A stretch of DNA of 64,000 nt, from the IMG/VR virus record IMGVR_UViG_3300028581_002181, positions 32,001-96,000 of that record; one strand, given 5' to 3'. Of this stretch, positions 1 through 64,000 are shown one piece after another (position 1 is the stretch's first letter; each line of letters opens with the position of its first letter). Under the pieces are notes generated by a model. The model was given only the letters and a program-made list of their open reading frames with translations. It searched no databases and was not told the origin of the DNA. Source of the stretch: a virus. The position numbers and the translations under genes were made by a program.

Positions 1-195
1 GTGATTTTACCAGCAGAATTCAGTGTGACTGGCACTTCCACTACCTTGACCTTGACTGTGGCACCCCCCATAAATACTCGCATTACAGTGGTGCGTAGAC
101 TGGGTAAACTATGGAATCCAGACACAGCATTGAGTCAAACAGAGAATGACATAGCAAGATTCTTGCGTGCAAAAGAAGTGAGTTTGCCGCAATAA
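1..195 (+). CDS. C-terminal fragment of a virion structural (baseplate-region) protein, truncated by the window edge
   Basis: Open frame from the window edge to TAA at 193-195, directly upstream of the tail/baseplate genes; composition matches the neighbouring structural genes. Confidence 0.55.
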   Translation: MILPAEFSVTGTSTTLTLTVAPPINTRITVVRRLGKLWNPDTALSQTENDIARFLRAKEVSLPQ

Positions 196-198
196 ATA
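192..198 (+). promoter_or_regulatory. Putative T4-like late promoter core (ATAAATA)
   Basis: ATAAATA about 20 nt upstream of the ATG at 219; the same core recurs before other structural genes. Confidence 0.6.
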
Positions 199-218
199 CA
201 TGATAAAAGGATGATCTA

Positions 219-821
219 ATGAATAATTTTAACGAACACAACGGCACGCTGATACAAGGACACATCAAAATACTGGATCCAAACACTGGTGAAATATTAG
301 TGAACAAACGCAATGCCATACACTATGAAAACATGAGCATTGGATTGGCAGAAAGTTTGGCCAATGAAGGTCAAGGATTTATTAATTCCATGGTGTTCGG
401 CACAGGTGGTACCTACATTGATCCCACAGGTATTGTGACCTATCTTACTCCCAACAGCACTGGTACCAACGCCACTTTATACAATCAAACTTTCAGCAAA
501 GTGGTGGATGACAGATCAGTCAGCAACACAGATCCAGTGAGAAATAAAATTGAAACTAGACACGTGAGTGGTACCAATTATACAGACATACTGGTAACTT
601 GTTTGTTGGACTATGGTGAGCCCAGTGGTCAAGACGCTGTGGATGCTGCTACAGGCACAGAAAGTTTATACGTATTTGATGAATTAGGATTACAAAGTTA
701 CTCCAGTGCAGGCACAGGTAGATTATTGACGCATGTAATATTTCACCCTGTACAAAAAAGTTTAAACAGATTGATACAGATAGATTACACAGTAAGAATA
801 CAAAGTTTATCAGGATTATAA
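219..821 (+). CDS. Virion structural protein (baseplate/tail region)
   Basis: 200-aa ORF after a late-promoter core and an AAGGA RBS, within the structural operon. Confidence 0.6.
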   Translation: MNNFNEHNGTLIQGHIKILDPNTGEILVNKRNAIHYENMSIGLAESLANEGQGFINSMVFGTGGTYIDPTGIVTYLTPNSTGTNATLYNQTFSKVVDDRSVSNTDPVRNKIETRHVSGTNYTDILVTCLLDYGEPSGQDAVDAATGTESLYVFDELGLQSYSSAGTGRLLTHVIFHPVQKSLNRLIQIDYTVRIQSLSGL

Positions 822-833
822 TTGACATAAAAT

Positions 834-2861
834 ATGGCATACACAGTAAATTTTACAGATGTGGTCAACAAAGGCAGTCTTACTGTGGACGACGGCACAG
901 TGAATCAGCAGACCAGTTTGTCATTGCCAGGACGTAATACCACTTCATACGGTACCATCATAGCAGAAAATTTTTTACATTTGTTAGAAAATTTTGCCAA
1001 GAACACTGCTCCAGTAAATGCAGTGGAAGGCCAGTTGTGGTATGATACCACAGTGGGTGTGGATCAATTAAAAATTTATGACGGCACACAATGGGTGGCT
1101 GCAGGTGGTTTAAAAAAAGCACTTACTCAACCTTTAGCTGGTGAGAGTGTGGTAGGTGACCTTTGGGTAGACACAGACAATCAACAATTATATCTATTCA
1201 CAGGATCAGGTTGGGTATTGGTGGGTCCAGAGTTCAGTCAAGGACTCAGCACAGGCAGTAAACCATTTGAAATAATTGGCACAGATAATCTCACATACAC
1301 TGTGGTTTTATTAGAAGTACAAACAAAACCAGTGGCCATTATCAGTACCAAGGCCTTTACACCTAAAGCTGCAATCACAGGATTCAGCACTATTCAACCA
1401 GGAATTAATCTCAGTGCTGCCAACATTGAAGGCGCAGGAGTGGGTAAACTTTATGGCACAGCACAAAAAGCAGATGCATTAATTGCTGCCAATAACGAAG
1501 TGGTTTCAGGATCTTTATTTTTAAGAAAAGACAAATCAAATATCGCTGACTTTTCATTAAAAATTAACAATAATGATGGTTTGGATGTGGGCAACAGTGC
1601 CACTCTTAACATTGGCATTGAAGGACAAGCAGCTATTATCAGTCATAAAACTGCAGGAGCCAATATAGATTTTAGAGTGAATGATCAAGGTGTCACTCGC
1701 ACAGTGATGAGAATAGATTCCAATACCAACGTGGGAATCAATAATTTAGCACCTGCTGAAGCACTGGATGTCACGGGCAATATTAAAACTAGCGGAGAAC
1801 TATATGTGGATGCAGTGACCAACGCTAACAACGTGAACACTGGTGCACTAATAGTTAAAGGTGGAGTTGGCATAGCTAAAAAATTATATGTGGGAGAAAC
1901 AACAACTTTTCAAGACAGTATTACAAGCAGAGACATTGCACCCAATGCCAACAACACATACAATATTGGTTCAGTCAGCAACAGATATTTGAACATATAT
2001 GCCAACAACTTTGTGGGCAATCTCACAGGTAATATCACAGGCACAGTGAGCGGTGCTTCAGGAACCAGTAATAAATTGACCAGTTTGACCACATTTGCTA
2101 TGAGCGGTGATGTGAGTGCACCAAGTTTTGCATTTGATGGACAAACAGGAGGCACAACAAAAACATTTGTGACTTCGGTCAGCAACAGTTTTATTGCCAA
2201 CAAAACTGGACAAGCATCTTCATTGTCCAGCGATGAATTTATATTTAATAGGGTGTCAGGCACCACAGGAGTTTTCAAAATCAATAGAGACAATCTGTTC
2301 AATGCTATTGCTAAAATACCCACAGGCAGTGTTTTCCCTTATGCTGGATCCTCAACACCAGCATATTGGTTATTGTGTGATGGATCAGAAGTGTTAAGAA
2401 GCACTTATCCTGAACTATTTGCTGTGGTAGGACACAGTTTTGGCACACCACCCAGTGGTACTGGATCATATTTTTTATTGCCTGATTTTCGAGGCAGATT
2501 GCCTTTGGGTCGTGACAACATGGGCGGTACATCAGCCAACAGAGTCACAAGTGTGTCTGCAGACTCCTTGGGAGGATTTGGTGGCACAGAAAACAAAACT
2601 ATAGGCATCCAGAATTTACCTGAACACGAACATGATTTACAAGGTGCAGCAGGTGCACAATACTACGCCATTAGAGACGTGCCAGGCATAGGCGCAGGTG
2701 AAGTCACAGCAATCACTTATGATGCTCCCACAGGCGCAGGACAAGGTTCAGCTATTGCCAGCAGCGGTGGCGTGGCCAATCCCACAGTGGGTCAACCACA
2801 GGATGTGATGAATCCATTCTTGACCATTAATTACATAATTTACACAGGACAAACACCATAA
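834..2861 (+). CDS. Tail fibre/baseplate protein with C-terminal phage tail-collar domain
   Basis: Tail-collar signature near the C-terminus (IPTGSVFPYAG...WLLCDGSEV.RSTYPELFAVVG...PDFRGR); Gly/Thr/Asn-rich body; N-terminal domain shared with the next two ORFs. Confidence 0.8.
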   Translation: MAYTVNFTDVVNKGSLTVDDGTVNQQTSLSLPGRNTTSYGTIIAENFLHLLENFAKNTAPVNAVEGQLWYDTTVGVDQLKIYDGTQWVAAGGLKKALTQPLAGESVVGDLWVDTDNQQLYLFTGSGWVLVGPEFSQGLSTGSKPFEIIGTDNLTYTVVLLEVQTKPVAIISTKAFTPKAAITGFSTIQPGINLSAANIEGAGVGKLYGTAQKADALIAANNEVVSGSLFLRKDKSNIADFSLKINNNDGLDVGNSATLNIGIEGQAAIISHKTAGANIDFRVNDQGVTRTVMRIDSNTNVGINNLAPAEALDVTGNIKTSGELYVDAVTNANNVNTGALIVKGGVGIAKKLYVGETTTFQDSITSRDIAPNANNTYNIGSVSNRYLNIYANNFVGNLTGNITGTVSGASGTSNKLTSLTTFAMSGDVSAPSFAFDGQTGGTTKTFVTSVSNSFIANKTGQASSLSSDEFIFNRVSGTTGVFKINRDNLFNAIAKIPTGSVFPYAGSSTPAYWLLCDGSEVLRSTYPELFAVVGHSFGTPPSGTGSYFLLPDFRGRLPLGRDNMGGTSANRVTSVSADSLGGFGGTENKTIGIQNLPEHEHDLQGAAGAQYYAIRDVPGIGAGEVTAITYDAPTGAGQGSAIASSGGVANPTVGQPQDVMNPFLTINYIIYTGQTP

Positions 2862-5053
2862 TGAGTTATAAAATTAACAAAACTGATGGCACACTGTTGA
2901 TAGATCTGCTGGATGGCAGCATAGATACATCAGTATCTGACATCACACTGATCGGAAGAAATTACAAAGGGTTTGGTGAGTTGATCAACGAAAACTTTGT
3001 GAAGATGCTGGAAAATTTTGCCAGTTCATCTGCTCCGGCCAATCCTTTGCGTGGTCAATTGTGGTATGACACCGCAGAAAACAGATTAAAAGTTTACAAC
3101 GGTACTGCATTTGCCACCAACGGAATTATTGTGGCCAGCACACAGCCCAATCTTGCCACTGGAGATATTTGGCTCAACAGTCTCACCAATCAGATGAGTT
3201 TTTTCGATGGCACTGATTTGGTGTTGGTGGGTCCAACACACACAGCAGCACAAGGAGTGTCAGGCTTTGTGGCTCAAAGCATATTAAACACACAAAATCA
3301 AACCAAGACTGTGCTGAAATTTTTTGTACAAAACACATTGATAGGTGTATGGAGTTCGGCTCAATTTACTCCCATAGCATCTCAAGTGATTTCAGAATTA
3401 ATTACTGGATCCAATCCATTGGGAACCATTTATCCAGGTTTTAATCTTGTCAATAATTCATACAAATACAGAGGCATTGCCACACTGGCAGAAGGATTGA
3501 TTGATGGATTAGGAACCACCATACTGGCTGATTCATTTTTGCGCAGTGATGCCAACGACATCACCACAGGCAGTTTAAAAATACAAAATAATTCAGGATT
3601 GACTTTGGGATTGAATGACAGTCTTCAATTAAAATTTGGCAGTGTGACTCTGCCCAACACTAATATTATTGTGAGCAATGTGAGCAATGCTGATATTGCT
3701 ATCAACGCTAAAAATCCTGCAGAATACACAGCCATATTTGTGGATGGCAGTGCTGCCAGAGTGGGCATATTCAACACCACTCCTGCATATTCATTGGACA
3801 TCACAGGAGATGTGAGAATACAAGGCAATCTAATCACCAGCGGCAACAGCACAGCAGTCACAGCAGAAGATTTAAGAGTGGAAGACAAAACTATTCAGTT
3901 GGCCACCATCACTGGATCAGCTTTGGGCGATGATGCCTACATAGATGGAGGTGGAATAATAATCAAGTCCACAGTGTCAGACAAATCATTGTTGTGGGAA
4001 GATTCCACAGATTCTTGGAAAAGTTCAGAACATTTTAATCTAGCCACTGGTAAAGGATACAAGATCAATGGTACCACAGTATTGAGTGCCACAGCATTGG
4101 GTGCCACAGTGATCAGTGCACCTGGCTTGACCAGCATAGGCACTTTGACCAGTTTGAATGTGGGCAATTTATCACTGTCAGGTATCACACTGAGTGCCAC
4201 AGGAAATTTACAACTGCAAGCCAGCACAAACATTATCAGCGTGCAAGGCTCTGCTCGGATCACAGGAATTGGTTTGCCCAGCGCAGCTTCAGATGCTGTA
4301 AGAAAAGATTATGTGGATGGATACTTGCCCATCAGTCTAGTGGCAGACATCACAGGATTTTCTGCATTGGCAGGCGGAGTAAATGGCAGCATCATAAGAT
4401 TATTAAATGATTTGTATCCAGTGGCAGGATATTCAGCAGCAGGATTGGGAATACCCTCAAGTGCCACAGGTAGAATAGCCAGAGTACACACGGTGGAGTC
4501 AGGCTCATTGAATGTGAATATTCCTGGAGCAAATTTAGAATCAGCTCTGGATGAATCAACCACAGCCGTGGATCAAACTTTGAATGCTGCTCCCAACACA
4601 GTGCAAACCATTCAGACCTATCTCAGCGGTGCAGCACTGTTGGATTCAGGACATATTAGAATTACCACTCCAACAGCACATTTTTATGAAGTGGGCAACA
4701 CAGTGACTATTTCAGGTTGTAATGGATCAGGAGTGTTTGCTCCCACAGGATTTGATGGCACATACACAGTGGCCAAAGTGATAGAAAATGTTATTCCCAG
4801 CACTCAGTTTGACATCAATATTTCAGCCACCATACCAGGCATAAATTCAGTGTCAGGTGCACTGTACAACAACAGTAGTGCTGCAGTGACCAGAACACCT
4901 CAACTGGGTAATTCCAACAAAACTGTGCTGCAGGATGTAGCTTTCAGCACTGTGACAGGCACTGTGACTGCTGTGGTCAACAGAGGTCTAAAACAATTCA
5001 TAGTTTCAGGGGGTGCTTGGACATTCCACAGTGATTTAACATCCACTGTGTAA
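2861..5053 (+). CDS. Tail fibre/baseplate protein (paralog 2)
   Basis: Shared N-terminal domain (GRNYKGFGELINENFVKMLENFA...GQLWYDT); beta-rich, fibre-like composition. Confidence 0.75.
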   Translation: MSYKINKTDGTLLIDLLDGSIDTSVSDITLIGRNYKGFGELINENFVKMLENFASSSAPANPLRGQLWYDTAENRLKVYNGTAFATNGIIVASTQPNLATGDIWLNSLTNQMSFFDGTDLVLVGPTHTAAQGVSGFVAQSILNTQNQTKTVLKFFVQNTLIGVWSSAQFTPIASQVISELITGSNPLGTIYPGFNLVNNSYKYRGIATLAEGLIDGLGTTILADSFLRSDANDITTGSLKIQNNSGLTLGLNDSLQLKFGSVTLPNTNIIVSNVSNADIAINAKNPAEYTAIFVDGSAARVGIFNTTPAYSLDITGDVRIQGNLITSGNSTAVTAEDLRVEDKTIQLATITGSALGDDAYIDGGGIIIKSTVSDKSLLWEDSTDSWKSSEHFNLATGKGYKINGTTVLSATALGATVISAPGLTSIGTLTSLNVGNLSLSGITLSATGNLQLQASTNIISVQGSARITGIGLPSAASDAVRKDYVDGYLPISLVADITGFSALAGGVNGSIIRLLNDLYPVAGYSAAGLGIPSSATGRIARVHTVESGSLNVNIPGANLESALDESTTAVDQTLNAAPNTVQTIQTYLSGAALLDSGHIRITTPTAHFYEVGNTVTISGCNGSGVFAPTGFDGTYTVAKVIENVIPSTQFDINISATIPGINSVSGALYNNSSAAVTRTPQLGNSNKTVLQDVAFSTVTGTVTAVVNRGLKQFIVSGGAWTFHSDLTSTV

Positions 5054-5054
5054 G

Positions 5055-5061
5055 ATAAATA
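5055..5061 (+). promoter_or_regulatory. Putative late promoter core (ATAAATA)
   Basis: Intergenic ATAAATA followed by a GAGG RBS before the ATG at 5083. Confidence 0.6.
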
Positions 5062-5082
5062 AACTTGTAAGAGGAAAAAAAT

Positions 5083-6519
5083 ATGCCATATCAAATAGAT
5101 CTAACTAACGGAACGCTGCTTACTACCATACAAGATGGTACCATAGACCAAACCACCAACCTAAAACTGGTGGGCAGAAACTATGCAGGCTACGGAGAAA
5201 TTCAAAACGAAAACTTTGTGCATCTATTGGAAAATTTTGCCAGCAACAATGCACCCAGCAGACCTTTGGATGGTCAGATATGGTTTGACACAGCAGCCAA
5301 CAAATTAAAATTTTATGACGGTGTAAAATTTAGAACCACAGGTGGTGCTGAAGTGGGCACTACTCAACCAGCTGGATTGACCACTGGAGATTTTTGGTGG
5401 GACACTGGCAATGACCAGCTGTATGCTTACAATGGCACATCATTTGTGTTGGTGGGACCACAAGGAGTTGGAGCCACAACCACCCAGTTGAAGAGTCGCA
5501 CAGTCAAAGACACACTGAATGTGAATCAACCCATCATAGAAGGCATCATAGATGATGTCACAGTATTTTTAATCAGCAACAGTCAATTCACCATCAACAC
5601 AGTGGATCCCACTCAATTTATCACAGGATTTGACAGTGTGAAAAAAGGTATCACCATGGTGAACACGCAGAACGCCACAGGTGGAGTCACCAGCACAGAT
5701 CATAGATTTTGGGGCACAGCAGCCAACGCATTGAAACTGGGTGGAGTGGATGCTGCAAACTTTTTACAGGTGGGTGGCAACACCAATTTTGATGATACTG
5801 GATTCACAGTGGGCAGCGGCAATGATCTTAGAGTGAGTATTATCAATGGCAACGAAGGTAGAATTATCAACGAAGTAGGCTCAATAATTAAAATGGGAGC
5901 CAGCAACACACACTCAGTGAGTGTGACTGCCACAGGTATTAATCCACAACTGACTAACACATTCACTTTGGGCACAGCAGGCAACGTGTTCAGCAATGTG
6001 TATGCTACCAACTTCACAGGACTGGCTTCAGAAGCCACAGCAATCAAAGTAAGTTCCACATTGTACAGTGGGTCAACTGCTGCAGGAGTAAACACAGTGG
6101 CATTGCGAGATGCTTCAGGCAATTTAACAGCCAACATTTTCAATGGAGTGGCCACTCAAGCAAGATATGCGGATTTGGCAGAAAAATATTTGGCAGACGG
6201 CAATTGGCCCATTGGCACAGTGATGAGCATAGGCGGTGCAAAAGAAATTCAAAAGGCCACTGAAGGCAGCATAGTGGTGGGCGTGGTGAGCGGTGCTCCA
6301 GCATATTTGATGAACGCTGAACTGCAAGGTGGCACTGCAGTGGCCATCAAAGGCAGAGTGCCAGTTTTGGTAACAGGTGCAGTGACCAAAGGTGACAAAA
6401 TCGGGGTGAGCAGCACAGCAGGAATTGGTATCAAAGTCACAGAAGGTGATTATTTTGCAGTGGCTTTGGAAGCTGACAGCAGATCAGGCGTCAAACTGGT
6501 TGAGTGCTATATCAAATAA
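5083..6519 (+). CDS. Tail fibre/baseplate protein (paralog 3) with C-terminal ADLAE-type domain
   Basis: Shared N-terminal domain (GRNYAGYGEIQNENFVHLLENFA); C-terminal YADLAEKY...GTV...GRVPV module typical of phage tail proteins. Confidence 0.75.
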   Translation: MPYQIDLTNGTLLTTIQDGTIDQTTNLKLVGRNYAGYGEIQNENFVHLLENFASNNAPSRPLDGQIWFDTAANKLKFYDGVKFRTTGGAEVGTTQPAGLTTGDFWWDTGNDQLYAYNGTSFVLVGPQGVGATTTQLKSRTVKDTLNVNQPIIEGIIDDVTVFLISNSQFTINTVDPTQFITGFDSVKKGITMVNTQNATGGVTSTDHRFWGTAANALKLGGVDAANFLQVGGNTNFDDTGFTVGSGNDLRVSIINGNEGRIINEVGSIIKMGASNTHSVSVTATGINPQLTNTFTLGTAGNVFSNVYATNFTGLASEATAIKVSSTLYSGSTAAGVNTVALRDASGNLTANIFNGVATQARYADLAEKYLADGNWPIGTVMSIGGAKEIQKATEGSIVVGVVSGAPAYLMNAELQGGTAVAIKGRVPVLVTGAVTKGDKIGVSSTAGIGIKVTEGDYFAVALEADSRSGVKLVECYIK

Positions 6520-6590
6520 TAATCAATATGATGTCTAAAATATTCATGGGACAGTTCAACCCAACTAAATACTCGTATAGGAAATAATTT

Positions 6591-7487
6591 ATGGCAGTAG
6601 GTGATCCAATAACAGCAGCAAGGTACAATATTATTCAGTCCACAGTGGCCAACGTGCTGAGCACAGGATCAGGAGATTCTGGATATGGACAAGCACTGCA
6701 AAGCAATCAAGTTGCACAGAATCAGTTGATCGAAGACGATCACATGAACACTTTGAGATTGGACATACGCAAAGCCTATCTGCATCAAAACAATTCATAT
6801 CCCACATTGACTGTGGTCAGCACTGCAGACACAGTGACTGATAACACACTAAACAATTCATATGCAACTTTTGAAACATTGGCCACCAACATCAATACCA
6901 ACCGCAACACCATCAGCGCCAGCAGATTGACCACAGGCAGCACAGCATCCAGTTATGTGAGAACCACCACTTGGAATGCCACACGTGTGGGCAACTTCAC
7001 AGTGACTTTTGCCAGCACCAATGCTGCTAGACATTTTTTCAACTCAGGCGGAGCAGTACAGATTGATATGAGTGTCACAGCCGGCACGGTCAAGAACAAT
7101 GATTGGAACACAATGTTCATCACCAATATGGGAACCTTAACTTTTGCTAACCTTGCTTCCAGCAGATCAGGTGCAGGTGGCACATTGACTTCATCTGTGG
7201 CTTATACCACACTGACTACCAGTTATCAAACAGTGTATTCCAGCGTTGGCAGTGGTGTGTACGCAGCCAGCAATTTCAACATTCAAGTGCGATTCACAAA
7301 CATTTCCAGCTTAGTGATAGAGTTTCAGATCACCTTGAATGATGCTGCCGCAGGCACTATAGATGAAGACGTGGCAGCTAATCTCAACATCAACGTGAAC
7401 AGACGCATAGCCAACGGTGCCTTGAGTGATCCCATCACCATCGCAGAACCTACTTTTGGTGTCATGAGCGGCACAGTCACAGCCTAA
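6591..7487 (+). CDS. Virion structural protein (tail-associated)
   Basis: 298 aa, Thr/Ser/Asn-rich, preceded by CTAAATA (6565-6571) and an AGGA RBS. Confidence 0.6.
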   Translation: MAVGDPITAARYNIIQSTVANVLSTGSGDSGYGQALQSNQVAQNQLIEDDHMNTLRLDIRKAYLHQNNSYPTLTVVSTADTVTDNTLNNSYATFETLATNINTNRNTISASRLTTGSTASSYVRTTTWNATRVGNFTVTFASTNAARHFFNSGGAVQIDMSVTAGTVKNNDWNTMFITNMGTLTFANLASSRSGAGGTLTSSVAYTTLTTSYQTVYSSVGSGVYAASNFNIQVRFTNISSLVIEFQITLNDAAAGTIDEDVAANLNINVNRRIANGALSDPITIAEPTFGVMSGTVTA

Positions 7488-7519
7488 ACCATTTAACACA
7501 TAGCCAAAATTCTACACAT

Positions 7520-7564
7520 CTAAATAACATTGCAGTTGACTTTGCAAACAAAAAGTGATATACT
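7520..7564 (+). promoter_or_regulatory. Tandem late core (CTAAATA 7520-7526) and sigma70 promoter (TTGACT-17-TATACT, extended -10)
   Basis: TTGACT 7536-7541, 17-nt spacer, TGaTATACT ending at 7564, then an AGGAGA RBS before the ATG at 7580. Confidence 0.75.
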
Positions 7565-7579
7565 TTTAATAGGAGAATT

Positions 7580-7921
7580 ATGAATAAAAAAAACATAACA
7601 CAAGACAGCATAGCCATATCTATTGAAATGATAAACTTTAATAATCAGTTAAAATTACTGAAAGATCAATTTATTGACAGCAACATATTTTTTTGTCAAG
7701 GATCGCAGTTTACTGTGAATCATTATCTATTGCAGTTATGTCAAAATTATATTGAACGCAAAAGGGATAAAGATGTGGTTTTATTGGATGATTTTCAAAA
7801 TCCAGTTTTAGTGACTGATCTTATTTCATTCCATGATACTGCGTGGAATCTATATCAAACAAATCTTAATCAATACTATACAGAGTATCAACATCTTTTA
7901 TCAAATAAAGGAAAAGTGTAA
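7580..7921 (+). CDS. Hypothetical protein
   Basis: 113-aa ORF with a strong promoter and RBS; first gene of the enzyme island. Confidence 0.7.
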   Translation: MNKKNITQDSIAISIEMINFNNQLKLLKDQFIDSNIFFCQGSQFTVNHYLLQLCQNYIERKRDKDVVLLDDFQNPVLVTDLISFHDTAWNLYQTNLNQYYTEYQHLLSNKGKV

Positions 7922-7922
7922 A

Positions 7923-8774
7923 ATGACCTCGCAAGGAGTTCTAATGTTTGCACACAATAATCAGACAGTGGACTATATCAAACAGAGTATATTTGCAGCA
8001 ATGCAGGTAAAAAAATATTTACAAATGCCTGTAACTCTAATTACGTCTAATCAGGCACACTTGTACATGCATTATAAAAAACATATTAAAATATTTGACA
8101 AAGTTATTCCTGTGAAAGAATTCGACACAATTCAAACCAGAGACTTTTACAATGGAGCTGAAAATAAAATAAATGATCTATGGAAAAATCATCTTCGATC
8201 CACAGCATATGAATTGTCTCCATATGATGAAACCATAGTAATGGACACTGACTATATTGTGGGTAATGCCAATTTACTAAGATGTTTTCAAAGCAAAGAA
8301 GATTTTTTAATACACCAAAAATCCATTTATATTAATTATTTCAATCAATCTGAATGGAAAATCAAATACATCAGCGACACAGGCATGGAGATGTATTGGG
8401 CCACAGTATTTTACTTTAAAAAAACTCAAAGAGTGTGTAAACTATTTGAAATTATCAATCATATTAAAAATAATTGGAACTACTATAGATTTGTGTGGCA
8501 AATATCAGAAACAAATTTTAGGAATGACTTTGCATTTAGTATGGCCATACATATATTAAATGGACACGTTAAAAGTGTTTGGCCTTGTAAAATTCCAGAT
8601 TCATTGTATTACATCACAGACAGAGACAAAACAGAACATTTTGAAAATAATAGATGGCAATTGTCACTGTTTACAGGATCAACTTATGTGAAAACAGCTG
8701 CCAAAAATATTAATCTTCATGTAATGAATAAATTTAGTTTGGATAATGTTATTAACAAGGAATTACAAGCATGA
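7923..8774 (+). CDS. GT-A fold glycosyltransferase-like protein (GT8-like)
   Basis: DxD motif (VMDTDY), GVLMFA N-terminus, YWATVFYF; start moved to the ATG at 7923. Confidence 0.6.
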   Translation: MTSQGVLMFAHNNQTVDYIKQSIFAAMQVKKYLQMPVTLITSNQAHLYMHYKKHIKIFDKVIPVKEFDTIQTRDFYNGAENKINDLWKNHLRSTAYELSPYDETIVMDTDYIVGNANLLRCFQSKEDFLIHQKSIYINYFNQSEWKIKYISDTGMEMYWATVFYFKKTQRVCKLFEIINHIKNNWNYYRFVWQISETNFRNDFAFSMAIHILNGHVKSVWPCKIPDSLYYITDRDKTEHFENNRWQLSLFTGSTYVKTAAKNINLHVMNKFSLDNVINKELQA

Positions 8775-9619
8775 CAACACAAGGATTTTGTATATTTGCA
8801 CAGCATAATAAGAATACAGACTATGCTAAACAAGCCTATGCACTGGCAATGAGTATAAAAATACAAATGCCCAACAGTAAAGTTTGCCTTATTACCAATG
8901 CAAACATCAATAAAAGTATTAGCAAAGTGTTTGACCATGTGTTGGATATTCCAGGCAATGATGAAGCTGTAGATCAAGATTGGAAAATTCAAAATAGATA
9001 TAAGATATATCAATGCACACCATTTGAACGCAGCATAATATTAGACGCTGATATGTTAGTTTTATCAGATATAAGTCACTGGTGGAAATTTTTACAGAAT
9101 TACAACATGTACTTTACTAGCACTGTAAAAAATTATAGAGATGAATATGTAAATAATGATTTTTATCGCAAGACTTTTACGGACAATGATTTACCTAATC
9201 TATATTGCGGAGTGCATTACTATAATCGATGTAGAGAAAATTTTAAATTTTTAGACCTTTTGGCAAATATTGTGCGCAACCATAATATTTTTTATTCAAA
9301 ATTTACTTCAAAAAATCAACAAACATGGTGCAGCATGGATGTTAGTGTGTCTTTGGCTAGTAAAATTTTGAACCTTACGTCAAAAATTACCAGCACAGAC
9401 TCATTTATCACTTTTACTCACATGAAACCTCATTTACAAAATTGGAGTACTGTGCCCAATCATTGGATGGAAAAAGTAAATGTTTATTTTGACTCTAACA
9501 TGAACATAAAAATTGATAATTTTCGTCAACAGGGAATATTGCACTATGTGGAAAATCAATTTTTAACTGATGATTTATTAAAAATTATTGAAAAAAAATA
9601 TTTTGAAAGGATTGAATAA
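8771..9619 (+). CDS. GT-A fold glycosyltransferase-like protein (GT8-like, paralog)
   Basis: DxD motif (ILDADML), QAYALAMSIK, terminal GILHY; resembles the preceding ORF. Confidence 0.6.
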   Translation: MTTQGFCIFAQHNKNTDYAKQAYALAMSIKIQMPNSKVCLITNANINKSISKVFDHVLDIPGNDEAVDQDWKIQNRYKIYQCTPFERSIILDADMLVLSDISHWWKFLQNYNMYFTSTVKNYRDEYVNNDFYRKTFTDNDLPNLYCGVHYYNRCRENFKFLDLLANIVRNHNIFYSKFTSKNQQTWCSMDVSVSLASKILNLTSKITSTDSFITFTHMKPHLQNWSTVPNHWMEKVNVYFDSNMNIKIDNFRQQGILHYVENQFLTDDLLKIIEKKYFERIE

Positions 9620-9620
9620 C

Positions 9621-10178
9621 ATGTTTGTAACCTTTGATACAGAATCAGGAAAGATTTTGAGCTGCTCTGTGAATGAATCTCTCAACAGTTTAGCCATAGA
9701 TAATCAATTAGGAGAAAAATTCATAATGGGAATTGAATCAATGTTTAGCTATAAGATAGAATATGTAGATGGCACTTATAAGTTATGCAAGAGAAATGTG
9801 GTACAGAAAGAAAATCTTATTGTGCAAAACAAAAAAAATACTATTATTAATCAAGGTGTATATAAAATTCCAAATAAAACAAATGATCACCAAGGTATTC
9901 TTATCAGAATATTAGAACAACAAAAAAAAATAGAATTTTTAATAGATGAGAATTTTAAAAATACACTTAAAATTACGGTCACAGATACAAATCAAAGAAT
10001 ACATAATTTTTATAGTTGCAAAAAACATGATGCTACTCAGTTGGATCGTATATTTGAAATTAATTTGTATGAATTAGCTATGAAAAAAATATTAAGTTTT
10101 GATTATACACCAAAAGATGAAGTGGATATTTACTGCAAAAAAGTTTTCGACTACTCTTTGGAAAGAATATATGAATAA
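9621..10178 (+). CDS. Hypothetical protein
   Basis: ORF coupled between glycosyltransferase genes; start taken at ATG 9621. Confidence 0.55.
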   Translation: MFVTFDTESGKILSCSVNESLNSLAIDNQLGEKFIMGIESMFSYKIEYVDGTYKLCKRNVVQKENLIVQNKKNTIINQGVYKIPNKTNDHQGILIRILEQQKKIEFLIDENFKNTLKITVTDTNQRIHNFYSCKKHDATQLDRIFEINLYELAMKKILSFDYTPKDEVDIYCKKVFDYSLERIYE

Positions 10179-11079
10179 AATTGCTATTAAAGATTGCGAT
10201 ATCGTATTTTTGAGCTATGATGAGCCCAATTGTGAAAAAAATTATGCAGCACTCAAACAAATAGTACCTTGGGCCAAACGAGTGCATGGTATACATGGAT
10301 CAGATGCTGCACACAAAGCCTGTGCTGCTGTGTCTGACACAGAATATTTTTTAACTGTGGACGGTGACACTCAAATTAATCCAAAAATATTAGATGTAAT
10401 ACTGGATTTGGATGCTATGGGCATGGACTCAAACTGGATATTCAGCTGGTGTGGACACATTAATGTGAACGGACTCAAATATGGCAATGGCAGTCTCAAA
10501 TTATGGACTAGAAAATTTGTGAATGAAATGAAAACACATGAAAATTACTCTGGTGCAGACAACAATGAAATAGAATTTTGTTATTTTAACAATTTATATC
10601 AGTTCAACGAAAATTACAGCACCAGTTACATTAACAACACACCCAAACAGGCATGGCGAGCTGGTTTTAGAGAAGGGGTAAAAATGAGTTTGAGTAAAAA
10701 TTATAGAATCAAACACATAAATGAACTGTGGTGGCAGAACTATCATAGATTGTTGATCTGGATGACTGTGGGTCAGGATCTGCAGAATGGTATTTGGGCT
10801 ATTGCAGGAGCTAGAGAAGGCTGTTATAGAGTACTTTGCACCATGTGGGACTATACACAGGTTAGAGATTTTAAAACATTAGAGCAATTATGGTTAAGTT
10901 TTAGTAATAATAATACTTGCAATGAAAAAGATGCCAAACAAAAAAGCATAATTTTAGGTAAAGAAATCAAAGATATTCATGCATTAGACTTTCCTATAGA
11001 ACCTTTCGACATTGATAACAGTAAATTTTTTAAAAAATTGTACCATAACCCACCCCGTACGATTAGAAAGACCATATAA
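10171..11079 (+). CDS. Glycosyltransferase-like protein (GT-A, DGD motif)
   Basis: DIVFLSYDEP...RVHGIHGSDAAHKACA...TVDGD...YGNGSLKLW...AWRAGFREGVK; paralog of the next ORF. Confidence 0.55.
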   Translation: MNKIAIKDCDIVFLSYDEPNCEKNYAALKQIVPWAKRVHGIHGSDAAHKACAAVSDTEYFLTVDGDTQINPKILDVILDLDAMGMDSNWIFSWCGHINVNGLKYGNGSLKLWTRKFVNEMKTHENYSGADNNEIEFCYFNNLYQFNENYSTSYINNTPKQAWRAGFREGVKMSLSKNYRIKHINELWWQNYHRLLIWMTVGQDLQNGIWAIAGAREGCYRVLCTMWDYTQVRDFKTLEQLWLSFSNNNTCNEKDAKQKSIILGKEIKDIHALDFPIEPFDIDNSKFFKKLYHNPPRTIRKTI

Positions 11080-11783
11080 TGTACGATATATTTTTTATCA
11101 GTTATAATGAAAGCCATGCTGACACAAATTATCTGCACTTAAAGAAAAGATTTCCACTAGCTCAGCGTGTGCATGGAATTAAAGGCATACATCAAGCACA
11201 TATAAAAGCAGCCACATTGAGTTTGACCAAAATGTTTTGGGTAGTAGATGCAGATGCAGTGATCAAAGATGATTTTCAGTTTGATTTTGTTGTGCCGGAC
11301 AAGTATCTTAATGCTGTGCATGTGTGGAGGAGTTCAAATCCCATCAATGAATTAGAATATGGCTATGGAGGTGTAAAATTATTGCCTAAAAGATTAACCA
11401 TGCAAATGGATACTAATAGAATAGACATGACCACCAGCATATCAGATGTTTTTTTTGCTAATGGACAAGTTTCTAATGTGACCATGTTTAACACAGATCC
11501 ATTCAACACATGGAAAAGTGCTTTTAGAGAGTGTGTCAAACTCAGCAGCAAAGTGATTGATCGTCAAGTGGACAAAGAAACTGAAAAAAGATTGTTGATT
11601 TGGTGCACAGTGGGTGCAGATCAGCCATACGGAGAGTATGCCATTGCTGGAGCCTTGGCAGGCAGAGTGTATGGCACAGACCACAGAAGTAATTCTGATG
11701 CTTTGAGAATGATCAACAATTTTGAATGGTTAAAATTAACATTTGTGGGACAGTTTCCACACATAGAAAAAGAAATATTATGA
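11079..11783 (+). CDS. Glycosyltransferase-like protein (GT-A, DAD motif)
   Basis: DIFFISYNE...RVHGIKGIHQAHIKAA...VVDADA...YGYGGVKL...WKSAFRECVK. Confidence 0.55.
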   Translation: MYDIFFISYNESHADTNYLHLKKRFPLAQRVHGIKGIHQAHIKAATLSLTKMFWVVDADAVIKDDFQFDFVVPDKYLNAVHVWRSSNPINELEYGYGGVKLLPKRLTMQMDTNRIDMTTSISDVFFANGQVSNVTMFNTDPFNTWKSAFRECVKLSSKVIDRQVDKETEKRLLIWCTVGADQPYGEYAIAGALAGRVYGTDHRSNSDALRMINNFEWLKLTFVGQFPHIEKEIL

Positions 11784-12781
11784 TAGACAGCAATATTCCA
11801 TTTGATAAAATCATAAACTTTGGTCAACGCACCATGCTGGACAGCAAATTATTTTCTGTGAGCTGGATCTTGGCTCGTTTTTGCAACTATGATTGTTCTT
11901 ACTGCTGGCCTTATGCCAAAAGCAAACAGAAAGATCACAGACCATTGTCAGTTTACACAGCAGTGGTGGATGAAATCAAACGTCAGGCCAGGTTGAATGG
12001 ATTCACTGACTATCATTTCAGTTTTTCAGGTGGAGAACCCACTGCCTACAAAGATTTTTTACAATTGGTACAGCACTACAGTGCTGATACTGCTCCTGAA
12101 TATCAGAGTATTCACATGACCACCAACCTTAGTCCTTCGGAAAAATGGTGGGAGCGATGGTTGGAAGCCACAAAAACATTGAACCGTCGCAGCATCACTG
12201 CCAGTTTTCATGCAGAATTTTCAGATGAACAAAAATTTGGAGATAAAATATTGTTATTGATGAAACACAATGTGTTTGTCACCATCAATCAAGTGATGGT
12301 GCCTGATAGATTCACAGAATACTATGACAGATGCGCAAGATTTAATTCCAGAGGCATCAATGTCACACTCAAACCACAGAGTGATCCCACTGCCAGTCAT
12401 GTGGTGGAGGGGTATACTTCGGATCAATTGAACACTTTGCAAACAGGTTTCCCTCAACGCATACAGGAAGGTGAAAATTACAAAGACTTGTTTCAAATTG
12501 AAATGCAGGATGCTCAAGGCAACAAGTATTACATGGATCAAGCAGAGCGATTTAATGCTTTTGGCTTCAACAAGTTTAAAGGATGGCACTGTAATGCCGG
12601 ATATCAAAGTTGTATCATCAGAGAACCAGGCGGAGAAGTCAAACGCAGTTACAGTTGTCATGATGAACCACTGGGCAGCATAGAACAAGGGTTCAAACTG
12701 TTTGACAAACCAAGAATTTGCATCACTCCCACTTGTGTGAGTTCAGCAGACTCAAAAATACCCAAGGCTAGACATGTATAG
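11780..12781 (+). CDS. Radical SAM protein with C-terminal twitch/SPASM-like Cys cluster
   Basis: CNYDCSYC, FSGGEPT, TTN, C-terminal CNAG...C...CITPTCV. Confidence 0.9.
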   Translation: MIDSNIPFDKIINFGQRTMLDSKLFSVSWILARFCNYDCSYCWPYAKSKQKDHRPLSVYTAVVDEIKRQARLNGFTDYHFSFSGGEPTAYKDFLQLVQHYSADTAPEYQSIHMTTNLSPSEKWWERWLEATKTLNRRSITASFHAEFSDEQKFGDKILLLMKHNVFVTINQVMVPDRFTEYYDRCARFNSRGINVTLKPQSDPTASHVVEGYTSDQLNTLQTGFPQRIQEGENYKDLFQIEMQDAQGNKYYMDQAERFNAFGFNKFKGWHCNAGYQSCIIREPGGEVKRSYSCHDEPLGSIEQGFKLFDKPRICITPTCVSSADSKIPKARHV

Positions 12782-13763
12782 ATACGAAGATATTAGAGAT
12801 ATTCATTTGGAAATCACCAGTAAGTGTCAAGCCAAGTGTCCCATGTGTCCTAGAAGAATCAGTGGAGGTCCTTTGAATCCGTTTATCAAGCTGGAAGAAA
12901 TAACTGTGGCACAATTCAAACAATGGTTTCCAGAAAAATTTGTTCAACAATTACACAGTTTGTTCATGTGTGGTAATTTGGGGGATCCAATCATATCCAA
13001 AGACACATTGGAAATATATCAGTATCTGCGTGAAGTGAATACTAATATTAGACTGGCCATGCACACCAACGGCAGTGCTAGAGATCCAGAATGGTGGAAG
13101 AGACTGGCACAGTTGAAGGTCAAAGTAACATTTGGTCTGGATGGTTTGAAAGATACCAATCATTTGTACAGGATCAGCACAGATTTTGACAAGATCATGC
13201 AGAACGCACAGGCATTCATCACAGCAGGTGGAGTGGCCAAATGGCACATGCTGGTGTTTGCTCACAATGAACATCAAATTGAACAAGCAAGAGCTATGAG
13301 CAAACAAATGGGCTTCGTGGATTTCTCAATCAAACACACTAGTAGATTCAAACAAGATTATTTACAAGTGATTGATGATGCGGGCAGACCCACACACAGA
13401 ATAAAGCCCACTCAAAACAGTTTGGACATGATACCACTAATTGAACAATCACAGAAAGAAGAAAAACCACATATTGTGTGCAAAGCACAAAAAGGTAAAC
13501 AAATCTATGTGAGTGCGTGTGGCAATGTATCACCTTGTTGCTGGTTGGATATGGAATGGATTCCTCCCATGCAAGAATCTAGAATTGATTACATGGAAAA
13601 AATTTCAGAATTTCCCAATCTGCATCGTCAAACGCTGGAGGAAATATTTGATAGCGGTTACTTTACCAAGATAGAAGCACAATGGGGTACAGTGGGATTG
13701 AAAGAATGCACCAAACAATGTGGTTCATTTGATAAACTAGGAGCACAATTTGTTGAAAATTAA
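12774..13763 (+). CDS. Radical SAM/SPASM-domain protein
   Basis: CQAKCPMC, GNLGDP, HTNG, C-terminal C...VSPCC...CTKQC. Confidence 0.88.
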   Translation: MYRYEDIRDIHLEITSKCQAKCPMCPRRISGGPLNPFIKLEEITVAQFKQWFPEKFVQQLHSLFMCGNLGDPIISKDTLEIYQYLREVNTNIRLAMHTNGSARDPEWWKRLAQLKVKVTFGLDGLKDTNHLYRISTDFDKIMQNAQAFITAGGVAKWHMLVFAHNEHQIEQARAMSKQMGFVDFSIKHTSRFKQDYLQVIDDAGRPTHRIKPTQNSLDMIPLIEQSQKEEKPHIVCKAQKGKQIYVSACGNVSPCCWLDMEWIPPMQESRIDYMEKISEFPNLHRQTLEEIFDSGYFTKIEAQWGTVGLKECTKQCGSFDKLGAQFVEN

Positions 13764-14358
13764 TATACAAGACGTTTTATTTTGGATGGATGCTATCAGA
13801 CAATCTGATGATAGATATCGCACACTGGAAAGTTTCTGGAAAGGTCAAATCAACAGCAAAGTATGGTTGATTGAACAATTAAAAAAATTACCTAGAGCAC
13901 ACAGTATGGATATTTTGATCTGTGGCGGATGGTATGGAGTGATGGCCACACTTTTATTCAACAGTGATCTGTATGTGAACCGAATAACCAGTATAGACAT
14001 AGACAGCAAGTGTGAACTCACAGCAAATACCATGAACAAACAGTATGAAATTGCTGGAAGATTCCGTGCTGTCACTCAAGACATGATGACTTATAAAGAT
14101 TATGATCGTTATGATATGATTATTAACACAGTGTGTGAGCATTTAACAACAGAACAATACAATGAATGGTTGAATTTAATACCCAAAGACAAAATTATTG
14201 TGTTGCAAAGCAATGACTACGTGATTCCTGAACATGTGAATCCCATGAAAGATTTAAATCAGTTTGTTTCACAAAGTAAACTGTATCCTATTGTAGAACC
14301 CAGTGAATTACAAACAGAGAAATACAAAAGATTTATGATTGTAGGAAAAAAACAATGA
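13750..14358 (+). CDS. Class I SAM-dependent methyltransferase-like protein
   Basis: Motif-I-like ILICGGWYG, acidic SIDID, INTVCEH. Confidence 0.65.
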   Translation: MLKINIQDVLFWMDAIRQSDDRYRTLESFWKGQINSKVWLIEQLKKLPRAHSMDILICGGWYGVMATLLFNSDLYVNRITSIDIDSKCELTANTMNKQYEIAGRFRAVTQDMMTYKDYDRYDMIINTVCEHLTTEQYNEWLNLIPKDKIIVLQSNDYVIPEHVNPMKDLNQFVSQSKLYPIVEPSELQTEKYKRFMIVGKKQ

Positions 14359-15023
14359 ACAATGAACAAATAACCAAACAAATATTAGAAAAATTTAAAA
14401 AAAAACAAATAGGTTGGTTACAACTGGATACTTCATTTGAAAATTACATTGATCATCAAGAATTATCTGCTGTGAATGCCTTTTACGTGGATCACAGAGA
14501 AGGAGAAAATCATAAAGGATGGCAAAGTTGTTGTGTGCATGGTTTGGGCATTACTAAAACTCAAGTGTCACAACAATATGGACATGTGGATGAGTTAAAT
14601 GCTCCTTATTATTGGACTGCTCTAACAAAATTAGCTCCAAAAGCTACTGAATTTTGGAAAAATTTTCCTGCAGAAAAATTTACTAGAGTTAGATTTATGA
14701 AATTAGCACCTAATGGATATGTAGGATTACACAATGATTCTCCAACCAACATGTTAGATAACATAGATTTGTTAAACTATCTATTACCTATTAATTTAAG
14801 CATTACTCATCCCAAAGATTGCATTATGGAAATAGAAAATCATGGAATAGTACCTTGGAAACCAGGCAGTGTATTTTTAATCAACATACTGAATAATCAC
14901 ACTGTAAAAAACAATAGTGCAGAAGATAGAATACACATGATTGCTCAAGCACACGTGGGTAATCAGCGTGAAAAATTTTGTGAATTAATTGCTAGGAGTG
15001 TAATAAAAAATGGTATACTTTGA
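14355..15023 (+). CDS. Fe(II)/2OG oxygenase (Asp/Asn beta-hydroxylase-like)
   Basis: RVRFMKLAP.G.VGLHND...HTVKN....RIH (HxD...H triad). Confidence 0.75.
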   Translation: MNNEQITKQILEKFKKKQIGWLQLDTSFENYIDHQELSAVNAFYVDHREGENHKGWQSCCVHGLGITKTQVSQQYGHVDELNAPYYWTALTKLAPKATEFWKNFPAEKFTRVRFMKLAPNGYVGLHNDSPTNMLDNIDLLNYLLPINLSITHPKDCIMEIENHGIVPWKPGSVFLINILNNHTVKNNSAEDRIHMIAQAHVGNQREKFCELIARSVIKNGIL

Positions 15024-16395
15024 TTCAGTTAACAAAAAATCAGATATAATTTTTATATGTGTGGACAACACACAGTTGATCCAAAATGATGAACATAGAA
15101 CAATTATAAAAAATATTGCTGATTACAGTATCAGCAACATCTGCAGCAAAGGTTATGATCTTATTAATACATTGGATGTGAACCAAGTCTTGCCAACAAT
15201 TACAAAAAAATATAGTCATGCCGTGGTGTTTGATGCAGATACAGAATTTTTAGGCTCTATTTTTTTTAATCAATTGACAGAATTGTGCTCAAAAGATTTT
15301 TTTTTAGCAGGTCATGTGTTGGATAGACATGAAGGGTATTTTGAATTACATTCACAATGTTATGTGATCAATTTAAAAAAATATGCCCAATACAATATGC
15401 CAAACATAACGCAAATTCAGATGAATGCCACACATGAACACTTGGAACCTATAAGAAGTGTGGAAAATTATCATGATGAGTATACTCCTTTATGGATTAA
15501 ATCAGGCACTGTAAAAAAACAATATCAGCACAAATGGCATGGCAATGAGATATTGAGTATGGCATTGGAAAATCAAGAGAATGTGTTGATATTTGATCCG
15601 ATCATACGCAATAGTAAACGTTGTTATTACGCTCAATATGAAGAAGATTTTATAAAAAACAGTGAATTTATACATGACCGATATAAATTTGCAAAAAATA
15701 AATTGTTCTATCCTATCAATACTGAAGAACCACAACAATTACAGATTGCAGGACCTATCATGCAGTTAATCACACCTGCCAGTGGATTGAACTGGCTGTT
15801 TTATTTGCACAAATATGGTTACACTGACAATACTTTGATATCTTTTTATGATCATAATGAAAATGCTTTGCGTTATATAAAAAATATTGTAGAAAAATTC
15901 AAAGGCAAAGATTATTATTCTTTTCTTAAATCAGTGATGCCCACAAATACAAACGATTGGATAAATTCTAAAGAAGAAATTGATTTACATTTTGATAAAA
16001 TCAAACATTTATGGCATATAGTAGAGCACTTACATTTCAGTTTTCATCACTGCGATATACTAAAAAATTTTAGTGTTCCTGTAATAAATGATCATAATAC
16101 AATAGTTAATCTAAGCAATGTCTTTTGCTATGAACCCAATGCGGCATTTGTCAGTCTTACACAAAGAATAAATGCAGAAAACAATTTAATAAATTATCTT
16201 AAAAAACACAAAGAAAAAATTAGTTTAATTTTATCAGACCATGCATGGTCTGGATTAGTGCATTACAACAAACTTACGGGGCGTGTGACTGATTTTATGG
16301 AACAAAAAGTAAATTCTTGTCTTAAAGCCACATGGTACATAAAAGATTTTGCACAAAATACACAACACTTAAATACAACAGGATTATATAAATGA
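15010..16395 (+). CDS. Hypothetical protein (two-domain, possibly GT-like N-terminus)
   Basis: 461-aa ORF translationally coupled within the island; VFDAD motif; no confident family. Confidence 0.5.
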   Translation: MVYFDSVNKKSDIIFICVDNTQLIQNDEHRTIIKNIADYSISNICSKGYDLINTLDVNQVLPTITKKYSHAVVFDADTEFLGSIFFNQLTELCSKDFFLAGHVLDRHEGYFELHSQCYVINLKKYAQYNMPNITQIQMNATHEHLEPIRSVENYHDEYTPLWIKSGTVKKQYQHKWHGNEILSMALENQENVLIFDPIIRNSKRCYYAQYEEDFIKNSEFIHDRYKFAKNKLFYPINTEEPQQLQIAGPIMQLITPASGLNWLFYLHKYGYTDNTLISFYDHNENALRYIKNIVEKFKGKDYYSFLKSVMPTNTNDWINSKEEIDLHFDKIKHLWHIVEHLHFSFHHCDILKNFSVPVINDHNTIVNLSNVFCYEPNAAFVSLTQRINAENNLINYLKKHKEKISLILSDHAWSGLVHYNKLTGRVTDFMEQKVNSCLKATWYIKDFAQNTQHLNTTGLYK

Positions 16396-17243
16396 CTCAA
16401 ACTGCTTACTATTCTGAAAAAAATTTAGAAACACATCGCCCAAGTCCATTAAGTGATCAAAAAATTAAGAATGAAATCACCAATGTACTCACTGGGGGAA
16501 TAGACAAAAATATAGACAAAGAGTTATGTGTTCAATTTATTCAAAAGTTTGAACAATATATTTTTTCTTCAACCATTAACAGATTCAAAGGCCATCTCAG
16601 TTTCCAAAGAAAAGACGTAATTTTAGGTTGCACGCAGTATATTGATAATCTCTACATGCAAGGCAATGTACAAGTGTTTGAAAATGATTACAGATATCAT
16701 GAAAGATTGGGTCGAGCACACATAATAAAAAAAATAGAAAATTTAAAAGAAACTGTACCATTGATAATCGCAATGCCATTTCCCAGCACAGGAGACATGA
16801 GAAAAGACATGCAATCTATTTTAAATCAAGCACTTATAAAAAATATTCCTGTACACATCGACGGAGCATGGATGTCATGTTGCAAAGATATTGAATTTGA
16901 TTTTGATCATCCAGCCATAGTGAGTTTTGCCAGCAGTTTAAGCAAAGGATTAGGACTAGGATGGAATAGAATTGGCGTAAGATGGCACAAAGATCAACAA
17001 GTTAATGATTCAATCAGTCTTATGAATGACTACAACATGGTGATCAAAGCTGCTGTTAAAATAGGCATGCATTTTATGCAAAAATTTCCAATGGATTATC
17101 TTTGGACAGAACATCAAGATCACTATAAAAAAATATGTAAAGATTTTAATCTATTAGAAACCAAATGTATACACCTAGCCATGAGTGGTAAAGGACCTTT
17201 GGGAGTATCTAAACTTATAAATTATTTGGAGACGCATGTCTAA
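16392..17243 (+). CDS. PLP-dependent fold-type-I enzyme-like protein
   Basis: VHIDGAW (PLP-binding Asp) and SSLSKGLGL (Schiff-base Lys), followed by RIG. Confidence 0.6.
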   Translation: MTQTAYYSEKNLETHRPSPLSDQKIKNEITNVLTGGIDKNIDKELCVQFIQKFEQYIFSSTINRFKGHLSFQRKDVILGCTQYIDNLYMQGNVQVFENDYRYHERLGRAHIIKKIENLKETVPLIIAMPFPSTGDMRKDMQSILNQALIKNIPVHIDGAWMSCCKDIEFDFDHPAIVSFASSLSKGLGLGWNRIGVRWHKDQQVNDSISLMNDYNMVIKAAVKIGMHFMQKFPMDYLWTEHQDHYKKICKDFNLLETKCIHLAMSGKGPLGVSKLINYLETHV

Positions 17244-17982
17244 TCTCAGTTTTTACAATATAGATAAGGTAGATATTCCATTTTCATATGATTGGAAAAA
17301 AATTTGTATCAGTATATCTGGAGGAGCTGACAGCGCACTGCTGGGGTATCTACTGGCAGATATTTTTCAAAAAAACAAATTAGATATTGAAATGCATGTG
17401 ATAAGTCACATAAGATGTTGGAAAACCAAACCTTGGCAGCGTGACAACAGCATGGCAGTGTACAAATGGCTGTGTGATAGATTTCCTAATATTACATTTA
17501 AAAGATATGAAAATTTCATTGCACCAGATCTAGAATATGCTCACACTGGTCCTAATCTCACTGATGAATACGGCAAGAAAGTTAGTGGTGATAACATAGA
17601 GATAAGAGCTTTTGCCGAATATGTGTGTGATCAAAATCAATGTGAAGCATATTACAATGGAGTTACTCGTAATCCTAGAAACATATCATTGGGCGGCATG
17701 CGTGAACGAGATATAGAGATTAATGAAGATAATAAACATTTACAGATTATGAGACACATGAACAAATGGGCATTGCATCCTTTAAGATTTGTAGAAAAAG
17801 ATTGGGTAGTACAACAGTATATGACACAAAACATACAGGATTTATTTGATATCACTAGAAGTTGTGAAGGAGAAATTCAAGGTATAAATCATACCAATTA
17901 CGTGAGTAATCAATATGTGCCAGAATGTGGTGAATGTTTTTGGTGTAAAGAAAGGAAGTGGGCCATTGAAAAAATTAAGTAA
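17236..17982 (+). CDS. QueC-like N-type ATP pyrophosphatase
   Basis: PP-loop SISGGADS; C-terminal TRSC...CGECFWCKER zinc motif as in QueC. Confidence 0.65.
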   Translation: MSNLSFYNIDKVDIPFSYDWKKICISISGGADSALLGYLLADIFQKNKLDIEMHVISHIRCWKTKPWQRDNSMAVYKWLCDRFPNITFKRYENFIAPDLEYAHTGPNLTDEYGKKVSGDNIEIRAFAEYVCDQNQCEAYYNGVTRNPRNISLGGMRERDIEINEDNKHLQIMRHMNKWALHPLRFVEKDWVVQQYMTQNIQDLFDITRSCEGEIQGINHTNYVSNQYVPECGECFWCKERKWAIEKIK

Positions 17983-19228
17983 AACATTTTGTATGCACCC
18001 ATTCACAGGACTAGCTACCAGAGAAGATGGTGCAGTAACGGCTTGTTGTCGCAGTCAACCGGTAGGTTATGTGGGCGAACAGACTTTAGAAGAAATATGG
18101 AATAATGACGCAATGAAACGTATACGAAAACAGGTACTAAATGGTGAACGCCCCAAAGAATGTGATGCATGTTTTAGACTGGAAGATCAAGGTGTAGAAA
18201 GTCTCAGACAAAGACATATCAGAGGCAATATACCTGAAGCACGTGTGAATCTTTATCCAGATGCGATGGAAAAACTAAAAGATGATTTTTCTATGCCTTT
18301 TGAAATTCCTACTATAGAATTAAAATTAAACAACCTTTGTAATCTTAAATGTCGCATGTGTCATCCTATGGATAGTACCAGCTGGAATGATTGGAGTGTG
18401 GTAAAAGAATTTTATAAAAAAGAAGGTAACATTATGTATGATATTGTGGAAAAACACAATTTAGAAACTAAACCTTTCTTAGACAAGTTTCAAGATGATC
18501 CAAAATGGTGGGCTAGTTTAGAAAAATTATTGCCTTACTTTCGCAGGGTAGAGTTTGCTGGAGGAGAACCACTAATGGATCCACAACACTATAGAATACT
18601 GGACATGTTGGCACCATATGGCCATCAAATAGAAATCAAATATGCCACCAATCTTAGCATGTTAGGCAAAGGTGATAGAACTATTTGGCAATACTGGCCT
18701 AAATTTAAAAGTGTGGCGGTGAATGTCAGCATAGACGGCATTGATTCTAACTACGAATATATTAGAGGCAATGCATCTTGGTCGGAATTAATAAACAATA
18801 TAAAACAAATACAAACTATACCAAACATCAGTAGGATAGTGGGTGCAGTGACAGTACAAGTCAGTAATGTGCTGGTTTTGGATAAAATTATAGAATATTT
18901 TCTCGATGATATAGGCATTGTGTTTCACAGTCATAGAGTTGAATATCCTAAAGTCTTGTCAGTACAAGTGTTGCCTCGCAAATTAAAAGATACAGTAATA
19001 GATAGATTAAAAACAGTGAGCCATAAAATAAAAGATTTTAAAATGATCAAACAAAATCCTAAATTATTAGCATACACATTGGGTCAAATTCAAGACAATA
19101 TAAATTATATCAATGCTGTGGATCAAAGTAAACTTTGGCCAGATTGCGTAGAGTTCAATCGTAGATTAGACCAGACACGTAATCAATCTTTTGAAACAGT
19201 GACTCCAGAATTTAAAGATTATGTATAA
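17966..19228 (+). CDS. Radical SAM protein with N-terminal twitch domain
   Basis: FCMHPF...ACC...C..C before CNLKCRMC; FAGGEP; probable TTG start at 17966 (ORF open from 17915). Confidence 0.85.
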   Translation: MKKLSKTFCMHPFTGLATREDGAVTACCRSQPVGYVGEQTLEEIWNNDAMKRIRKQVLNGERPKECDACFRLEDQGVESLRQRHIRGNIPEARVNLYPDAMEKLKDDFSMPFEIPTIELKLNNLCNLKCRMCHPMDSTSWNDWSVVKEFYKKEGNIMYDIVEKHNLETKPFLDKFQDDPKWWASLEKLLPYFRRVEFAGGEPLMDPQHYRILDMLAPYGHQIEIKYATNLSMLGKGDRTIWQYWPKFKSVAVNVSIDGIDSNYEYIRGNASWSELINNIKQIQTIPNISRIVGAVTVQVSNVLVLDKIIEYFLDDIGIVFHSHRVEYPKVLSVQVLPRKLKDTVIDRLKTVSHKIKDFKMIKQNPKLLAYTLGQIQDNINYINAVDQSKLWPDCVEFNRRLDQTRNQSFETVTPEFKDYV

Positions 19229-20120
19229 AATAACCAGCAGTTGGCCTCATCAGGATCAAATCAAAGTGGAATGGAATCTTGGCAAGCGTTGCAATCTTGA
19301 TTGTACCTATTGTCCTGCAGAGATTCATGACAATCACAGCAAACATACTGATATAGCAATGCTCAAATCCACTGTGGATGTATTGTCGCAATTGGGTAAA
19401 ATACGCATCAGTCTCACAGGAGGGGAGCCTTGTGTGCATCCTCACATTGAAGAATTACTAGTTCATATGAAACAAATGAAAATAGGTTGGATCAATGTCA
19501 CCACCAATGGTACCAGAACTGTGGAATTCTATCAAAATATTTTGGAAAATTATATCAATCACATTGTGTTCAGTGTGCATTTCGAATCTGATTGGTGGAA
19601 GGTCATAAACACGATTATAAAGGTTTATAAGCAGTCCACCAACAAAAATGTTCTAGTACACATGATGATGCTGCCAGGACGTTTAAAAGACGTTAAAGAC
19701 GCTTGCAAGGCTCTTTTAGAACACAACATATCCTATGCATTAAGACCCATACGTTGGACCAAAACACATGATGATTTTGAAGACATGATACATTACAGTG
19801 AAGAAGAAAAAGAATTTTTGGCAGTAAGCAATCATACTCCACCAAAAAATATTTTGGTAGACGACACAGTGAGTTGCAACGTGAATGATTTGCTGATCAA
19901 TAAAACCAATCAATTTAAAGGATGGAGTTGCATGGCTGGAGTGGAAAGTCTCATGATCAATTGGGATGGTGCCGTGCATCGAGCCACCTGTAGAGTGGGT
20001 GGCAATTTGGGCAACATCTATCATGGTAAGTTTGAAATGCCCAAAGATCCCATTATCTGCACTAGAAATTGGTGTACCTGCGCAGCAGATATAGCAATAA
20101 CTAAAAATAAAAATTATTAA
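19221..20120 (+). CDS. Radical SAM protein with C-terminal Cys cluster
   Basis: CNLDCTYC, LTGGEP, TTNG, CMAG...ATC...CTRNWCTC. Confidence 0.9.
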   Translation: MYKITSSWPHQDQIKVEWNLGKRCNLDCTYCPAEIHDNHSKHTDIAMLKSTVDVLSQLGKIRISLTGGEPCVHPHIEELLVHMKQMKIGWINVTTNGTRTVEFYQNILENYINHIVFSVHFESDWWKVINTIIKVYKQSTNKNVLVHMMMLPGRLKDVKDACKALLEHNISYALRPIRWTKTHDDFEDMIHYSEEEKEFLAVSNHTPPKNILVDDTVSCNVNDLLINKTNQFKGWSCMAGVESLMINWDGAVHRATCRVGGNLGNIYHGKFEMPKDPIICTRNWCTCAADIAITKNKNY

Positions 20121-21106
20121 CTTAAAAGTTTTTTATTGCAATTAATTTCAGGCTGACAAGTACAATTTTTTCTTTCACATATTGTAGGTACAATATCTGG
20201 ATAAAATTTATCTGTAAAATCTTGATCTAATAGATTAAAATAATAATTTTTCATAAAAAGTCTATTGCCACAAGCTCCTTTAATACGTCCATCTTTGTCT
20301 ATTTGAATGGTATCTACACCCACGTGACACAACCATCCTTGAAAGTGATTTTGACCGTTTAAAGAAATATAGTTTTCTGAAACTTTTTTTTTGCTGTGAT
20401 TACTGAATAACACTGTGGGTGATCGATTAAATTTTTCAAATCTTCTTCTTTTTTTACTAAAAAAATACTGCATTAAAGAAGGTTCTCTTTTGTTACAGTG
20501 ACTGATATATTTTTTTTGTTCAGAATTGTATTCAACCGTGGCGTGATATATTTCTAACACGTTAATAGCCCATTTGTGATGACTATTTTTAAGTTGTTCT
20601 ACTATGTTCACACATTTATCCCAAACATGTGGATCCATCAGCACATTGGCATCCACAACTACTTTTTTACTGTGCAAAAGATCTGCCACAGCAATGATAT
20701 GTGGCACATCCACTCTTTCGTGATGACAGCTCAGCATCACAATGTCATTGTAATGACCATATTCTTCCCACCATCTCAGTGTGCGTGATCCATTGGTGCT
20801 GATGCTGATCAAACAGTTGAATTTTTCTTTAAAGTATTTGGTGAATTCTCCAAAATCTTTCCATATAGTGGGTTCTCCTCCTATGATATGCAGATAGAAA
20901 TCATTTTTGCCAATATTTTTTCTGTAATGTTCAATGAGATGAGAAAGATTTTTTTTAATCAATTCAAGATCGGGCCAACCATGTGTGCCTTCGTTGGATC
21001 CGGGAAAACAATACCAGCACTTGTAGTTGCATCTGTTGCTGAGAAATAATTCAATCCTCAAACTATCTTTGTGCTGATTACTGTGTATGGCTACTATATT
21101 TTCCAT
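20117..21106 (-). CDS. Radical SAM protein with C-terminal Cys cluster
   Basis: CNYKCWYC, IIGGEPT, STNGSR, CHVG...GAC...CERKNCTC. Confidence 0.9.
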   Translation of the reverse strand: MENIVAIHSNQHKDSLRIELFLSNRCNYKCWYCFPGSNEGTHGWPDLELIKKNLSHLIEHYRKNIGKNDFYLHIIGGEPTIWKDFGEFTKYFKEKFNCLISISTNGSRTLRWWEEYGHYNDIVMLSCHHERVDVPHIIAVADLLHSKKVVVDANVLMDPHVWDKCVNIVEQLKNSHHKWAINVLEIYHATVEYNSEQKKYISHCNKREPSLMQYFFSKKRRRFEKFNRSPTVLFSNHSKKKVSENYISLNGQNHFQGWLCHVGVDTIQIDKDGRIKGACGNRLFMKNYYFNLLDQDFTDKFYPDIVPTICERKNCTCQPEINCNKKLLS

Positions 21107-22113
21107 TTTGTGATCTGTGTTTCAGGCATGCAAAAACAAGCAGCAAAAGGACAAGTTACTGGTTTAATTTCTGGATCAAATGTGTCGATAAAATTTGTTT
21201 TTAAAATATTATGATAATAATTCAAACCATATAATTTTGCATTGCAGGCACCTTTAAGATCACCGTTCCAATCCACATATATGCTTTCTAACCCTATATT
21301 GCATTTCCAATCTTTAAATTCATTCCATCCTTCATTGATATAGGTACCAGGTCTAGCATATTTTGTAGAGCCTTCTGACATGGTGTATTTGCTTTCATAC
21401 AGTCTTATTTCGTCTTTGAGCAATTTTCGATTTTTCCAAAACCACCATAGACTAGGCCATCTCTTCAAATCTTTTTTTAAATATTGTAATTGTTTGTTGT
21501 CATATCGTTTGACTCCAGGAGCAATTTTGTTACTGATGTGATGTGGTTCAATTACCTCTGCCACCATGATAAACCAAGGATACTTACTGTGTTTTTTCAT
21601 TTTAGCAATGGCCTCTATACCTTGTGACCAGCGATCAGGATCCATAAGCACTTTGACTGTGACTTTGGATCCAGCTGCATACAATATATCTGACACTTCA
21701 ATCATGTGATCAACATCACCTTGTGCTAAATGCAAGGTAAGATGTGCATTATCTATCTCATTGGCATGTTCTTTCCACCATCTCACTGTGCGTGACCCGT
21801 TGGATATAAGGCTAATATAGGCATTATGTTTTTTTTTTATTTCGGCCATAAAAGTTCCTAAATCTTTCCACAATGTTGGTTCTCCACCTGCAATAAAAAA
21901 TTGAAATTTACTTTTGTTAAGTTTAACTTTATAAAAATTTAATAAATGATCCCAGTTCTTTATGACCAAATCTAAATCTTCAGGAGATCTATGCGTGCCT
22001 GTGTTGGCATCAGGAAAACAATAACGACACTGAAAATTGCAGACATTATTAGGATTCCAACGCACATTTAAAATATGTTTCTTTTGAGTGGAATCTATTC
22101 TTACAGGTTTCAT
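21094..22113 (-). CDS. Radical SAM protein with C-terminal Cys cluster
   Basis: CNFQCRYC, IAGGEPT, ISNGSR, CNIG...GAC...CPFAACFC. Confidence 0.9.
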   Translation of the reverse strand: MKPVRIDSTQKKHILNVRWNPNNVCNFQCRYCFPDANTGTHRSPEDLDLVIKNWDHLLNFYKVKLNKSKFQFFIAGGEPTLWKDLGTFMAEIKKKHNAYISLISNGSRTVRWWKEHANEIDNAHLTLHLAQGDVDHMIEVSDILYAAGSKVTVKVLMDPDRWSQGIEAIAKMKKHSKYPWFIMVAEVIEPHHISNKIAPGVKRYDNKQLQYLKKDLKRWPSLWWFWKNRKLLKDEIRLYESKYTMSEGSTKYARPGTYINEGWNEFKDWKCNIGLESIYVDWNGDLKGACNAKLYGLNYYHNILKTNFIDTFDPEIKPVTCPFAACFCMPETQITKWKI

Positions 22114-23579
22114 TTGATCAAGTGAGAAATTTCAGGAAAGGTCAATTGAAAATCAGTTTTTCTATGTTGATCCATCTTTTCTATATATTGTTTAAAATCC
22201 GGCAGTAAATTGGTGTGATCTGTAGCATCCATCCAGTCCAGTATGCCTTCCCAACGTTTCCAACCATATGGATTTTTTTCCCAAAACTCCGAGTCCTGAG
22301 TATAATGATTCCATAACCATTCTTTTAATTCAGCAAACAGTTGTCGTACATGAGCTTTGTCTTCTTTAGGTAACACACGTATGGATAACCATGTGGGTAT
22401 CCACAAAAGATGCACCCCTACTAGACCACCTCCAGTAATTTGTCCTGCAGCGTTCGTGTCAAAATTTAATTTTTTAAATCCACAGCTGATTTTCCATTTG
22501 ATAAAATCTGGCACATGTTTAATGTTTAATATCTGCACAGCCAATGCAATGTTAGTCTGTATTTTTTCACTGGTGCGTTCAAGACGCCATAGATTTTTTT
22601 CTACCTGAGATGAATCGGTAGGAAAGCGTATGTAATGCAAACGATCACCTATGGCATCCATGCTTATGCCCACCTTAACTTTTTTAAATTGCTCCCAAAT
22701 TTCTATTATTTCTTCATTGATCAATGTGCCATTGGTGTTGTAACGTAAACCTATCTTGTGAGCATGTCCTCTTTTAATAATTTCTTGTAGGAAAGCCTTG
22801 TGTTCTTTTATTAATAATGGTTCACCGCCTGCAAAATATAATTGTTTTATGTGGGGTATTTGTTCATAGATCTGCTCCCAAAAAGCAGGATTTTCATGCC
22901 AGCGGTTATCAAAATCATCCTGCTGCCAACTCATTTGTTTTTTTATTAATTCGCTAGTGAACAGAGGATATACTGTTTTGTGATCATTTACCCATTGACT
23001 GGAATCATGAGGCGAACACATGATGCATTTTAAGTTGCAGGTGTGACCTAATCTCAAATCAAGATATTGTAATTTATGCGGCACTGTTCCATCTTCTTGG
23101 GTTTCTCTTATGAGTTCTTTGATGTCTGTTTGCTCCTGCAGATACCAAGTGCCTGTTTCCCAAACTCGTTTACTAACTATACCTTTGTCTTCTTCATCAA
23201 AACATTTTGTGCAGCTGGCAGGTATTTGTCCAGACAACATTAATTTTCTTACAGATTTCATGTAGTCGTTGTTGAATGCTGCCGTGGGCAAATCTTTGCC
23301 AAAGTTTGCAGGCTCACCATCTTCTTTTTTGACCAGTCCTACTTTGTAGTCTCCACTGTCTGCTCCGCTAGCGTTAGCCACACAACATATTCTCATGTCA
23401 CCATTGGGTCTAGTGGCTAGGTGTATCCATGGCAAAATACAAAAACTAGCACTGCCAGATATCTGTTTAATTTTTTCTTTCCACTCTAAAAGTTGTGAAT
23501 TTTTTTGGTCTTTATGGGTCGGCAGCAATTTTTCCGCAGCAACTTCATCGACAGATTCTGATTGTTCTATATAAGACAT
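22110..23579 (-). CDS. Radical SAM protein with N-terminal twitch domain
   Basis: FCILPWIHL...RICC...CTKC before CNLKCIMC; FAGGEP; YNTNG. Confidence 0.9.
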   Translation of the reverse strand: MSYIEQSESVDEVAAEKLLPTHKDQKNSQLLEWKEKIKQISGSASFCILPWIHLATRPNGDMRICCVANASGADSGDYKVGLVKKEDGEPANFGKDLPTAAFNNDYMKSVRKLMLSGQIPASCTKCFDEEDKGIVSKRVWETGTWYLQEQTDIKELIRETQEDGTVPHKLQYLDLRLGHTCNLKCIMCSPHDSSQWVNDHKTVYPLFTSELIKKQMSWQQDDFDNRWHENPAFWEQIYEQIPHIKQLYFAGGEPLLIKEHKAFLQEIIKRGHAHKIGLRYNTNGTLINEEIIEIWEQFKKVKVGISMDAIGDRLHYIRFPTDSSQVEKNLWRLERTSEKIQTNIALAVQILNIKHVPDFIKWKISCGFKKLNFDTNAAGQITGGGLVGVHLLWIPTWLSIRVLPKEDKAHVRQLFAELKEWLWNHYTQDSEFWEKNPYGWKRWEGILDWMDATDHTNLLPDFKQYIEKMDQHRKTDFQLTFPEISHLIK

Positions 23580-23591
23580 GTTATCAAAGTA

Positions 23592-23635
23592 TATTTACCT
23601 TAATTAAATGCCCACATAATATTTTGCGATAAATA
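23592..23635. promoter_or_regulatory. Divergent late-promoter cores (GTAAATA on -, ATAAATA on +)
   Basis: tatttac 23592-23598 and ATAAATA 23629-23635 in the 61-bp gap between divergent genes. Confidence 0.55.
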
Positions 23636-23640
23636 TCAAT

Positions 23641-24339
23641 ATGCTCCAAAAATTAGATGTAATACTATCAGCTCAAGATATTTTGAAAAATTTACCAAAA
23701 TTCAACACTGAACACAAAGACGAAGAAGTATTCATGTGTAAGACTTGGATGAATGATCCAACAGGAGATTTCTTCTATGACCCTTGGAAGTTAAAATCAG
23801 AGTGGCAAACCAAAGAACTAGTGCAACTTTTTAATACTTTAGGACCAGTGGGTGAAGCAAGAATAATTGTAATGAAACCAGGATTCACTTATCTTGCACA
23901 TTCCGATATTGATGACAGATATCATGTGACATTGCAGGGAGAACACAGCTATTTGATTGATTTGGTGAACACAAAAATGTATCCTACTTTGACCGATAAT
24001 TGTTGTTATCTTATGGATACTGCACACATACACACTGCTGTGAATTTTGGATATCTAGATAGAATTCAATTGGTAATAAGAAAATTACTTGAACGTGGTC
24101 AAATTAGAAATCGTGCTCATGTAAAAATTAAAGCAGAAAATCCTCCATACAACAGTAGATATCTTTTTGATAATTCTTTTTCAGTATGGCTCAACAAAGC
24201 AAATAAGAAAAAAATACTTGATAACTTTGTGACAATTTCACAAGAAGAAGTTTCATTGGATTTAGAAAGAGAATACTTGGAAGAATTAAAAAATATTTCA
24301 AATCATTGCGGATTTGCAGTGCAAATTACACATGATTAA
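23641..24339 (+). CDS. Fe(II)/2OG oxygenase-like protein
   Basis: ARIIVMKPG..YLAHSDID.RYH...HIHTAVNFG..RIQLV. Confidence 0.65.
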   Translation: MLQKLDVILSAQDILKNLPKFNTEHKDEEVFMCKTWMNDPTGDFFYDPWKLKSEWQTKELVQLFNTLGPVGEARIIVMKPGFTYLAHSDIDDRYHVTLQGEHSYLIDLVNTKMYPTLTDNCCYLMDTAHIHTAVNFGYLDRIQLVIRKLLERGQIRNRAHVKIKAENPPYNSRYLFDNSFSVWLNKANKKKILDNFVTISQEEVSLDLEREYLEELKNISNHCGFAVQITHD

Positions 24340-24377
24340 CAATTAAACTGATCAAGTACATTCAAATACACATTTAG

Positions 24378-25559
24378 ATGAATATTTCAAAAAAAATATT
24401 ACCAAACATAGGAGTAATAGGTGTTGGTCGCATTGGTCTTTGTTATGCATTACTTTTAGACCAAACTGGATATCAAGTGTATGCTTACGATATCAACACA
24501 GCTCATATAGAAAATTTAAAACAAGGTGTGGTGGATATTAACGAGCCAGATGTTTATAATTTGCTTGAAAATAATCACATAGTTTTTACCAACAATGCTC
24601 AAAAAATATTTCAAAATTGTGAAATAATTTATATTATGGTGCCTACTCCAAGTAACGCTGATGGAAGTTATGATATTTCTAAAGTTCAAAGTATTATCAA
24701 ACAAATATGTGAATGTAATTTAGATATAAAAGAAAAAATAATAGTTGTGGGCAGCACAGTAAATCCTGGAGATTGTAAAATATTAGAAAAACAATTGCAA
24801 GCATATCATGCGGGTTTGTTGTACAATCCAGTATTCACAGCTCAAGGTTCTATAATAAAAGACCTACAACAAGCAGAGATGGTATTAATAGGTGGAGAAT
24901 CTAATAAGGTTATAAAAAAATATCAACAGATTTATTTTGACATACAAACCATAAAACCAAACATACATGTATTGAGTTTGACCGCAGCAGAGATAGCAAA
25001 AATAGCTGTAAATTGTTACTTAACTACTAAAATATCTTTTGCAAATATTTTAGGAGAAATTTTAATCATGTCTAAACTGGATAATGAAGTTGATCTCACA
25101 TTAGATATGATAGGTTCAGATACAAGAATAGGAAAAAAATTTTTTAAATATGGACTAGGATATGGGGGACCATGTCTACCTAGAGATAATAGAGCACTGT
25201 CTCATTATGCGTCTAAAGTTGGAATAAAATTTGCTTTGGGTGATACTGTTGATCAATTTAACCAACAACATACCTTATTCTTAGCAGATTTTTTTGCAAA
25301 AAAAAATGTAGAAAATTTGCCATTTTATTTTAAAACCGTATCTTACAAATCAAACGTTACGGATATTGAACAAAGCCAATTATATTTGCTGTGTTGTAAA
25401 TTGTTAGAAAAAGGATTTATGGTATATATTGAGCCTATTCCTGCTTTACCCAACGAAATTCAAACATCATTGCAACAAAAATTTCAAGATTTAATTGCAT
25501 TTGTTACTATTACTGACCTACACAGCAGTAATAAAAAAATATTTGAAATTTTTATTTGA
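24378..25559 (+). CDS. ugd: UDP-glucose/GDP-mannose dehydrogenase family protein
   Basis: IGVIGVGRIG Rossmann motif, VPTP, GSTV, KIAVNCYLTTKISFAN, GYGGPCLPRD catalytic Cys motif. Confidence 0.9.
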   Translation: MNISKKILPNIGVIGVGRIGLCYALLLDQTGYQVYAYDINTAHIENLKQGVVDINEPDVYNLLENNHIVFTNNAQKIFQNCEIIYIMVPTPSNADGSYDISKVQSIIKQICECNLDIKEKIIVVGSTVNPGDCKILEKQLQAYHAGLLYNPVFTAQGSIIKDLQQAEMVLIGGESNKVIKKYQQIYFDIQTIKPNIHVLSLTAAEIAKIAVNCYLTTKISFANILGEILIMSKLDNEVDLTLDMIGSDTRIGKKFFKYGLGYGGPCLPRDNRALSHYASKVGIKFALGDTVDQFNQQHTLFLADFFAKKNVENLPFYFKTVSYKSNVTDIEQSQLYLLCCKLLEKGFMVYIEPIPALPNEIQTSLQQKFQDLIAFVTITDLHSSNKKIFEIFI

Positions 25560-25635
25560 TTATCATAAACCTGTGGTAATCTATAATAGCCTACATGGAC
25601 CAATGGTACAAATAAGTATTGAATAAACATTAATT

Positions 25636-26271
25636 ATGATAGAATACTGGAATAACTTTTACAAGCACGAACTAGGCACATTAGCCATTGCTAATTTGGT
25701 ATACGAGCCTTTGATCAGTCCTAACAAAAACATATTCAAAATGAATTTTAATAAAAATGAATATTTTGTCAATTCCAATATGACTGATGATCTTAGACAA
25801 AATTGGTTTTCAAGGGAAATTAATTATATGGAAAAATTAAAAAATAAACCATATGCTCCTGAAATTTTAAACATTGATCACAGAAATAGAACCATTGAAT
25901 TTAAATGGTATGATCGCAGTGTGAGTAAACTTATACACACTGGTGAAATATCCACAGTGCCCAACTGGCAACAACAGATCAAAGACATCGTTGCTGATTT
26001 AATGTCAGAAAACATACGCAAATCTAATCTTTATCCTCACACTTTTTATTTGGATCATCATAATCATATTCGCATTATGGATTTGTATGGTTGCAGCAGC
26101 ACTGAAGATAGATATGTGTCCAAAGAATTGTTGACTTCAATACTTTTTGATTCTACTCATCCTAGATTTGCTCAAAGTCTTACAGGAGCAATGTATGATA
26201 CTTTTAAACTGTATGAATTAACTATAAAAATGAATTATGGTGAATGGCCGGGAGATTTTTTAAATGCTTGA
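25636..26271 (+). CDS. Protein-kinase-like fold protein (degenerate)
   Basis: YAPEIL...IEFKWY; KSNLYP...IRIMDLYG resembles the catalytic-loop/DFG region. Confidence 0.4.
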   Translation: MIEYWNNFYKHELGTLAIANLVYEPLISPNKNIFKMNFNKNEYFVNSNMTDDLRQNWFSREINYMEKLKNKPYAPEILNIDHRNRTIEFKWYDRSVSKLIHTGEISTVPNWQQQIKDIVADLMSENIRKSNLYPHTFYLDHHNHIRIMDLYGCSSTEDRYVSKELLTSILFDSTHPRFAQSLTGAMYDTFKLYELTIKMNYGEWPGDFLNA

Positions 26272-26800
26272 ATACATGGGTAATAGTATGCACGTGATTG
26301 ATTGGGATTCTGTAATTAAAGAAGTTCAAGACCAAGAAGGAAAATGTGCCTGCAAGTATCTTCCTGTAAAAGAAGTTGCAGAACTTAAAGAGATCGACGA
26401 TGCACTGGGTAATTATTGTAGAGATTCCATTGAGTGGATCAATTATTATCCAGGCAAAGAATTTTCTATGGACATAGCTCATAAGTTTGGAGACTTTGTA
26501 AAAATGCCCAGAATGATTAAATGTTGGATATCCAAAGTGTTGCCTGGTAAAACTGCACCGTGGCATTGGGACTGGGACGTAGATTGGAAAAAATATTTAG
26601 AAAATGGTCAACCAATAAGATTCACAGCAATGATTAATCCTCCTGCTGTGGGTCATGTGTTTATTGTAGGAGACCAAGCATTATACAATGAAAAACAAGG
26701 TGATGTTCACAAATGGTCTGATTTTAGATCTTATCACGCAGGCACCAATTGTGGATTGGTTCCTAAATTTAATTTTAATTATTTGGCATACGCAGAATGA
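26264..26800 (+). CDS. Fe(II)/2OG oxygenase-like (cupin) protein
   Basis: WISKVLPGKTAPWHWD...YHAG.N.G....F. Confidence 0.65.
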   Translation: MLEYMGNSMHVIDWDSVIKEVQDQEGKCACKYLPVKEVAELKEIDDALGNYCRDSIEWINYYPGKEFSMDIAHKFGDFVKMPRMIKCWISKVLPGKTAPWHWDWDVDWKKYLENGQPIRFTAMINPPAVGHVFIVGDQALYNEKQGDVHKWSDFRSYHAGTNCGLVPKFNFNYLAYAE

Positions 26801-27354
26801 AAAATTATATTGGTAATTGTTCTCAAATAATAGATTGGCCCAGTGTGTTGTACTCTGTGCAAAATTCTAAACCTGCTTATCAAGGACCTAGACATAAAAA
26901 AGGACAAGATTTGCCTGGCATAGCTGAAATAAGTTCTTCTTGGGAAAAGGCTGGATACAAATTATTATCAGAAGGTGGAACCATTGGATGGGATATGTGT
27001 GTGCCTGAAGATAACTTTGATCGAAAAATTGTTGATCAATTTGCAGATTACGTGAATGTTGACCCTTTAAGCTGTTGGGTAAGTGTGATTCACCAAGGCT
27101 GTCATGCGCCGTGGCATTGGGACACTCAAGACAATGAGCAAGAGCTAAGAAAAATGGGAAATATAGAAAGATTTCATTGTCATATGGAAGATACTTTTCC
27201 AGGTCATGTGTTGATAGTAGAAAATGATTTATTTTATAATGCAAAGCAAGGAGATGTGTATAAATGGCCTGACAGAAATGCCTGGCACGCAGGTTCCAAC
27301 TGTGGTCAAAGACCTAAATATATTTTTAATTTTTTTGGAAAAAGTCGTACATGA
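26797..27354 (+). CDS. Fe(II)/2OG oxygenase-like (cupin) protein, paralog
   Basis: WVSVIHQGCHAPWHWD...WHAGSNCG..PKYIF. Confidence 0.65.
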   Translation: MKNYIGNCSQIIDWPSVLYSVQNSKPAYQGPRHKKGQDLPGIAEISSSWEKAGYKLLSEGGTIGWDMCVPEDNFDRKIVDQFADYVNVDPLSCWVSVIHQGCHAPWHWDTQDNEQELRKMGNIERFHCHMEDTFPGHVLIVENDLFYNAKQGDVYKWPDRNAWHAGSNCGQRPKYIFNFFGKSRT

Positions 27355-27905
27355 AAATTTTAATGACTGGCCATACTTCCCCTATAGGAAGTGTTTTGTT
27401 TGAACATCTATCTTTCACACACCAAGTCACTGGCATATCTAGGCAAAGTGGGTATGATTTAAATAAATTTGAAGATATTCAAAAAATTATAAACGACAGC
27501 ACAAATTATGATCATTTTATAAATTTAGCACACGTGGGAGATGCACAATGTCAATTGTTATCTTTAATTTATAAAAAATGGAGTGAAGTAAATCATTTGG
27601 GAAAGATAATTTCTTTTGGTACACTGGGTACTGAATTGCCAGAAGACATTTTAAAAAAAACTGGCACAGATTTAGATTATTTTAAAAAAAAAATACATTT
27701 AGAAAATATACACAAATGTTTGTCTATTCAAAAAATATTTGGCATTCAACCACAAAGTGTGTTGATTAGAATTTTAAATTTTGGAAAAAAAACTGGTTCA
27801 AGGCAGGGTGAACCTAGCTGCAATAAAGAAGAAATAATTAGAACTGTTGATTACGTATTAAATGAAACTTTATATATAAGCAAGATTGATTTAAGAAAAA
27901 TTTAA
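27351..27905 (+). CDS. Short-chain dehydrogenase/reductase-like protein
   Basis: KILMTGHTSPIG Rossmann-like start, FINLA, Y...K (YFKKK). Confidence 0.6.
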   Translation: MKILMTGHTSPIGSVLFEHLSFTHQVTGISRQSGYDLNKFEDIQKIINDSTNYDHFINLAHVGDAQCQLLSLIYKKWSEVNHLGKIISFGTLGTELPEDILKKTGTDLDYFKKKIHLENIHKCLSIQKIFGIQPQSVLIRILNFGKKTGSRQGEPSCNKEEIIRTVDYVLNETLYISKIDLRKI

Positions 27906-28708
27906 TAATTACTTAGATGATCTATGCCTAATTTTTTTCTAAATTCATCAGTGAACACACAATCAATACGTAATCCATACTCTTGTTCTTTATTAATTTC
28001 TCCTCCATGCCAATCTTGATCGTTCCAAAAAGCAGCATTAGAATTAATATACACTTTGTTCTTTGATTCAGGATTCCAGATATAGAATCCTCGTTTAGTA
28101 TTATGTCTTATGTGTATGAATTCATTTCGGTGATCACTGTAACCTTGCTGATTGCCATGTTTTCCGTCTAGATCTCTGTGTTCAAAAGGCTGACCGTCAT
28201 GTTCACAATGAAAAAATATCACTCTACCTATACGACTAATAATTTGTTGTGTAAGTAAATTTTTTATCCAAATGACCAATCCTGGAAAATATTTACTTTC
28301 TTCAGTAATCTGTCTTTCTGAATTTCTATGGTCCCAATCTCCTTCGTTCCATAGAAAGTAATATATGTAAGGATCTTTGGCACCCAGCACTGCTTTGAGA
28401 TAGCGTGTGAACTGATTTCTTGTGCGATAATCTTTGATATTGGCATAAAGATCATCACCATTTTTTCTAATAGGATGATCTGCGGAAAGAGCAAGATATT
28501 CTTTTACAGCCATATAAATTGGTTTCCAATTCAATTGATAACTCATGTCCTGCAGATTGAATCCTGGCGACATCCAAGTGCCTTCTTTGGCATATTCTCT
28601 AGCCAGAGCAAAACCTCTACATATTTCCGGATGTAATTTTCTAAAACCTTCTATGTCAAGATGTTGATCTAGAGCAATGTATGGTTTTCCACCAATTCCT
28701 CTTATCAT
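27902..28708 (-). CDS. Oxygenase-like (HxD...H) protein
   Basis: IGRVIFF...PFEHRD...FWNDQDWHGG...RID; start reassigned to ATG 28708 next to a late core. Confidence 0.5.
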   Translation of the reverse strand: MIRGIGGKPYIALDQHLDIEGFRKLHPEICRGFALAREYAKEGTWMSPGFNLQDMSYQLNWKPIYMAVKEYLALSADHPIRKNGDDLYANIKDYRTRNQFTRYLKAVLGAKDPYIYYFLWNEGDWDHRNSERQITEESKYFPGLVIWIKNLLTQQIISRIGRVIFFHCEHDGQPFEHRDLDGKHGNQQGYSDHRNEFIHIRHNTKRGFYIWNPESKNKVYINSNAAFWNDQDWHGGEINKEQEYGLRIDCVFTDEFRKKLGIDHLSNY

Positions 28709-28713
28709 ACAGA

Positions 28714-28729
28714 TATTTATTTGTAAATA
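28714..28729. promoter_or_regulatory. Back-to-back late-promoter cores (ATAAATA on -, GTAAATA on +)
   Basis: tatttat 28714-28720 and GTAAATA 28723-28729 between divergent starts at 28708 and 28748. Confidence 0.55.
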
Positions 28730-28747
28730 CATCAGCAATTAATTATT

Positions 28748-29320
28748 ATGGCTTTCAAACTTATACCATATTCCGACAATTTAGATCTCAGTGAATTTTA
28801 CAGCATAGCCAAAAACAAAGGCTTTGTGAATAATTCAACCAAAAAGATGTTGGTGGATTCTTTATCTAACGAAGAAAAATTTCAAGTTTGGATGCTGATG
28901 TGGGATGACAGAGTAATTGGATCCAGTGCAGCACACACTTTTCCTGAAATGGGTGCTGATAGTTTCCGCATAGCTTGTCGTATTTGTACCTTTACAGACT
29001 GTTTGCCTAAAGAATACCAAATGGTGCGAACAAGAGACACCATTAGATATCATCAAACCACAACTCAACAATTTTTTCAACCAGCAGGTATTAATTGGGC
29101 TGGCATAGGAAAAAATTATTATGTTACCACTAATAAAAATACTGACGGCACACAGAGACTGGTGCATTCTATTGTGGCTCCTACTTTGGAAAGTGTTGGT
29201 GTTTACACAAGAATCACCGACATGATGTACCGAGGAACCATACAGACTGTGTGGCGTGTGAATGCAGATGTGTATTTTGATCAATTAAAAAAAGTTAAAT
29301 CATGGCCCACATATGAATAG
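28748..29320 (+). CDS. Hypothetical protein, possibly GNAT-like
   Basis: 190 aa; VWMLMWDDRVIGSSA beta-hairpin resembles the GNAT core; weak evidence. Confidence 0.4.
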   Translation: MAFKLIPYSDNLDLSEFYSIAKNKGFVNNSTKKMLVDSLSNEEKFQVWMLMWDDRVIGSSAAHTFPEMGADSFRIACRICTFTDCLPKEYQMVRTRDTIRYHQTTTQQFFQPAGINWAGIGKNYYVTTNKNTDGTQRLVHSIVAPTLESVGVYTRITDMMYRGTIQTVWRVNADVYFDQLKKVKSWPTYE

Positions 29321-29999
29321 ATACAATTACTACTACAATAATGTACCAGGTCAAGGATTGTGCAGGAACAATCTTGTGTACACCAGTCTTATAAATCAAA
29401 ACAAAACAGAATTTGTGCAATGGTTTCACAATGACACAGAATATCATCGTGGACAAAATGAAGTGATGGATCCCATTCTGATGGAACAAAAATGGCAGAG
29501 AGAAGTGGACATGCTGCTGATGATGCATCACAATTTTCCAAAACACATTCCTGACATATTAGAACTGGACTATGACAATAAAAAAATTATCTATGGCATT
29601 GATGGTGTGGATTTTTGGGAACAGAGTCACACAGTGGGCATGGATGCAGTGCTGCCCAACTGGCGTGAACAGATGCTGGAAATTATGCAAGCACACAAAA
29701 CACTGGGATTATACAAGTATAGTCTACACCCCAGCAGTTACTTTGTGGTGGAAGGCAAATTAAAAAGTGTGAATTATTTCTTCTGCTATCATAAAAGTGA
29801 ACCATTTATCACAGTGCAGGATCATCTCAGTCATATATCACATGAAAGAAGACAATATTTACTGCCCAAAATGAAAGAAATGCACATTGACATGAACATT
29901 CCCACAGATTTTGCCAGCTTGCAGGTATTGTGTTTGGAAAGTTTTAGAAACAATTACCCCAAGGACTTTATAGATGCTGCCATAGCACTGTACAAATAA
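29313..29999 (+). CDS. Protein-kinase-like fold protein (degenerate paralog)
   Basis: WQREVDML...IPDILELD...YKYSLHPSSYF; similar layout to 25636-26271. Confidence 0.4.
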   Translation: MNRYNYYYNNVPGQGLCRNNLVYTSLINQNKTEFVQWFHNDTEYHRGQNEVMDPILMEQKWQREVDMLLMMHHNFPKHIPDILELDYDNKKIIYGIDGVDFWEQSHTVGMDAVLPNWREQMLEIMQAHKTLGLYKYSLHPSSYFVVEGKLKSVNYFFCYHKSEPFITVQDHLSHISHERRQYLLPKMKEMHIDMNIPTDFASLQVLCLESFRNNYPKDFIDAAIALYK

Positions 30000-30001
30000 T
30001 C

Positions 30002-31159
30002 ATGGAAGATACAAAAACTATAAGTTTGTGCGATCATTGTTATCGTCATTGTGCAGCAGAACGTGTCACACGTGCGGATGGAGTATATCTTGTAAAAACC
30101 TGTGAAGAGCATGGAGAAATGCAGCATATGGTAGAAAGAAATATCGAATTTTATCAGCAACTGCATTATGATGTTTCTGGTTACAGTATACCTCACGGCA
30201 CCATGGTTGAAGTCACTGACAGATGCAACTTGAATTGCCCCCATTGTTATCATAAACCTGATAATAAATTACAGGACCGATCTATAGAAAGTATATGTAA
30301 ACAAATTGCAGAAAAATTTGATGCTGAATCAGGTGCTGTGATATTGGCAGGTGCTGAACCCACAGTGCGTAAAGATTTACCAAAATTAATTATTCAAATT
30401 AAATCATTATTAAAAAAATTAAACAGGCCTGAAGATGTGTGCATATTAACCAATGGAGTAAAGTTGTCTGACAGAGCATGGGTGAAAGAAATCGCTGCTG
30501 CTGGAGCCACCATGGTGATGATTGGCATGAACCATCACACATATCAAGGTCACACGGTGCATCAAAAACAATTGCAAGGCATAGACAACTGTATTGCTGA
30601 AGGAATTTTTGTGTACTATGTGGGCTATACATTGGAAAGTTTGGATCATATGGAAGAAGTGTTGGAAGAAATTCAATCTTTGGGTAATAAGAGTTGGCAG
30701 TATAGGATCAGAGCAGGTTCCGACATAGGTAGATCACCCAATGAACCTAGATTCTTTCTCAGTGATCATGTGGCATTAATAAAATCTATCTGTGATCGCA
30801 AAGGATGGACTTGGGAAAAACACACAGCCGATGACAATCTTTATCACTACATGGTGAACATCAACGGTATCACTCATAGGATAATACAGTGGAGTGATCA
30901 TAAGACCATTGACTTGGAACAATTGCAGTGTGGACCTTGGTGTGACTTTGTGCCGGGAAAACCTGTAACAAATTTTTTACATCAAATTATGTTGCGAGAT
31001 GCTGTGGTGAATAAAAAAATGTTATTGCACGACACTGTGCCTGATCGTTATGTGATTCAATCAAAAAATATAGATTATAAAGAGTCTCAATGGACTTATC
31101 TCAGTTGGGCTGATTATAAAAAATTACAACAAAAAAGTATTAGTATGCTACGAAGTTAG
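30002..31159 (+). CDS. Radical SAM protein with N-terminal Cys/His metal site (MJ0619/Tes-like architecture)
   Basis: SLCDHC...VYLVKTCEEHG followed by EVTDRCNLNCPHC, LAGAEPTVR, LTNG. Confidence 0.8.
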   Translation: MEDTKTISLCDHCYRHCAAERVTRADGVYLVKTCEEHGEMQHMVERNIEFYQQLHYDVSGYSIPHGTMVEVTDRCNLNCPHCYHKPDNKLQDRSIESICKQIAEKFDAESGAVILAGAEPTVRKDLPKLIIQIKSLLKKLNRPEDVCILTNGVKLSDRAWVKEIAAAGATMVMIGMNHHTYQGHTVHQKQLQGIDNCIAEGIFVYYVGYTLESLDHMEEVLEEIQSLGNKSWQYRIRAGSDIGRSPNEPRFFLSDHVALIKSICDRKGWTWEKHTADDNLYHYMVNINGITHRIIQWSDHKTIDLEQLQCGPWCDFVPGKPVTNFLHQIMLRDAVVNKKMLLHDTVPDRYVIQSKNIDYKESQWTYLSWADYKKLQQKSISMLRS

Positions 31160-32513
31160 AGAAGTGTACTTCGTATTTGAAAATCGTACCAGATAAAAAT
31201 GTGTTAGGTGTCTGCACTCTTAATCTCACGTTTGCTCCACTGATATCAGCTGTGACTGCATTCACTGGGTTAGAGCCGGTGAATGTGGATGCAATAGATT
31301 GTATGCTGGCTAATCCAGTACCGTTTGCAATCAAAAATTCTCCGATATAACTGTCATTGGCACTATAATGCACGTGAATGGTCACTTTGGCTGCTCTGTA
31401 AATTGCGTGAGCATAAGTCAATGCTGTGTAGGTTTCCAGAGTGCTGCTGGTCACTTGTGTGTATGTGCCTGAATTCATTCCGGTTAAAACTTTTTCCACA
31501 CCAGCTGTGGTGTTGAAAGATGCATTGCCTGCCACTGATAATGTGGCAGTGGGATTGATCATGTTCACTCCCAGTTCACCAAAAGAATTGAAAACTAAAA
31601 ATTTTAAAGATGCTCCACCATCATCTGAAGTGGCAAAACCTATTGCGCCTGGTACTGCACCTGGTGCTACTGGATTGTTTGAGTCTGTTTCTACACTGGC
31701 AAATAAAGCACTGGAAAATCTATAAGCAGTGCCGTCATGTCCACTAACATTCAGTGTGAACAATGGATCGCCTTGTTGCAAAATTGTAGGCACACTGAGA
31801 GTGCCTCTAGACACATTTATTTCAAAACTGTCATTGCTGGTGCCATCAGTTAACGAATTAATTCTTAAACTTTTATTAGAGATTACAGGAGCTTTAATAT
31901 TTAAAGCTGTGCCCAAAGCTGAATTGTTTGCGCCTATTTGTAAGGTGTCCAAACCGTTCAATAGAGTCACTATATTGTCAGTGATCACCACATCGCCGTT
32001 GCTGACTATATTGGTGGCAGGATTAGTGCTCAATAATAATGTGCCTGCTGTGCTGTACACATCTGCTTTGATTCTTTTTTGTATGCCATCCACCATTGCT
32101 GTGGAGTCATCTGCAAACACTGAACCGTTGAGATCTCCTGTGACATCACCGCTCACGTTGCCTGTAAGGTTACCAGTGACGTTGCCAGTCACGTTGCCGC
32201 TCACGTTGCCTGTGACGTTGCCTGTTAAATTTCCTGTGACGTTGCCTGTGAGTGCTCCGTATATGTTTACAAAACGCCCTTCAGCCCAGCGATTGCCCGC
32301 TGCACCTATGTCACGTAAATTGTCTGCATCTGGAGTTACGTCGGTAGTAATGCCTGAAAATGCCACAGAGCCAGTGTCTACGGCTGTGCCGCCCACTGTT
32401 GAACCATCACCCACAAATAATTGTTTGGTATCTGTGGTGTAAATCAGTTCTCCCTGCAATGGAGTGATCAACAGTCTTTGTGCGTTTGTGCCACGTCTTA
32501 ATCTCAATGCCAT
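31140..32513 (-). CDS. Tail fibre-like protein
   Basis: MALRLRRGT...LQGELIYTTDTKQLFVGDG N-terminal motif typical of phage fibre proteins; GNVT repeats; perfect late promoter and AAGGAG RBS. Confidence 0.75.
   Translation of the reverse strand: MALRLRRGTNAQRLLITPLQGELIYTTDTKQLFVGDGSTVGGTAVDTGSVAFSGITTDVTPDADNLRDIGAAGNRWAEGRFVNIYGALTGNVTGNLTGNVTGNVSGNVTGNVTGNLTGNVSGDVTGDLNGSVFADDSTAMVDGIQKRIKADVYSTAGTLLLSTNPATNIVSNGDVVITDNIVTLLNGLDTLQIGANNSALGTALNIKAPVISNKSLRINSLTDGTSNDSFEINVSRGTLSVPTILQQGDPLFTLNVSGHDGTAYRFSSALFASVETDSNNPVAPGAVPGAIGFATSDDGGASLKFLVFNSFGELGVNMINPTATLSVAGNASFNTTAGVEKVLTGMNSGTYTQVTSSTLETYTALTYAHAIYRAAKVTIHVHYSANDSYIGEFLIANGTGLASIQSIASTFTGSNPVNAVTADISGANVRLRVQTPNTFLSGTIFKYEVHFSNFVAY
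32128..32252 (-). repeat. Coding 12-bp-period repeat encoding about 10 copies of G[ND][VL][TS]
   Basis: TGNVTGNLTGNVTGNVSGNVTGNVTGNLTGNVSGDVTGDL; the DNA units differ at synonymous sites. Confidence 0.85.
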
Positions 32514-32545
32514 ATGCTGTGTTGCTCCTTGTGTGTATTACTGTG

Positions 32546-32553
32546 TATTTATA
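32546..32553 (-). promoter_or_regulatory. Perfect T4 late promoter TATAAATA
   Basis: tatttata on + at 32546-32553, 33 nt upstream of the ATG at 32513. Confidence 0.75.
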
Positions 32554-32583
32554 TCTACAATTGGGTTTATGGCCTTGAACATT

Positions 32584-32898
32584 TTACTTTTTAAAGAACT
32601 TTTTGGTGTGTTTTTCAATGTCTTTTTTGACCTTTTCTGTGTCCAGTCTAAAATCCACATTTTTGATGCTGTCTGTGTAGGTCTTAAACAGCTCATTTAA
32701 TGTCTGTTCTAGATTGCTGTTGGTGAGTTTTTTGGTGTTGTTTTTGACCTTGATGTCCCACTTTTTACCATCTTTGAAAGTGACCTTGATGGCCAGCAGG
32801 TACTGTATGGGTATGGCCCGCACAGTGACATCACTGAACACTTCGGGCCAATGATCCACCACATTTTTGGGCAAATTTTTCTTGCCAAATATCACCAT
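32584..32898 (-). CDS. Hypothetical protein
   Basis: Basic ORF of about 104 aa; start at 32898 or 32907. Confidence 0.65.
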   Translation of the reverse strand: MVIFGKKNLPKNVVDHWPEVFSDVTVRAIPIQYLLAIKVTFKDGKKWDIKVKNNTKKLTNSNLEQTLNELFKTYTDSIKNVDFRLDTEKVKKDIEKHTKKFFKK

Positions 32899-32907
32899 AT
32901 TGTGCAT

Positions 32908-33486
32908 CTATTCGGTGGATTTGTTTTTGAGTTCGTCTGCTTGTTTTCTCAATCGTGCTGCTTCTTTGTAGAGTCTATCTGCATCACTTCTCAATTTGGC
33001 AGCCAATTGCTCGTCAGTCATCACAGTTTCTTTTTTCAAAGATTCCATCACTGGATTCACTATCTGTCGGGCCTGTGTGCTCACTGGTTGTTCATCACTG
33101 GGTGTGATGGCCAATTCTGCAATCTTCAAACCTTTTTGTTGTGCTATGGCAGCATTCAAAGCATCCAAACTGATTGTGGTGTTGACATTGGGAGTCATTT
33201 CTATTTGATCAGCTTTGACTTTTTTCATCAATCCTTTCACATGGAATCTAGCCAGCATGATGGAACCATCACCCAATTGAGTGCGGGCCATGGCTTCGGC
33301 CAACTCATATGAAGTTTGACTGGCAGCACTGTGGATCAAATCCATCAGTCTTATGTGCTCATCTGATTCTAAATTGCTGGTGGGTACCACCAATGCATGT
33401 TCAGGATCGCTGGGCAATACTCTATACACCACTCCCACTACTTCTTTGGTGTCTTTGAATCTGCCCAAATGTTTCACTTCGCTCAT
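32908..33486 (-). CDS. Hypothetical protein with C-terminal coiled coil
   Basis: 192-aa ORF translationally coupled on both sides. Confidence 0.7.
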   Translation of the reverse strand: MSEVKHLGRFKDTKEVVGVVYRVLPSDPEHALVVPTSNLESDEHIRLMDLIHSAASQTSYELAEAMARTQLGDGSIMLARFHVKGLMKKVKADQIEMTPNVNTTISLDALNAAIAQQKGLKIAELAITPSDEQPVSTQARQIVNPVMESLKKETVMTDEQLAAKLRSDADRLYKEAARLRKQADELKNKSTE

Positions 33487-33785
33487 TACTTTTTATCTCC
33501 AGTCACGGGTGCTGCTGGTTTGGCAGCTGGTGCGGCTGTGGCTTGAGCGGCTTGTTGTTGAGCTTGAATGGCATTTAAAAATGCTTCCAGTTTGTTGTAT
33601 GTGGTGCCCACTGCTTGCATTTCGCCTGCTTTGAATGCACCTCTTTGTGATGCCACTTCAATGATGGCTTTGATTGTGTTTAAATCCTGCACAGTGAGAT
33701 CACCTGATTTATTGTCAGGAGCTCCAGCAGGAGTGGCAGCTTTGGCCTGTTCAGGCGTGGCTGCAGTTTTTGTTTGTTCGTTCAT
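33486..33785 (-). CDS. Hypothetical protein (Ala/Pro-rich termini)
   Basis: AAGGAGA RBS before ATG 33785; core DLTVQDL..IK.IIEVASQRGAF. Confidence 0.7.
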   Translation of the reverse strand: MNEQTKTAATPEQAKAATPAGAPDNKSGDLTVQDLNTIKAIIEVASQRGAFKAGEMQAVGTTYNKLEAFLNAIQAQQQAAQATAAPAAKPAAPVTGDKK

Positions 33786-33817
33786 TATGGTTTCTCCTTT
33801 GTATATACAGCAGTTAT

Positions 33818-34102
33818 TTAACTGTTGATGATATAAGGGCAACCTAAAGTGAATAGAGTGAGTTCTTTGGCGTCTTCAAAACCAATTTTGATGGCATACT
33901 CCACTTTTTTATCCTGGGAGTTCTGTACCATTTTTGCTGTGTAAAATCTGCCTTTGAGATTGATGCGAATCCAATCATCCAATTTGTCCTGCACACCATA
34001 ATCAAATCGTATCTGCATGTAGGTGAAATGTGGCAAAGGCTTGACCACTTTTCTAATACCAAAAAAATTTAGAGCATTGGGCTCACCATTTTTTTGCAAC
34101 AT
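33818..34102 (-). CDS. Hypothetical protein
   Basis: 94-aa ORF coupled to the upstream VWA gene. Confidence 0.6.
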   Translation of the reverse strand: MLQKNGEPNALNFFGIRKVVKPLPHFTYMQIRFDYGVQDKLDDWIRINLKGRFYTAKMVQNSQDKKVEYAIKIGFEDAKELTLFTLGCPYIINS

Positions 34103-35340
34103 CAGTCCTCGTATTTGGTAGTGATACCGAATGGTGCTTCGATTCTATCGTTGTGGTTGTCATGTATCACAAACACTGTGTCACAATAGTTGGGATCACC
34201 CCAACTGTCGTAGGTATATCCATCTGTGAACATGATTAATCTTTTGGGCACAATGTCATTTGCCTTCATGTATTCCCAATTGCACATAAAGTCTGTGCCA
34301 CCACCACCTGTGATGCTGTACTGACTGATGTCACCATCATTAGGACCATAATCTTGTTCATTGTACACTTCTGTGTCAAAAGTCCACACTTTTATCTTGT
34401 AATCTTTGTATTGATCCATGATGGATTTGATTTCGCTCAAAAACACAGTCAATTGTTTTTCACTGATGGATCCACTGGCATCAATGGCCACAGCAATGTC
34501 TATGGTTTGTTCAAACTGCGAACCTGGCAGCACCACACCTGAATGCCATCCTTTGCGGCTGGGTCTCATAAAACTGTAATCACTTTTGATGGTGCTTTGA
34601 ATTTGTGTTTGCAATATTTCTCTCCAATTCATTTTGGGATTGGTCATGCTCTGCACAATTCTTTCCACTTCTTTGGGTAAGTTTCCTGCACCTGCTGCCT
34701 GAGCTGATTGCAGTATGGAATCTTTGATTTCGTCTCTTATTTTTCTCAATTCTTCTTTGCTGAATGCGGGCTTTTTTTGTTTGCCTTTGTCTTTGTCATC
34801 TTTGCTGGGTCCTTGGCCATTGTCATCACCCCAATCCAAATGTTCATCCAACAGTTGACCTAATTTTTGCAATTGTTTTTCGTCATATTTTTTATAAATT
34901 TCATCATACACTTTTTCTGAACTCCAACCTTCATATTTGAAGTCTTGGAATATGGGTATGTCTTTGGGTTTTTCACCAATGTTGTCTCTCACCAATGTGT
35001 TGTTCACAATGTAGTCACAGGCCACATTGTAGATCTGTCTATCTCTTTGTTCAGTTCTGCCAATGTGGTCAAACACACAGTGCAGTATTTCATGTGCTAT
35101 CACAAATTCAATTTCTCTTGAAGAAAGTTTACTGAAAAACTTGGTGTTGTAATAAAGATTTCTGCCATCAGTGGCTGCTGTGGGACACCATTCATCACAC
35201 TCTTGAATGCCCAATCTAGTGGCCATGTTGCCAAAGAAAGGATGTCTCAACAACAATCCTACTCTGGCCACAATAATTTTATCCAACACTTCTTGTTGTA
35301 TTTTGTTTAATTTTTCTTGTTGTTTTGTGTTCATAATCAT
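34102..35340 (-). CDS. HExxH metallopeptidase-like + VWA domain protein (DUF2201-like)
   Basis: TAATDG, IAHEILH, MIDAS-like IDASGS, GGGGTDF. Confidence 0.85.
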   Translation of the reverse strand: MIMNTKQQEKLNKIQQEVLDKIIVARVGLLLRHPFFGNMATRLGIQECDEWCPTAATDGRNLYYNTKFFSKLSSREIEFVIAHEILHCVFDHIGRTEQRDRQIYNVACDYIVNNTLVRDNIGEKPKDIPIFQDFKYEGWSSEKVYDEIYKKYDEKQLQKLGQLLDEHLDWGDDNGQGPSKDDKDKGKQKKPAFSKEELRKIRDEIKDSILQSAQAAGAGNLPKEVERIVQSMTNPKMNWREILQTQIQSTIKSDYSFMRPSRKGWHSGVVLPGSQFEQTIDIAVAIDASGSISEKQLTVFLSEIKSIMDQYKDYKIKVWTFDTEVYNEQDYGPNDGDISQYSITGGGGTDFMCNWEYMKANDIVPKRLIMFTDGYTYDSWGDPNYCDTVFVIHDNHNDRIEAPFGITTKYED

Positions 35341-35352
35341 TTAATGAAATTA

Positions 35353-35371
35353 GGGCACCCTAAGGGTGCCC
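35353..35371 (-). terminator. GC-rich hairpin between the AAA and VWA genes (terminator, attenuator or processing site)
   Basis: GGGCACCC-TTA-GGGTGCCC perfect inverted repeat, followed on - by a weak U-tract (TAATTTC). Confidence 0.5.
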
Positions 35372-35379
35372 CAATATGG

Positions 35380-36492
35380 TTACTCTTTTGGAGTAACCTT
35401 TTGTGCGGCAATCACATACTTGCCGTACTTCTCATGGAACTCATCGAAACATTTGATACTGTCTGGATCAATTGGCAACTGATACTGTGTGAGTGCAAGT
35501 TTAATGCCCATCACCACTATTTCAGTGTCGAAGTTATCCATAGAAAATCTAAGAAACTTATTGACCTTGTCATTAAACTTCTTATCTTTCTTATCACATG
35601 CGTCTTTCAGTTCGTAGCAAAGGGAGACCGTCAAGGAATACATGGCACTGATTTCTTTGGTCTTCATTTTTTCTACCTTCCCTGACAAGATGTCAGATGG
35701 ATTTGGTAGGTCCTTAGCTACTTTCCTATGAGCCATGAATTTTACTGCGAGTCCTTCACCCACAGCACCGCTTACTAGGTCGGCTGTGGTACTCTCGTCT
35801 ATTTCGTCACCAAGTAATTCGCTGACGAATGTCCAAGATCTAGGAGTTGCAAATGATCTGCCTGAACTCTTGGGCTCAAAATCGTATAAATCTTTTTTGC
35901 TGAATGTCAAAAATCCCACCACATCTTTGTGTATGTTGTGTTGCACAGCCCATTGAAACCAATCCTCAAAATCCACTTTCATTTCAATGTGTATAAATCT
36001 ATTGGCCAGCGGTGCAGGCATTCTGTATGTGATACCTCTGTCCGCTTCTCTATTACCAGCGGCAATAATCACCACATTGTCAGGCAGTTTGTATGTGCCC
36101 ACTCTTCTATTGAGAATCAATTGATATGCTGCCGCTTGTACTGATGGAGCGGCTGAATTCATTTCATCCAAAAATAGTATAATTTTTTTATGATTTTTAG
36201 ACATTGCTTCTGTAGGCAGTTCACTGGGAGAGGCCCAAATCATATTGTTTTCTTTGGCATTGTAATAGGGAATTCCTTTGATATCTGTGGGTTCCCATAA
36301 ACTTAATCTGATATCAATCACTTTGGCATCTATGCTGTCTGCAATCTGATGCACTATATCGGATTTACCAATACCAGGTGCTCCCCATAAAAATATAGGA
36401 CGTTGTTTGTTGATTGCGTGTGTGATGCTTCTCTTTGCGTTGTTGGGACTAATCTGCCTTACTGCTAGACTGTCTTTGTCTGACTTTGCCAT
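35380..36492 (-). CDS. MoxR/dynein-related AAA+ ATPase
   Basis: Walker A GAPGIGKS, Walker B LFLDE, AAGNR, PLANRF, ATPRSW. Confidence 0.9.
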   Translation of the reverse strand: MAKSDKDSLAVRQISPNNAKRSITHAINKQRPIFLWGAPGIGKSDIVHQIADSIDAKVIDIRLSLWEPTDIKGIPYYNAKENNMIWASPSELPTEAMSKNHKKIILFLDEMNSAAPSVQAAAYQLILNRRVGTYKLPDNVVIIAAGNREADRGITYRMPAPLANRFIHIEMKVDFEDWFQWAVQHNIHKDVVGFLTFSKKDLYDFEPKSSGRSFATPRSWTFVSELLGDEIDESTTADLVSGAVGEGLAVKFMAHRKVAKDLPNPSDILSGKVEKMKTKEISAMYSLTVSLCYELKDACDKKDKKFNDKVNKFLRFSMDNFDTEIVVMGIKLALTQYQLPIDPDSIKCFDEFHEKYGKYVIAAQKVTPKE

Positions 36493-36538
36493 AATGTACT
36501 CCTTTTTTTAGTTTGTTTCAGTGCCTTATTGTTATTAC

Positions 36539-36567
36539 ATAATAGCATCTGAAGAATAATAAGTCAA
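36539..36567 (-). promoter_or_regulatory. Sigma70-type (early) promoter of the AAA-VWA operon
   Basis: TTGACT (36567-36562), 17 nt, TGc-TATTAT (36544-36539); AAGGAG RBS downstream. Confidence 0.7.
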
Positions 36568-36632
36568 ACTTTTTTGAAAGAAAAAAGTGTTCAGATTCAG
36601 TGGCTTAAAAACACTTGTAAATTGTGGATAAT

Positions 36633-37019
36633 TTAAGATTCTAATGGTCTAGCCATGGCTTTGATCAAACCATATTTGCGTATGTCGCCTGAAAATAAGT
36701 GAAGTTCCATGGCCTTTTTCTCATTGGTCACAATGATGCCATCAGCGGCCAAATAGTATGGACAGTCTATAAACTTGTCTAAAAATATCAACACCTGTGT
36801 GGTGATGGTGAATTCCTGTGGAAAAGGCACATCATAGGTGTGCAGTTGCAGGCGATCCTGCACAAACTTCAAACCTTCTTCAGTGAGACGCAATCCTCCT
36901 TCATCTTTCACACGACTGTTGCGCCACCAAACGGGTAGGTATTCCTTTATGGTAGTTTCCGTGATGCTTATGTTGGCCTGCTGGAGGAATATTTTAGTGT
37001 AGGTGGTTTTCCAGTCCAT
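36633..37019 (-). CDS. Hypothetical protein
   Basis: 128-aa ORF coupled to the upstream gene. Confidence 0.7.
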   Translation of the reverse strand: MDWKTTYTKIFLQQANISITETTIKEYLPVWWRNSRVKDEGGLRLTEEGLKFVQDRLQLHTYDVPFPQEFTITTQVLIFLDKFIDCPYYLAADGIIVTNEKKAMELHLFSGDIRKYGLIKAMARPLES

Positions 37020-37336
37020 TATTTTTCGGTGACTGTTTCACCTTGTGTGAGTTTGACCACTGTGAAATCCTGCACATTGAAAAGAGTGTTGAGTTTCTTG
37101 GCAAGATTGAATGCATGTCCTGGATTGGAAAAAGAAACCTTCTTGTATTTGGGACCAGGATAATTGGTGGTCATGTTGGATGATTTGAGATTGAATGGTT
37201 TATTCTTGTAAAACACGGCCCAGATGGCTTCTGCATCCAAAACTTGTTCGGATTTGTAGTCTTTTTTATTAACGTTCTCCAAAAGAACTGTGGGCTTGGG
37301 TCTACTCATGTTTTCCTTGTGATATGAGTTAAGCAC
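37019..37336 (-). CDS. Hypothetical protein
   Basis: MSRPKP... start probably at 37309 (AAGGA RBS); ATAAATA core at 37346-37340. Confidence 0.65.
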   Translation of the reverse strand: MLNSYHKENMSRPKPTVLLENVNKKDYKSEQVLDAEAIWAVFYKNKPFNLKSSNMTTNYPGPKYKKVSFSNPGHAFNLAKKLNTLFNVQDFTVVKLTQGETVTEK

Positions 37337-37401
37337 GTATATTTATGTCTTTTGGTAAGATATTTTTTTGGTACAGTGGTATCAACACCATACAATCTGT
37401 G

Positions 37402-37614
37402 TTAAAACAGGGTGTAAAACAGCACACACACCAATGCAATTGTAGACATCAAACTGATGGCAAGCAAGGGAAAAAACGCCTTTAATTTGAATCTAATCCA
37501 CATGTTTTTGCCCTCTTCTTGGAAGTATTCAGGCGCAGTCATGTAGGGATTAAAATGGTTGTTGGGCAGTGTGGTGTTGGCTATTTGTTCTATTTCTTTG
37601 TCAGTGATGCTCAC
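37402..37614 (-). CDS. Small protein with C-terminal transmembrane helix
   Basis: FFPLLAISLMSTIALVCVLFYTLF hydrophobic tail. Confidence 0.55.
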   Translation of the reverse strand: MSITDKEIEQIANTTLPNNHFNPYMTAPEYFQEEGKNMWIRFKLKAFFPLLAISLMSTIALVCVLFYTLF

Positions 37615-37871
37615 AGTTTGCCTCCATCCATCTGTATCTGTATGGTTTCTTCTTTGTCTTTTTTGGTGAGTAAATCTTCATAATTGCCTGCCAATCTACT
37701 CATCACAATGCCCAATGTGTAGGCTACATTTTTGGCAGTGGTGATATCGATTCGCACTTCTTTTTGGTTGCTTTGATCAGCCACTTTGATCTGTTGTATC
37801 AATTGCTGTATGGGTGCTGTGTTGATGGGTGCATTACTCATTTGAGGTGTGTCCTTCCTGTTTGTTGGCAC
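37611..37871 (-). CDS. Hypothetical protein
   Basis: Real start probably MSNAP (37841); coupled to neighbours. Confidence 0.6.
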   Translation of the reverse strand: MPTNRKDTPQMSNAPINTAPIQQLIQQIKVADQSNQKEVRIDITTAKNVAYTLGIVMSRLAGNYEDLLTKKDKEETIQIQMDGGKL

Positions 37872-38340
37872 TGCTGAGTTCTTGTTTCATTTCCAGCAAT
37901 GTTTTGAATGGTCCTTTGTTGGGATATCTGTCTATGGTGAGCAGTTTGGGACAGAAACTTTTGACCCATCCTTTTTCAAATTTAATAATATAATATCCAG
38001 CACAGTACAGTGATTTGGATTTTTTACTTTTGGTGAACAATGGCAATTTCTTCTGCACGTCAAACACTGGATTACAAGGTTCAAACTTGGTGGGATATCC
38101 ATACACTGTGTTGATGTCCACAGTGGATTCCTGTGACACAGTCACAGTGGTGTTGCCCCACAACCAATCACCTTGGAATTCTTGTCGCAATTGCTGTTCA
38201 GTGTCAAACATTTTTGTACCAGTGGCACAACTGAACATGTATCTGTGATCTTCTTGACGACACAGTGTGCCCAACTTGATACCTTCTGATTCCAGTATCC
38301 AGAATTTGCCGTCCAATATGGGTTTAGCAATCACTGTCAT
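37834..38340 (-). CDS. Hypothetical protein
   Basis: 168-aa ORF with ATGA overlap with the upstream nuclease gene. Confidence 0.7.
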   Translation of the reverse strand: MTVIAKPILDGKFWILESEGIKLGTLCRQEDHRYMFSCATGTKMFDTEQQLRQEFQGDWLWGNTTVTVSQESTVDINTVYGYPTKFEPCNPVFDVQKKLPLFTKSKKSKSLYCAGYYIIKFEKGWVKSFCPKLLTIDRYPNKGPFKTLLEMKQELSSANKQEGHTSNE

Positions 38341-39338
38341 GCTGTGACCTCCTCTTTAATTTTATATTTGGCATTCAATGGTTCAGCATAACTCTGTGCT
38401 TGGTCCACAATTCTTTGCATGTCCCATTTGGCACAAAATTTGATCAATTTGATTCCCACTTGTTCCACTGCTTTGGGTTGGGCTGCTTGTGCCACAGTTT
38501 CAGCCATAATTTGTTTGATTTCATCTGGTTGTGCTCGTAAATCACACAGTATCACGTTCCTATTGTAATCATCCAATACTCTGTGTTCCACACCTTCGTG
38601 ATCCATCCATCTCTGCAACATCATGTTGTTCCAATTGAATCCTTTGTTCTTTCTGTCTTCATATGCTTCTCTCAATCCCACTTTGGTCTTGGTACCTTTG
38701 GTTCTCACTCCTGGAAACGCAGAAAATATATTGTCAGTGCTGTCTCCACGCACACATTTTTCAAACAATTGCCATTCTGGCTCAGGCGCTGTTTTGTTTT
38801 CACCTGTTTTGTTGTCTTTGACCGGATTGCCTTTTTGGTCAAAATAACCTTTGTCAGTGATGGTCACTTCTGAAACGCCATTGTATTGCTTCACATTGGC
38901 AGCAATCAGTTGAGCAAAATCACTGTCTGTGCTGATGATTACATGCTGATCTCTAGGATGTGCTTGTATCCAAGCAGATATCAAATCATCTGCTTCCAAT
39001 CTTGGATTTTGCAACACTGTGCAATTGGTTTTGTTCTGTATGAATTCTTTAAAATTATCGAAAGTTTCCCAAAATACTGTCTCTTCTTCTTTTTCTTTGT
39101 CAGTGAGTGCTGCACGTGCATCCGATCTGTTGCGTTTGTAGGGTGCGTAAAAATCTTTGCGCCAACTGCGTCCTTCCAAACAAAATACCACATGATCTCC
39201 TTTGAAATCTTTCCATACTTTTCTTACACCGTTCAAAGTGATGTGCAAAGCCATGCCTATTTTTTCCGCCACATCTCCATTGGTCACATGGCGTGATCTA
39301 AAAAACACATTGGCTAAATCCACAAGCAAGTAAGTCAT
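38337..39338 (-). CDS. rnh: T4 RNase H-like 5'-3' exonuclease (FEN family)
   Basis: LLVDLAN, EGRSWRK, YKRNR, EADD, ISTDSDF.QL, GDSTDNI. Confidence 0.9.
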   Translation of the reverse strand: MTYLLVDLANVFFRSRHVTNGDVAEKIGMALHITLNGVRKVWKDFKGDHVVFCLEGRSWRKDFYAPYKRNRSDARAALTDKEKEEETVFWETFDNFKEFIQNKTNCTVLQNPRLEADDLISAWIQAHPRDQHVIISTDSDFAQLIAANVKQYNGVSEVTITDKGYFDQKGNPVKDNKTGENKTAPEPEWQLFEKCVRGDSTDNIFSAFPGVRTKGTKTKVGLREAYEDRKNKGFNWNNMMLQRWMDHEGVEHRVLDDYNRNVILCDLRAQPDEIKQIMAETVAQAAQPKAVEQVGIKLIKFCAKWDMQRIVDQAQSYAEPLNAKYKIKEEVTA

Positions 39339-39739
39339 TAACTGATTTCGGATCTATCCTTTCCTAATTTGTTCACATTGATGTATCCAGCACCACGTGT
39401 GGCATCTTGTCCTTGCTCCTGCAGCACATTTCTAGTGACTTCTCTAAACCAACCTTCCACTATTTCTTCATTGGTTTCACCTTTGTATCCTGCTGTGATC
39501 AGTTCTTCTATGAAAGCATTGTTCCAATCCAATTCAAAGAATCCATTTCTAATGTTTTCTTTGTTGATGTGAGTTTCCAGCACTGCCACCCAAGGTTTGC
39601 CTGCTTTGGTTGCTGCTTCTTTTTCACGCAACATTGCTTTGTGTGATTCGCTTTTGTTTTCAGTTGTGTCTTCTTTTTTAAATATTTTTTTAACTTTATC
39701 AAATATTCCCATATCTTTTTCCTCCATTATGTACCCCAT
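39338..39739 (-). CDS. Hypothetical protein
   Basis: ORF coupled between queE and rnh. Confidence 0.65.
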   Translation of the reverse strand: MGYIMEEKDMGIFDKVKKIFKKEDTTENKSESHKAMLREKEAATKAGKPWVAVLETHINKENIRNGFFELDWNNAFIEELITAGYKGETNEEIVEGWFREVTRNVLQEQGQDATRGAGYINVNKLGKDRSEIS

Positions 39740-40587
39740 GCATTTTTAAACAGAGGCACCTGTAATCTATCACTGTATCTATATCCCATCTTCATTGCCA
39801 GTTCCGCCACTGTTTTGTTGTTCATATGATAGACACTTTCCACTCCACCCACAGGCATCAGATACACTGATCCTGAGAATCCTGCTTTACGATAATCCTT
39901 CACTGCTTCTATGGCTTCCAGCACATCTGCTTGATTTGCCACCACAAATTTCAAATACACATGACCCACTTCACCATATTCTGCCACCACTTCAGGCAGT
40001 ATGGCTTCTTCACGTTTTTCTCCGCTCACACTCAATTTTGCACTCACAGAGAATGTCACACTGTCTTTGTTTCTGTTGTTGCGTTGCGTCCATTCTTTCA
40101 AATATTTTTTAAAATCCACATGCAACTTTTGAGTGCCATTGGTTTCAAAAGTGATTTCTTTTAGATCCTGCATCTTCACATGTTCCAACACATCTGGATA
40201 TGATCTCTGCCAACCCAGCAATGGTTCTCCGCCTGTGAATATAAAATGTTCATCCACCCATCGTTTATGAGGTAATATCTCCATGGTTCTTTCCACAATG
40301 GCATCTGATGTCAGCATGGGAGATAAATCTTTGAATCGCGGATCCCAAGATGCATATGAATCGCAACCTGTGTTCACCAATGGCAGCTCTTTGTAATCTT
40401 TGAATGGATGCAGTTTGTGCTGTTCAAACACTCGGTCATTCTCATCACTGCGCATGCCTCTGGGCAATCCAAAGCCAGCACAAGTGAAGTTGCAGCCAAA
40501 TGTTCTCAAGAACACCGAAGGCACACCCATGTATCTGCCTTCTCCTTGTATGCTGTAGAATAATTCTGCTATCTTAATCTTGCTCAT
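39727..40587 (-). CDS. queE: 7-carboxy-7-deazaguanine synthase QueE (radical SAM)
   Basis: ELFYSIQGEG...G.PSVFLRTFGCNFTC...CDS (extended Cys spacing), FTGGEP, ETNGT, SAKL, LMPVG, RYSDRLQ. Confidence 0.9.
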   Translation of the reverse strand: MSKIKIAELFYSIQGEGRYMGVPSVFLRTFGCNFTCAGFGLPRGMRSDENDRVFEQHKLHPFKDYKELPLVNTGCDSYASWDPRFKDLSPMLTSDAIVERTMEILPHKRWVDEHFIFTGGEPLLGWQRSYPDVLEHVKMQDLKEITFETNGTQKLHVDFKKYLKEWTQRNNRNKDSVTFSVSAKLSVSGEKREEAILPEVVAEYGEVGHVYLKFVVANQADVLEAIEAVKDYRKAGFSGSVYLMPVGGVESVYHMNNKTVAELAMKMGYRYSDRLQVPLFKNAWGT

Positions 40588-40751
40588 ACTAATTCTTCTG
40601 CAACTCCCAATAGTTCAGCTATTATCAATAATGATCCTGCTGTGATAAAATGTCCGTATATCAATGCCACTCCTGCAATGATTCTAAATCCACTTTTGAT
40701 CAGTGATATGTAAAAATGTCCTCGGCTGGTGTCTTTAGGCTGTATGTTCAT
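40584..40751 (-). CDS. Small membrane protein (55 aa), not in the ORF track
   Basis: Translated by hand: MNIQPKDTSRGHFYISLIKSGFRIIAGVALIYGHFITAGSLLIIAELLGVAEELV; its stop overlaps the queE ATG; GGGAG RBS. Confidence 0.6.
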   Translation of the reverse strand: MNIQPKDTSRGHFYISLIKSGFRIIAGVALIYGHFITAGSLLIIAELLGVAEELV

Positions 40752-40941
40752 GTTTAATTTCTCCCAATGGCGTTGCTGTGGATGAATCAGTGTAATCTAA
40801 ACCTGATTTGTTGTATTCTCTCTGCACAGTTTCTTTAATCATAATGCCATCTCTAATTTTGTATGTGATCAACTCTTGTCTAATCACGTTTGCAGTATCT
40901 CCTTGAAATGCTGCGTAGAATGGTCCATCTTTAGTTTTCAT
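40735..40941 (-). CDS. Hypothetical protein
   Basis: AGGAGA RBS, 68 aa, between folE and queE. Confidence 0.6.
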   Translation of the reverse strand: MKTKDGPFYAAFQGDTANVIRQELITYKIRDGIMIKETVQREYNKSGLDYTDSSTATPLGEIKHEHTA

Positions 40942-40949
40942 TTGTTCTC

Positions 40950-41636
40950 CTATCTTGGTGCAAATTGTTGTTGCAAGTTAATATTATCCATAAATTCTTT
41001 TTTAGTGCCAGCATCATCTTTGAAAGCACCTTTCAGCACAGTAGTCTGTGTGAGTGAACTGTGAGCCATTATGCCTCGGTTTTCACAACAACCATGTATG
41101 GCTTGTATGTAAACTCCAAGATCTCTGGCTCCTGTGGCTTTTTGAATTTCATTGGCAATATCATTACACAATGCCTCTTGCAGAGTGCCTCTTCTAGCAC
41201 ACCATTGTGCTATTCTTGTGTATTTGCTCAAACCTATCACTTTGCCATTGGGAATGATTCCAATGTATGCCACGCCGCTCACTGGTTGATGATGATGACT
41301 GCACACTGATTTTAATTCAGAACGCACCACCAACATGCCTGTGTAAGCATTTTCTCCCACATTGGGAAATGCTGTGGCATCGGGTCTAGATTCATATCTT
41401 CCACTCATTAATTCTTTCAAATACATCTTGGCCAATCTATGTGCTGTATTTTTGCTATTAGGATCGTTGTTGGTATCAATCACTAGACTGTTCAGCACAG
41501 ATGAAAACGATTCAGATAGTTCCTGTTCCAACAGTTCTAATTCACCTGGTTGAATGTGATCTGAAATGTTGTCATCAGCATGATAATTCACGCCAGCCGC
41601 AATCAGTCTTTGTTTAATCTTTTCTGATACTTTCAT
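40950..41636 (-). CDS. folE: GTP cyclohydrolase I FolE
   Basis: TAHRLAKMY, SVCSHHHQP, IGLSKYTRI, RGTLQE, HGCCENRG. Confidence 0.93.
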   Translation of the reverse strand: MKVSEKIKQRLIAAGVNYHADDNISDHIQPGELELLEQELSESFSSVLNSLVIDTNNDPNSKNTAHRLAKMYLKELMSGRYESRPDATAFPNVGENAYTGMLVVRSELKSVCSHHHQPVSGVAYIGIIPNGKVIGLSKYTRIAQWCARRGTLQEALCNDIANEIQKATGARDLGVYIQAIHGCCENRGIMAHSSLTQTTVLKGAFKDDAGTKKEFMDNINLQQQFAPR

Positions 41637-41656
41637 TATACTCCTTATATTGTATT

Positions 41657-41685
41657 ATTTTAACAGATTTGTTCCAGTTTGTCAA
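41657..41685 (-). promoter_or_regulatory. Sigma70-type promoter of folE
   Basis: TTGACA (41685-41680), 17 nt, TGt-TAAAAT (41662-41657), embedded in the 3' end of the upstream gene. Confidence 0.75.
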
Positions 41686-42277
41686 TGATTTGTGCCAAAA
41701 CAATTTGATTACCTTCATCATTGTAATGATTGATCTCCCCTCTGTAGTTAGGCCAGATCATGCTGAAGTCCAACAGATTCCGTTCCTCCACAAAATGATT
41801 ACTGATACCAAAATTGTCTATGTGCAGACTGGTGATTTGCTCCAATCTTCTGTGTATGTCTCTGCGTATCAATCTGTAGATATCTTTTTGGTATTGATCA
41901 TCATAGTGATATCTAAACCAATTTTTAGCAGTATCTAAACTTTTATTAAACCAACTGTTGCGAGATTCAATGTCATTTAGAATGAGATCACAATCTTTGT
42001 GCAATCCTTCTTTGTGTATGGGATGGTTTGGTGTGTGTACTCTACTGGGACTGGTATGACTCACAATCACACAGTTATAATCATGCTGCCACCAAGGATT
42101 GACCATACTGAAATCCATCAGCTGTCGTAGTATTTTGTATTCACTCACCCCTGCCTGTGCAAGATTAGTCACTTGATATTTTGTGGCCAATTGACTGGGC
42201 CATCCTGTGACACCATTGGGCCATTCACAGGCAAAGCTGTCACCAATAATTAAGATTTTTTTTGATTTTTCATCCAT
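41660..42277 (-). CDS. SGNH/GDSL-like protein
   Basis: ILIIGDSF, NLAQAG.S, C-terminal NHYNDEGN. Confidence 0.55.
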   Translation of the reverse strand: MDEKSKKILIIGDSFACEWPNGVTGWPSQLATKYQVTNLAQAGVSEYKILRQLMDFSMVNPWWQHDYNCVIVSHTSPSRVHTPNHPIHKEGLHKDCDLILNDIESRNSWFNKSLDTAKNWFRYHYDDQYQKDIYRLIRRDIHRRLEQITSLHIDNFGISNHFVEERNLLDFSMIWPNYRGEINHYNDEGNQIVLAQIIDKLEQIC

Positions 42278-43077
42278 GGTATATATTTCTCCACAATCAA
42301 TTTGTGATAATCAAAATTGTAATGTTCTTTGTCATGCAATAGATAATCAGTGGGATTCACATTTATATCCAACATGTATTGTTCAATGGTTTTTTCTGCC
42401 ACAGTGGTATTTTGCAATGCACCATAGTATTCCAAACTCTTGGGCCATTTCAATCTATTCATGAAGTTAAACACATAAAGTTTGGCGTTGTGATCTCCAC
42501 ATATCCTATCCCATGCAAACACGTTCAATAGAAAATCACGACGTTCCAAATGTGTGTTCAATTCAAAAAACAATTTGATCTCCATAAAAGTGTTTTTTCT
42601 AATATCTGGCTTCTGTAGTCCTTCTGTTTCACTGATCTGCAAGCCTGGAAATCGATTGTAGTCTTCTGCTGTGGGTTTATTGTATAATTGAACTCTGCCC
42701 TCTTTTACTAATAAATCTAAATATTTTTTCACTGCATCTGTGCTCTGTTCACATTCATGCACAAAATAATCCAATGGCAATGCTTCATCTGTGAGTTTCT
42801 CATCAAAAGCCAACACAAATCTATTCAATGGCGCTAAACAAAGAAACACTTCATCTGTGTCTGGAAATTTATTAAACATGTGTTTCATCCAATCAGTGTA
42901 CATTCTGTTGGTTGTGCCTGCATGTGCATAGATGCACACAGGTTTATTGTTCACTGTGTTGTAAATTTCAGCATAGTTGTTATCATTCCAATAGGTATAA
43001 CTGCCTGGCCCTGTTTTGTCAGGCACAGTGACATATCCACAAGTGTGACTGTCTCCTATGAAAAGTGCTCTGTTCAT
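42250..43077 (-). CDS. SGNH/GDSL-like protein (paralog)
   Basis: LFIGDSHT, YAHAGTTN, C-terminal DKEHYN (DxxH). Confidence 0.55.
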   Translation of the reverse strand: MNRALFIGDSHTCGYVTVPDKTGPGSYTYWNDNNYAEIYNTVNNKPVCIYAHAGTTNRMYTDWMKHMFNKFPDTDEVFLCLAPLNRFVLAFDEKLTDEALPLDYFVHECEQSTDAVKKYLDLLVKEGRVQLYNKPTAEDYNRFPGLQISETEGLQKPDIRKNTFMEIKLFFELNTHLERRDFLLNVFAWDRICGDHNAKLYVFNFMNRLKWPKSLEYYGALQNTTVAEKTIEQYMLDINVNPTDYLLHDKEHYNFDYHKLIVEKYIPWMKNQKKS

Positions 43078-43451
43078 TTTTTATAATTTCCTTTGTGAGG
43101 TATCACATGACGCACACCACCTGTGGGATCCATCATATCTCCTTTGCGTCTTGGAATCAGATGCACGTGTGGATACATGCAAGTCTGCCCTGCTGCTGCT
43201 CCCATGTTGATGCCAATGTTGTAACCATCTATCAATCCTTTTTGAATGTTTTCGTTGCCAATCTTCAGTGCCAATTCAAAACACTTGGTGATATTCTGTT
43301 GACTGGCTTCTCGAGGCACTATGAGTGCGTGTCCTTCTGTGACAGGATATGCATCTTCATACCACACACAATCTTTCAAATCATACACTATTTTTGACCA
43401 AGGAGCTCGGCCTTCTTTTTGTGCTTGTTCCAGAGTGTCTGTGGTGTGCAT
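43074..43451 (-). CDS. HIT (histidine triad) family nucleotide hydrolase
   Basis: DAYPVTEGHALIVPR, NIGIN.GAAAGQT.MYPHVHLIPRR. Confidence 0.9.
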   Translation of the reverse strand: MHTTDTLEQAQKEGRAPWSKIVYDLKDCVWYEDAYPVTEGHALIVPREASQQNITKCFELALKIGNENIQKGLIDGYNIGINMGAAAGQTCMYPHVHLIPRRKGDMMDPTGGVRHVIPHKGNYKK

Positions 43452-43452
43452 G

Positions 43453-43908
43453 TTACCATTGCTCCCAAGGAAACACAATCCATCTAGGATCTTCCAGTTT
43501 GTTGATCACATAACCTTTGTAATCTATTTCTTGATAGGTGCTGGCAGTGTTGTGCAGTATGGCAGCAAACTTCAGTCTTTCAGGCTTGCCAAAATTGTTC
43601 ATAATGTAATTCCAAGTGGCTCCTGTGTCATTGATATCATCCAAGATCAACACCCGTTTCTGCCAAGCATACACCTTTTCCAGTGTGCGGAGATCTGGAA
43701 TATCTGCGTGATCTCGCAAGCTCACATTCAATGTTTGATGCGGTATATCCAATTTGTGCGACAGATATATGGCTGGTATGCAGCCTCCTCTGTTCACACC
43801 CAATATCACTTCAGGCAACCATTGCTGATCCGTCAGTTGTTGATGTATGTTCAACAGTGCTGCACGCATCTGGATCATGGTAAAGTAATTTTTATTGACA
43901 GTTTCCAT
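43453..43908 (-). CDS. Type I phosphoribosyltransferase (purine/xanthine PRT-like)
   Basis: GVNRGGCIPA, PRPP-binding VLILDDINDTGAT, WIVFPWE. Confidence 0.88.
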   Translation of the reverse strand: METVNKNYFTMIQMRAALLNIHQQLTDQQWLPEVILGVNRGGCIPAIYLSHKLDIPHQTLNVSLRDHADIPDLRTLEKVYAWQKRVLILDDINDTGATWNYIMNNFGKPERLKFAAILHNTASTYQEIDYKGYVINKLEDPRWIVFPWEQW

Positions 43909-44259
43909 TTAAAAAGGCATTCTCAGTTGCATCTTGTTGTCATAATCATCCACCACAATGTTGTAGATGTTCTTAAATTTTTGAAACGCAATGTCCAATG
44001 TGGGATATTGTTCGCACATCTCTTTCACTCTGTGCATTTCAGGCATGATGTCTTCCCATAAGATAGGCAGTTTGTAATCTTCAAAATTAACACCTTTCAT
44101 AGCATCTGCTTCAAAATCAATACCTGTGGTAGTGACCGATGCGGCTCCAAATCCATAGGGCACTGATATGGTGGTGGCTGATACTGTGTTGGTGCCTGTG
44201 TTGGCAGTGTAATTGAAATCTGTTTGATAGACATTTTGTTTGATATTTTTATCTTCCAT
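43909..44259 (-). CDS. Hypothetical protein
   Basis: AAAGGA RBS before MEDKNIK (44259). Confidence 0.55.
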   Translation of the reverse strand: MEDKNIKQNVYQTDFNYTANTGTNTVSATTISVPYGFGAASVTTTGIDFEADAMKGVNFEDYKLPILWEDIMPEMHRVKEMCEQYPTLDIAFQKFKNIYNIVVDDYDNKMQLRMPF

Positions 44260-45340
44260 TTGCGATCCTTTGGTAAAGTTGTTTGCCACTAAAAAAGTTT
44301 TCTGCCAATGATATTTTTTGTTTGTGTACCAATGGAGCATATTTCTTGTAGTTGGTCATATAATCTTCTATTTTTCCTTTCAGCAGATGTTTGTGTTTTT
44401 GATAGTGCTCCAAAGATTCTGTCCACGCACTGGGATATTTGAACTCTTCATGAGCCATTTCTTTATAACTTAAACGATCAGGAATCATAGGAATCACTCC
44501 CAATACTGCACCTTCATACCAACTGATGCCCAATGTTTCTTGTAAATTAGCACTGAAAATCAGTTTGGCTTCTGCTAAAAGATTGTGATAGTCATTTTTA
44601 TTTTTGCACACTTCCAAACAAGTCACAAATTCATACTGTGGCATTTCTTTGGCCAAGTCTTGAAATATGTTGTGTTGTTTTTCTGGAGCTAATCTGTGTG
44701 GAAAAAGAATAATGTTCTTTTTTGTGATATTTTTATAACCTGTGAGATCAGCATCCAAATATTCCATGGGCCATCCACATCTCACAATCTTGCCTGTGTG
44801 AAACATATGGTCCACTGTTTCTTTGTCTGCCATTCTACCCAGATCCATCAAATTGTGTAAAAACATATCGATATGAAAATCTGTGGCAAAGTAATTGTGA
44901 TCAAATGATTCAAACAAGCTCTTCTCTGCCCAACGCACCCAAGGTTTATCACCTATCAGTCTGCCCAAAAAGTCTTGTGGATCATAGGATCCTGCGTGCC
45001 ACATGCCACCTATTTTAATTTTTACATTCAATAGTTCTGCCATGTACTTGAGTTGCAACACAGTGGGATTCCAAGCATCTGTGTACAGGAAATAATCACC
45101 ATCTTTGATGTCTCCTGCACTGAACATTTTAGCAATCTGTTCCAATTGTCTACTTTTGTATATGTTGGTGAATGCAAAATTTAAAAAAGCACCCGGAGTG
45201 GTATTTTTCACAGCATCTCCGCCGCTGATCACTTGAACTTCAGTGTTGGTGTGTCTTTTTAATTGAATGGGTAGATATTTTTTCCATTGCTTGGTGTATC
45301 TAGTTTCTACTTCTTCTAGATCCACAATATAAATCTTCAT
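44249..45340 (-). CDS. GT-B (GT4-like) glycosyltransferase
   Basis: ILFPHRLAPEKQ and the E-x7-E signature QETLGISWYEG...P. Confidence 0.75.
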   Translation of the reverse strand: MKIYIVDLEEVETRYTKQWKKYLPIQLKRHTNTEVQVISGGDAVKNTTPGAFLNFAFTNIYKSRQLEQIAKMFSAGDIKDGDYFLYTDAWNPTVLQLKYMAELLNVKIKIGGMWHAGSYDPQDFLGRLIGDKPWVRWAEKSLFESFDHNYFATDFHIDMFLHNLMDLGRMADKETVDHMFHTGKIVRCGWPMEYLDADLTGYKNITKKNIILFPHRLAPEKQHNIFQDLAKEMPQYEFVTCLEVCKNKNDYHNLLAEAKLIFSANLQETLGISWYEGAVLGVIPMIPDRLSYKEMAHEEFKYPSAWTESLEHYQKHKHLLKGKIEDYMTNYKKYAPLVHKQKISLAENFFSGKQLYQRIANGR

Positions 45341-45348
45341 GCACTACC

Positions 45349-45750
45349 CTAATTAATTGTTACAGATTGATCAGCAGGCCAAGTTATCACTGCCCCGTTC
45401 TCACCATCTTCACTCACATCTATCGTGACTTCTCTTTTGGGATATTTTGCACTAATCTGTTGATACAGATCAGTGGCCATCATTTCACAACTTTTGTAAT
45501 CTAATTCTAATACACCTTTGCCATATAAGTTTTCCAGCCATCTTTTAAACTGTATAAATTCAATTTCTCTATCATCATGAAACACTTCTATGGCTATTTT
45601 GAAGTGAAACATGTGTCTGTGAGGATAACCCAAAAAACTCACATCATATTCATCACCTGTTTTGAATTTTGGATCTGTCAAAGCAGCAGGAAATTTGTGC
45701 GTGCCTTCTCTGCGAAATGTTACCCAAATTTTAGATTTCATATTGTTCAT
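45349..45750 (-). CDS. QueD-like T-fold protein with LxxxHRHxF motif (DpdL-like)
   Basis: H16-region HKF, LGYPHRHMF, SCE, VSEDGENGA; lacks the canonical QueD CxxxHGH. Confidence 0.7.
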   Translation of the reverse strand: MNNMKSKIWVTFRREGTHKFPAALTDPKFKTGDEYDVSFLGYPHRHMFHFKIAIEVFHDDREIEFIQFKRWLENLYGKGVLELDYKSCEMMATDLYQQISAKYPKREVTIDVSEDGENGAVITWPADQSVTIN

Positions 45751-45759
45751 GTGTTTCAG

Positions 45760-45801
45760 TATTTAGGTTTATAGTATAACAACCTTTTCAATGTTTGTCA
45801 A
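45760..45801 (-). promoter_or_regulatory. Dual promoter: sigma70 TTGACA-17-TATACT plus late core CTAAATA
   Basis: TTGACA 45801-45796, TGtTATACT ending at 45773, CTAAATA 45766-45760. Confidence 0.75.
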
Positions 45802-46309
45802 TGTCCACAGGATAGTCGCCTTTGTATTCACTCCAATCTGTGTAGGTTTTTTTGGTCATTAACTTGTCCAAATCATGTGTCCAAACTCCTGAATTGGTTG
45901 CTCCCCAAGTGACATCGTCCAGTTTGATCACTGTGTTGGCATTGAAGTTTTTAATATTAGGTATTTTTACTGATATCATGTTGATAAAATGATTGTTCTT
46001 ATGCCAATTCATTCTTGATACCATTTCTGCATACTGCACATCATAATCCAATGTGACCCAATGTCCCAAATCTAATAAATTTTTAATAATGTTATTCCAA
46101 TCTGTCCAATTTTCTTCTGTCACAGGAGTAAAACTTTGACTGGTGCCAAGATATACATGTCTTACATTAGTTTTTTGAGTGTGTCGCACAATGTCTGCCA
46201 GTGCTGGCGTGCCTACAACAAACAGAGTCTTTTCACCTTTCATAGCAGTGTTCTCCACTTCTTTGCCTATGAAAAATTTTACTTTTTTTCTTGATTGTGT
46301 GTTCAACAT
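45788..46309 (-). CDS. Hypothetical protein within the deazaguanine cluster
   Basis: GGAGA RBS, TAATG coupling; VRHVYLGTSQSF, WVTLDY, MISVKIP. Confidence 0.65.
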   Translation of the reverse strand: MLNTQSRKKVKFFIGKEVENTAMKGEKTLFVVGTPALADIVRHTQKTNVRHVYLGTSQSFTPVTEENWTDWNNIIKNLLDLGHWVTLDYDVQYAEMVSRMNWHKNNHFINMISVKIPNIKNFNANTVIKLDDVTWGATNSGVWTHDLDKLMTKKTYTDWSEYKGDYPVDIDKH

Positions 46310-47217
46310 TATTTTCTCCAATCTATATACCCTCTTGCATAGCCATTGGTTCTATTTGTAGCATCTGCAAAAGCATCACGCCATTCAGTGCTTCTGCTGT
46401 AACCTTTGGTCCAAAAGTTAGAAACATCCAGTTTGCCTGTGCTAATAAAATCCACTGCTTCACGCATGCATTCTATAAATTTTTTATTTCTAGGACTGGG
46501 AAATCCCACAGTCACAGCATTCCATAACAGATGAGCAAAATTAGTGCGAACTGAATCTGTTTTTTCAGCAGCCAGTATTAATAATGCTTCAGCATTGAAC
46601 ATATTTCTATCAAACACTTCTGATTTAGTATTCAAATCTATTATAACATCAAACAGTCCTTCAGCATTGTGGGTAAGTTTTTCACCCCAAAATGCTTTGT
46701 TGTGATGGCCCAACACAGTGACATCAAACTGATAATTTTTTATTTGCAAATAGGTATACACCACATAAGACAGAAATCCACTGCCTATGATCAATAATCT
46801 ATTATTATTGCCTGCTTTGTTTTTGATTGCTGTTTCAAACTGTTTGATCACATTGATGCCACAAGCCACAGGCTCCACAATGTATTTGGGATCTGCTGTG
46901 GGCACTTTAACATAGGTTTCTGCATCACAATTGTACTGATCAGCATAAGCAGGTTCTCCTCTGGTGGCCACAAAATCTCCCACTTGAACATCATTTACTT
47001 CACTGCCCACATGAGTCACTTGACCCAATCCTTCATGTCCTTGCATACTCAATGGCAATGTTTTGAATTTACCCAGCATCATGTCCACATCACTGCGACA
47101 CACTCCAGTCATAATATTTTTTACTCTAATTTGTTCAGGATTTAATTCAGGAATATCTATACTGCCTTCATGGAACATGCCATCTCCTTTGGTATATAAC
47201 AGTTTAGTTTCAGTCAT
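46309..47217 (-). CDS. Zn-dependent medium-chain dehydrogenase/reductase
   Basis: GVCRSD, GHEGLG, VGDFV, EPVACG, IIGSGFL; lacks the structural-Zn loop. Confidence 0.8.
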   Translation of the reverse strand: MTETKLLYTKGDGMFHEGSIDIPELNPEQIRVKNIMTGVCRSDVDMMLGKFKTLPLSMQGHEGLGQVTHVGSEVNDVQVGDFVATRGEPAYADQYNCDAETYVKVPTADPKYIVEPVACGINVIKQFETAIKNKAGNNNRLLIIGSGFLSYVVYTYLQIKNYQFDVTVLGHHNKAFWGEKLTHNAEGLFDVIIDLNTKSEVFDRNMFNAEALLILAAEKTDSVRTNFAHLLWNAVTVGFPSPRNKKFIECMREAVDFISTGKLDVSNFWTKGYSRSTEWRDAFADATNRTNGYARGYIDWRK

Positions 47218-48097
47218 TGATTGTATTATGAATCCAAACATCATGTTCTTTGTGTTGGTTCCAAAACTCCTCATTGTTAATATTATTGAAAACATCTTGA
47301 ATCATAGTGGCATAAACTGGTTCAGGACACAGTCCCAGTTCAAAACTTTTAACTAATTTTTCTCTCTGATAGCAATGGATTGCTCTGTCATCTTTGTCCA
47401 TGCTGCGCCAATCAGCAGTTAGAATATATTTTTTCTTACCATCATTCAGTATGATTTCATTCCAATCATCCACATTATATGTGCCATCCAAATTGATCGA
47501 ACCATATTCTGTGCTAATGAGTTGATCCAGTTTCCAATTTTGTTTAACAATATTGCTCTCTATTTGAAATTCTTTGTAGTGGTTAGGATTCATATAAATG
47601 AATATGCTCAATAGATGTGGCATAAGATCTCTGCTGACTCCACCAAATGATAATTTTTTAGTGGTAAACCAGCTGCCTGGTGCTGGCACTCTATCACGAT
47701 TGATCCAATTGATATGAATCACTTCTGCTGCTGCTGTTCTGATATTGAATTCTTCTTCCCATGTTCTCCACATGTTGTTTTTGATCATTATGAATCTAGT
47801 TTGAGGATATGTGAGTTGTAGTGTCTGCCATCTTTTGGCATTGAGTACTCCTGGTTTTTCCACAAACACTATTCGACAATGTTTGGCAATCTTTTGAGCA
47901 ATTGTATCATGTGTATAGTTGGGAGTGCAGATGAACGCAGCATCCAACAGAGGATGTGCATACAAGGCTGTGTCAAGATTGGCAAATGTGGCCTGCTTGC
48001 TTTGATCTGTGTCCATGGTGATCACTTCATGCCCCAACTGTGTCAAAATTTTTGCATACAGTTGCCCCATGCCTAAACCTATCACCAATGTTTTCAT
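47210..48097 (-). CDS. Gfo/Idh/MocA family oxidoreductase
   Basis: VIGLGMG, ICTPNYTH, VFVEKP, GGVSRDLMPH. Confidence 0.85.
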   Translation of the reverse strand: MKTLVIGLGMGQLYAKILTQLGHEVITMDTDQSKQATFANLDTALYAHPLLDAAFICTPNYTHDTIAQKIAKHCRIVFVEKPGVLNAKRWQTLQLTYPQTRFIMIKNNMWRTWEEEFNIRTAAAEVIHINWINRDRVPAPGSWFTTKKLSFGGVSRDLMPHLLSIFIYMNPNHYKEFQIESNIVKQNWKLDQLISTEYGSINLDGTYNVDDWNEIILNDGKKKYILTADWRSMDKDDRAIHCYQREKLVKSFELGLCPEPVYATMIQDVFNNINNEEFWNQHKEHDVWIHNTIND

Positions 48098-48288
48098 ATT
48101 TTTAATTGTTTTCTATATTCTTCTATTTGTGTTTTGATCGCCAGTTTAATTTTCTTATAATTCTTTAATAATGCTTTGCTCTCCCAACTTCTATCATGTT
48201 CTCTTTCCTGTTCCATTTCTTCAGTTTTTCTATGATAGTAATCAAATTCGTGTTCTAATTTTTTTAAACTTTTATTCTTTTTGCTCAT
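48094..48288 (-). CDS. Small basic coiled-coil protein
   Basis: GGAGG RBS; LKKLEHE...KKIKLAIKTQI. Confidence 0.6.
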   Translation of the reverse strand: MSKKNKSLKKLEHEFDYYHRKTEEMEQEREHDRSWESKALLKNYKKIKLAIKTQIEEYRKQLKI

Positions 48289-48289
48289 G

Positions 48290-49753
48290 CTATACCTCCT
48301 CAAATAAGTTAGAAAATTGTGTTGAAGCATTCACTGTTTTTTTGCCTGTGGCGCCTCTGGTGCCTATGATACTCATCCAAAATCTATTGTATTCCTCAAT
48401 CACTGCTTCTGCTGTGTCTCTGCTGTCTGTGGCAAATATTGCTTCCACTATGTCTTTGAATGCCACTTTATCAAATTTTTCTTCCACCAACATGCGTGGA
48501 GTTAATCCTGCGTCATACTGTCTGTTGGCTTCCTGCACAGCATTGATATGTGTCCAAACATTGTGTGCCATTTGTAATGTGTAACTGAATGAATCCCAAG
48601 ATGTTTTGGGATCACCACCCACTTTGTTTTTGTCTCCTGGCGCATAGCAGGTCACATCTTTCAACTGTAATCTTTGACTGATTGGGCTATCTTGAAAATT
48701 ATCAAATATCTTTTCTTGCAACACAGCATCTCTAAACATTCTAGTGTCACCAGCATATTTTTTATCATCTATGCTGGCAGCCATTCTATATGACCATTTT
48801 TCTCTGTCTTTGATATCCACTTCTGTGTAAATTTGTCCATTAGCAGATGCTAGGAATGGAGAAGCACAATCAAAACTCATAGTGAAATTTTCATTGTGAT
48901 ATTTTCGCACAGCTCTTTGTATGTCTGTCAACAACACTGCCCATTCCAGTTTGGATGTGCCTAGGAAGTGCATCCAATCATGCACACCTTTTTCTAATAA
49001 GCCATCAAATCTCAATGCCACCAATCTTTTCAATATAAGATGCACATCACACATGTTCTGACCGCCCATTGCCCAACCATTAAAATGAGTGGTGGGATAT
49101 TTTTTAGGATCACAGTAATCTTTCATCTGTTGATACCAATCATCTGCTTGTTGAAAGTTTTCACCTTGCAACACATTTAAAAACTTACAAGCACCCGTTC
49201 TAGTCTTCATGAAGTAATCATTGTTGATTCTGGTGCCATCCACTGCTTCTTGATAGGAATTGATATTGCTGGCTTTGGCACCTTCTGGAGAACGTGAAAC
49301 CCATGCTGGAATATCCAATATCATACCATAGTCCATGTTGGCATCCATCCAAGTGAGCACCTGTTCTCGCTTCTTCTTGGCTCGGGGACAAGTGGGATCT
49401 TTCCAATTGCCTTCCCATACTCCTTTACCAATCTGAAACCCTCCTGAATCACCCAGTACAAAACTGGTTTTTCTATCTCGGTTTCTTATGATGTCATCTC
49501 TGGCACTAAATTTGTCCATGTTCAAGTCAGCATGACCTGCACTGTACAAATGCCATCTGTAATGAAAATATGTGTTGGTGGGCACAAGATAATTCATGCC
49601 TTCTATGCCATGATTAAAAGCAGCCGGAATCCTATGAGGCAGAATATAATCTTTCTCATGTCTGGCTTTGCCTATATCTCTCGCATAGAAACTGCTCAAC
49701 GCCGGCAGAAAAATAGCGTAATCCTTTTGTTGTGCTGTTAAGTCAGTGTGCAT
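48290..49753 (-). CDS. dpdA: DpdA/TGT-family 7-deazaguanine transglycosylase-like protein
   Basis: TGT catalytic motifs GDSGGFQ, ILDIP, NVLQG, GWAMGG, HFLG, SFDCASP; co-located with folE, queE and the QueD-like gene. Confidence 0.75.
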   Translation of the reverse strand: MHTDLTAQQKDYAIFLPALSSFYARDIGKARHEKDYILPHRIPAAFNHGIEGMNYLVPTNTYFHYRWHLYSAGHADLNMDKFSARDDIIRNRDRKTSFVLGDSGGFQIGKGVWEGNWKDPTCPRAKKKREQVLTWMDANMDYGMILDIPAWVSRSPEGAKASNINSYQEAVDGTRINNDYFMKTRTGACKFLNVLQGENFQQADDWYQQMKDYCDPKKYPTTHFNGWAMGGQNMCDVHLILKRLVALRFDGLLEKGVHDWMHFLGTSKLEWAVLLTDIQRAVRKYHNENFTMSFDCASPFLASANGQIYTEVDIKDREKWSYRMAASIDDKKYAGDTRMFRDAVLQEKIFDNFQDSPISQRLQLKDVTCYAPGDKNKVGGDPKTSWDSFSYTLQMAHNVWTHINAVQEANRQYDAGLTPRMLVEEKFDKVAFKDIVEAIFATDSRDTAEAVIEEYNRFWMSIIGTRGATGKKTVNASTQFSNLFEEV

Positions 49754-49770
49754 AAATTTACTTGTGTAAA

Positions 49771-50499
49771 CTATTTGGTCTGTGCTGGCAATATATAATT
49801 GTATTCAGCGATACCACTGTCCACAGTTAATTGCATAGCACCTTGATCACTAAGACTCATTTTGATCTTGCCATCAAGATTCAATATGCTGATTACCTGT
49901 TGAATGGGCCAACTCCAACCTTGTTTCAATTCACCCACCACATTGGCTTGGAATATAAAACTTCCTGCATGCGAATTAGCATCTCCAAAGTAAAACATCA
50001 AATTCTTGTTTTCAGTTTTTACTGTGAACACAGTTTCTTCTGTGTGTGCTGCTGCCTGCAGTTTTAATCTTTGAATACTGGCCAGTGTGGGTTCAAATTC
50101 TATGCTCCAAGCTGTGCCTTTAAACTTGATTGATTTAAGTTTTTCATTGATGATTTCAGTGTTCATAAATCTGTAATCATTTTGGAAATCACCTGATGAA
50201 TTTTCAAAGTGAATATGAGTTGGAATTTCCACTCCATTGCGTGTGGCTTTGACCACATTTAATTTAGCGTCTTTTTGATACTCAGGACATTTCAAATGCA
50301 ATGCCAGTTTGTCCAAGTTAGGCATACCAAATGTACCTGTAAATTCAAATACTTTTTTATTGGTTGTTGCTGAAAGAATAACTGATCTGTCTTCAGCCAT
50401 ACTTTCAATTTTGGTTTTTTCTTCGTTGGTAACTTTTACTAGACTCAAAAATCCTAATTGATGAGTGTGTGCTACCACGTCTTGTAAGATGTCTTTCAT
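49771..50499 (-). CDS. Probable DNA polymerase sliding clamp (gp45-like)
   Basis: 242 aa with a repeating beta-alpha pattern, near PolB; context-based call. Confidence 0.6.
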   Translation of the reverse strand: MKDILQDVVAHTHQLGFLSLVKVTNEEKTKIESMAEDRSVILSATTNKKVFEFTGTFGMPNLDKLALHLKCPEYQKDAKLNVVKATRNGVEIPTHIHFENSSGDFQNDYRFMNTEIINEKLKSIKFKGTAWSIEFEPTLASIQRLKLQAAAHTEETVFTVKTENKNLMFYFGDANSHAGSFIFQANVVGELKQGWSWPIQQVISILNLDGKIKMSLSDQGAMQLTVDSGIAEYNYILPAQTK

Positions 50500-50523
50500 T
50501 TTGTGTTCTCCATTGTTGTGTTC

Positions 50524-50552
50524 ATTATATTTAGGCCTTAGTCAGAAGTCAA
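50524..50552 (-). promoter_or_regulatory. Dual promoter: sigma70 TTGACT-17-TATAAT overlapping late core CTAAATA
   Basis: TTGACT 50552-50547, TATAAT 50529-50524, CTAAATA 50534-50528; GGAGA RBS. Confidence 0.78.
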
Positions 50553-51305
50553 GTGATATTTGTTTTTAATGTACTCAATCACATTAACTTTTGGTTCCCA
50601 ACCTAAATCTCTTAATTCTTTGATATTGGCACAGTTGTCCATTCTTTCGAACTCATCACCTTTAACTGATGCATAATTCGTTATGCCTGCCGAATCCACC
50701 AAAGTTTTTAAATTGTTGCTGATTCCACAGCCCACGTCTATTACTCCTGTGATGTCTTTGGTCATCAATAGATCTATGGCAGACACAATATCACTCACAT
50801 GTATGAAATCTCTGGTATGATCAGTGATGTACTGTATGTTATTTTTGAATAATTTAGACATAAACATATCTGCACGGCCATCTTCAGCCCACACAGTGGT
50901 AAATCTTAATCCCAAACTATTTTTTGGTGCAATTTTTTCCATAGCAAATTTACTGAATCCATAAGGATTCAATTCTGGTTCGGCAGCTGAACTGCTGCTG
51001 GCATATATTATCTTTGTGTTGGGAAAGGCAGCAAATAATTTTTGACTTGCCAACACATTATTTTGCCAATATTTTATAGGATTCTGTAAACTGTCTCGCA
51101 CAGAAGCTATACCAGCCAAATGTATCACTAGATCCACATCATAATTTAAATCACAAGTGAGTAGATCTTGCTGATTGTTTCGATCCAATCCAATCACTGT
51201 GTGTGCAAATTCCAGCACTCCATTTCGCATCACTCTCACTGTGCTCAAATAATCACGCAGATATGACCCTATAAATCCTAGATGTCCTGTCAATAGTATT
51301 TTCAT
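50538..51305 (-). CDS. NAD-dependent nucleotide-sugar epimerase/dehydratase
   Basis: TGHLGFIGS, VIHLAG, YASSS, YGFSK (YxxxK), LRFTTV, RDFIHV.D. Confidence 0.9.
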   Translation of the reverse strand: MKILLTGHLGFIGSYLRDYLSTVRVMRNGVLEFAHTVIGLDRNNQQDLLTCDLNYDVDLVIHLAGIASVRDSLQNPIKYWQNNVLASQKLFAAFPNTKIIYASSSSAAEPELNPYGFSKFAMEKIAPKNSLGLRFTTVWAEDGRADMFMSKLFKNNIQYITDHTRDFIHVSDIVSAIDLLMTKDITGVIDVGCGISNNLKTLVDSAGITNYASVKGDEFERMDNCANIKELRDLGWEPKVNVIEYIKNKYHLTSD

Positions 51306-51841
51306 TTTTTCTTCACTCCCAGTTGTTTAAAAACTTGTTGCACACATTTGGCCTGATAGTAACAGTCAGCCAATGCATTGTGTAGACTGCTCTGCATGCT
51401 CTTTCTAGGATCCTCAGGCATCAGATCAAACAGTGTGCGACTGTCTCTAATCTGCCAATAGTTGAAAGGCACAGGTGTACGAGCTTGTTCATATAAATTT
51501 TGTATGATGGCATAGTCAAACAATGGACCTTGACACCACAGCTGATCCAATCCCACACACCATTTGTTGAATTCTTTGGCAAAGTCTGCAATGATCACTC
51601 GATCTGTGTCTCCCAATGCTTCATCACGTATCTCGGGTGCCTGTCTGCCCCACCATTCGATGGTGCCTTCATCCACAGTTCTACCCAATGCAGTCTGTTC
51701 ATCCACATTCAATCTCCAGTATCTGCCTTCATAAGGTTCCGAATCTGAGTGTGGATCAAACTTGATAGCGCCCACAGTCAATATGGCAGCATCTGGTCGA
51801 GTGCCTAATGTTTCTAAATCTACCATGCCGTATCTTGCCAT
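51302..51841 (-). CDS. DEDD 3'-5' exonuclease (DexA-like)
   Basis: MVDLETLG, GPLFD, WQIRDSRT, HNALADC. Confidence 0.85.
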   Translation of the reverse strand: MARYGMVDLETLGTRPDAAILTVGAIKFDPHSDSEPYEGRYWRLNVDEQTALGRTVDEGTIEWWGRQAPEIRDEALGDTDRVIIADFAKEFNKWCVGLDQLWCQGPLFDYAIIQNLYEQARTPVPFNYWQIRDSRTLFDLMPEDPRKSMQSSLHNALADCYYQAKCVQQVFKQLGVKKK

Positions 51842-54514
51842 CTAATCTCCCAAGTCAAATAATGTGTTGAATGTGTTGCCTGTTTCTGTGCTTTGAATAT
51901 CCCAATCCAGCACTCCCAACAGGTTGCCCAATTTACTATCGATCACTGTGGTCTCCATGGCTGCATGATCAAAAGGTAATTCTTTAAACCATTGTGGTAT
52001 TCTCAATTGATCTGTGGGATAGGCCACACTGGTATAATCTAACGGGTTATTTTTAAGTTTGCACACAATCACTTTCATACCATCCACAATCTCTATACTG
52101 TATCTGTCATTGTTCATGCGTTTGAGTGTGTTCCAATTGATGCTGGCTCTCACATGTCCTGGCATGTTGGCTTTGCCTTGTGCTTTTTCTTTCTTTTGAT
52201 AATCTGCCACATTGTTGGCACGTTTGGGTGAGCCTTTTTCCCAACCTGGACGCAGTTTGAATTCATTTCTAAATGTGCTGATTCTTTCCAGCACTGCTTT
52301 CTCATCCGATTTGGTCAACACCATCAGTAATATCTCACTCAAAAAATCCTGCACGAACACCGGAGTGTCCGAACGTTTGAGATCCAATCCCATGGCTTTT
52401 ACTTTGCCTGGTTTTCCTTCTACATCCATACGATTGCCTTCCAATTCATATATCAGCACAGCATATCTTTTTTTAGTGATAAACAATCCTGTTTCACTGA
52501 TGGATTCACGACCTGCTTGAATCACTTCTGCTCTTGTTTTTGGACAATGAAATGCTTCACTCATGAATGCTTTAAAACTGTTGTTGACTTCTTCAGCCAC
52601 TTGATCATACAGTCTAATCACACTCTCTTTGCTCCAAGGAATCAATCCAGCATCAATATCTTTCTTTAAAACTTTGTAAGCACTAAAATAAGCAGAGTCT
52701 GTGTCACCATATATCACAGCATCACCCAGATGATCGTATGTGCCTGTGATCACTTCGTTGATCTTGGCTGCCATGTGTTTGCTGATGGTTCTACCTGTGA
52801 GCGTGGTGGATTGACCTATGCGTTTATCAAAGAATCTACAGCCTGGATTCAATATGGCACCATACAGCGAATTCAAATTAATTTTTTTGACCAATTGTCT
52901 TTTGTCCCAAAATTCAATTTCTGCTTGATTGCTGGCATGTTGTGCTTTCTTTTTCATGGCTTGCATTTCTGTTCTTTCCTGATACCATGTTTTCAACAAG
53001 CCAGGAATAACTCCTTCAAACTCTGTGGTAAACATGGTGCCATTGGCACTGATCATGATGGGATTTCTGCTTTCAAATATCATTTTGTAAATTTCTGCAC
53101 CACTTTTTACCTCGGTTCTACCATCTTCCCAATCAATGGTGATGGGCTGATCTCGTCTCTGAGTCATCACATATTCATACTCCAAACTGCCAAATTTGTT
53201 TTCCCATGCTGCTGCAAATGATTTGCCTTGCAGATTAATCTGATCCTGTAGGAATGCTTCAGTGTAGGTGGGTCTCAATTGTCCTACCACACATTCAGGA
53301 GCCATGTTGAGTGCTCTGATCACACTAGGATACAGTGAATTCAAGTCCATGGATCCTATCCAGTCATGCAGTCCTTTTTTGGGAAATGCCACATAAGCAC
53401 CTGCTGCAGTGGTGTCATCACCCTCTGCTCTGTGTGGTCTATTGGGCACTTGCAATCCTCTTTTGTGTGCTTCATTGATAATGGCTTGCTCAGTCACGGC
53501 CACTGCTCCCATAGTGGTTTGCATCAACACAGTGTTGGCGTGTGCCAGTTCATTGCTGAGTTCTAAAAATTTAAGTTTTTTATCCAAATTGTTCAGCAGT
53601 TGCACGTCCTGTCTATTGTATTCCACAAAAGTTTTAAAATCTTGGTTGTACAATTGATCCAAGGTGCCTTCATACACTGTTTTCTTCTCTCCCAACTCCA
53701 TTTCACCTATGGCATCCAATCTGTATGTGTGGCGTTCTTCATAGGTATATTTTCTATACAGTTCCAAACTGTCTATGTGTACTCTGCCCACTAGATCATA
53801 GGTTTCTTGCTCACGTCCATACTTTTCAAAAGTTCTTTTTTTGGGCATCTGTGACCACAAACAAAAACGTCTGGTGTCATCTTTGCTCAATACTTTGCTG
53901 ACTCTATTCACTAGATAAGGCATATCATAGCCTTCTGAGTTCCATCCACTCAGCACATCCACATCTTCTATGATGTCCAAGAATGCCTGCAGCATGTCTG
54001 CTTCACGCTCATACAGATACAAATTTTCAATGTGCTTGGTCTGCTCTCGGGCTTGCTCCATGTTTAATGTCTTGGGAATCAGTGCAAAAGTAACCATGCT
54101 GTTGATCCATTGTAGATACACAGTGATGGCAGTGACTGGCATGAAGGGGTCTGAGGGATCAGCGAATCCTTTTTCAGGATCAAAGTCTGCTTCTATGTCA
54201 AAAAATGCCACATTCAGTTTGGGAGCATCGTGGTTGAGATAATTGGCACTGAGACATTGAAATATGGGATTGATGTCGGATTCAAATAATTTTTTGTTCC
54301 TATTGATGGCCAATTCTTTGTGAAAGTCTTTGGTGTTTTTGCTGACGATCCTGCTGAGACTGTTGCCATAGATACTTCTAAATTTGCCATTGGCATCTTC
54401 ATAAAAAAATGTGTATCTAATGGGATATTCTTTGTAGATTCTTTTGCCTTCTTTGCGTTCTACCACGCGAATGATATCGTGATTTCTATCGAAAAATGCG
54501 TCTATGTAACTCAT
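51842..54514 (-). CDS. polB: Family B DNA polymerase (T4 gp43-like)
   Basis: FDIE, GWNSEGYD, DLNSLYPS, KINLNSLYG, YGDTDS, KKRY. Confidence 0.97.
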   Translation of the reverse strand: MSYIDAFFDRNHDIIRVVERKEGKRIYKEYPIRYTFFYEDANGKFRSIYGNSLSRIVSKNTKDFHKELAINRNKKLFESDINPIFQCLSANYLNHDAPKLNVAFFDIEADFDPEKGFADPSDPFMPVTAITVYLQWINSMVTFALIPKTLNMEQAREQTKHIENLYLYEREADMLQAFLDIIEDVDVLSGWNSEGYDMPYLVNRVSKVLSKDDTRRFCLWSQMPKKRTFEKYGREQETYDLVGRVHIDSLELYRKYTYEERHTYRLDAIGEMELGEKKTVYEGTLDQLYNQDFKTFVEYNRQDVQLLNNLDKKLKFLELSNELAHANTVLMQTTMGAVAVTEQAIINEAHKRGLQVPNRPHRAEGDDTTAAGAYVAFPKKGLHDWIGSMDLNSLYPSVIRALNMAPECVVGQLRPTYTEAFLQDQINLQGKSFAAAWENKFGSLEYEYVMTQRRDQPITIDWEDGRTEVKSGAEIYKMIFESRNPIMISANGTMFTTEFEGVIPGLLKTWYQERTEMQAMKKKAQHASNQAEIEFWDKRQLVKKINLNSLYGAILNPGCRFFDKRIGQSTTLTGRTISKHMAAKINEVITGTYDHLGDAVIYGDTDSAYFSAYKVLKKDIDAGLIPWSKESVIRLYDQVAEEVNNSFKAFMSEAFHCPKTRAEVIQAGRESISETGLFITKKRYAVLIYELEGNRMDVEGKPGKVKAMGLDLKRSDTPVFVQDFLSEILLMVLTKSDEKAVLERISTFRNEFKLRPGWEKGSPKRANNVADYQKKEKAQGKANMPGHVRASINWNTLKRMNNDRYSIEIVDGMKVIVCKLKNNPLDYTSVAYPTDQLRIPQWFKELPFDHAAMETTVIDSKLGNLLGVLDWDIQSTETGNTFNTLFDLGD

Positions 54515-54527
54515 ATGTTCCCATCCA

Positions 54528-54575
54528 TGTCATTTGAGGCTGACACATACCAAACAATCGCTTATGGCCGATTAT
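54528..54575 (-). promoter_or_regulatory. Tandem 5-bp-stem/8-nt-loop hairpins in the polymerase leader (putative translational operator)
   Basis: On -: AATCG-GCCATAAG-CGATT and TGTCA-GCCTCAAA-TGACA, the second ending 13 nt before the ATG. Confidence 0.5.
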
Positions 54576-54578
54576 GCC

Positions 54579-54827
54579 TTACCTAATATAGTATAACAGT
54601 ATACCACCTATGCCCACACATGTCAACACAATGTTGGTCACTATGAGTGCCGATTCTCGCCAAATCAATGCCACCATCAACCAAAACACGCCACCCAAAG
54701 CCAGCAGTGCCGGACCCATGGGGTATAGTTCTGGAAAACCAGCATTCACAAATGTGCCCACTATCAGTATGGCAGTGGCAATCCATTTGAGGATTTGATC
54801 TAGCTTATTTGGTTTCATGTCTGTCAA
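54579..54827 (-). CDS. Small 3-TM membrane protein
   Basis: Three hydrophobic segments; WIATAILIVG...W...W. Confidence 0.7.
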   Translation of the reverse strand: MTDMKPNKLDQILKWIATAILIVGTFVNAGFPELYPMGPALLALGGVFWLMVALIWRESALIVTNIVLTCVGIGGILLYYIR

Positions 54828-55857
54828 AAATTCTATTGATCACATTGTTCACTCTCACAAAATGAGCACACTTGGGCATGTCTTTGATGCGTCTGGCTCC
54901 AATGTAGGTGCAGGTGCTTCGCACACCACCCAATATCTGTTCCACTGTGTCTTTCACAGAACCTCTGTCTTCCAACAGCACAGTCTTGCCTTCGGTGCCT
55001 CTGTAGCCATCTTTCCTTGCACCGTGTTGTTCAAATGCTGATTCCGAACTCATGCCGTAGAACACTCGCTTGCCATCTTGCAGTTCCAATTCTGATTCGT
55101 CATGTGCTGCCAGCATGCCTCCCAGCATCACCATGTGAGCACCTGCGCCTAATGCTTTGGCAATGTCTCCTGGCTGTGTGCAACCACCATCTGCTATGAT
55201 GTGTCCGCCCACGCCGTTGGCAGCATCTGCACATTCTATCACTGCTGAAAATTGTGGCACTCCCACTCCGGTCTGTGTTCTTGTGGTGCACACTGATCCT
55301 GGACCTATGCCAATCTTGACCACGTCTGCTCCGTTGATAATCAATTCTTCCACCATTTCTGGTGACACCACGTTGCCTGCTATGATGGTCTTGTCGGGAA
55401 ATTCTGATCTAATTCTTTTGACAAAGTCCACAAACTGCTCGTGATATGCGTTGGCCACATCTATGGTGATCATGTTGACATCTGGGTATTTTACCATGAC
55501 CTTTTTCAAGGTTTGATAGTCGGGAGAATTGTTGTCCCATATGGCACCTGTGCCTGTGCATGCACTCACATATTGTAATTTTAATCCAGTGCCCATTGCT
55601 CTGTCCCAATCTTCAATGGTGTAATGTTTTCTTAACACAGTCAGCAGTTTGTATTCCTGCAATGCTCTGGCCATGCTGAATGTGCCCACGCCATCCATGT
55701 TGCTGGCCACTATGGGCACAAATGCAATCTGTTGTTTGCTATTACGAAATGTGAAATCTCTGGTCATGTCCACATCACGTCTTGAACTCAGTGTGGATCT
55801 TTTGGGTTTTAATAGTACGTCTGCGTAATCAAGATGTATGTTATAATCTATTCTCAT
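54805..55857 (-). CDS. guaC: GMP reductase
   Basis: DYADVLLKPKRSTLSSR, ASNMDGVG, IDVANAY, KIGIGPGSVCTTR, IIADGG, FYGMSS, EGK, GGVRSTCTY. Confidence 0.93.
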   Translation of the reverse strand: MRIDYNIHLDYADVLLKPKRSTLSSRRDVDMTRDFTFRNSKQQIAFVPIVASNMDGVGTFSMARALQEYKLLTVLRKHYTIEDWDRAMGTGLKLQYVSACTGTGAIWDNNSPDYQTLKKVMVKYPDVNMITIDVANAYHEQFVDFVKRIRSEFPDKTIIAGNVVSPEMVEELIINGADVVKIGIGPGSVCTTRTQTGVGVPQFSAVIECADAANGVGGHIIADGGCTQPGDIAKALGAGAHMVMLGGMLAAHDESELELQDGKRVFYGMSSESAFEQHGARKDGYRGTEGKTVLLEDRGSVKDTVEQILGGVRSTCTYIGARRIKDMPKCAHFVRVNNVINRIFDRHETK

Positions 55858-56147
55858 TTAAAAAAATCCTTTGCGTTTACTGCTCTGTCATCCACCCAAA
55901 CATCATACACTGGTTTGCCCAAATTTACTGAATGGAATCTGCAACCCCATTCTGTCAATTGTTGACGTGTCAACTCACTCCAATCTTTGCCGGAGTTGCC
56001 ACCTCTTGCTGTGTAATAATGAATTTCGTGTCCATCATCATACAACTGATTAACCTGAGCAATGCGTGCGATGTCAGGTGTACTGTTGACATAATCGCTG
56101 CCTTTATTATAACAGATTGTGTTGTCAATGTCAATGATGTACTTCAT
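55854..56147 (-). CDS. Minimal HAD-superfamily phosphatase
   Basis: IIDIDNTIC, YTARG, GKP.YD.WVDDRA. Confidence 0.8.
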   Translation of the reverse strand: MKYIIDIDNTICYNKGSDYVNSTPDIARIAQVNQLYDDGHEIHYYTARGGNSGKDWSELTRQQLTEWGCRFHSVNLGKPVYDVWVDDRAVNAKDFFK

Positions 56148-56151
56148 TCTT

Positions 56152-56376
56152 TTACCAAACGTGTTTGAGCCAATTGTGCACTGCTATCAGTGCAATGACG
56201 AGGAAATATATCTGCTGTGTTTGTCTGGCTCTATCCTTGTCCAGTATGGCAATGTAATACCATAAGGATATGGATGCTAGGCAGATCAACCATCCCAACC
56301 ATTGAATGCTGATGATGGCCGTGGCGTGTATGGTGGCTGCTGTGATTCCAAAACCTGCCGCTACCCATCTGATCAT
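56152..56376 (-). CDS. Small 3-TM membrane protein
   Basis: Hydrophobic throughout; similar layout to 54579-54827. Confidence 0.65.
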   Translation of the reverse strand: MIRWVAAGFGITAATIHATAIISIQWLGWLICLASISLWYYIAILDKDRARQTQQIYFLVIALIAVHNWLKHVW

Positions 56377-56382
56377 TGGGTA

Positions 56383-56640
56383 TTACTTGTCTTTGCCCAC
56401 TGCTATCACCAAGTTTTCTAGATTATCAAACTCTTCAGCAACTTTGTTCCAATCACCTTTTTGAGCAATTTTGATCGCTCTGTTGATGATGGCTGGTTTA
56501 ATTTCCAATTCTTCTGCCACTGCTTTGATGGTGTCTTTCAAACCTGTGTTTAAATCTTCAATTTCTGAAAGCACATTCACACCTTCATCCACTATTTTTT
56601 TAAGTTTGGCTTGTTCTTCTGGGCCATATGTTCTTGCCAT
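56383..56640 (-). CDS. Small helical DNA-binding protein (T4 DsbA/GapR-like)
   Basis: LKKIVDEG...IEDLNTGLKDTIKAVAEELEIKP.IINRAIK; strong promoter and RBS. Confidence 0.55.
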   Translation of the reverse strand: MARTYGPEEQAKLKKIVDEGVNVLSEIEDLNTGLKDTIKAVAEELEIKPAIINRAIKIAQKGDWNKVAEEFDNLENLVIAVGKDK

Positions 56641-56668
56641 TTGTGTCTCCTTTGGTTAAGATTGTTGT

Positions 56669-56697
56669 ATTTTACTGTCATATTGTGTCAAAGTCAA
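56669..56697 (-). promoter_or_regulatory. Sigma70 promoter heading the replication operon
   Basis: TTGACT 56697-56692, 17 nt, TAAAAT 56674-56669; AAGGAGA RBS. Confidence 0.72.
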
Positions 56698-56711
56698 TGA
56701 TTTTATTTCAA

Positions 56712-58250
56712 TCATTTATTATGAAGTTTTGATATAAATTGGTAATATTCTTCAGTTTGATTGCTGATGCCGTCCGCCCAAATTTGTTTCTTTGTGAGGT
56801 AATCATGCAATTTATTTTGTAGGTCTTTGGGAGAATTTTTGCTCCAATTATGTAAATTATCTAACCAAACACTGGCCAACTCTGCCCACATATAATCTGG
56901 AAATATGGTCAAAAAATTGTATGAACGCGATACTGTGTTTTTTTCGGAATTATATTTTTCCTTAAGCAGTTGTTTGTGATTCAATTCAATTCCTAAATCA
57001 TACATGTCTTGCCAAAATTTATTTGTTTTTTTTGAACACAATGTATAATGCACACTGATAAAGTCTGCGATGTCATCCAAAGCATAACAAACTTTTTCAT
57101 TGTAATCTGCCCAATCATTGTTGTTTTTTATGGCCATAGTGGCTGCAAATATCGTTGAAACTGAAATGAACAGTGCGTTGGCTTCCATGGGCTCTATAAA
57201 ACCTGCTGCCATGCCCACAGCACAAACGTTTTTTATTGCTGGAGTTTTAAATCTTTTTGGTTCCCACTTGATCAGTCTTGGTTCTTTTAAATTTTTTTTA
57301 TCTATAATTTTTAAAAATTCTTCTTTGGCTTGTGCATCTGTAAAATATTTGTCATTATAGACCAATCCACAACCCATTCTATTCAATAAACCAATTTTAA
57401 ATATCCAACCCATGGAGTGCCAGATGGATTGAGTGTGATTCTTACACTCTTGGTCAGCATCTGAATATTTCAAAGGACTTACCCAAGCACTGTTGGCAGG
57501 ACAATGAGTGTATGCATGATAATCATTGGTTAATTTGCTGATCAATGTTCTGTGAAATCCTGTGGCGTCTATCCAAATATCACTGCTGATGATTGCTCCT
57601 GATTGGAGTTCAACGCTGGCTATGCCTTGTTGATCACAATTTACTTTTGTGATTGTGTCTATGATTTCTTTTACACCACTGGGTTTGGCATGTTTTTCAA
57701 TCAAATAAGGAGCCAGTTTTTCCGCATCAATGTGATAAGCATAGGAAAAATTTTCACTGCCCAAATAACATCCATTGCTATCAAAAGGAGCTTTGTTTTT
57801 GTTCATGAATGAATACAAAGGCACAAATGAATCACTGTAATTTTGTACTTTTTTGTTATTAAATAAATCTATCCATACATCTGTTGCTCGCATGTCTGTA
57901 GGACCTATGGAAACAATGTCTTCTTTAGTGATAGGTTGATTATTAAAAATTTTTTCCAAAGGCTCATTATAGTTGAAAGCAAAATATACATCTTCTTTTT
58001 CATTTATCCAATCTTTAAAACAGTTGGCATATTTAAAAATACTTTGAGTGGCCAGCATCATGTCTTTTTCATCCACACCTATTTCATTCAAAAATCCTTT
58101 CACATGAGGTGTAACACTTTCTCCCACTCCTATGGTAGGAATATGATCACTGTGTAGTAAAATTATTTGATCTGTGGGAAAATGTTTTTTTAAAAAACAC
58201 GCTGCTAGAGCTCCAGCAGTGCCTGCACCTACCACAGTAATGGTTTTCAT
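56712..58250 (-). CDS. Flavin-dependent tryptophan halogenase (PrnA-like) family protein
   Basis: VVGAGTAG, IGVGES, ATQSIFK (catalytic Lys position), YAYHIDA, IDATGF, GWIFKIGL, GFIEPMEA. Confidence 0.88.
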   Translation of the reverse strand: MKTITVVGAGTAGALAACFLKKHFPTDQIILLHSDHIPTIGVGESVTPHVKGFLNEIGVDEKDMMLATQSIFKYANCFKDWINEKEDVYFAFNYNEPLEKIFNNQPITKEDIVSIGPTDMRATDVWIDLFNNKKVQNYSDSFVPLYSFMNKNKAPFDSNGCYLGSENFSYAYHIDAEKLAPYLIEKHAKPSGVKEIIDTITKVNCDQQGIASVELQSGAIISSDIWIDATGFHRTLISKLTNDYHAYTHCPANSAWVSPLKYSDADQECKNHTQSIWHSMGWIFKIGLLNRMGCGLVYNDKYFTDAQAKEEFLKIIDKKNLKEPRLIKWEPKRFKTPAIKNVCAVGMAAGFIEPMEANALFISVSTIFAATMAIKNNNDWADYNEKVCYALDDIADFISVHYTLCSKKTNKFWQDMYDLGIELNHKQLLKEKYNSEKNTVSRSYNFLTIFPDYMWAELASVWLDNLHNWSKNSPKDLQNKLHDYLTKKQIWADGISNQTEEYYQFISKLHNK

Positions 58251-58251
58251 A

Positions 58252-58896
58252 TTATTCTTTTTTGGATTCTTTGTAAAAGTATTCATCTGAATCACCAAAC
58301 ACCCATTTGGCATTCTGTTCACAGTGCCAATATTTGGTGCTCACTTTGAAATCTGGAGTTTTGAGTTTGCCAGGATTGGCACTGGCTTCGTGCCAGATCA
58401 TTCTATTGTTGGGTTGGGCAAAGAATTGACCATTGTCCAATTGACCTATGTTGTGACCCTTGTGTTCAGTGGGCACTTCTGATTCAGTCACATTCACAGT
58501 GTTGGGATCTGTGTGAGCACTGTCCACAGTGAACAAATAAACTCCTGACATCTTTTTACCATCTTTGAGTATCACATCCACTCTGCTGTATTGTAGGTAT
58601 TGTTTCTCAATGATGGTGATGTGATAGCTGAAACCATCCCACAGTTGCAAATAATCCAAAGGCAATTGCTCTTCTGATTTGATATCTGTGCGCCAAGTGA
58701 ATGCACTGATGGGCAGCTTGTCATACAGTGCACCATATTCTGGCAGATATGCTTCTATGTAGAATGCTCTGCGTGGAATAGATTTCAGTGTGACCCAAGT
58801 GCAGGGCACAAATTCACCGTGACCTTTTTGAAAGTCATACAGATATTCTTTTTTGATGTAGGCTTGGATGTAGGGAGTGTTCACCACGAAGTTCAT
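58252..58896 (-). CDS. Conserved hypothetical protein
   Basis: 214-aa ORF (EYGALYDKLPISAF...AQPNNR); function unknown. Confidence 0.7.
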   Translation of the reverse strand: MNFVVNTPYIQAYIKKEYLYDFQKGHGEFVPCTWVTLKSIPRRAFYIEAYLPEYGALYDKLPISAFTWRTDIKSEEQLPLDYLQLWDGFSYHITIIEKQYLQYSRVDVILKDGKKMSGVYLFTVDSAHTDPNTVNVTESEVPTEHKGHNIGQLDNGQFFAQPNNRMIWHEASANPGKLKTPDFKVSTKYWHCEQNAKWVFGDSDEYFYKESKKE

Positions 58897-58932
58897 ATAC
58901 TAGTAATTATCTTGAGTAACGAATAGCTAAAG

Positions 58933-59541
58933 CTAAAATGGCTTTCCACTTTTTTGTAAAATAGAGGACTGTCCTGGGGGTGTAGTTTTTGGTGCTGCAG
59001 TAGCTGGGACTTTAGGGTCTTCAAATTCATTTGGTTTGATATTTAGAGATTTTAGCACAGATGAGAATTGTGTGTTGAAATCTCCATGAGTGATGTTAGT
59101 CATTTTACGTAAAAAATCTTCGATGCTTGTGATTATAGTATTTTTGGCTGAGCCATCTGATGGATTTTCCAATCTAGTTTTGATAGCTGCTGATAATTCT
59201 TTTTCAAAACCTGCGTCCTTGGGTTTACTCTGCATCATTGATCCCACAAACATATTTAGGTCGTCTTTGGTAACACCTATTTTGCTGTAATCTTTTACAC
59301 CAGCGCCTTTGTTCATACTGCCCAATGCTCCACCCAACTTGCTGGCAAAACTGTCTTTGGCAGCATCTGTGTCTTTGGGAGCAGTCATAAATTTATTCAC
59401 AGCAGTGTTGGCTGCACCCACAGCAGTTTTCACAGCACCACCTGCCTGTGCAAATTTATTCATCACTTTGCCCATAGTGCCTGGAGGTTTGGCTGCAGTA
59501 GGTTTGCCCAAAGATGGAGTGACCAATTCATTGATCTTCAT
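58933..59541 (-). CDS. Putative internal virion protein (MKINEL tag)
   Basis: N-terminal MKINELV; Ala/Lys-rich. Confidence 0.55.
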   Translation of the reverse strand: MKINELVTPSLGKPTAAKPPGTMGKVMNKFAQAGGAVKTAVGAANTAVNKFMTAPKDTDAAKDSFASKLGGALGSMNKGAGVKDYSKIGVTKDDLNMFVGSMMQSKPKDAGFEKELSAAIKTRLENPSDGSAKNTIITSIEDFLRKMTNITHGDFNTQFSSVLKSLNIKPNEFEDPKVPATAAPKTTPPGQSSILQKSGKPF

Positions 59542-59546
59542 GGTGA

Positions 59547-59933
59547 TTACTTTTTGTCTTGGTTGAATTTTTTTTCGTTAACTTTTTTGTCTAGAATTTT
59601 GAACAACACTTCTTCGTAGGTTTCCATCTTGCCATCACTGGGCTTGACCACTTGTTGTACAGGTATACTGGTTTCCAGTTCGGCTTGATTGAATTTTTCA
59701 TCGTAGTCCATATAATGATACACAGAACTGATGTAATCAGCGGCTTTGGTGATCTTTGCTTGAACCCAACCTTCCAAACCTTCTGCTTCAGACACGTTCT
59801 TTAACAGTTCATGCAGTTTGATGCTGTACTTGGCCAACTTGTAAAGATCAGCACGTGCCATCTGCACTTCGTGATCCATCTCTGCTTTGTGAGCTGCGTC
59901 TGCCAATCCTTCTTTGATATCTTTGTGTTTCAT
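59547..59933 (-). CDS. Putative internal virion protein (MKHKDIKE tag)
   Basis: ATAAATA at 59945-59939; core DHEVQMARADL...LEGWVQAKITKAADYI. Confidence 0.6.
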   Translation of the reverse strand: MKHKDIKEGLADAAHKAEMDHEVQMARADLYKLAKYSIKLHELLKNVSEAEGLEGWVQAKITKAADYISSVYHYMDYDEKFNQAELETSIPVQQVVKPSDGKMETYEEVLFKILDKKVNEKKFNQDKK

Positions 59934-59941
59934 ATGTGTAT

Positions 59942-60142
59942 TTATCTCTTCATTGGGCCACCGAATATGCTGACGTCCTTCATGTCCAGTGCGTTATCAG
60001 TGGGTTTTTGTTTTTTGGGCTTGGCTTTGGCTGATTTGTAGGCATAAGGATTGGTCACATGGGGGTTTGCTATGCTGGCAATGTTGCCTGCTGATGTGGA
60101 TCCCACAGATGCCACTTCTCTTATGATGTCTCTAATTTTCAT
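59942..60142 (-). CDS. Small putative internal virion protein (MKIRDIIRE tag)
   Basis: ATAAATA at 60164-60158; tag followed by VASVGSTSAGNIAS. Confidence 0.6.
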   Translation of the reverse strand: MKIRDIIREVASVGSTSAGNIASIANPHVTNPYAYKSAKAKPKKQKPTDNALDMKDVSIFGGPMKR

Positions 60143-60177
60143 CGTTTGCCCTTGCTGTATTTATGTGGTGTTTGTGA

Positions 60178-60372
60178 TTATTTGCTAACTTTGGGCACAG
60201 TGATGCCCAGCTTTTTCACTGCTTTGCCGCCTTTGTACAGCCTAGCGTGTGGCACTTTTAAATTCTTTGGACCATATATGTCGCCCACTTTGAATGTGTA
60301 ACTCAAGCGTGCAGGATCCAATCCATAGTGGTAGTCTGCCCATGCTTCATGCACTATATCACGTATCTTCAT
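60178..60372 (-). CDS. Small basic putative internal virion protein (MKIRDIVHE tag)
   Basis: Tag; ATGA coupling. Confidence 0.6.
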   Translation of the reverse strand: MKIRDIVHEAWADYHYGLDPARLSYTFKVGDIYGPKNLKVPHARLYKGGKAVKKLGITVPKVSK

Positions 60373-60713
60373 TTTTTTGTCTTCACGTTTTTAGCAGCAC
60401 CACGACGTTCCGGATTGGGATCTTCACGTCTTTTTCTTGAGGCTGCTGATGCACGCCCTTTCTTGCCCAATGCATGTGCTTTGGCTTGCGGCAAACATTT
60501 GGGCTTGCCTTCTTTGCTGCTGCCTCTGGCACAATCACCTTTGATTTTGCCGTCTGGACCAAATCTCACCCACTTCTGTTTAAACCATTTTTTTAAATCT
60601 TCTTCCATCTCCTTCACGGGCACACAGTTGGGCACCATTCTGTTGCCTTTGGGTTTCATGCCGCGCTGTACATAACCTTGCCAGCACTTCTCTAAAATCT
60701 CTCGGTATTTCAT
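60369..60713 (-). CDS. Basic putative internal virion protein (MKYREILE tag)
   Basis: Start reassigned to 60713; modules KCWQGY...VPNCVP and DLKKWFKQKWV...GKPKCLP. Confidence 0.6.
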   Translation of the reverse strand: MKYREILEKCWQGYVQRGMKPKGNRMVPNCVPVKEMEEDLKKWFKQKWVRFGPDGKIKGDCARGSSKEGKPKCLPQAKAHALGKKGRASAASRKRREDPNPERRGAAKNVKTKK

Positions 60714-60714
60714 T

Positions 60715-60876
60715 CTATTTGCTCTTGTTGCCCCAGTTGGCTGCACCTTTTTTACGACACTGAACCAACGCACCTGATGCATAGGCACTGGGCCAAACTT
60801 TATATCTGGATTTGACCTTGCGATAGCAGGCGTCCTGTTTTTCTTGCAGACCTTGAGTGATTTCTTTGAGCTTCAT
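60715..60876 (-). CDS. Small basic protein (53 aa, MKLKEIT tag), not in the ORF track
   Basis: Translated by hand: MKLKEITQGLQEKQDACYRKVKSRYKVWPSAYASGALVQCRKKGAANWGNKSK; ATAAATA at 60901-60895. Confidence 0.7.
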   Translation of the reverse strand: MKLKEITQGLQEKQDACYRKVKSRYKVWPSAYASGALVQCRKKGAANWGNKSK

Positions 60877-60893
60877 AATAGTGTTTTACACTA

Positions 60894-61349
60894 CTATTTA
60901 TTGCGTTTACGACCTTGACGCATGTTTATCTGCCAGTGTGCCAGTTGCTTTTTGCGTGCAGATGCTGTTTTAGAACTGCGTATCCGTTTCAATTGTGTGA
61001 TGGTAGCGCCTTTGGGTATGCCTGCTCGTTTGGAATCACCAGGTCTACCTGGTCCTCGGCCATCCGCAAAGTTCTCATCCACGTTGCCCAATGGACTGGC
61101 AATGGGATCACGCATTTGAGCATATCTGTTCATGTCCAACACAATTTGTGCTTTGAGACTCACATGTGGAATGTCTGTTTTGATCAGCAGTTTTAAATCT
61201 TCATCCGACAAAGATTTCAAATGTTGACGCAATGCCTGACCTTTCACAGCTGGCAAAGCCTTGTCTTTGAATGGTGTGTATTGAGTTCGTAGATCATCTA
61301 TGTCAGATTGTTTAAGTTTATGCTTAAACACTATTTCACGAATCTTCAT
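60894..61349 (-). CDS. Basic putative internal virion protein (MKIREIV tag)
   Basis: Tag; C-terminal Arg/Lys-rich module after VDE (NFADGRGPGRPG...). Confidence 0.6.
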   Translation of the reverse strand: MKIREIVFKHKLKQSDIDDLRTQYTPFKDKALPAVKGQALRQHLKSLSDEDLKLLIKTDIPHVSLKAQIVLDMNRYAQMRDPIASPLGNVDENFADGRGPGRPGDSKRAGIPKGATITQLKRIRSSKTASARKKQLAHWQINMRQGRKRNK

Positions 61350-61353
61350 TGAA

Positions 61354-62085
61354 TTACACCAGTTTTAATTTGCGAGCCTGTCTGCGGATCTCACCTGGTT
61401 TAACATCTCGGGTAGTGTTCTGTTTGGTAATAATTCCCACACCTGCTGCATCTTCCACAGGCACTTTTTCTTTTTGTTTTTGTTTATGATTGTATTGTTC
61501 CAATGCTTGTGACACCTTGCTGAGTGGATGCTTGTTGGCTTGATACAGTATGCCATAGCCACCTTTGCTCTGCCATTTGTCTATGTTGATGGGACGATCG
61601 TCTATTAAAATATTTTTAACACCGTTTTTGACAGCATAGGTTTCTTTCACACCAGTCACAATGATAACATCTGGCTTCACTATGTTTTTGCCAATCCATA
61701 CTTTTTTGTAGTAACCACTGTTTTCTGTGTCACCTCTCAAAGGCGAAGTGAGTATGCTGTACTGCCCACCTGTGAATTTCTTGATCATCTCGATCAATGT
61801 GTCTGCACTGCTGAACTTGGGTAGATGTGCAAAAAAATCTGTGCCTGCTATTCTGTCAATCACATCTTGGCGTAGGTCTTTGGTCTTGTCAGATGTCAGT
61901 TGTTTCCAGTGATCCACACCGTACAAACGTTCTACTCCACCAAAGAAATCTGCAATCACGCCATCCATATCCAAATACACAATGGGTTTGACATTAGATT
62001 GTTCTGTCATGTGTTTATTATACAACTGTTTGTTGTATAAATCAACAGATATTTTTTGGTTAGATAGTATTTCGGTAATCTTCAT
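61354..62085 (-). CDS. 5'(3')-deoxyribonucleotidase-like HAD hydrolase with MKITEIL tag
   Basis: YLDMDGVIADF, ILTSP, K..W, ILIDDR..NI..W...GG.GI. Confidence 0.8.
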   Translation of the reverse strand: MKITEILSNQKISVDLYNKQLYNKHMTEQSNVKPIVYLDMDGVIADFFGGVERLYGVDHWKQLTSDKTKDLRQDVIDRIAGTDFFAHLPKFSSADTLIEMIKKFTGGQYSILTSPLRGDTENSGYYKKVWIGKNIVKPDVIIVTGVKETYAVKNGVKNILIDDRPINIDKWQSKGGYGILYQANKHPLSKVSQALEQYNHKQKQKEKVPVEDAAGVGIITKQNTTRDVKPGEIRRQARKLKLV

Positions 62086-62246
62086 TAGTCTTTTTCACAA
62101 TTGGCACAGTGACAGCGTCTGCACACTTCAATCACCCATTCTCGTGTCTTTTTGTCGCCAATATGTTCGCTTTCTTTTCTTTTCAAAGTTTTTTTGCAAT
62201 GACTATCATTGCCACAATTGATGCAATAGGGTTTTTCCTTAGCCAT
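62085..62246 (-). CDS. Small Cys-rich (zinc-finger-like) protein
   Basis: Start reassigned to MAKEKP (62246): CINC..H..C and C..C.C..C. Confidence 0.5.
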   Translation of the reverse strand: MAKEKPYCINCGNDSHCKKTLKRKESEHIGDKKTREWVIEVCRRCHCANCEKD

Positions 62247-62250
62247 AAAT

Positions 62251-63060
62251 TTAAGATCTGTCTTGTTTGGGACTTTTTCTTTGTTTGAATTTTTTATCAG
62301 TGGAACACCAATATCTACCATAGCTTTCATTGGATTCAGCCTGCACATATCCTTTTTTTTCATAGTCCGGCCAAGACTTTTGTGGAATCTTAATTATTCC
62401 TTGTTTGTCGTTAGGATTAATCACCATGATCAATTCATTATCACTGTTGTAATCTTTAACAGGTTGAACAATTTTTTTTGCAATTTTATCTTTGAAACTT
62501 AAATTCTCTTTTTTGTAACCTGCGGGCATGAACTTGGCATATCTGTCTTGCATGTTTTTCACTGTGTTTAAATCTCTGCCTGAATCCAAACTCAATCTAG
62601 CCACTTCGATGTCTTGTTTGATATTCTGTATCAACTGGGCATCACCTTTTTGATTGGCCATATCCAACGCTTTGTTCATGGCTTGTATCACTGGCACATT
62701 ATTATTGATAGCATTATTAATGGAACCTATGCCTGCCACACTGCCCACAATAATTCCAGCCACAGCCATTTTTTGTAACCAATCTTTTAATCCTTCGTCT
62801 AATTCTGTGCTTTCAAAATGTCGGGAGTAAGGACGACCTTTGGCAAATTCTCTACCATAGCTGAACTCCTGTCTCTGTGCTAATTCTTTGGCTGAAAAAC
62901 CTGGACGTATAACTCCTCCAGCATGTTGTTTGGCAAAATCTTCTCTGTTCTTGAAGAATGCTCGGATTTCATCTGGGGTCATCATGTCCAACTTGGCTTT
63001 GGTCTTGGCCATGCTGCTGGGCAATCTAGAACCTTCTGATATGATGTGTCTTAGCTTCAT
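62251..63060 (-). CDS. Putative internal virion protein (MKLRHIISE tag), multi-module
   Basis: Tag; internal LDE|GLK, hydrophobic VAGIIVGSVAGIG, terminal NE|SYGRYWC module. Confidence 0.6.
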   Translation of the reverse strand: MKLRHIISEGSRLPSSMAKTKAKLDMMTPDEIRAFFKNREDFAKQHAGGVIRPGFSAKELAQRQEFSYGREFAKGRPYSRHFESTELDEGLKDWLQKMAVAGIIVGSVAGIGSINNAINNNVPVIQAMNKALDMANQKGDAQLIQNIKQDIEVARLSLDSGRDLNTVKNMQDRYAKFMPAGYKKENLSFKDKIAKKIVQPVKDYNSDNELIMVINPNDKQGIIKIPQKSWPDYEKKGYVQAESNESYGRYWCSTDKKFKQRKSPKQDRS

Positions 63061-63275
63061 TTCTTTCTTCCTCTGAATTTATTCTGCAATGACCCAGTCA
63101 TGTAAGGCAGACTGAACCACAATTTGAACCAATCTGGATCGCCTGGTTTTAGGCCTAATTCTTTTTCTTTGTCCTTCAAAGCCTGTGCTGTGTGACTGAT
63201 ATTTTCCACAGACGGCATAGTATTGCTGTAAGTGTCTATGCCTGCCAGTTTTTTCAATTTATCAATCTCGTTCAT
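63057..63275 (-). CDS. Small late protein
   Basis: ATAAATA at 63286-63280; LKKLAGI motif. Confidence 0.6.
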   Translation of the reverse strand: MNEIDKLKKLAGIDTYSNTMPSVENISHTAQALKDKEKELGLKPGDPDWFKLWFSLPYMTGSLQNKFRGRKK

Positions 63276-63282
63276 ATGATAT

Positions 63283-63849
63283 TTATGCTGGTTGTTTTAA
63301 ATTTTGACGTATTTTTTGATATATCTCTGTGGCTGTTTTTTCATCTGCAGGAATAGTGGTTAAAAAACTACGTTTAGCACCTTGCACAGCATACTCTCTA
63401 GCTCTGCTGGCACTCACACCTGCTGCGCCTTCTGCATCTGGATCTCTCATTCCAGCATTCACTGTTCTTATGCTGTTGAATTGGTAGTCTTTGCCATTGT
63501 ATTTGTTCAGTAATTCATCAAATTGTTGCACTCTGTCTGATCCCGCCACATATATGATGTCTTGATAGCCCATGCTTTCTAATTTTTTCATTGCATCAAT
63601 AATGGTCTTTACTCCAGCATCTCCCACTGTGACTGTGGGGAACATTTTTTGAGCATACAGTACTTTGTCCGCAAAACTGAGAGGATTTGATTTGGCATCT
63701 TGAGTGTGTGTTAAAAATAAAAAGTGATCGCCTGGTTGAGCAGAGATGGCGTCTATTAATTTTTTATGACCAGTGGTGGGTGGATTCATTCTGCCGTAAG
63801 CAAATGCGGCAATTTTAGGCGCTGGCTGACTTATTTCTACGAGTCTCAT
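63283..63849 (-). CDS. HxGH nucleotidyltransferase (cytidyltransferase/NMNAT-like)
   Basis: YGRMNPPTTGH, NPLSF..K, VAGSDR, SASRAR; N-terminus MRLVEIS. Confidence 0.8.
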   Translation of the reverse strand: MRLVEISQPAPKIAAFAYGRMNPPTTGHKKLIDAISAQPGDHFLFLTHTQDAKSNPLSFADKVLYAQKMFPTVTVGDAGVKTIIDAMKKLESMGYQDIIYVAGSDRVQQFDELLNKYNGKDYQFNSIRTVNAGMRDPDAEGAAGVSASRAREYAVQGAKRSFLTTIPADEKTATEIYQKIRQNLKQPA

Positions 63850-64000
63850 TGTGCATTCTTCACTGGATGTTTGGACAGTCCTTGCACGATCTTGTTGGTG
63901 AGGGTCACTCTGTCCTCTGAATTAATGATCTTTTCTGACTTGCCGTTGATTTTAAATTTTTCAAAGTATTCGTTGATTGCTTTATCCACACATCCACCCC
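63846..64000 (-). CDS. C-terminal fragment of a protein truncated by the window edge
   Basis: Open frame ...CVDKAINEYFEKFKING...KNAQ*, with TGA overlapping the ATG at 63849. Confidence 0.6.
   Translation of the reverse strand, partial: GGCVDKAINEYFEKFKINGKSEKIINSEDRVTLTNKIVQGLSKHPVKNAQ

Follow-up and report, generated by a model that had tools for sequence, protein, structure and literature searches.

The pelagimyophage 'host recognition cluster' includes glycosyltransferases together with radical SAM cassettes (PMC7029224), and cassettes of this kind are mentioned just in passing in the literature (PMC7029224). The amidation of a glycan uronic acid through a combination of Ugd, a PLP enzyme and an ATP-dependent step has also been documented (PMC11800397). 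We analysed a window of 64,000 nt (positions 32,001 to 96,000 of IMGVR_UViG_3300028581_002181) from an uncultured giant phage whose genome is about 32% complete, in which an initial annotation had described an island of about 28 genes, mostly for enzymes, between tail-fibre genes. That observation is confirmed and its interpretation is partly supported; the accompanying statement that no characterised phage pathway of this size was known overlooked the pelagimyophage cluster.

An ORF survey of the window showed that positions 7580-31159 are filled by 28 consecutive ORFs (g01 to g28) with almost no intergenic space (gaps of at most 92 nt), and the AT-richness attributed to the island was recovered as well, with 28-38% GC within it versus 40-45% in the fibre genes. 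The island consists of two modules, a division that is new here: module A (g01-g06) forms the conserved core and the final part of the fibre operon, and module B (g07-g28) expands it by an optional set of tailoring genes whose order is reshuffled. Fibre genes do stand on both sides, since f2 (834-2861, +), f3 (2861-5053, +) and f4 (5083-6519, +) match tail fibre/tail collar PHROGs and r1 (31140-32553, -, including TATAAATA) is fibre-like, with matches to Pfam Mtd_N and to a tail-fibre PHROG. To the left, the cassette is constantly bordered by a gene resembling f5 (6591-7487, +), and the right-hand flank is rarely conserved, with r1 homologues in just 3 of 80 loci both in the g18-centred and in the g06-centred survey. 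r1 also contains a repeat, which is a possible modification target. ATAAATA motifs lie ahead of the fibre genes f1, f4 and r1 and also ahead of g19 and g25: the exact sequence TATAAATA occurs once in the whole window, at 32546-32553 ahead of r1, and the shorter ATAAATA core is exact at 23629 (ahead of g19) and 28714 (ahead of g25). Two of the promoter cores reported initially were thereby retrieved, and the other claimed sites (7520, 23592 and 28723) are degenerate with respect to ATAAATA; the late timing deduced from them rests on two 7-nt motifs and is not supported as stated.

The four GT-A candidates proposed in module A (g02, g03, g05 and g06) are all supported. The paralogs g02 (7923-8774, +) and g03 (8771-9619, +), which are 25% identical, encode GT8-like (glycogenin-like) GT-A transferases: their family profile matched glycogenin-1 (GT8) with E=1.2e-6 over positions 1-110, spanning the DxD region, and D-x-D is invariant in the family, which was found in 43 of the 56 loci whose upstream flank measures 3.5 kb or more. 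The second pair of paralogs (34% identical), g05 (10174-11079, +) and g06 (11079-11783, +), encodes GT-A-fold nucleotide-sugar transferases. The predicted model of g06 (pLDDT 91) matched GT-A transferases (Foldseek E of 4e-5, VIA Z of 9-11.6), its PDB matches including SunS, WrtF, PBCV-1 A64R, TarS/TarP and B4GALNT1 as well as IspD/MobA, and D57 and D59 are invariant in its family. The g05/g06 family is very large and unnamed, none of its 4756 homologues having a Pfam domain. The GT-A fold is common to nucleotidyltransferases as well, as the IspD/MobA matches of the g06 model show, and this counts against the glycan pathway proposed below. The first gene of the module, g01 (7580-7921, +), encodes a small protein without family match, whose positional homologues in G001, G002 and the cultured Ralstonia jumbo phage RsoM2USA share about 20% identity and 9 invariant residues, and which gave tblastn matches in 38 of 80 g06-centred loci. 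Between the two transferase pairs, g04 (9621-10178, +; about 185 aa) is constant yet fast-evolving: in 43 of 49 loci, the space between g03 and g05 is taken up by a g04-sized ORF, and the family alignment displays few conserved residues and no enzyme-like motif.

Pfam Radical_SAM matches above the cut-off were obtained for exactly eight ORFs (g07, g08, g14, g15, g16, g17, g18 and g28), as many as had been counted initially, and all eight proteins keep an intact CxxxCxxC motif and auxiliary Cys clusters. The first two, g07 (11726-12781, +) and g08 (12774-13763, +), which both have a C-terminal auxiliary Cys (SPASM-type) domain, matched by Pfam SPASM in g08, were detected in 80/80 and 73/80 g18-centred loci, respectively. 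The paralogs g15 (19221-20120, +), g16 (20117-21106, -) and g17 (21094-22113, -) belong to the g07 family, measure about 300-340 aa (g16 and g17 being 37% identical) and carry a C-terminal Cys cluster; their CxxxCxxC begins at residues 24-26, so that there is no space for an N-terminal leader-recognition domain. Two N-terminal-twitch enzymes, g14 (17915-19228, +; 342 bits) and g18 (22110-23579, -; 397 bits), are above the curated cut-off of NF033640 (N_Twi_rSAM; 170 bits). g14 has an N-terminal Cys cluster in addition to CxxxCxxC at residue 142, and g18, the query of the synteny survey, has 111 IMG/VR relatives (57-100% identity) and no solved-structure relative by sequence search. Finally, g28 (30002-31159, +) combines Radical_SAM with an N-terminal zinc ribbon (Zn_ribbon_HMPTM, 48.6 bits for a cut-off of 27); among solved structures, GDGT-MAS/Tes (7tol, E=1.2e-17) is the closest, and g28 is of the HMPTM/Tes/TrsS kind, whose members methylate or form C-C bonds. 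The radical SAM and oxygenase part of module B occupies about 80% of the island.

The five HxD...H oxygenases announced for the island were also found, as oxygenase-like proteins. g10 (14355-15023, +) is an Asp/Asn beta-hydroxylase-family oxygenase that passes Pfam Asp_Arg_Hydrox with 40 bits, and g19 (23641-24339, +), an Asp/Asn beta-hydroxylase-like cupin oxygenase with a readable H-S-D...H and ATAAATA at 23629, scores 21.8 bits, slightly below the cut-off of 22.6 bits, and is present in 57/80 g18-centred loci. Family alignments show invariant H, D and H positions for the oxygenase-like paralogs g22 (26264-26800, +) and g23 (26797-27354, +), which are 34% identical (H101, D103 and H158), and for the 2OG/Fe(II)-oxygenase-like g25 (27902-28708, -; H185-x-D187...H242...R255). 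The latter was found in 28/80 g18-centred loci, and alignment places its true start at 28708, 5 nt from the ATAAATA at 28714-28720. Next to g10, g11 (15010-16395, +; 461 aa) is its partner, the two genes standing side by side in about 10 loci per survey set. Enzymes of the Asp/Asn-hydroxylase family have proteins and lipid A among their substrates, which counts against the glycan pathway proposed below.

The PLP enzyme, the QueC-like ATPase and the Ugd of the initial annotation were likewise recovered. The compact (283 aa) fold-type-I PLP protein g12 (16392-17243, +) is of the aminotransferase/C-S lyase/decarboxylase kind that acts on amino acids, with S-x-S-K (S-L-S-K-G) and D-G-A-W invariant in its family. 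Its predicted model (pLDDT 88) gave CobD, HisC and AspAT as top Foldseek matches and VIA Z of 17.5-18.7 to PatB/MalY, ACC synthase and similar enzymes, and no sugar aminotransferase figured among its top 50 VIA matches; this modelled resemblance points to small-molecule steps and counts against the glycan pathway proposed below. g13 (17236-17982, +) has an invariant SGGADS and C210...C231-x2-C234-x2-C237, and 16 of 18 family members match Pfam PP-loop (best E of 9e-6) and QueC (best E of 3e-5), all under the curated cut-offs; it is a candidate carboxylate-activating or amidating enzyme. g20 (24378-25559, +) belongs to the UDP-glucose/GDP-mannose 6-dehydrogenase family (Ugd), its N-terminal (117 bits) and central (79 bits) Pfam domains passing and its C-terminal domain being sub-threshold. 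Other assignments are leads only. g09 (13750-14358, +) is Rossmann-type and probably of SAM-dependent methyltransferase fold, with invariant GGWxG and D-x-D, marginal matches to Methyltransf_25 and Spermine_synth and otherwise language-model leads; it was found in 75/80 g18-centred loci and is the commonest non-radical-SAM companion of N-twitch radical SAM genes. The kinase-like paralogs g21 (25636-26271, +) and g27 (29313-29999, +) are likewise language-model (ESM Atlas) leads with marginal matches, the nearest named clusters of g27 being RIO1, Kdo and APH kinases (0.95-0.96). The SDR call for g24 (27351-27905, +; 184 aa) is reduced to a short Rossmann/SDR-like lead, its sole match being an N-terminal Rossmann one under the cut-off (Epimerase, E=0.0024), and the GNAT-like call for g26 (28748-29320, +) is unsupported, as no significant match was found in Pfam, PHROGs or PDB.

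The island system recurs with conserved order in more than 590 IMG/VR stretches, and a search of 185,579 bacterial species genomes found next to no copies of its PLP gene, which supports a phage-specific system and not a captured host LPS locus. Judged from these sequence searches, the enzyme families are essentially phage-only. The recurrent order is fibres, g01, g02, g03, g04, g05, [N_Twi rSAM] [Ugd-like], g06 and radical SAM genes. Dozens of uncultured phages have module A downstream of their fibre genes, and it is almost always accompanied by at least one N-twitch radical SAM gene and g09. In the g06-centred survey, a fibre homologue was present in 28/40 loci, and 26 of the 28 loci with enough flank had a co-oriented f5-like gene immediately upstream. 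A radical SAM gene follows g06 within 2.5 kb in 55/61 loci; nested between two GT-A genes are an N_Twi rSAM gene in 16/59 loci and a Ugd-like gene in 8/59, and full-length Ugd-like genes adjoin g06 homologues in 18/80 g06-centred loci. In G001 and G002, the cassette lies directly against r2-r4. The fibre linkage claimed for the whole island thus stands for module A, whose order is the same in RsoM2USA, and falls for module B, which is not position-locked: it is absent from RsoM2USA and adjoins thyX, 80-100 kb away from the fibres, in two relatives, so that it may serve another target.

Considering these genes and their synteny, our tentative reading is a cytoplasmic pathway in which a sugar or short glycan is made, edited and finally transferred to an acceptor that the phage encodes, the fibres being the most likely one. 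Within the infected cell, soluble enzymes would provide an activated sugar, for example UDP-uronic acid via Ugd, and radical chemistry (oxidation, epimerisation, C-methylation) and hydroxylation would edit this sugar or the growing glycan. The uronic acid could possibly be amidated, with an amine from the PLP enzyme and a carboxylate activated by the PP-loop protein, and the four transferases would then put sugars onto the acceptor, for which the fibre proteins encoded just upstream are the most likely candidates from synteny. The island product is probably an unusual sugar decoration, and perhaps one for fibres; we infer both the acceptor and the chemistry of the pathway. The sequence proposed initially, in which virion proteins would be hydroxylated and then glycosylated, is not supported as stated and becomes one possible route.

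Four other explanations were weighed against this fibre-coupled glycan pathway. The least unlikely of them is that the island makes a free small molecule or cofactor (a nucleoside-, aminoglycoside- or amino-acid-derived metabolite, antibiotic-like or a signal) that is not attached to virions: its mix of many radical SAM enzymes, PLP, PP-loop and kinase-like proteins, oxygenases and Ugd resembles natural-product clusters, the fold neighbours of g12 all use free alpha-amino acids, module B moves independently of fibres and the island has no recognisable gene for a scaffold or a carrier. However, a Pfam search of the island genes detected neither a core scaffold synthase (NRPS, PKS, cyclase) nor an exporter, no island protein has transmembrane segments, the presence of four transferases implies that the product is a glycan or glycoconjugate, and even in its minimal RsoM2USA form the fibre-linked transferase cassette contains an N_Twi rSAM gene and g09. 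We regard as rather unlikely a direct post-translational modification of fibre or virion proteins (cross-linking, epimerisation, methylation or hydroxylation) without a complex glycan, which is close to part of the initial idea. Modification of proteins and peptides is a classic role of SPASM/twitch radical SAMs and of Asp/Asn beta-hydroxylases, many RiPP maturases gave partial NCBIfam matches, and fibres are adjacent, with the r1 repeat as a possible target, but those partial matches cover the generic radical SAM core far under curated cut-offs, g08 and g15-g17, whose CxxxCxxC begins at residues 18-26, have no N-terminal leader-recognition domain, precursor peptides do not fit into gaps of at most 92 nt, and PLP, PP-loop and Ugd enzymes require small-molecule substrates.

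Remodelling of the host surface, in which the infecting phage would alter LPS or capsule, for example to keep competitors out, appears improbable. GT8 enzymes and Ugd are typical of LPS and capsule, and the same role was suggested for the glycosyltransferases of the pelagimyophage cluster (PMC7029224), but a Pfam search found no flippase, polymerase or lipid-carrier transferase among the island genes, which also lack any membrane-spanning product, the conserved synteny is with fibre genes and not with host-takeover genes, and the island families are essentially phage-only. The least probable explanation is DNA or nucleotide hypermodification by module B, yielding a thymidine-type or 7-deazaguanine derivative with g13 substituting for QueC. 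Thymidine hypermodification uses radical SAM, PLP and kinase enzymes (PMC8989533); g13 is QueC-like, the phage lineage has QueE and thyX adjoins module B in other phages. Against this, the domain searches of the island proteins detected none of the DNA-binding, transglycosylase or pyrophosphorylase type, g13 is under the QueC cut-off, G006 has QueE and module B was not found in its available 51%, and known DNA-modification systems feature neither GT-A/GT8 transferases nor fibre synteny.

If the fibre-coupled glycan pathway is correct, the variable module B would diversify the fibre surface among strains. Among cultured phages, RsoM2USA has the same cassette (ORF347-355) at the end of its structural module, and ORFs 356, 359 and 361, upstream of the cassette, are virion proteins confirmed by mass spectrometry. 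ORF355 matches f2-f4 at their N-terminus and f5 along its body, and ORF347 is the g09 homologue (26% identity). The proposed amidation would in turn be an analogue, and not a homologue, of the way in which glucuronamide is formed in the capsule of Campylobacter jejuni.

The region between positions 7580 and 31159 is filled by 28 back-to-back open reading frames (g01-g28), which are separated by intergenic gaps of at most 92 nt and include several sets of paralogs (g02/g03, g05/g06, g07/g15/g16/g17, g14/g18, g21/g27 and g22/g23). The initial annotation had described this region as an island between fibre genes that is AT-rich in parts, and this description holds: its GC content is 28-38% versus 40-45% in the fibre genes, and it is bordered on the left by three genes (f2-f4) that match tail-fibre and tail-collar PHROGs and on the right by a gene (r1) encoding an Mtd_N domain. 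Residues ~86-131 of the r1 product (32121-32258, minus strand) form about ten tandem pentapeptides of the type G-N-[VL]-[TS], each with an N-x-S/T sequon-like triplet. The source record is a single contig of 116,456 bp that CheckV estimates to be ~32% complete, and the DNA polymerase of this phage is closest to those of Atu_ph07-, Phosso- and RsoM2USA-type jumbo myophages (43-49% identity). Beside the polymerase gene, and outside the island, are found a gene for a tryptophan-halogenase-like flavoenzyme (56712-58322, minus strand; phrog_2928, E 4e-82) and a dehydrogenase gene (54805-55857, minus strand; phrog_9582). The island gave no megablast match in a set of 50,697 phage records, and none of its proteins contains a membrane-spanning segment. 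No Pfam or PHROGs family was matched by g01-g06, g11, g21-g23 or g25-g27, with g01, g04, g11 and g26 left without any assignment.

The first six genes (g01-g06, module A) comprise two GT8-like genes, two genes for GT-A-fold proteins and two genes for small proteins. A profile of the g02/g03 family, including homologs from three other phages, matches glycogenin-1 (GT8) with an E-value of 1.2e-6, only over positions 1-110 of 279, and the D92-x-D94 motif is invariant in this family, which has no Pfam match. The AlphaFold model of g06 (pLDDT 91) matches GT2-type transferases in Foldseek (E 4e-5), and VIA gave Z scores of 9.2-11.6 with an rmsd of 2.6-3.6 over ~135 residues, the structural matches including SunS, WrtF, PBCV-1 A64R, TarS/TarP and B4GALNT1. 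Since IspD/MobA nucleotidyltransferases tie with GT-A transferases among these matches (Z ~10-11), the fold alone cannot separate a transferase from a nucleotidyltransferase for g06. D57 and D59 are invariant in the g05/g06 family, and the modelled fold points to g05 and g06 as predicted nucleotide-sugar transferases of the GT-A type. This family counts 4756 homologs in a collection of 5.8 billion proteins and has no Pfam domain; when aligned with the g02/g03 family by hhalign, it appeared related only at the DxD strand (probability 0.2). Always flanked by the GT8 genes on one side and the GT-A genes on the other, g04 (9621-10178) and its positional homologs encode proteins of ~185 amino acids that keep few residues in common: a Gly close to the N-terminus, a Phe, and a Tyr close to the C-terminus. 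This fast-evolving protein could be an adaptor, or itself an acceptor, rather than an enzyme.

The remaining genes (g07-g28, module B) form a radical SAM/oxygenase block. Eight radical SAM genes had been predicted, and exactly eight island genes pass the Pfam PF04055 cut-off (32-63 bits versus 29.5 bits), each with one CxxxCxxC motif and all with extra Cys clusters. Two of them, g14 and g18, are full-length members of the N-terminal-twitch radical SAM family NF033640 (342 and 397 bits, respectively, over model positions 1-397, versus a cut-off of 170 bits), with N-terminal cysteines preceding the radical SAM core at residues 26/44/45/83/86 in g14 and 47/65/66/123/126 in g18. Scores of g07, g08, g15, g16 and g17 are far below this cut-off, and these proteins are not members. 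No characterised member of NF033640 and no publication naming this family were found, 14 model genomes contained no match above its cut-off, and a sequence-profile search of the PDB with g18 returned no solved relative. An HMPTM zinc ribbon is present in g28, and among solved structures the archaeal tetraether synthase is the one most closely related to this protein. In g08 and g15-g17, the radical SAM core already begins at residues 18-26. A RiPP maturation cluster was considered and rejected, as its defining features (a gene for a precursor peptide and an RRE/PqqD-like domain that recognises the leader) are missing: no PqqD/RRE domain was matched by Pfam in the island, and the intergenic gaps are too short for a precursor gene.

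Among the other enzymes, g10 belongs to the Asp/Asn beta-hydroxylase family (PF05118, 40.4 bits versus a cut-off of 22.6), while g19 falls just under the same cut-off (21.8 bits) and is only beta-hydroxylase-like. HxD...H triads are readable in both sequences, and the corresponding columns are invariant in alignments of the g22/g23 family and of the g25 family; sucrose-isomerase matches of g25 in the PDB were disregarded because they cover a non-catalytic stretch. The g12 model (pLDDT 88) is a compact PLP enzyme of fold type I. Each of the fifty structures that match it best (Z 17.5-18.7) is an amino-acid aminotransferase, a C-S lyase, a decarboxylase or ACC synthase, and none is a sugar aminotransferase; the top Foldseek match of g12 is the phospho-amino-acid decarboxylase CobD. 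In the g13 family, SGGADS and a QueC-type cysteine motif (C...CxxCxxC) are invariant, and 16 of 18 members match both PP-loop and QueC models, all below threshold (QueC E<=1, best 3e-5). With g13 itself reaching 13 bits against the 22-bit cut-off of QueC (PF06508), this protein is best called QueC-like rather than QueC on its sequence. The g20 protein passes the N-terminal (117 bits) and central (79 bits) UDP-glucose/GDP-mannose dehydrogenase Pfam models, the C-terminal one scoring 17.7 bits versus a cut-off of 30. The methyltransferase reading of g09 and the kinase readings of g21/g27 are only leads, the SDR call for g24 stood up weakly, and the GNAT-like call for g26 was lost, as no search returned a match. 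Sequence-profile searches of the PDB were uninformative for g12, g13, g25, g22/g23, g09, g26 and g18.

Conservation of the island's position between tail genes was also considered. Two surveys of IMG/VR and two long relatives, G001 (270 kb, 76% complete) and G002 (120 kb), led us to drop this idea for module B and r1; the related records compared are fragments, except for the complete genome of Ralstonia jumbo phage RsoM2USA. The g06-family scan gave at least 594 stretches. The recurring gene order there is f2, f3, f4, f5 (fibre genes), g01 to g05, in some loci an N-twitch radical SAM gene or a Ugd-like gene, and then g06; next comes a radical SAM block in some cases and, in others, a small number of N-twitch radical SAM genes (at least one) with the backbone genes r2-r4. 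Counted among loci with enough flank, g02/g03 are present in 43 of 56 loci and a fibre homolog in 28 of 40, with an f5-like gene immediately upstream on the same strand in 26 of 28. A g04-sized ORF occupies the gap between g03 and g05 in 43/49 loci, and a radical SAM gene lies within 2.5 kb downstream of g06 in 55/61. Nested between the two GT-A genes are an N-twitch radical SAM gene in 16 and a full-length Ugd-like gene in 8 of 59 loci. The g18 scan found 111 relatives, of which 80 loci were kept: there, g07, g08, g09, g12, g13, g14-g19, g21/g27, g22/g23 and g25 recur, and fibre genes, g01-g04 and Ugd do not. In many of these 80 loci, the radical SAM block lies directly next to thyX and further non-structural genes. 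Where this block sits away from fibres, its neighbour is usually ThyX. Some accessory genes of related islands are missing from the one described here, encoding a B12-binding radical SAM protein (514 amino acids), a GDSL-like hydrolase and a class-III aminotransferase (accessory genes and ThyX at L003:9450-10994, L003:7278-7904, L048:17785-18960 and L004:3182-3853).

In G001 and G002, a distance of 80-100 kb separates the fibre-linked glycosyltransferase cassette from the radical SAM block, and the G002 cassette directly abuts r2-r6, showing that g07-g28 and r1 of the window occupy a site that is empty in G002. A second kind of variation is seen in a 94%-identical relative (IMGVR_UViG_3300013131_003128, L002), whose proteins are 86-96% identical to those of the window across g07-g21 and then, from g22 on (window 26264-31159), 22-65% identical or without a match, indicating that the 3' end of the island (g22-g28) is swapped between close strains. 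A captured host LPS locus was rejected, since the synteny is phage-specific and the g12 profile had a single match in 185,579 bacterial species genomes. This match (54% identity), on a 4.9-kb contig of a Crocinitomicaceae MAG (JBDNIA010000261.1), most probably stems from a piece of phage DNA that was binned with the MAG.

A minimal version of the system was found in culture. In the 50,697 phage records, the only match of g06 is in RsoM2USA (MG752970; 43% identity, full length), whose ORFs 355-347 encode, in the same order as in the island, a fibre-like protein, a small ORF, g02-like and g03-like proteins, a g04-sized ORF, a g05-like protein, an N-twitch radical SAM protein and g06-like and g09-like proteins. 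This cassette, with 26-43% identity to the island, lies at the end of the structural module; it differs by having one nested radical SAM gene and no module B, and g12- and g15-type genes were not found in the complete genome. All its genes are annotated as hypothetical. ORFs 356, 359 and 361, just upstream of the cassette, were identified in virions by mass spectrometry and ORFs 362-364 were annotated as baseplate proteins, while ORF347-355 go unmentioned in the same paper (Ahmad et al. 2021, PMC8504454). Since RsoM2USA lacks module B, the minimal system comprises the four transferases, both small proteins, a single N-twitch radical SAM enzyme and a g09-like protein, and module B is an optional expansion.

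Late-promoter cores had been proposed at 7520, 23592/23629 and 28714/28723. The window contains a single exact copy of the T4 late box TATAAATA (32546-32553), 32 nt upstream of the r1 start. ATAAATA is rarer than expected by chance (11 sites versus 18), and 10 of the 11 sites lie within 35 nt upstream of a co-oriented start, including those of f1, f4, r1, g19 and g25. Of the proposed sites, those before g19 and g25 are exact copies, whereas those at 7520, 23592 and 28723 are degenerate variants. Considering these degenerate sites and the sparse exact motifs, late expression of the island is plausible but weakly based. Several ATAAATA copies are just 3-5 nt from an ATG (g19, g25, 37336, 59933 and 63275); late transcripts from these copies would have almost no leader.

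Altogether, the reading that suits the island best is a soluble, phage-specific pathway for building and editing a sugar or short glycan, with a genetic tie to the fibre operon. The sugar-tailoring reading comes from genes for a radical SAM enzyme and for a nucleotide-sugar dehydrogenase that are nested between transferase genes, which is the usual signature of such pathways. From synteny, the fibres would be the best candidate acceptor. By analogy with the glucuronamide of the C. jejuni HS:2 capsule, g20, g12 and g13 may amidate a uronic acid: in HS:2, the Ugd Cj1441 provides the uronic acid, the PLP enzymes Cj1436/Cj1437 a small amine, and the ATP-dependent amide ligase Cj1438C amidates the C6 carboxylate within the glycan (PMC11800397). 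The three island genes fit this logic by analogy only: the top match of g12, CobD, is a decarboxylase of the same kind as Cj1436, but g13 is a PP-loop enzyme, unlike a Cj1438C-type ligase, and g12/g13 co-occur only loosely with Ugd-like genes across loci. At its most complete, our proposal is that jumbo phages from water and soil attach to their own fibres a short glycan edited by an N-twitch radical SAM enzyme and by strain-variable radical SAM enzymes, oxygenases and uronic-acid amidation, forming a new class of virion modification; we put this forward tentatively, as a possibility held with low confidence.

Other products can be envisaged, each of which we consider improbable. DNA hypermodification, of which the thymidine systems are one example (Lee et al., PMC8989533) and which we place last among them, is suggested by the QueC-like g13, by the adjacency of the block to thyX in other phages and by the presence of QueE in the lineage. 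This QueE, of the 7-deazaguanine module, is 70-72% identical in three relatives (G001:C1:104643-105491, G002:C1:103384-104226 and G006:C1:25295-26155), lies ~6 kb from the fibre-linked glycosyltransferase cassette in G001 and occurs in relatives both with and without module B in their sequenced part. Two proteins that accompany the PLP and radical SAM enzymes mark thymidine hypermodification, namely a P-loop 5-hmdU DNA kinase and an amino-acid:DNA pyrophosphorylase-type transferase; Pfam and PHROGs detected neither the kinase nor a pyrophosphorylase-type domain in the island, in which g01, g04, g11 and g26 are unmatched. A free metabolite, with a product that is not on the virion, is unlikely and heads these alternatives; direct modification of proteins without a complex glycan comes after it as a slightly more doubtful reading. 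Remodelling of the host surface, which has been suggested for analogous islands (PMC7029224), follows closely; the island contains no membrane, flippase or polymerase component, which disfavours the making of a host LPS or capsule.

If the fibre-glycan reading is true, receptor-binding surfaces would be diversified between strains, which is directly testable in RsoM2USA: its minimal cassette provides a cultured model, so that work on this question need no longer be confined to metagenomes and can start at the bench. Were the product carried by fibres, the island would rank as a major, so far unrecognised source of host-recognition variation among abundant aquatic phages and would give NF033640 its first function. 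The scale is large, given the size of the g06 GT-A family and the number of related IMG/VR stretches; one family of N-twitch radical SAM enzymes and numerous proteins that lack a Pfam domain are packed together with this GT-A family.

The closest published description of such an island is the host recognition cluster (HRC) of pelagimyophages and cyanomyophages, in which GT8 transferases, Ugd and radical SAM cassettes lie beside fibres with no function assigned (Zaragoza-Solas et al. 2020, PMC7029224). Both are large, hypervariable and inside the structural region of T4-like aquatic myophages, and the mixture of fibres with glycosyltransferases and non-structural genes that characterises the HRC is found here in the flanking fibres, the four GT-type genes and the g22-g28 swap of L002. 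What defines the HRC is its place between VrlC and the neck gene gp14, whereas the island is likened to it by content. No homology to HRC genes was found, the g06 and g18 families having no match in cultured pelagiphages or cyanophages of the 50,697-record set. The HRC, known from annotation, was read as a system for modifying the host O-chain (PMC7029224).

A likeness to viruses that decorate themselves comes from the structural matches of g06, which include PBCV-1 A64R (2p6w, 2p72) and Mimivirus R699, at ~10% sequence identity. Chlorovirus PBCV-1, with its capsid glycosyltransferase A64R, and Mimivirus, with R699, use their own soluble GT-A transferases to decorate virion proteins in the cytoplasm, whereas protein glycosylation by the island is a prediction. 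Virus-made virion glycans occur in giant eukaryotic viruses and in mycobacteriophages, which glycosylate their own virions. To our knowledge, no virion-glycosylation system of a virus includes radical SAM enzymes. We rate the island as probably belonging with virus-encoded glycosylation in hypervariable fibre islands, to which radical SAM chemistry would add a new element.

Follow-up and report, generated by a model that had tools for sequence, protein, structure and literature searches.

A candidate 7-deazaguanine DNA modification module with a predicted glycosylation branch in a marine jumbo phage

The replication genes of an uncultured marine jumbo phage enclose a gene set that, on balance, probably encodes DpdL-type 7-deazaguanine DNA modification together with two further branches, one for glycosylation and one for purine salvage. 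The predicted outcome is a sugar-bearing guanine substitute in phage DNA, of which we found no description in the literature searched. A sequence-only reading of the locus had proposed a 7-deazaguanine DNA modification system within the replication operon, and this proposal is supported by the data below. Its further point, that many of the accompanying enzymes are left unaccounted for by the dPreQ0, dG+ and dADG routes, also holds, and extends to the dDG route.

Organization and conservation of the gene set

The window is a stretch of 64,000 nucleotides (positions 32,001 to 96,000 of IMG/VR record IMGVR_UViG_3300028581_002181). The record spans 116 kb, or ~32% of the genome of a marine jumbo phage of ~350 kb that is distant kin of PA5oct and Phosso. 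Its family B DNA polymerase (PolB) is 42-49% identical to those of Phosso, Atu_ph07 and Rak2-like jumbo phages, and the gene named as a clamp from sequence alone encodes a protein with 32% identity to the annotated sliding clamp of Phosso. The deazaguanine gene set lies wholly on the minus strand, densely packed, and its genes are preceded by strong promoter-like sites (scores of 11-12 of 12) in the gaps before PolB, clamp, DpdL and FolE. The site at 50552-50524 precedes the clamp gene, which heads a unit with the TGT-like gene, and the glycosyltransferase (GT) and DpdL genes form another promoter-led unit. A 78-aa ORF sits between the TGT-like and Gfo genes.

All previously named genes were found at their places on this strand, except that rnh, which does exist, falls outside the interval 39727-55857 assigned to the system. 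Family models agree with the naming of guaC, PolB, the Rv2179c-like exonuclease, the SDR epimerase, Gfo/Idh/MocA, the N-terminal domain of the Zn-dependent alcohol dehydrogenase, PRTase, HIT, FolE and QueE.

Features of the module and its neighbors, in order of transcription
Feature	Coordinates	Strand	Family evidence	Remark
Flavin-dependent halogenase	56712..58322	-	PF04820 E 5e-76	membership in system doubtful
Small HAD-like phosphatase	55854..56147	-	phrog_1238 E 7e-27
GMP reductase (GuaC)	54805..55857	-	NF003470	lineage-specific
Family B DNA polymerase	51842..54514	-	Pfam
Short SDR nucleotide-sugar epimerase/dehydratase	50538..51305	-	Pfam Epimerase E 9e-20; phrog_540 E 6.5e-40
Sliding-clamp-like protein	49771..50499	-	phrog_12062
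TGT-fold DpdA-like protein, 487 aa	48290..49753	-		predicted DNA guanine transglycosylase
Gfo/Idh/MocA oxidoreductase	47210..48097	-	Pfam E 1e-8	variable sugar-tailoring gene
Zn-dependent MDR dehydrogenase-like	46309..47295	-	ADH_N E 6.5e-11	Gfo partner
unk177, conserved protein	45788..46321	-		core partner of TGT-like gene and DpdL
DpdL, QueD paralogue	45349..45750	-		proposed CDG decarboxylase
GT-B (GT4-like) glycosyltransferase	44249..45340	-		one unit with DpdL
143-aa ORF after GT	43909..44340	-		weakly conserved
XGPRT-like purine phosphoribosyltransferase (PRTase)	43453..43908	-	Pfam E 1e-10
HIT-family nucleotide hydrolase or transferase	43074..43478	-	Pfam HIT E 7e-12	HinT-like
Two SGNH-like proteins, 275 aa and 205 aa	41660..43077	-		read by eye
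FolE, GTP cyclohydrolase I	40950..41636	-	Pfam E 5e-41
QueE-like radical SAM CDG synthase	39727..40587	-	phrog_2076 E 1e-48
rnh	38337-39338

Presence was counted across 25 non-redundant marine lineages drawn from related phage loci. The core comprises DpdL (25/25), FolE (23/25), GT (22/25) and unk177 (22/25), the latter two accompanying the TGT-like gene, and sugar-nucleotide enzymes occur in all lineages examined. DpdL, GT and TGT-like genes travel as a group in dozens of phage lineages, and the clustering of the module is far beyond chance. Other members are variable: the MDR gene is present in 11 lineages and Gfo in 10, never without the MDR gene; PRTase occurs in 12, HIT in 11, the SGNH-like genes in 4-6, the 143-aa ORF (which has no family match) in three and guaC in two, and SDR also varies. 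A single hypermodification route does not account for every extra enzyme: PRTase, HIT and guaC are among the variable members and are better matched to purine salvage.

The product of unk177, previously listed as an unknown 177-aa protein, indeed has no recognizable fold (AF2 model pLDDT 89.7; best Z 6.9), but its gene belongs to the conserved core. It is 29% identical to an ORF upstream of dpdA in phage ACP17, and its family has 22 invariant columns, including E17, E19, D88, K129, D131 and D132. Our preferred explanation treats unk177 as a further obligatory partner of the system.

Precursor synthesis and predicted base exchange

FolE, QueD and QueE make CDG by an established pathway. The window FolE matches NCBIfam FolE models at E 8e-41, under their curated cut-offs (139.9 bits versus 202), and QueE matches its NCBIfam models at E 1e-14 or weaker, all far under the cut-offs. 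The gene first described as QueD-like is instead DpdL: its motif LGYPHRHMF agrees with the LxxxHRHxF signature by which DpdL was defined, and it is 54% identical to DpdL of ACP17 and 34% to CGPG_00067 of phage phiST (Cui et al., 2023; PMC10516641). This reassignment makes the route a dDG-type pathway, one that requires a genuine QueD from elsewhere. Neither canonical QueD nor QueC was found in the 116-kb record, which covers only ~32% of the genome; QueC is also missing from PA5oct. Four related genomes each encode QueD once, at a distance of 10-17 kb downstream from the TGT-like gene. FolE would act on GTP, and the remaining steps to CDG would be taken by a canonical QueD, supplied by the host or from another part of the phage genome, and then by QueE. 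DpdL would then decarboxylate CDG to 7-deazaguanine, the activity proposed for this enzyme (PMC10516641).

Sequence searches of Pfam, PHROG and PDB gave no match for the protein named dpdA/TGT-like, yet its likeness to TGT is borne out by an AlphaFold (AF2) model (pLDDT 93), for which the top 50 Foldseek matches are exclusively TGTs. Its fold is confidently that of a TGT (VIA Z 19.0 over 302 residues). Residues D102, S103, G105 and D295, which include both catalytic Asp residues, are invariant across 55 family members, and hhalign relates the protein to the DpdAs of ACP17 (96.7%) and X1 (96.0%). Counting against our preferred explanation, the Zn-binding Cys cluster of canonical TGTs is missing. 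Fold, catalytic residues and gene context, together with the resistance of PA5oct DNA to restriction at G-containing sites, suggest base exchange: after replication, the enzyme would remove guanine from phage DNA and insert deazaguanine.

Proposed glycosylation and purine salvage, and competing explanations

The GT4 assignment is likewise upheld, even though the Pfam match (17 bits) is under threshold and so counts against the favored explanation. The protein is 44% identical to EST35_0317 of PA5oct (E 6e-99) and 36% identical to an ACP17 protein (E 9e-71), its homologue in phage X1 matches Glycos_transf_1 (8e-12), and it carries an E-x7-E motif (QETLGISWYE). The GT gene adjoins DpdL (<3 kb) in PA5oct, Phosso, ACP17, X1/BUDD and BCSR5, and a survey of 50,697 GenBank phage records found this GT in 22, of which 17 also encode DpdL less than 3 kb away. 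Because no thymidylate-synthase-fold hydroxymethylase was found in the record or in three relatives (87-99% complete), a hydroxymethyl-pyrimidine is an unlikely target. Plain 7-deazaguanine offers no hydroxyl as sugar acceptor, which argues against glycosylation. Transfer of a sugar onto the 7-deazaguanine base does have a natural-product precedent in HuiG of huimycin biosynthesis (10.64898/2026.04.15.718813).

Several neighbors could tailor the sugar. The SDR gene adjoins GT in other lineages and in PA5oct, and an alignment reveals GVCRSD and GHEG motifs in the MDR protein. The HAD-like protein has a DxDxT motif (DIDNT) and matches the PNK-phosphatase family phrog_415 (E 1e-5). The pair called SGNH-like displays N-terminal IGDSHT and IGDSFA blocks, with GDS, and DxxH-like C-terminal blocks (DKEHYN and INHYND), but these were read by eye only and neither protein matches any family, even at E 10. 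Conserved linkage suggests that the GT-B enzyme would place a sugar on the base, before or after this enters the DNA, and that the donor would be remodelled by SDR and the Gfo/MDR pair, with a possible contribution from the SGNH-like and HAD-like proteins.

Alternatively, the DNA might hold plain dDG, as in phiST, while the GT and sugar enzymes serve a different target, for instance the host envelope, some protein of the virion or another metabolite, and are merely linked within an early replication operon. The complete replacement by dDG in phiST (PMC10516641) is achieved with DpdL but without GT or unk177, so the GT is unnecessary for dDG itself; moreover, sugar genes vary between lineages, and jumbo phage genomes contain numerous unrelated tailoring enzymes. 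We nevertheless regard this alternative as unlikely, given that the GT and DpdL are no more than 3 kb apart in six phage groups with otherwise differing genes, and that the GT is retained in 22 of the 25 marine lineages and shares a promoter-led unit with DpdL. Furthermore, three lineages (L069, L083 and L050) do not have this GT, and the two scanned for a substitute both have one in the same spot: DpdL is followed in L069, a sister of representative L070, by a different Glycos_transf_1 GT and an SDR, and in L083 by an enzyme of the UDP-glucose dehydrogenase family.

The remaining enzymes may serve the purine pool. The nearest NCBIfam model to the PRTase, which is also found in PA5oct (EST35_0321), is xanthine PRT (6e-12, under the cut-off), and GuaC scores 475 bits against the GMP reductase equivalog NF003470 (cut-off 397). 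Within the glycosylation model, the PRTase, joined by GMP reductase in this lineage, would capture the freed guanine, thereby driving the exchange forward and supplying purines. A salvage role is weakened by the precedent of tubercidin biosynthesis, in which enzymes of both classes work on deazapurine nucleotides and QueC-less clusters combine PRTase, decarboxylase, GMP reductase and hydrolase with FolE, QueD and QueE (10.64898/2026.04.15.718813). Since these classes recur in the window, one might propose a pre-replicative route in which the PRTase couples CDG or 7-deazaguanine to PRPP, and DpdL, GuaC and HIT/HAD process the nucleotide, such that PolB incorporates 7-deazapurine dNTPs or a toxic nucleoside is made. 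This route seems improbable: all members of the family possess a TGT-fold enzyme in which both catalytic residues are intact, while guaC and PRTase are patchily distributed as noted above; such secondary-metabolite clusters have no nucleic-acid insertion enzymes (10.64898/2026.04.15.718813); and by its score GuaC is an ordinary equivalog of GMP reductase.

Although the nearest solved structures are all tRNA-guanine transglycosylases, it is highly improbable that host or phage tRNA is the substrate of the TGT-like enzyme, because the window has no tRNA genes, the gene lies between clamp and DpdL in a replication operon, the protein is homologous to phage DpdAs, the pathway ends at CDG or DG and neither compound is a base of tRNA, and PA5oct, with the same module, has G-modified DNA (PMC12191111).

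The halogenase just upstream of the module, on the same strand, is a strain-specific neighbor whose membership is doubtful. It is 23-29% identical to cyanophage halogenases and has an intact GxGxxG motif, Lys in IFKYA and a FIEPME motif. Halogenated 7-deazapurines occur in marine organisms, and the pyrrole carbon bared by decarboxylation would be electron-rich. However, we give very little credence to halogenation at C7 of the decarboxylated deazaguanine, yielding a halogenated DNA base in this strain: the gene was found in none of 80 related loci, including relatives 94-97% identical, its WxWxIP motif is changed to GWIFKIG, and its family is common in cyanophages and pelagiphages, none of which is among the phage records matching the window DpdL or TGT-like protein.

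Comparison with known systems

The dDG system of phiST comprises FolE, QueD, QueE, DpdL and DpdA3 (Cui et al., 2023; PMC10516641). Like the window, it proceeds through CDG without QueC, uses a DpdL with LxxxHRHxF and has a distant TGT-fold transglycosylase adjoining polymerase genes. In contrast, phiST lacks GT, unk177, the sugar enzymes and PRTase, carries a MazG-like gene instead, and has a DpdA3 of 259 aa rather than 487 aa that is weakly related to the window protein (hhalign 76.7%).

The tubercidin, toyocamycin and huimycin clusters of Streptomyces and Kutzneria share with the route proposed for the window FolE, QueD and QueE alongside PRTase, GMP reductase, decarboxylase and hydrolase, and the huimycin cluster adds a GT that glycosylates the 7-deazaguanine base (10.64898/2026.04.15.718813). 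However, these clusters have no transglycosylase, their products are free nucleosides, and their decarboxylase belongs to the UbiD family rather than being a DpdL.

Closer parallels are found in PA5oct, a Pseudomonas jumbo phage (Wroclawvirus), and the Acidovorax phage ACP17. In PA5oct, the TGT-like gene (34% identity), GT (44%), DpdL (54%), short SDR, PRTase and QueE follow PolB and clamp in the order seen in the window, although its DpdL motif reads HFH instead of HRH. ACP17 has in common with the window an unk177-like gene, DpdA, GT, DpdL and QueE. Both phages lack the Gfo/MDR pair, SGNH-like genes, HIT, guaC and halogenase. PA5oct DNA reportedly carries modified G, withstands enzymes whose sites contain G and is attacked by hypermodification-sensing nucleases (PMC12191111); the identity of the base in either phage is not given in the literature searched. 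Expression of ACP17 dpdL and dpdA alone in E. coli yielded no dDG (PMC10516641). This failure fits a need for additional partners.

In T-even phages, hydroxymethylcytosine is glucosylated by alpha- and beta-glucosyltransferases, and the sugars vary between related phages. As predicted from the genes of the window, the two systems would share a logic in which a base is replaced and then receives a sugar from an NDP-sugar. The T-even target is the hydroxymethyl group of a pyrimidine that is modified while still a nucleotide, whereas that of the window would be a purine analogue introduced by base exchange.

Gene content and layout of the cluster

The window corresponds to bases 32001-96000 of an IMG/VR virus record that comprises 116,456 bases, at a CheckV completeness of about 32%. 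Relatives in which this cluster also occurs have lengths of 306-344 kb at 87-99% completeness, which indicates that the window derives from a marine jumbo phage. PolB shares 42-49% identity with its counterparts in Phosso, Atu_ph07 and Rak2-like phages. All cluster genes lie on the minus strand, with slight overlaps between neighbors. The genes listed by the sequence-only reading are all in place, except that the one called QueD-like there encodes DpdL, as judged from its motif (LGYPHRHMF) and its homology.

Family models directly recognize PolB, the Rv2179c-like exonuclease, the SDR epimerase/dehydratase, the Gfo/Idh/MocA protein and the N-terminal domain of the Zn-dependent MDR dehydrogenase, and GMP reductase (guaC) matches an NCBIfam equivalog at 475 bits, which exceeds the cut-off. 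Such models also identify FolE, the HIT protein, a PRTase whose nearest match is xanthine-guanine PRT, and a radical SAM enzyme that is QueE-like. The two SGNH-like proteins are without Pfam or PHROG match, and block I (GDS) and block V (DxxH) are visible by eye in both. Searches of the PDB by phmmer with the clamp protein, DpdL and the glycosyltransferase (GT) returned nothing meaningful.

Promoter-like sites that match 11-12 of 12 positions occur on the minus strand only, most with an extended -10 TG, and no minus-strand terminator-like site was found inside the cluster. In total number these sites do not exceed what is expected from shuffling, and it is their placement alone that is informative. 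The small ORF preceding guaC resembles a HAD-like phosphatase of the capless kind, whose substrate may be a sugar phosphate or a nucleotide. Farther upstream, the halogenase retains its FAD motif, the Lys in IFKYA and FIEPME, with WxWxIP altered to GWIFKIG; cyanophage halogenases, that of Syn10 included, and the one of pelagiphage HTVC008M share 23-29% identity with it. Because none of the 80 related loci has this gene, not even those of relatives at 94-97% identity, we rejected it as a core member of the pathway.

Features of the window and of related loci, each in the coordinates of its own sequence
Feature	Sequence	Position	Strand	Remark
AAA-type ATPase and 412-aa protein	Window	34102-36492	-	Downstream of the FEN/RNase H gene; phrog_1297, E 4e-105 (ATPase); 'HNH endonuclease' PHROG, E 2e-113 (412-aa protein)
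Promoter-like site	Window	41685	-	Before FolE, short intergenic gap
GT	Window	44249-45340	-	
DpdL	Window	45349-45750	-	133 aa
unk177	Window	45788-46321	-	Conserved 177-aa protein
Promoter-like site	Window	45801	-	Before DpdL, short intergenic gap
TGT-like (DpdA-like) gene	Window	48290-49753	-	487 aa
Promoter-like site	Window	50552	-	Before clamp, short intergenic gap
Promoter-like site	Window	54626	-	Before PolB, short intergenic gap
Small HAD-like ORF	Window	55854-56147	-	97 aa, before guaC; DIDNT (DxDxT); phrog_1238, E 7e-27, PNK-phosphatase PHROG
Promoter-like site, 12/12	Window	56134-56106	-	Inside annotated start of the HAD-like ORF upstream of guaC
Flavin-dependent halogenase	Window	56712-58322	-	536 aa, just upstream of operon; Trp-halogenase family PF04820, E 5e-76
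DpdL (EST35_0318)	L001 (PA5oct)	17763-18140		LGYPHFHYF
Dehydrogenase-family enzyme, then dioxygenase	L083	11967-14660		After DpdL
Double 2OG-Fe(II) oxygenase	L017	15634-16803		In cassette; GT present
Canonical PTPS/QueD match	L087	1453-1968		316-kb relative

Enzymes of the predicted pathway

Several lines of evidence, comprising motifs, invariant residues, a fold model and profile comparison, place the protein labelled dpdA/TGT-like by the sequence-only reading in the TGT superfamily. Specifically, the AlphaFold (AF2) model (pLDDT 93) has a TGT-type (beta/alpha)8 barrel, and both catalytic Asp residues are invariant in the family. All of the 50 best Foldseek matches to this model are TGTs (E about 2e-6), and VIA-align recovers bacterial, archaeal and eukaryotic TGTs (Z 19.0, rmsd 4.4 and 302 aa to 2ash). 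The protein carries the motifs GDSGGFQ and SFDCASP, and D102, S103, G105 and D295 are invariant among 55 diverse members of a family that forms 979 clusters at 50% identity. In the family profile, DSGGfQ aligns with the Z. mobilis TGT motif and FDC with YDS of ACP17 DpdA; a PDB search with this profile yields weak matches, mainly to Z. mobilis TGT. Comparison by hhalign gives 96.7% with ACP17 DpdA, 96.0% with X1 DpdA and a weak 76.7% with DpdA3 of Cellulophaga phage phiST, and BLASTP against the ACP17 and phiST proteins is not significant.

The protein has no match in Pfam (including PF01702 at E 0.01), the PHROGs or PDB sequences. The accepted phage DpdAs of ACP17, X1 and phiST likewise have no Pfam TGT match, and thus its absence here does not exclude DpdA membership. 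The Zn-binding CxCxxC...H subdomain of canonical TGT is absent, given that residues 300-420 hold a single Cys and no such column is conserved in the family. By homology and context, we predict that this TGT-fold enzyme exchanges guanine in DNA; indirect evidence comes from PA5oct, which carries the orthologue and whose DNA withstands restriction at G-containing sites. No tRNA genes occur in the window.

The DpdL motif fits LxxxHRHxF, which replaces the CxxxHGH of QueD and is the signature of DpdL, a proposed CDG decarboxylase (Cui et al., PMC10516641). Residues H44, R45, H46 and F48 are invariant in the DpdL proteins of 18 marine relatives, whereas that of PA5oct has HFH instead of HRH. Searches by tblastn with the window DpdL find ACP17 at 54.5% identity (E 3e-36) and phiST CGPG_00067 at 34% (E 3e-9). 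There is no Pfam match up to E 10, and hhalign links the protein weakly to two canonical QueD sequences (E 0.006-0.007); the phiST protein is reported to match the QueD/PTPS T-fold at 99.9% in HHpred (PMC10516641). Again from homology and context, DpdL is predicted to decarboxylate CDG.

The GT, a candidate glycosyltransferase of the GT-B (GT4-like) kind, scores 17.1 bits against Glycos_transf_1, below the 26.4 cut-off, and its X1 homologue scores 45.5 bits. Its Atlas neighbors are viral, with PF00534 in 29% of one cluster, and the E-x7-E motif (QETLGISWYE) is kept in the PA5oct and ACP17 homologues. Among 50,697 GenBank phage records, 17 of the 22 with GT have DpdL within 3 kb, and 17 of the 29 with DpdL have GT. 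A thymidylate-synthase-fold enzyme is missing from this record and from three relatives of 87-99% completeness, which disfavors hydroxymethyl-pyrimidines as the target of the GT. There is a natural-product precedent in huimycin HuiG, a GT that glycosylates a 7-deazaguanine base (10.64898/2026.04.15.718813). Glycosylation of deazaguanine by the window GT is predicted from gene linkage.

The protein unk177 is a core member of the cluster; its alignment has 22 invariant columns, of which many are acidic. Its model (pLDDT 89.7) has no Foldseek match at E<=0.001, and the best Z of 6.9 in a wide VIA search is at background. No usable match was found in the Atlas, and hhalign detected no relationship to phiST CGPG_00066, PA5oct EST35_0320 or the Phosso 'glycosylase'.

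Canonical QueD (PF01242) is absent from the 116-kb record. Four related genomes encode a single copy each, at a distance of 10-17 kb downstream of the TGT-like gene, and two copies lie elsewhere in PA5oct; thus, QueD probably lies in the unsampled part of the genome or comes from the host. In a 316-kb relative, the canonical PTPS/QueD match reads CSTLHGY rather than CxxxHGH, and a glycosyltransferase-like ORF comes after it. QueC was found neither in this record nor in PA5oct, and in relatives nothing beyond partial PP-loop matches distant from the cluster was seen; one of them, a 211-aa ORF in genome G003 that exceeds the family cut-off (E 2.4e-8), may be a genuine QueC.

Core and variable genes in related phages

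Each cluster gene was scored in 80 related viral loci, from which we took 25 lineages whose TGT-like proteins are at most 90% identical and for which 8 kb or more of sequence is available downstream. DpdL is present in all 25 lineages, FolE in 23, and GT and unk177 in 22 each. Lower counts are found for SDR (13), PRTase (12), Zn-MDR and HIT (11 each), Gfo (10), the SGNH-like proteins (4-6) and guaC (2). Thus, the expectation that the extra genes co-occur with dpdA holds for GT and unk177, and PRTase, HIT and guaC are variable.

Because of weak or missing GT matches, the ORFs that follow DpdL were scanned in four loci (L069, L083, L079 and L017); the GT-less representative L050 was left out. 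L069, a sister of the GT-less representative L070, has another Glycos_transf_1 GT and then a GDP-mannose-dehydratase-like SDR. The GT-less L083 has an enzyme of the UDP-glucose/GDP-mannose dehydrogenase family followed by an HPPD/glyoxalase-like dioxygenase, and L079 has a GT just 21% identical to that of the window, followed by an SDR (Pfam Epimerase, E 5e-48). Therefore, some form of sugar-nucleotide chemistry adjoins DpdL in every lineage examined, although the enzymes differ. The different enzymes in this slot in L083 and L017 hint at several end products. Four close relatives (L004, L005, L008 and L027) have core genes that are 94-98% identical, whereas identity falls to 71-72% for SDR, 72-75% for Gfo, 61% for orf68 and 75% for unk143, the 143-aa ORF after GT. 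This divergence suggests that alleles of sugar-tailoring genes are replaced between strains.

The module is also present in four cultured phages. Its order is PolB, clamp, TGT-like, GT, DpdL, short SDR, PRTase, QueE and RNase H in PA5oct; QueD, FolE, unk177-like, DpdA, GT, DpdL and QueE in ACP17; GT, DpdA, DpdL and QueE in X1; and clamp, DpdL, GT, FolE and QueE in Phosso, where the TGT-like gene lies elsewhere in the genome. The gene of 342-353 aa that follows dpdA in ACP17 and PA5oct was considered as a homologue of the window's Zn-dehydrogenase, which it does not match; it matches GT.

Published findings are consistent with an extended pathway. DNA of PA5oct withstands restriction enzymes whose sites contain G, and END nucleases, which sense hypermodified DNA, attack it (PMC12191111). 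Expression of ACP17 dpdL and dpdA in E. coli yielded no dDG, and the authors, who nowhere mention a glycosyltransferase, propose that further enzymes are needed (PMC10516641). By mass spectrometry, phiST DNA contains plain dDG (PMC10516641). This phage has neither GT nor unk177, whereas the window cluster has both.

Proposed route and comparison with known systems

The system is a DpdL-type deazaguanine DNA modification, an already known kind, in a new form. The sequence-only reading, deazaguanine DNA modification with a new or hypermodified base, is thus borne out in part, and recognition of DpdL ties the system to the DpdL-type pathway. The biochemistry that leads from GTP to CDG is established. 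DpdL would then decarboxylate CDG, the TGT-fold enzyme would swap the base into DNA, and the GT would add a sugar to the deazaguanine before or after insertion. The sugar is predicted to be strain-specific, given that sugar-tailoring genes undergo swapping or more rapid divergence than core genes. Taken as a whole, the proposal that virion DNA of the PA5oct/ACP17/X1/Phosso family carries a glycosylated 7-deazaguanine, the first sugar-bearing DNA purine, with a strain-specific sugar and a requirement for unk177, is one that we advance tentatively, at slightly less than an even chance.

To our knowledge, no glycosylated DNA base other than a pyrimidine has been described, and the DNA deazaguanines all bear small C7 groups. 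The predicted sugar-bearing deazaguanine was not found described in the searchable literature and, if real, would add a new class to the DNA bases. Such a base would also explain why nucleases for hypermodified DNA sense these phages, and would offer new DNA-labelling enzymes in the form of a DNA- or base-acting GT and its 177-aa partner. Marine metagenomes are very rich in this module family (at least 7,900 TGT-like and at least 8,000 GT homologues), and, with the module present in four cultured phages, the prediction is directly testable.

What, then, do the PRTase and GMP reductase contribute? A real rival to the insertion of a free base is a nucleotide-level, tubercidin-like route, in which these two proteins would act with the HIT and HAD-like enzymes; PRTase, GMP reductase, HIT and the small HAD-like protein parallel the enzyme classes of tubercidin clusters. 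However, these salvage-type genes are the least conserved, as exemplified by guaC, GuaC looks ordinary, and the TGT-fold insertion enzyme is universal and the most conserved member. We therefore favor a salvage role, in which removal of free guanine would pull the reversible exchange forward and the salvaged purine would re-enter the pool that feeds FolE. The pairing of PRTase with GMP reductase also points to a general way in which full replacement of guanine could be driven and the excised guanine removed.

Tubercidin clusters combine a CDG-level core with PRTase, GMP reductase, a decarboxylase and a hydrolase, and are without a nucleic-acid insertion enzyme. By this definition the window cluster does not belong to the tubercidin type. 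Enzyme classes are common to both, but the window cluster has a TGT-fold insertion enzyme and a decarboxylase that is not of the UbiD type.

What the first reader, a model, noticed from the sequence alone, without database searches (positions are those of the whole stretch)
43074..55857. PRTase + HIT + GMP reductase: hints of pre-replicative guanine replacement
Seen: a purine-type PRTase and a HIT hydrolase inside the Que cluster, and guaC plus a HAD phosphatase just upstream of polB. Established: GuaC drains GMP to IMP, and PRTases turn free bases into nucleotides. In dZ phages, synthesis of the new nucleotide is paired with depletion of the canonical one. Inference: a deazaguanine nucleotide is made at pool level, dGTP supply is suppressed, and PolB incorporates the analogue, possibly at most G positions, rather than by post-replicative base exchange.
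Basis: inference. Interest (0 to 1): 0.7.

Follow-up and report, generated by a model that had tools for sequence, protein, structure and literature searches.

The report
Purine-handling enzymes in phage deazaguanine module
A giant uncultured phage that most likely swaps the guanine in its DNA for 7-deazaguanine also carries a guanine-salvage-type enzyme, a HIT hydrolase and a GMP reductase wired into the same gene block; they point to an untested nucleotide-level helper step, but not (yet) to DNA being copied directly with the modified base.

Summary
Observation confirmed: a 151-aa Gpt-like phosphoribosyltransferase (PRT) and a HIT protein lie between FolE and a DpdL-type decarboxylase. An intact GMP reductase, translationally coupled to a 97-aa HAD phosphatase, lies just before PolB.

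Interpretation partly supported. The same operon encodes a confidently modelled tRNA-guanine-transglycosylase-fold protein with both catalytic Asp motifs. It is present in every relative that could be checked, so base exchange is encoded and "rather than base exchange" is not supported.

- PRT is a near-universal module member: 29/31 dereplicated loci and 19/20 large contigs. It recurs in unrelated cultured deazaguanine phages, including phiST and CP220, which replace all G. It is absent from four partial-replacement phages.
- HIT is restricted to this clade.
- GuaC is restricted to a sub-lineage. There it is always inside the PolB-Que superoperon, and in 11 loci it sits between FolE and PRT. 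Other GuaC-carrying phages lack Que genes.

Best model (0.4): transglycosylase exchange, with PRT (and GuaC) recycling or draining the released guanine. Main rival (0.3): PRT makes a 7-deazaguanine nucleotide for dNTP-level incorporation.

I found no searchable paper that discusses this PRT. The scan's own index lists the PRT/deazaguanine pairing in at least 81 other genomes.

The parts
39727..40587 (-). QueE-like radical SAM (7-carboxy-7-deazaguanine synthase)
   Evidence: phrog_2076 E 1e-48; weak TIGR QueE hits
40950..41636 (-). FolE, GTP cyclohydrolase I
   Evidence: PF01227, 140.5 bits
41660..43077 (-). Two SGNH/GDSL-like genes (41660-42277 and 42250-43077), role unknown
   Evidence: GDSFACEW and GDSHTCGY N-terminal motifs; no Pfam hit; conserved only in the closer relatives
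43074..43478 (-). HIT (Hint-branch) protein, tight partner of PRT in this clade
   Evidence: PF01230, 46.3 bits. Y-P-H-V-H-L-I motif with the nucleophile His kept. Median gap to PRT 2 bp. Present in 16/20 large relatives and 0/8 cultured deazaguanine phages.
43453..43908 (-). Small Gpt/XGPRT-like purine phosphoribosyltransferase (PRT)
   Evidence: PF00156. PDB relatives 1vdm, 4z1o and E. coli XGPRT. Invariant RGG, DDINDxGxT and W..PWE; Asn120 in place of the O6-binding Lys. Present in 19/20 large relatives.
44249..45340 (-). GT-like protein that travels with DpdL
   Evidence: Marginal PF00534 hit. Homologues next to DpdL in PA5oct, BUCT-ZZ01, ACP17, Phosso and BUDD.
45349..45750 (-). DpdL-type QueD paralogue (proposed CDG decarboxylase)
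   Evidence: LGYPHRHMF matches the LxxxHRHxF motif of PMC10516641. tblastn hit to phiST gp040, 34% identity, E 3e-9.
45788..46321 (-). u177, conserved unknown next to DpdL
   Evidence: About 100 homologues. AF2 pLDDT 90 but no clear fold match.
48290..49753 (-). DpdA-like guanine transglycosylase (TGT fold)
   Evidence: AF2 pLDDT 90.5. Foldseek top hits are all Z. mobilis TGT, prob 1.00, E about 1e-6. Invariant D102-SGGFQ and F-D295-CASP.
49771..50499 (-). Clamp-like protein p242
   Evidence: phrog_12062. The Phosso homologue is annotated as a sliding clamp.
51842..54514 (-). Family B DNA polymerase
   Evidence: PF00136 and PF03104; 49% identity to Sinorhizobium phage Phosso PolB
54579..54827 (-). 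DUF6552 small membrane protein that travels with GuaC
   Evidence: PF20189, 33 bits; adjacent to GuaC in 71/80 GuaC loci
54805..55857 (-). GuaC, GMP reductase
   Evidence: NF003470, 475.5 bits against a cut-off of 397; GIGPGSVCTTR loop
55854..56147 (-). Minimal HAD-like phosphatase, translationally coupled to GuaC
   Evidence: DIDNT...T...K...DD motifs; phrog_1238 and phrog_415; next to GuaC in 65/80 loci

Best explanation
The block is a DpdL-type 7-deazaguanine (DG) DNA-modification module fused to the replication operon of a T4-like jumbo phage.

Proposed pathway:
1. FolE, a QueD (phage or host) and QueE turn GTP into 7-carboxy-7-deazaguanine.
2. DpdL decarboxylates it to DG.
3. The TGT-fold DpdA-like enzyme, encoded beside the clamp and PolB, exchanges G in phage DNA for DG. 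Each exchange releases one free guanine.
4. The Gpt-like PRT converts that guanine to GMP with PRPP. This removes a competing substrate of the transglycosylase and regenerates the GTP that FolE consumes.
5. In the sub-lineage that carries GuaC (with the HAD phosphatase), surplus GMP is bled to IMP, and on to adenine nucleotides or inosine.
6. HIT is a clade-specific partner of PRT with an unknown nucleotide substrate.

Shown here: gene identities, the TGT fold and catalytic motifs, and the conserved synteny and co-occurrence.
Inferred: the substrate of every enzyme, and the direction of flux.
For: Transglycosylase:
- TGT fold with both catalytic Asp motifs.
- The DpdA-like gene is found in every related locus that reaches that position.

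PRT family and conservation:
- PRT belongs to the Gpt/XGPRT lineage. It keeps the PRPP loop Asp that contacts purine N7 in 6-oxopurine PRTs, and the stacking Trp.
- PRT is present in 29/31 dereplicated loci spanning QueE to DpdL, and in 19/20 large contigs including genomes that are 87, 91 and 99% complete.
- PRT sits next to FolE, which uses GTP, in L033, L043, L048, L050 and Brevundimonas phage StAshley.
- In phiST it sits beside a dNMP-kinase-like gene and RNR.

PRT is auxiliary rather than obligatory:
- 8 of 11 cultured DpdL phages lack it yet keep DpdL, GT, FolE and QueE.

Link to the amount of guanine released:
- PRT is present in phiST and CP220, which replace all G. It is absent from 9g, CAjan, Dp-1 and nt-1, which replace part of it (replacement levels from PMC10516641 and PMC6884629).

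GuaC:
- The order FolE-GuaC-PRT in 11 loci is the textbook guanine to GMP to IMP salvage branch.
Against: - Hosts normally have their own Gpt/Hpt, so the need for a phage copy is an argument, not a demonstration.
- The invariant Asn in place of the O6-binding Lys shows that the base pocket is not that of a standard XGPRT.
- PRT is as often adjacent to QueE, the source of the 7-deaza base, as to FolE.
- The tight PRT-HIT pair (2-bp gap) has no role in a simple salvage loop.
- Published attempts to reconstitute DpdL plus DpdA3 failed, and an ADG nucleoside was reported in the cytoplasm of CP220-infected cells (PMC10516641). Both fit a nucleotide-level route.
Confidence: 0.4

Rival explanations
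1. Pre-replicative route. PRT loads DG, or CDG before DpdL acts, onto PRPP. Host or phage kinases and RNR convert the product to 7-deaza-dGTP. PolB incorporates it. The TGT-like enzyme only mops up residual G, or has another substrate. GuaC, HAD and HIT trim the canonical guanine nucleotide pool.
For: - Precedent: TubE is a CDG-specific PRTase in a QueC-less FolE/QueD/QueE pathway (PMC6112128).
- PRT lies zero to two genes from QueE in many lineages: BUCT-ZZ01, PA5oct, CP220 and L035/L039/L046.
- PRT is present in both complete-replacement phages tested and in none of four partial-replacement phages.
- In phiST, a MazG and a kinase-like gene sit inside the Que-DpdL cluster, and PRT sits beside a dNMP-kinase-like gene and RNR.
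- DpdA3 activity has never been reconstituted, and an ADG nucleoside was seen in infected cells (PMC10516641).
- A modified-dGTP route was already proposed for Campylobacter phages (PMC6884629).
- Asn120 replaces the O6-binding Lys.
Against: - An intact TGT-like gene is universally retained next to the clamp and PolB.
- 8 of 11 cultured DpdL phages have no PRT.
- No MazG, guanylate kinase or RNR was found in the 116-kb fragment. The fragment is only 32% complete.
- In near-complete relatives MazG lies far from the module.
- Draining GMP would starve FolE of GTP.
- A PRPP route yields a ribonucleotide first, which would also enter RNA.
Confidence: 0.3
2. Tubercidin/toyocamycin-like branch. PRT makes a 7-deazaguanine nucleotide. 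GuaC reductively deaminates it to 7-deaza-IMP. Host PurA/PurB convert that to a 7-deaza-adenine nucleotide. The HAD phosphatase may release a nucleoside. The result would be a second modified purine in DNA, or a toxic nucleoside.
For: - Every functional class of the tub cluster has a counterpart here: GCH-I, QueE, PRTase, a decarboxylase, GMP reductase and a nucleotide phosphohydrolase, with no QueC.
- In 11 related loci the order FolE-GuaC-PRT equals tubC-tubD-tubE (PMC6112128 Table 1).
- GuaC and HAD are translationally coupled.
Against: - GuaC is an ordinary enterobacterial-type GMP reductase, 53% identical to a Salmonella GuaC.
- GuaC is absent from most lineages that carry the module.
- A nucleic-acid installer (TGT-like) is present, which the 2026 genome-mining rule uses to exclude secondary-metabolite pathways.
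- No PurA was found in the fragment.
- I know of no report of 7-deazaadenine in phage DNA.
Confidence: 0.07
3. PRT and HIT belong to a further hypermodification step, together with the GT-like, epimerase and oxidoreductase genes (for example building a sugar or ribosyl-phosphate adduct). Alternatively, they and GuaC are general auxiliary nucleotide-metabolism genes with no specific link to deazaguanine chemistry.
For: - GT-like and sugar-nucleotide enzymes are interleaved in the same operon.
- PA5oct, which carries the GT/DpdL/PRT/QueE block, is restricted by nucleases that sense hypermodified DNA (PMC12191111).
- GuaC occurs in Que-less phages XacN1, Xoo-sp13, Cr30, RAS14 and G.
Against: - PRT recurs with Que genes in lineages that have no GT or sugar genes: phiST, CP220 and StAshley.
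- 42 of 48 dereplicated PRT clusters have QueE or FolE within 10 kb.
- All 80 best GuaC relatives lie inside this module's superoperon.
Confidence: 0.18

Closest known systems
dDG system of Cellulophaga phage phiST (FolE, QueD, QueE, DpdL, DpdA3; PMC10516641)
   Same: - QueC-less pathway with a DpdL homologue carrying the LxxxHRHxF motif (34% identity).
- The cluster abuts the replicative polymerase.
- A transglycosylase-family installer is present.
- phiST also encodes a member of this PRT family (gp064, 88 bits to the profile).
   Different: - The installer here is a 487-aa TGT-like protein with no BLAST similarity to phiST gp042.
- PRT lies inside the module here, rather than 18 kb away.
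- This module additionally has HIT, GuaC, HAD, a GT-like gene and sugar enzymes.
- No QueD was found in the fragment.
- phiST has MazG and kinase-like genes in its cluster. This window does not.
Pseudomonas jumbo phage PA5oct (Wroclawvirus) module
   Same: - Same order: DsbA, PolB, p242, DpdA-like (34% identity), GT, DpdL, PRT-like, QueE, RNaseH.
- Its DNA resists several G-containing restriction sites, which the authors read as modified G (PMC12191111).
   Different: - No FolE, HIT, u177 or GuaC in the PA5oct block.
- Its PRT-like protein is degenerate at the C-terminal W..PWE motif.
Tubercidin and toyocamycin biosynthesis (TubC/A/B, TubE PRTase, TubF, TubD GMP reductase, TubG; PMC6112128)
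   Same: - FolE and QueE are followed by a PRTase, a decarboxylase, a GMP reductase and a phosphohydrolase, with no QueC.
- The FolE-GuaC-PRT order occurs in 11 relatives.
   Different: - The PRT here is Gpt-type, not the 194-aa TubE type.
- The decarboxylase candidate is a T-fold DpdL, not a UbiD enzyme.
- A nucleic-acid transglycosylase is present.
- The context is a phage replication operon, not an actinomycete gene cluster.
dZ (2-aminoadenine) phages: PurZ with DatZ and MazZ
   Different: - No dGTP-specific triphosphohydrolase was found.
- GuaC acts on GMP, the precursor of the modification itself.
- A post-replicative installer is encoded.
Cellular Gpt/XGPRT 6-oxopurine phosphoribosyltransferases (E. 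coli XGPRT, P. horikoshii 1vdm, S. solfataricus GpT-2)
   Same: Same size (about 150 aa), RGG loop, acidic PRPP loop with the DTG Asp, and the C-terminal WIxFPWE stacking motif.
   Different: - Far below the NCBIfam equivalog cut-off (45 against 138 bits).
- An invariant Asn sits where the cellular enzymes have the O6-binding Lys.
- The family has its own SLRD loop.

Membership tests
Type I 6-oxopurine PRTase (Gpt/XGPRT) | PRPP-binding loop (two acidic residues, x-x, D-T/S-G-x-T) and the RGG pyrophosphate loop | tested here: met
   Invariant R40-G-G and D90-D-I-N-D94-x-G-x-T98 in 25 family members
Type I 6-oxopurine PRTase (Gpt/XGPRT) | Aromatic residue stacking on the purine in the C-terminal WIxxPW motif | tested here: met
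   Invariant W143, P147 and E149; aligned with WIVFPWE of 1vdm and WIxQPWD of E. coli XGPRT
Type I 6-oxopurine PRTase (Gpt/XGPRT) | Lys that hydrogen-bonds the exocyclic O6 (Lys115 in E. coli XGPRT; role recalled from memory of the published structures) | tested here: not met
   The HMMER alignments place the invariant Asn120 at that column
Type I 6-oxopurine PRTase (Gpt/XGPRT) | Scores above the curated equivalog cut-off | tested here: not met
   NF006613: 45.4 bits against a cut-off of 138
Type I 6-oxopurine PRTase (Gpt/XGPRT) | Uses guanine, xanthine or hypoxanthine with PRPP | not testable with these tools
   Needs an enzyme assay
HIT superfamily, Hint branch | Pfam HIT domain above the gathering score | tested here: met
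   PF01230: 46.3 bits against 21.5
HIT superfamily, Hint branch | H-x-H-x-H-x-x histidine triad | tested here: inconclusive
   The motif is Y-P-H95-V-H97-L-I. The second (nucleophile) and third His are invariant, and the first position is Tyr.
GMP reductase GuaC | Equivalog model above cut-off, and the catalytic Cys loop | tested here: met
   NF003470: 475.5 bits against 397. GIGPGSVCTTR is present. TIGR01305 scores 448 bits, below its cut-off of 492.
DpdA/TGT guanine transglycosylases | TGT (beta/alpha)8 fold | tested here: met
   AF2 pLDDT 90.5. Foldseek top 50 are all Z. mobilis TGT, prob 1.00, E 1e-6 to 1e-5, TM 0.4-0.5.
DpdA/TGT guanine transglycosylases | Two catalytic aspartates, in the DSGGFQ and FDC motifs | tested here: met
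   Invariant D102-S-G-G-F-Q107 and F294-D295-C-A-S-P
DpdA/TGT guanine transglycosylases | Sequence-level match to Pfam TGT or to solved TGTs | tested here: not met
   No Pfam family at E <= 0.01. No PDB hit by sequence or by profile.
DpdA/TGT guanine transglycosylases | Exchanges guanine in DNA for a 7-deazaguanine base | not testable with these tools
   Needs biochemistry
DpdL (proposed CDG decarboxylase) | QueD-like T-fold paralogue with LxxxHRHxF in place of CxxxHGH | tested here: met
   LGYPHRHMF at residues 40-48 (motif from PMC10516641). Homologous to phiST gp040.
Pre-replicative 'make and deplete' systems (dZ type) | Dedicated hydrolase that removes the canonical dNTP (here dGTP) | tested here: inconclusive
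   No MazG (PF03819) in the 116-kb fragment, and none near the module in relatives. The fragment is 32% complete. The substrates of HIT and HAD are unknown.
Pre-replicative 'make and deplete' systems (dZ type) | No post-replicative installer needed or encoded | tested here: not met
   The TGT-like gene is universal in the clade
Tubercidin-type 7-deazapurine nucleoside pathway | FolE, QueD, QueE, PRTase, decarboxylase, GMP reductase and phosphohydrolase, with no nucleic-acid transglycosylase | tested here: not met
   The enzyme classes are present, except QueD in this fragment. However, a TGT-like gene is in the operon, and GuaC is missing from most relatives.

The most novel reading that the evidence does not exclude
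The Gpt-like PRT is the entry point of a dNTP-level pathway. It phosphoribosylates DG or CDG, so the polymerase writes 7-deaza-G directly, and the TGT-like enzyme only finishes the job. This would overturn the published view that all phage 7-deazaguanine DNA is made after replication. In the GuaC-bearing sub-lineage, part of the 7-deaza-GMP could even be converted to 7-deaza-adenine nucleotides.
Probability: 0.3. Interest if true: 0.85.

Novelty: new variant of a known kind. Interest (0 to 1): 0.6.

Why it matters
How phages achieve complete replacement of guanine by 7-deazaguanines is unresolved. The proposed DpdA3 and DpdL activities have never been reconstituted, and an earlier modified-dGTP proposal was set aside.

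A small purine PRTase turns out to be a conserved member of these gene sets in at least six unrelated phage lineages, and I found no searchable paper that discusses it. It is present in the two complete-replacement phages tested and absent from four partial-replacement phages.

Whichever reading is right (guanine sink and recycler, or nucleotide-level entry), it is probably the missing helper for efficient or complete substitution. That would matter for engineering fully 7-deaza-substituted DNA and for understanding evasion of restriction and CRISPR.

PA5oct, phiST and CP220 are cultured, so the question is directly testable.

Tried and rejected
- Megablast of the region against GenBank phages found no match.
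- Sequence and profile searches of the PDB with the DpdA-like protein and with u177 returned nothing useful.
- I suspected that u177 might be a nucleoside deoxyribosyltransferase or DNPH1-like enzyme that swaps bases on dGMP. Its confident model gave no such match. The best matches were Foldseek E 0.014 and VIA Z 6.4 (STAS and QueE-like rows), all within the noise range. The idea is unsupported, not excluded.
- Searches of the 116-kb fragment for QueC, QueD, PurA, RNR large subunit, MazG and guanylate kinase were all empty. With 32% completeness this proves little.
- tblastn with phiST gp042 (DpdA3) did not reach the Campylobacter phages. It gave only weak hits to Bacillus phage proteins with inconsistent names.
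- I tried to read Crippen et al. 2019 (J Virol e01111-19) by DOI, PubMed id and PMC id. It is not held.
- I considered reading the PA5oct restriction pattern (PMC12191111) as proof of motif-specific, hence post-replicative, modification. I rejected this. From memory, fully c7G-substituted DNA is still cut by a few enzymes such as HindIII, so the pattern does not discriminate.

Full report
**What is there**

The region 37.8-60 kb of the window is one long minus-strand operon. Pfam, PHROG and NCBIfam scans and direct reading give this order of transcription:
- a Trp-halogenase-like flavoenzyme and a DsbA-like regulator;
- a 97-aa HAD-like phosphatase (55854-56147; motifs DIDNT, T, K, DD);
- GuaC (54805-55857; NF003470 475.5 bits, cut-off 397; GIGPGSVCTTR loop);
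- a DUF6552 membrane protein;
- family-B PolB (51842-54514), an Rv2179c-like exonuclease, an NAD epimerase and a clamp-like protein;
- a 487-aa protein with a GDSGGFQ motif (48290-49753);
- two oxidoreductases, and a conserved unknown (u177);
- a QueD paralogue carrying LGYPHRHMF, the LxxxHRHxF signature of DpdL (PMC10516641);
- a GT-like protein and a small unknown;
- a 151-aa PRTase (43453-43908) and a HIT protein (43074-43478);
- two SGNH-like proteins, FolE, QueE and a 5'-3' exonuclease.

The contig is an IMG/VR viral fragment of 116 kb, estimated 32% complete. Its PolB is closest to the giant T4-like phages Phosso and Atu_ph07.

**The installer**

The 487-aa protein has no Pfam or PDB sequence match. 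Its AlphaFold model is confident (pLDDT 90.5). Foldseek returns only Zymomonas tRNA-guanine transglycosylase structures at probability 1.00. In 25 diverse homologues, D102-SGGFQ and F-D295-CASP are invariant. These are the two catalytic-aspartate motifs of TGT.

A base-exchange enzyme is therefore encoded between DpdL and the clamp and PolB genes. It appears in every related locus that extends that far.

**How conserved the three enzymes are**

I fetched 136 related IMG/VR loci using PRT and the TGT-like protein as queries. I built HMMs from the window's proteins and dereplicated the loci into 81 clusters.

The backbone order holds across the clade: PolB, p242, DpdA-like, (sugar genes), u177, DpdL, GT..., PRT, (HIT), FolE, QueE, exo. 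It holds even where PRT is only about 30% identical.

| Test | PRT | HIT | GuaC family |
|---|---|---|---|
| 31 clusters whose locus spans QueE to DpdL | 29 | 20 | 7 |
| 20 large contigs, whole-record search | 19, including genomes 87, 91 and 99% complete | 16 | 4, in neither of the two genomes at least 90% complete |

PRT and HIT are immediate neighbours, with a median gap of 2 bp.

**GuaC in detail**

Five complete cultured phage genomes carry a GuaC: XacN1, Xoo-sp13, Cr30, RAS14 and phage G. None has a TGT-like gene or FolE. None of 11 cultured DpdL-carrying phages has a GuaC.

However, a scan of IMG/VR with GuaC changed the picture for this particular clade. All 80 best relatives (78-99% identity) lie in this same superoperon.
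- 69 have the order DsbA, HAD, GuaC, DUF6552, PolB.
- 11 have the order FolE, GuaC, (DUF6552), PRT, QueE.

GuaC is therefore a lineage-restricted but stably retained addition, and in one branch it sits directly between FolE and PRT. It is dispensable for the module in general, but it is not a random passenger here.

**PRT outside the clade**

The PRT profile also finds members in unrelated cultured phages that have deazaguanine genes.

| Phage | Context of the PRT-family gene |
|---|---|
| PA5oct | PRT-like gene next to QueE, in a fully syntenic block |
| Cyanophage BUCT-ZZ01 | QueE, PRT, unknown, QueD, FolE |
| Brevundimonas phage StAshley | RNR, RNR, dNMP kinase, FolE, PRT |
| Cellulophaga phage phiST | gp064, beside a P-loop dNMP-kinase-like gene and RNR |
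| Campylobacter phage CP220 | CPT_0182, two genes before a radical SAM gene |

phiST and CP220 are two of the three phages reported to replace all G (PMC10516641). Four phages with partial replacement (9g, CAjan, Dp-1, nt-1) give no match. Eight of 11 cultured DpdL phages also lack PRT, so PRT is not obligatory for the DpdL/TGT system. Pfam HIT finds nothing in eight cultured deazaguanine phages, so the PRT-HIT pairing is specific to this uncultured clade.

**What kind of PRT it is**

The PRT is Gpt/XGPRT-like. Its best PDB relatives are 1vdm, 4z1o and E. coli XGPRT. It has invariant RGG, DDINDxGxT and W..PWE motifs. It scores far below the XGPRT equivalog cut-off. It also has an invariant Asn at the column where XGPRTs have the O6-binding Lys. 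Sequence alone cannot say whether it prefers guanine or a 7-deaza base.

**Mechanism**

Two models fit.

Model A (0.4). The TGT-like enzyme exchanges G for DG after replication. Every exchange frees a guanine.
- PRT converts that guanine irreversibly to GMP. This removes a competing TGT substrate and regenerates the GTP that FolE consumes, which closes a purine loop.
- GuaC, where present, vents surplus GMP to IMP.
- This explains the universal TGT gene and why PRT is dispensable in many DpdL phages.
- It also explains PRT's association with complete replacement, its adjacency to FolE, and the FolE-GuaC-PRT order, which is the classical gpt/guaC salvage branch.
- It does not explain HIT or the altered base pocket.

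Model B (0.3). PRT loads DG or CDG onto PRPP, as TubE does in tubercidin biosynthesis (PMC6112128). The nucleotide reaches PolB as 7-deaza-dGTP.
- It is favoured by the adjacency of PRT to QueE.
- It is favoured by the kinase, RNR and MazG neighbours in phiST and StAshley.
- DpdL plus DpdA3 could not be reconstituted, and an ADG nucleoside was reported in CP220-infected cells (PMC10516641).
- A modified-dGTP route had already been proposed for Campylobacter phages (PMC6884629).
- It is weakened by the universally retained TGT gene.
- No dGTP-depleting enzyme was found near the module.
- GuaC would deplete the pathway's own precursor.

Two further readings are kept at lower weight: a tubercidin-like 7-deaza-adenine branch (0.07), and a role in a further hypermodification or no specific role (0.18).

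**Comparison with the literature**

No paper in the searchable library links a PRTase, HIT or GMP reductase to phage deazaguanine DNA. The 2023 NAR paper does not contain the word "phosphoribosyl", although phiST gp064 is annotated as a PRTase. PA5oct DNA has been shown to resist several G-containing restriction sites (PMC12191111), so a cultured model of this module exists.

The scan's own index lists 88 earlier notes on PRTases in phage deazaguanine clusters, in at least 81 genomes. I treat these as leads, not as evidence. This window adds the HIT partner and the GuaC-HAD pair, and the finding that GuaC sits between FolE and PRT in a sister branch.

**Verdict**

- Observation: confirmed.
- Interpretation: partly supported.
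- Novelty: a new variant of a known kind of system.
- Interest: 0.6.

Noticed in passing
window 56712-58322 (-): A Trp-halogenase-like flavoenzyme (PF04820, 257 bits) sits beside the DsbA-like gene. A homologue lies about 5 kb from GuaC in relative G008 (L144). A halogenase in a phage replication operon is unusual.
   Followed up: no
window 41660-43077 (-): Two tandem SGNH/GDSL-like genes lie between FolE and HIT. They occur only in the closer relatives. phiST also has an SGNH hydrolase (gp030) just upstream of its Que genes.
   Followed up: partly
window 45788-46321 (-): u177 is conserved next to DpdL in about 100 loci and in ACP17 and Phosso. Its AF2 model is confident but has no recognisable fold. 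The Phosso record calls its homologue 'glycosylase'.
   Followed up: partly
window 44249-45340 (-): The GT-like protein travels with DpdL in PA5oct, BUCT-ZZ01, ACP17, Phosso and BUDD, but not in phiST. This hints that DG is modified further in those phages.
   Followed up: partly
whole fragment G000; relatives G010, G012, G017: There is no QueD (PF01242) in the 116-kb fragment, although distant relatives carry one between HIT and PRT. This lineage either keeps QueD elsewhere or relies on the host.
   Followed up: partly
L149:7804-8580 (phiST gp042, the published DpdA3): tblastn gives only weak hits (about 22% identity) to Bacillus phage proteins annotated NadR, polynucleotide kinase or integrase. 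There is no similarity to the TGT-like protein of this window.
   Followed up: no
L137 (PA5oct 216595-221821): The PA5oct PolB gene is split by a Hef-like homing endonuclease. In the record, the p242 homologue is annotated as a virion structural protein detected by MS.
   Followed up: no
L162:5365-5832 (StAshley gene after PRT): This 155-aa protein has an FVFGSNLRGIHGKGAA motif directly downstream of PRT. It was not identified.
   Followed up: no
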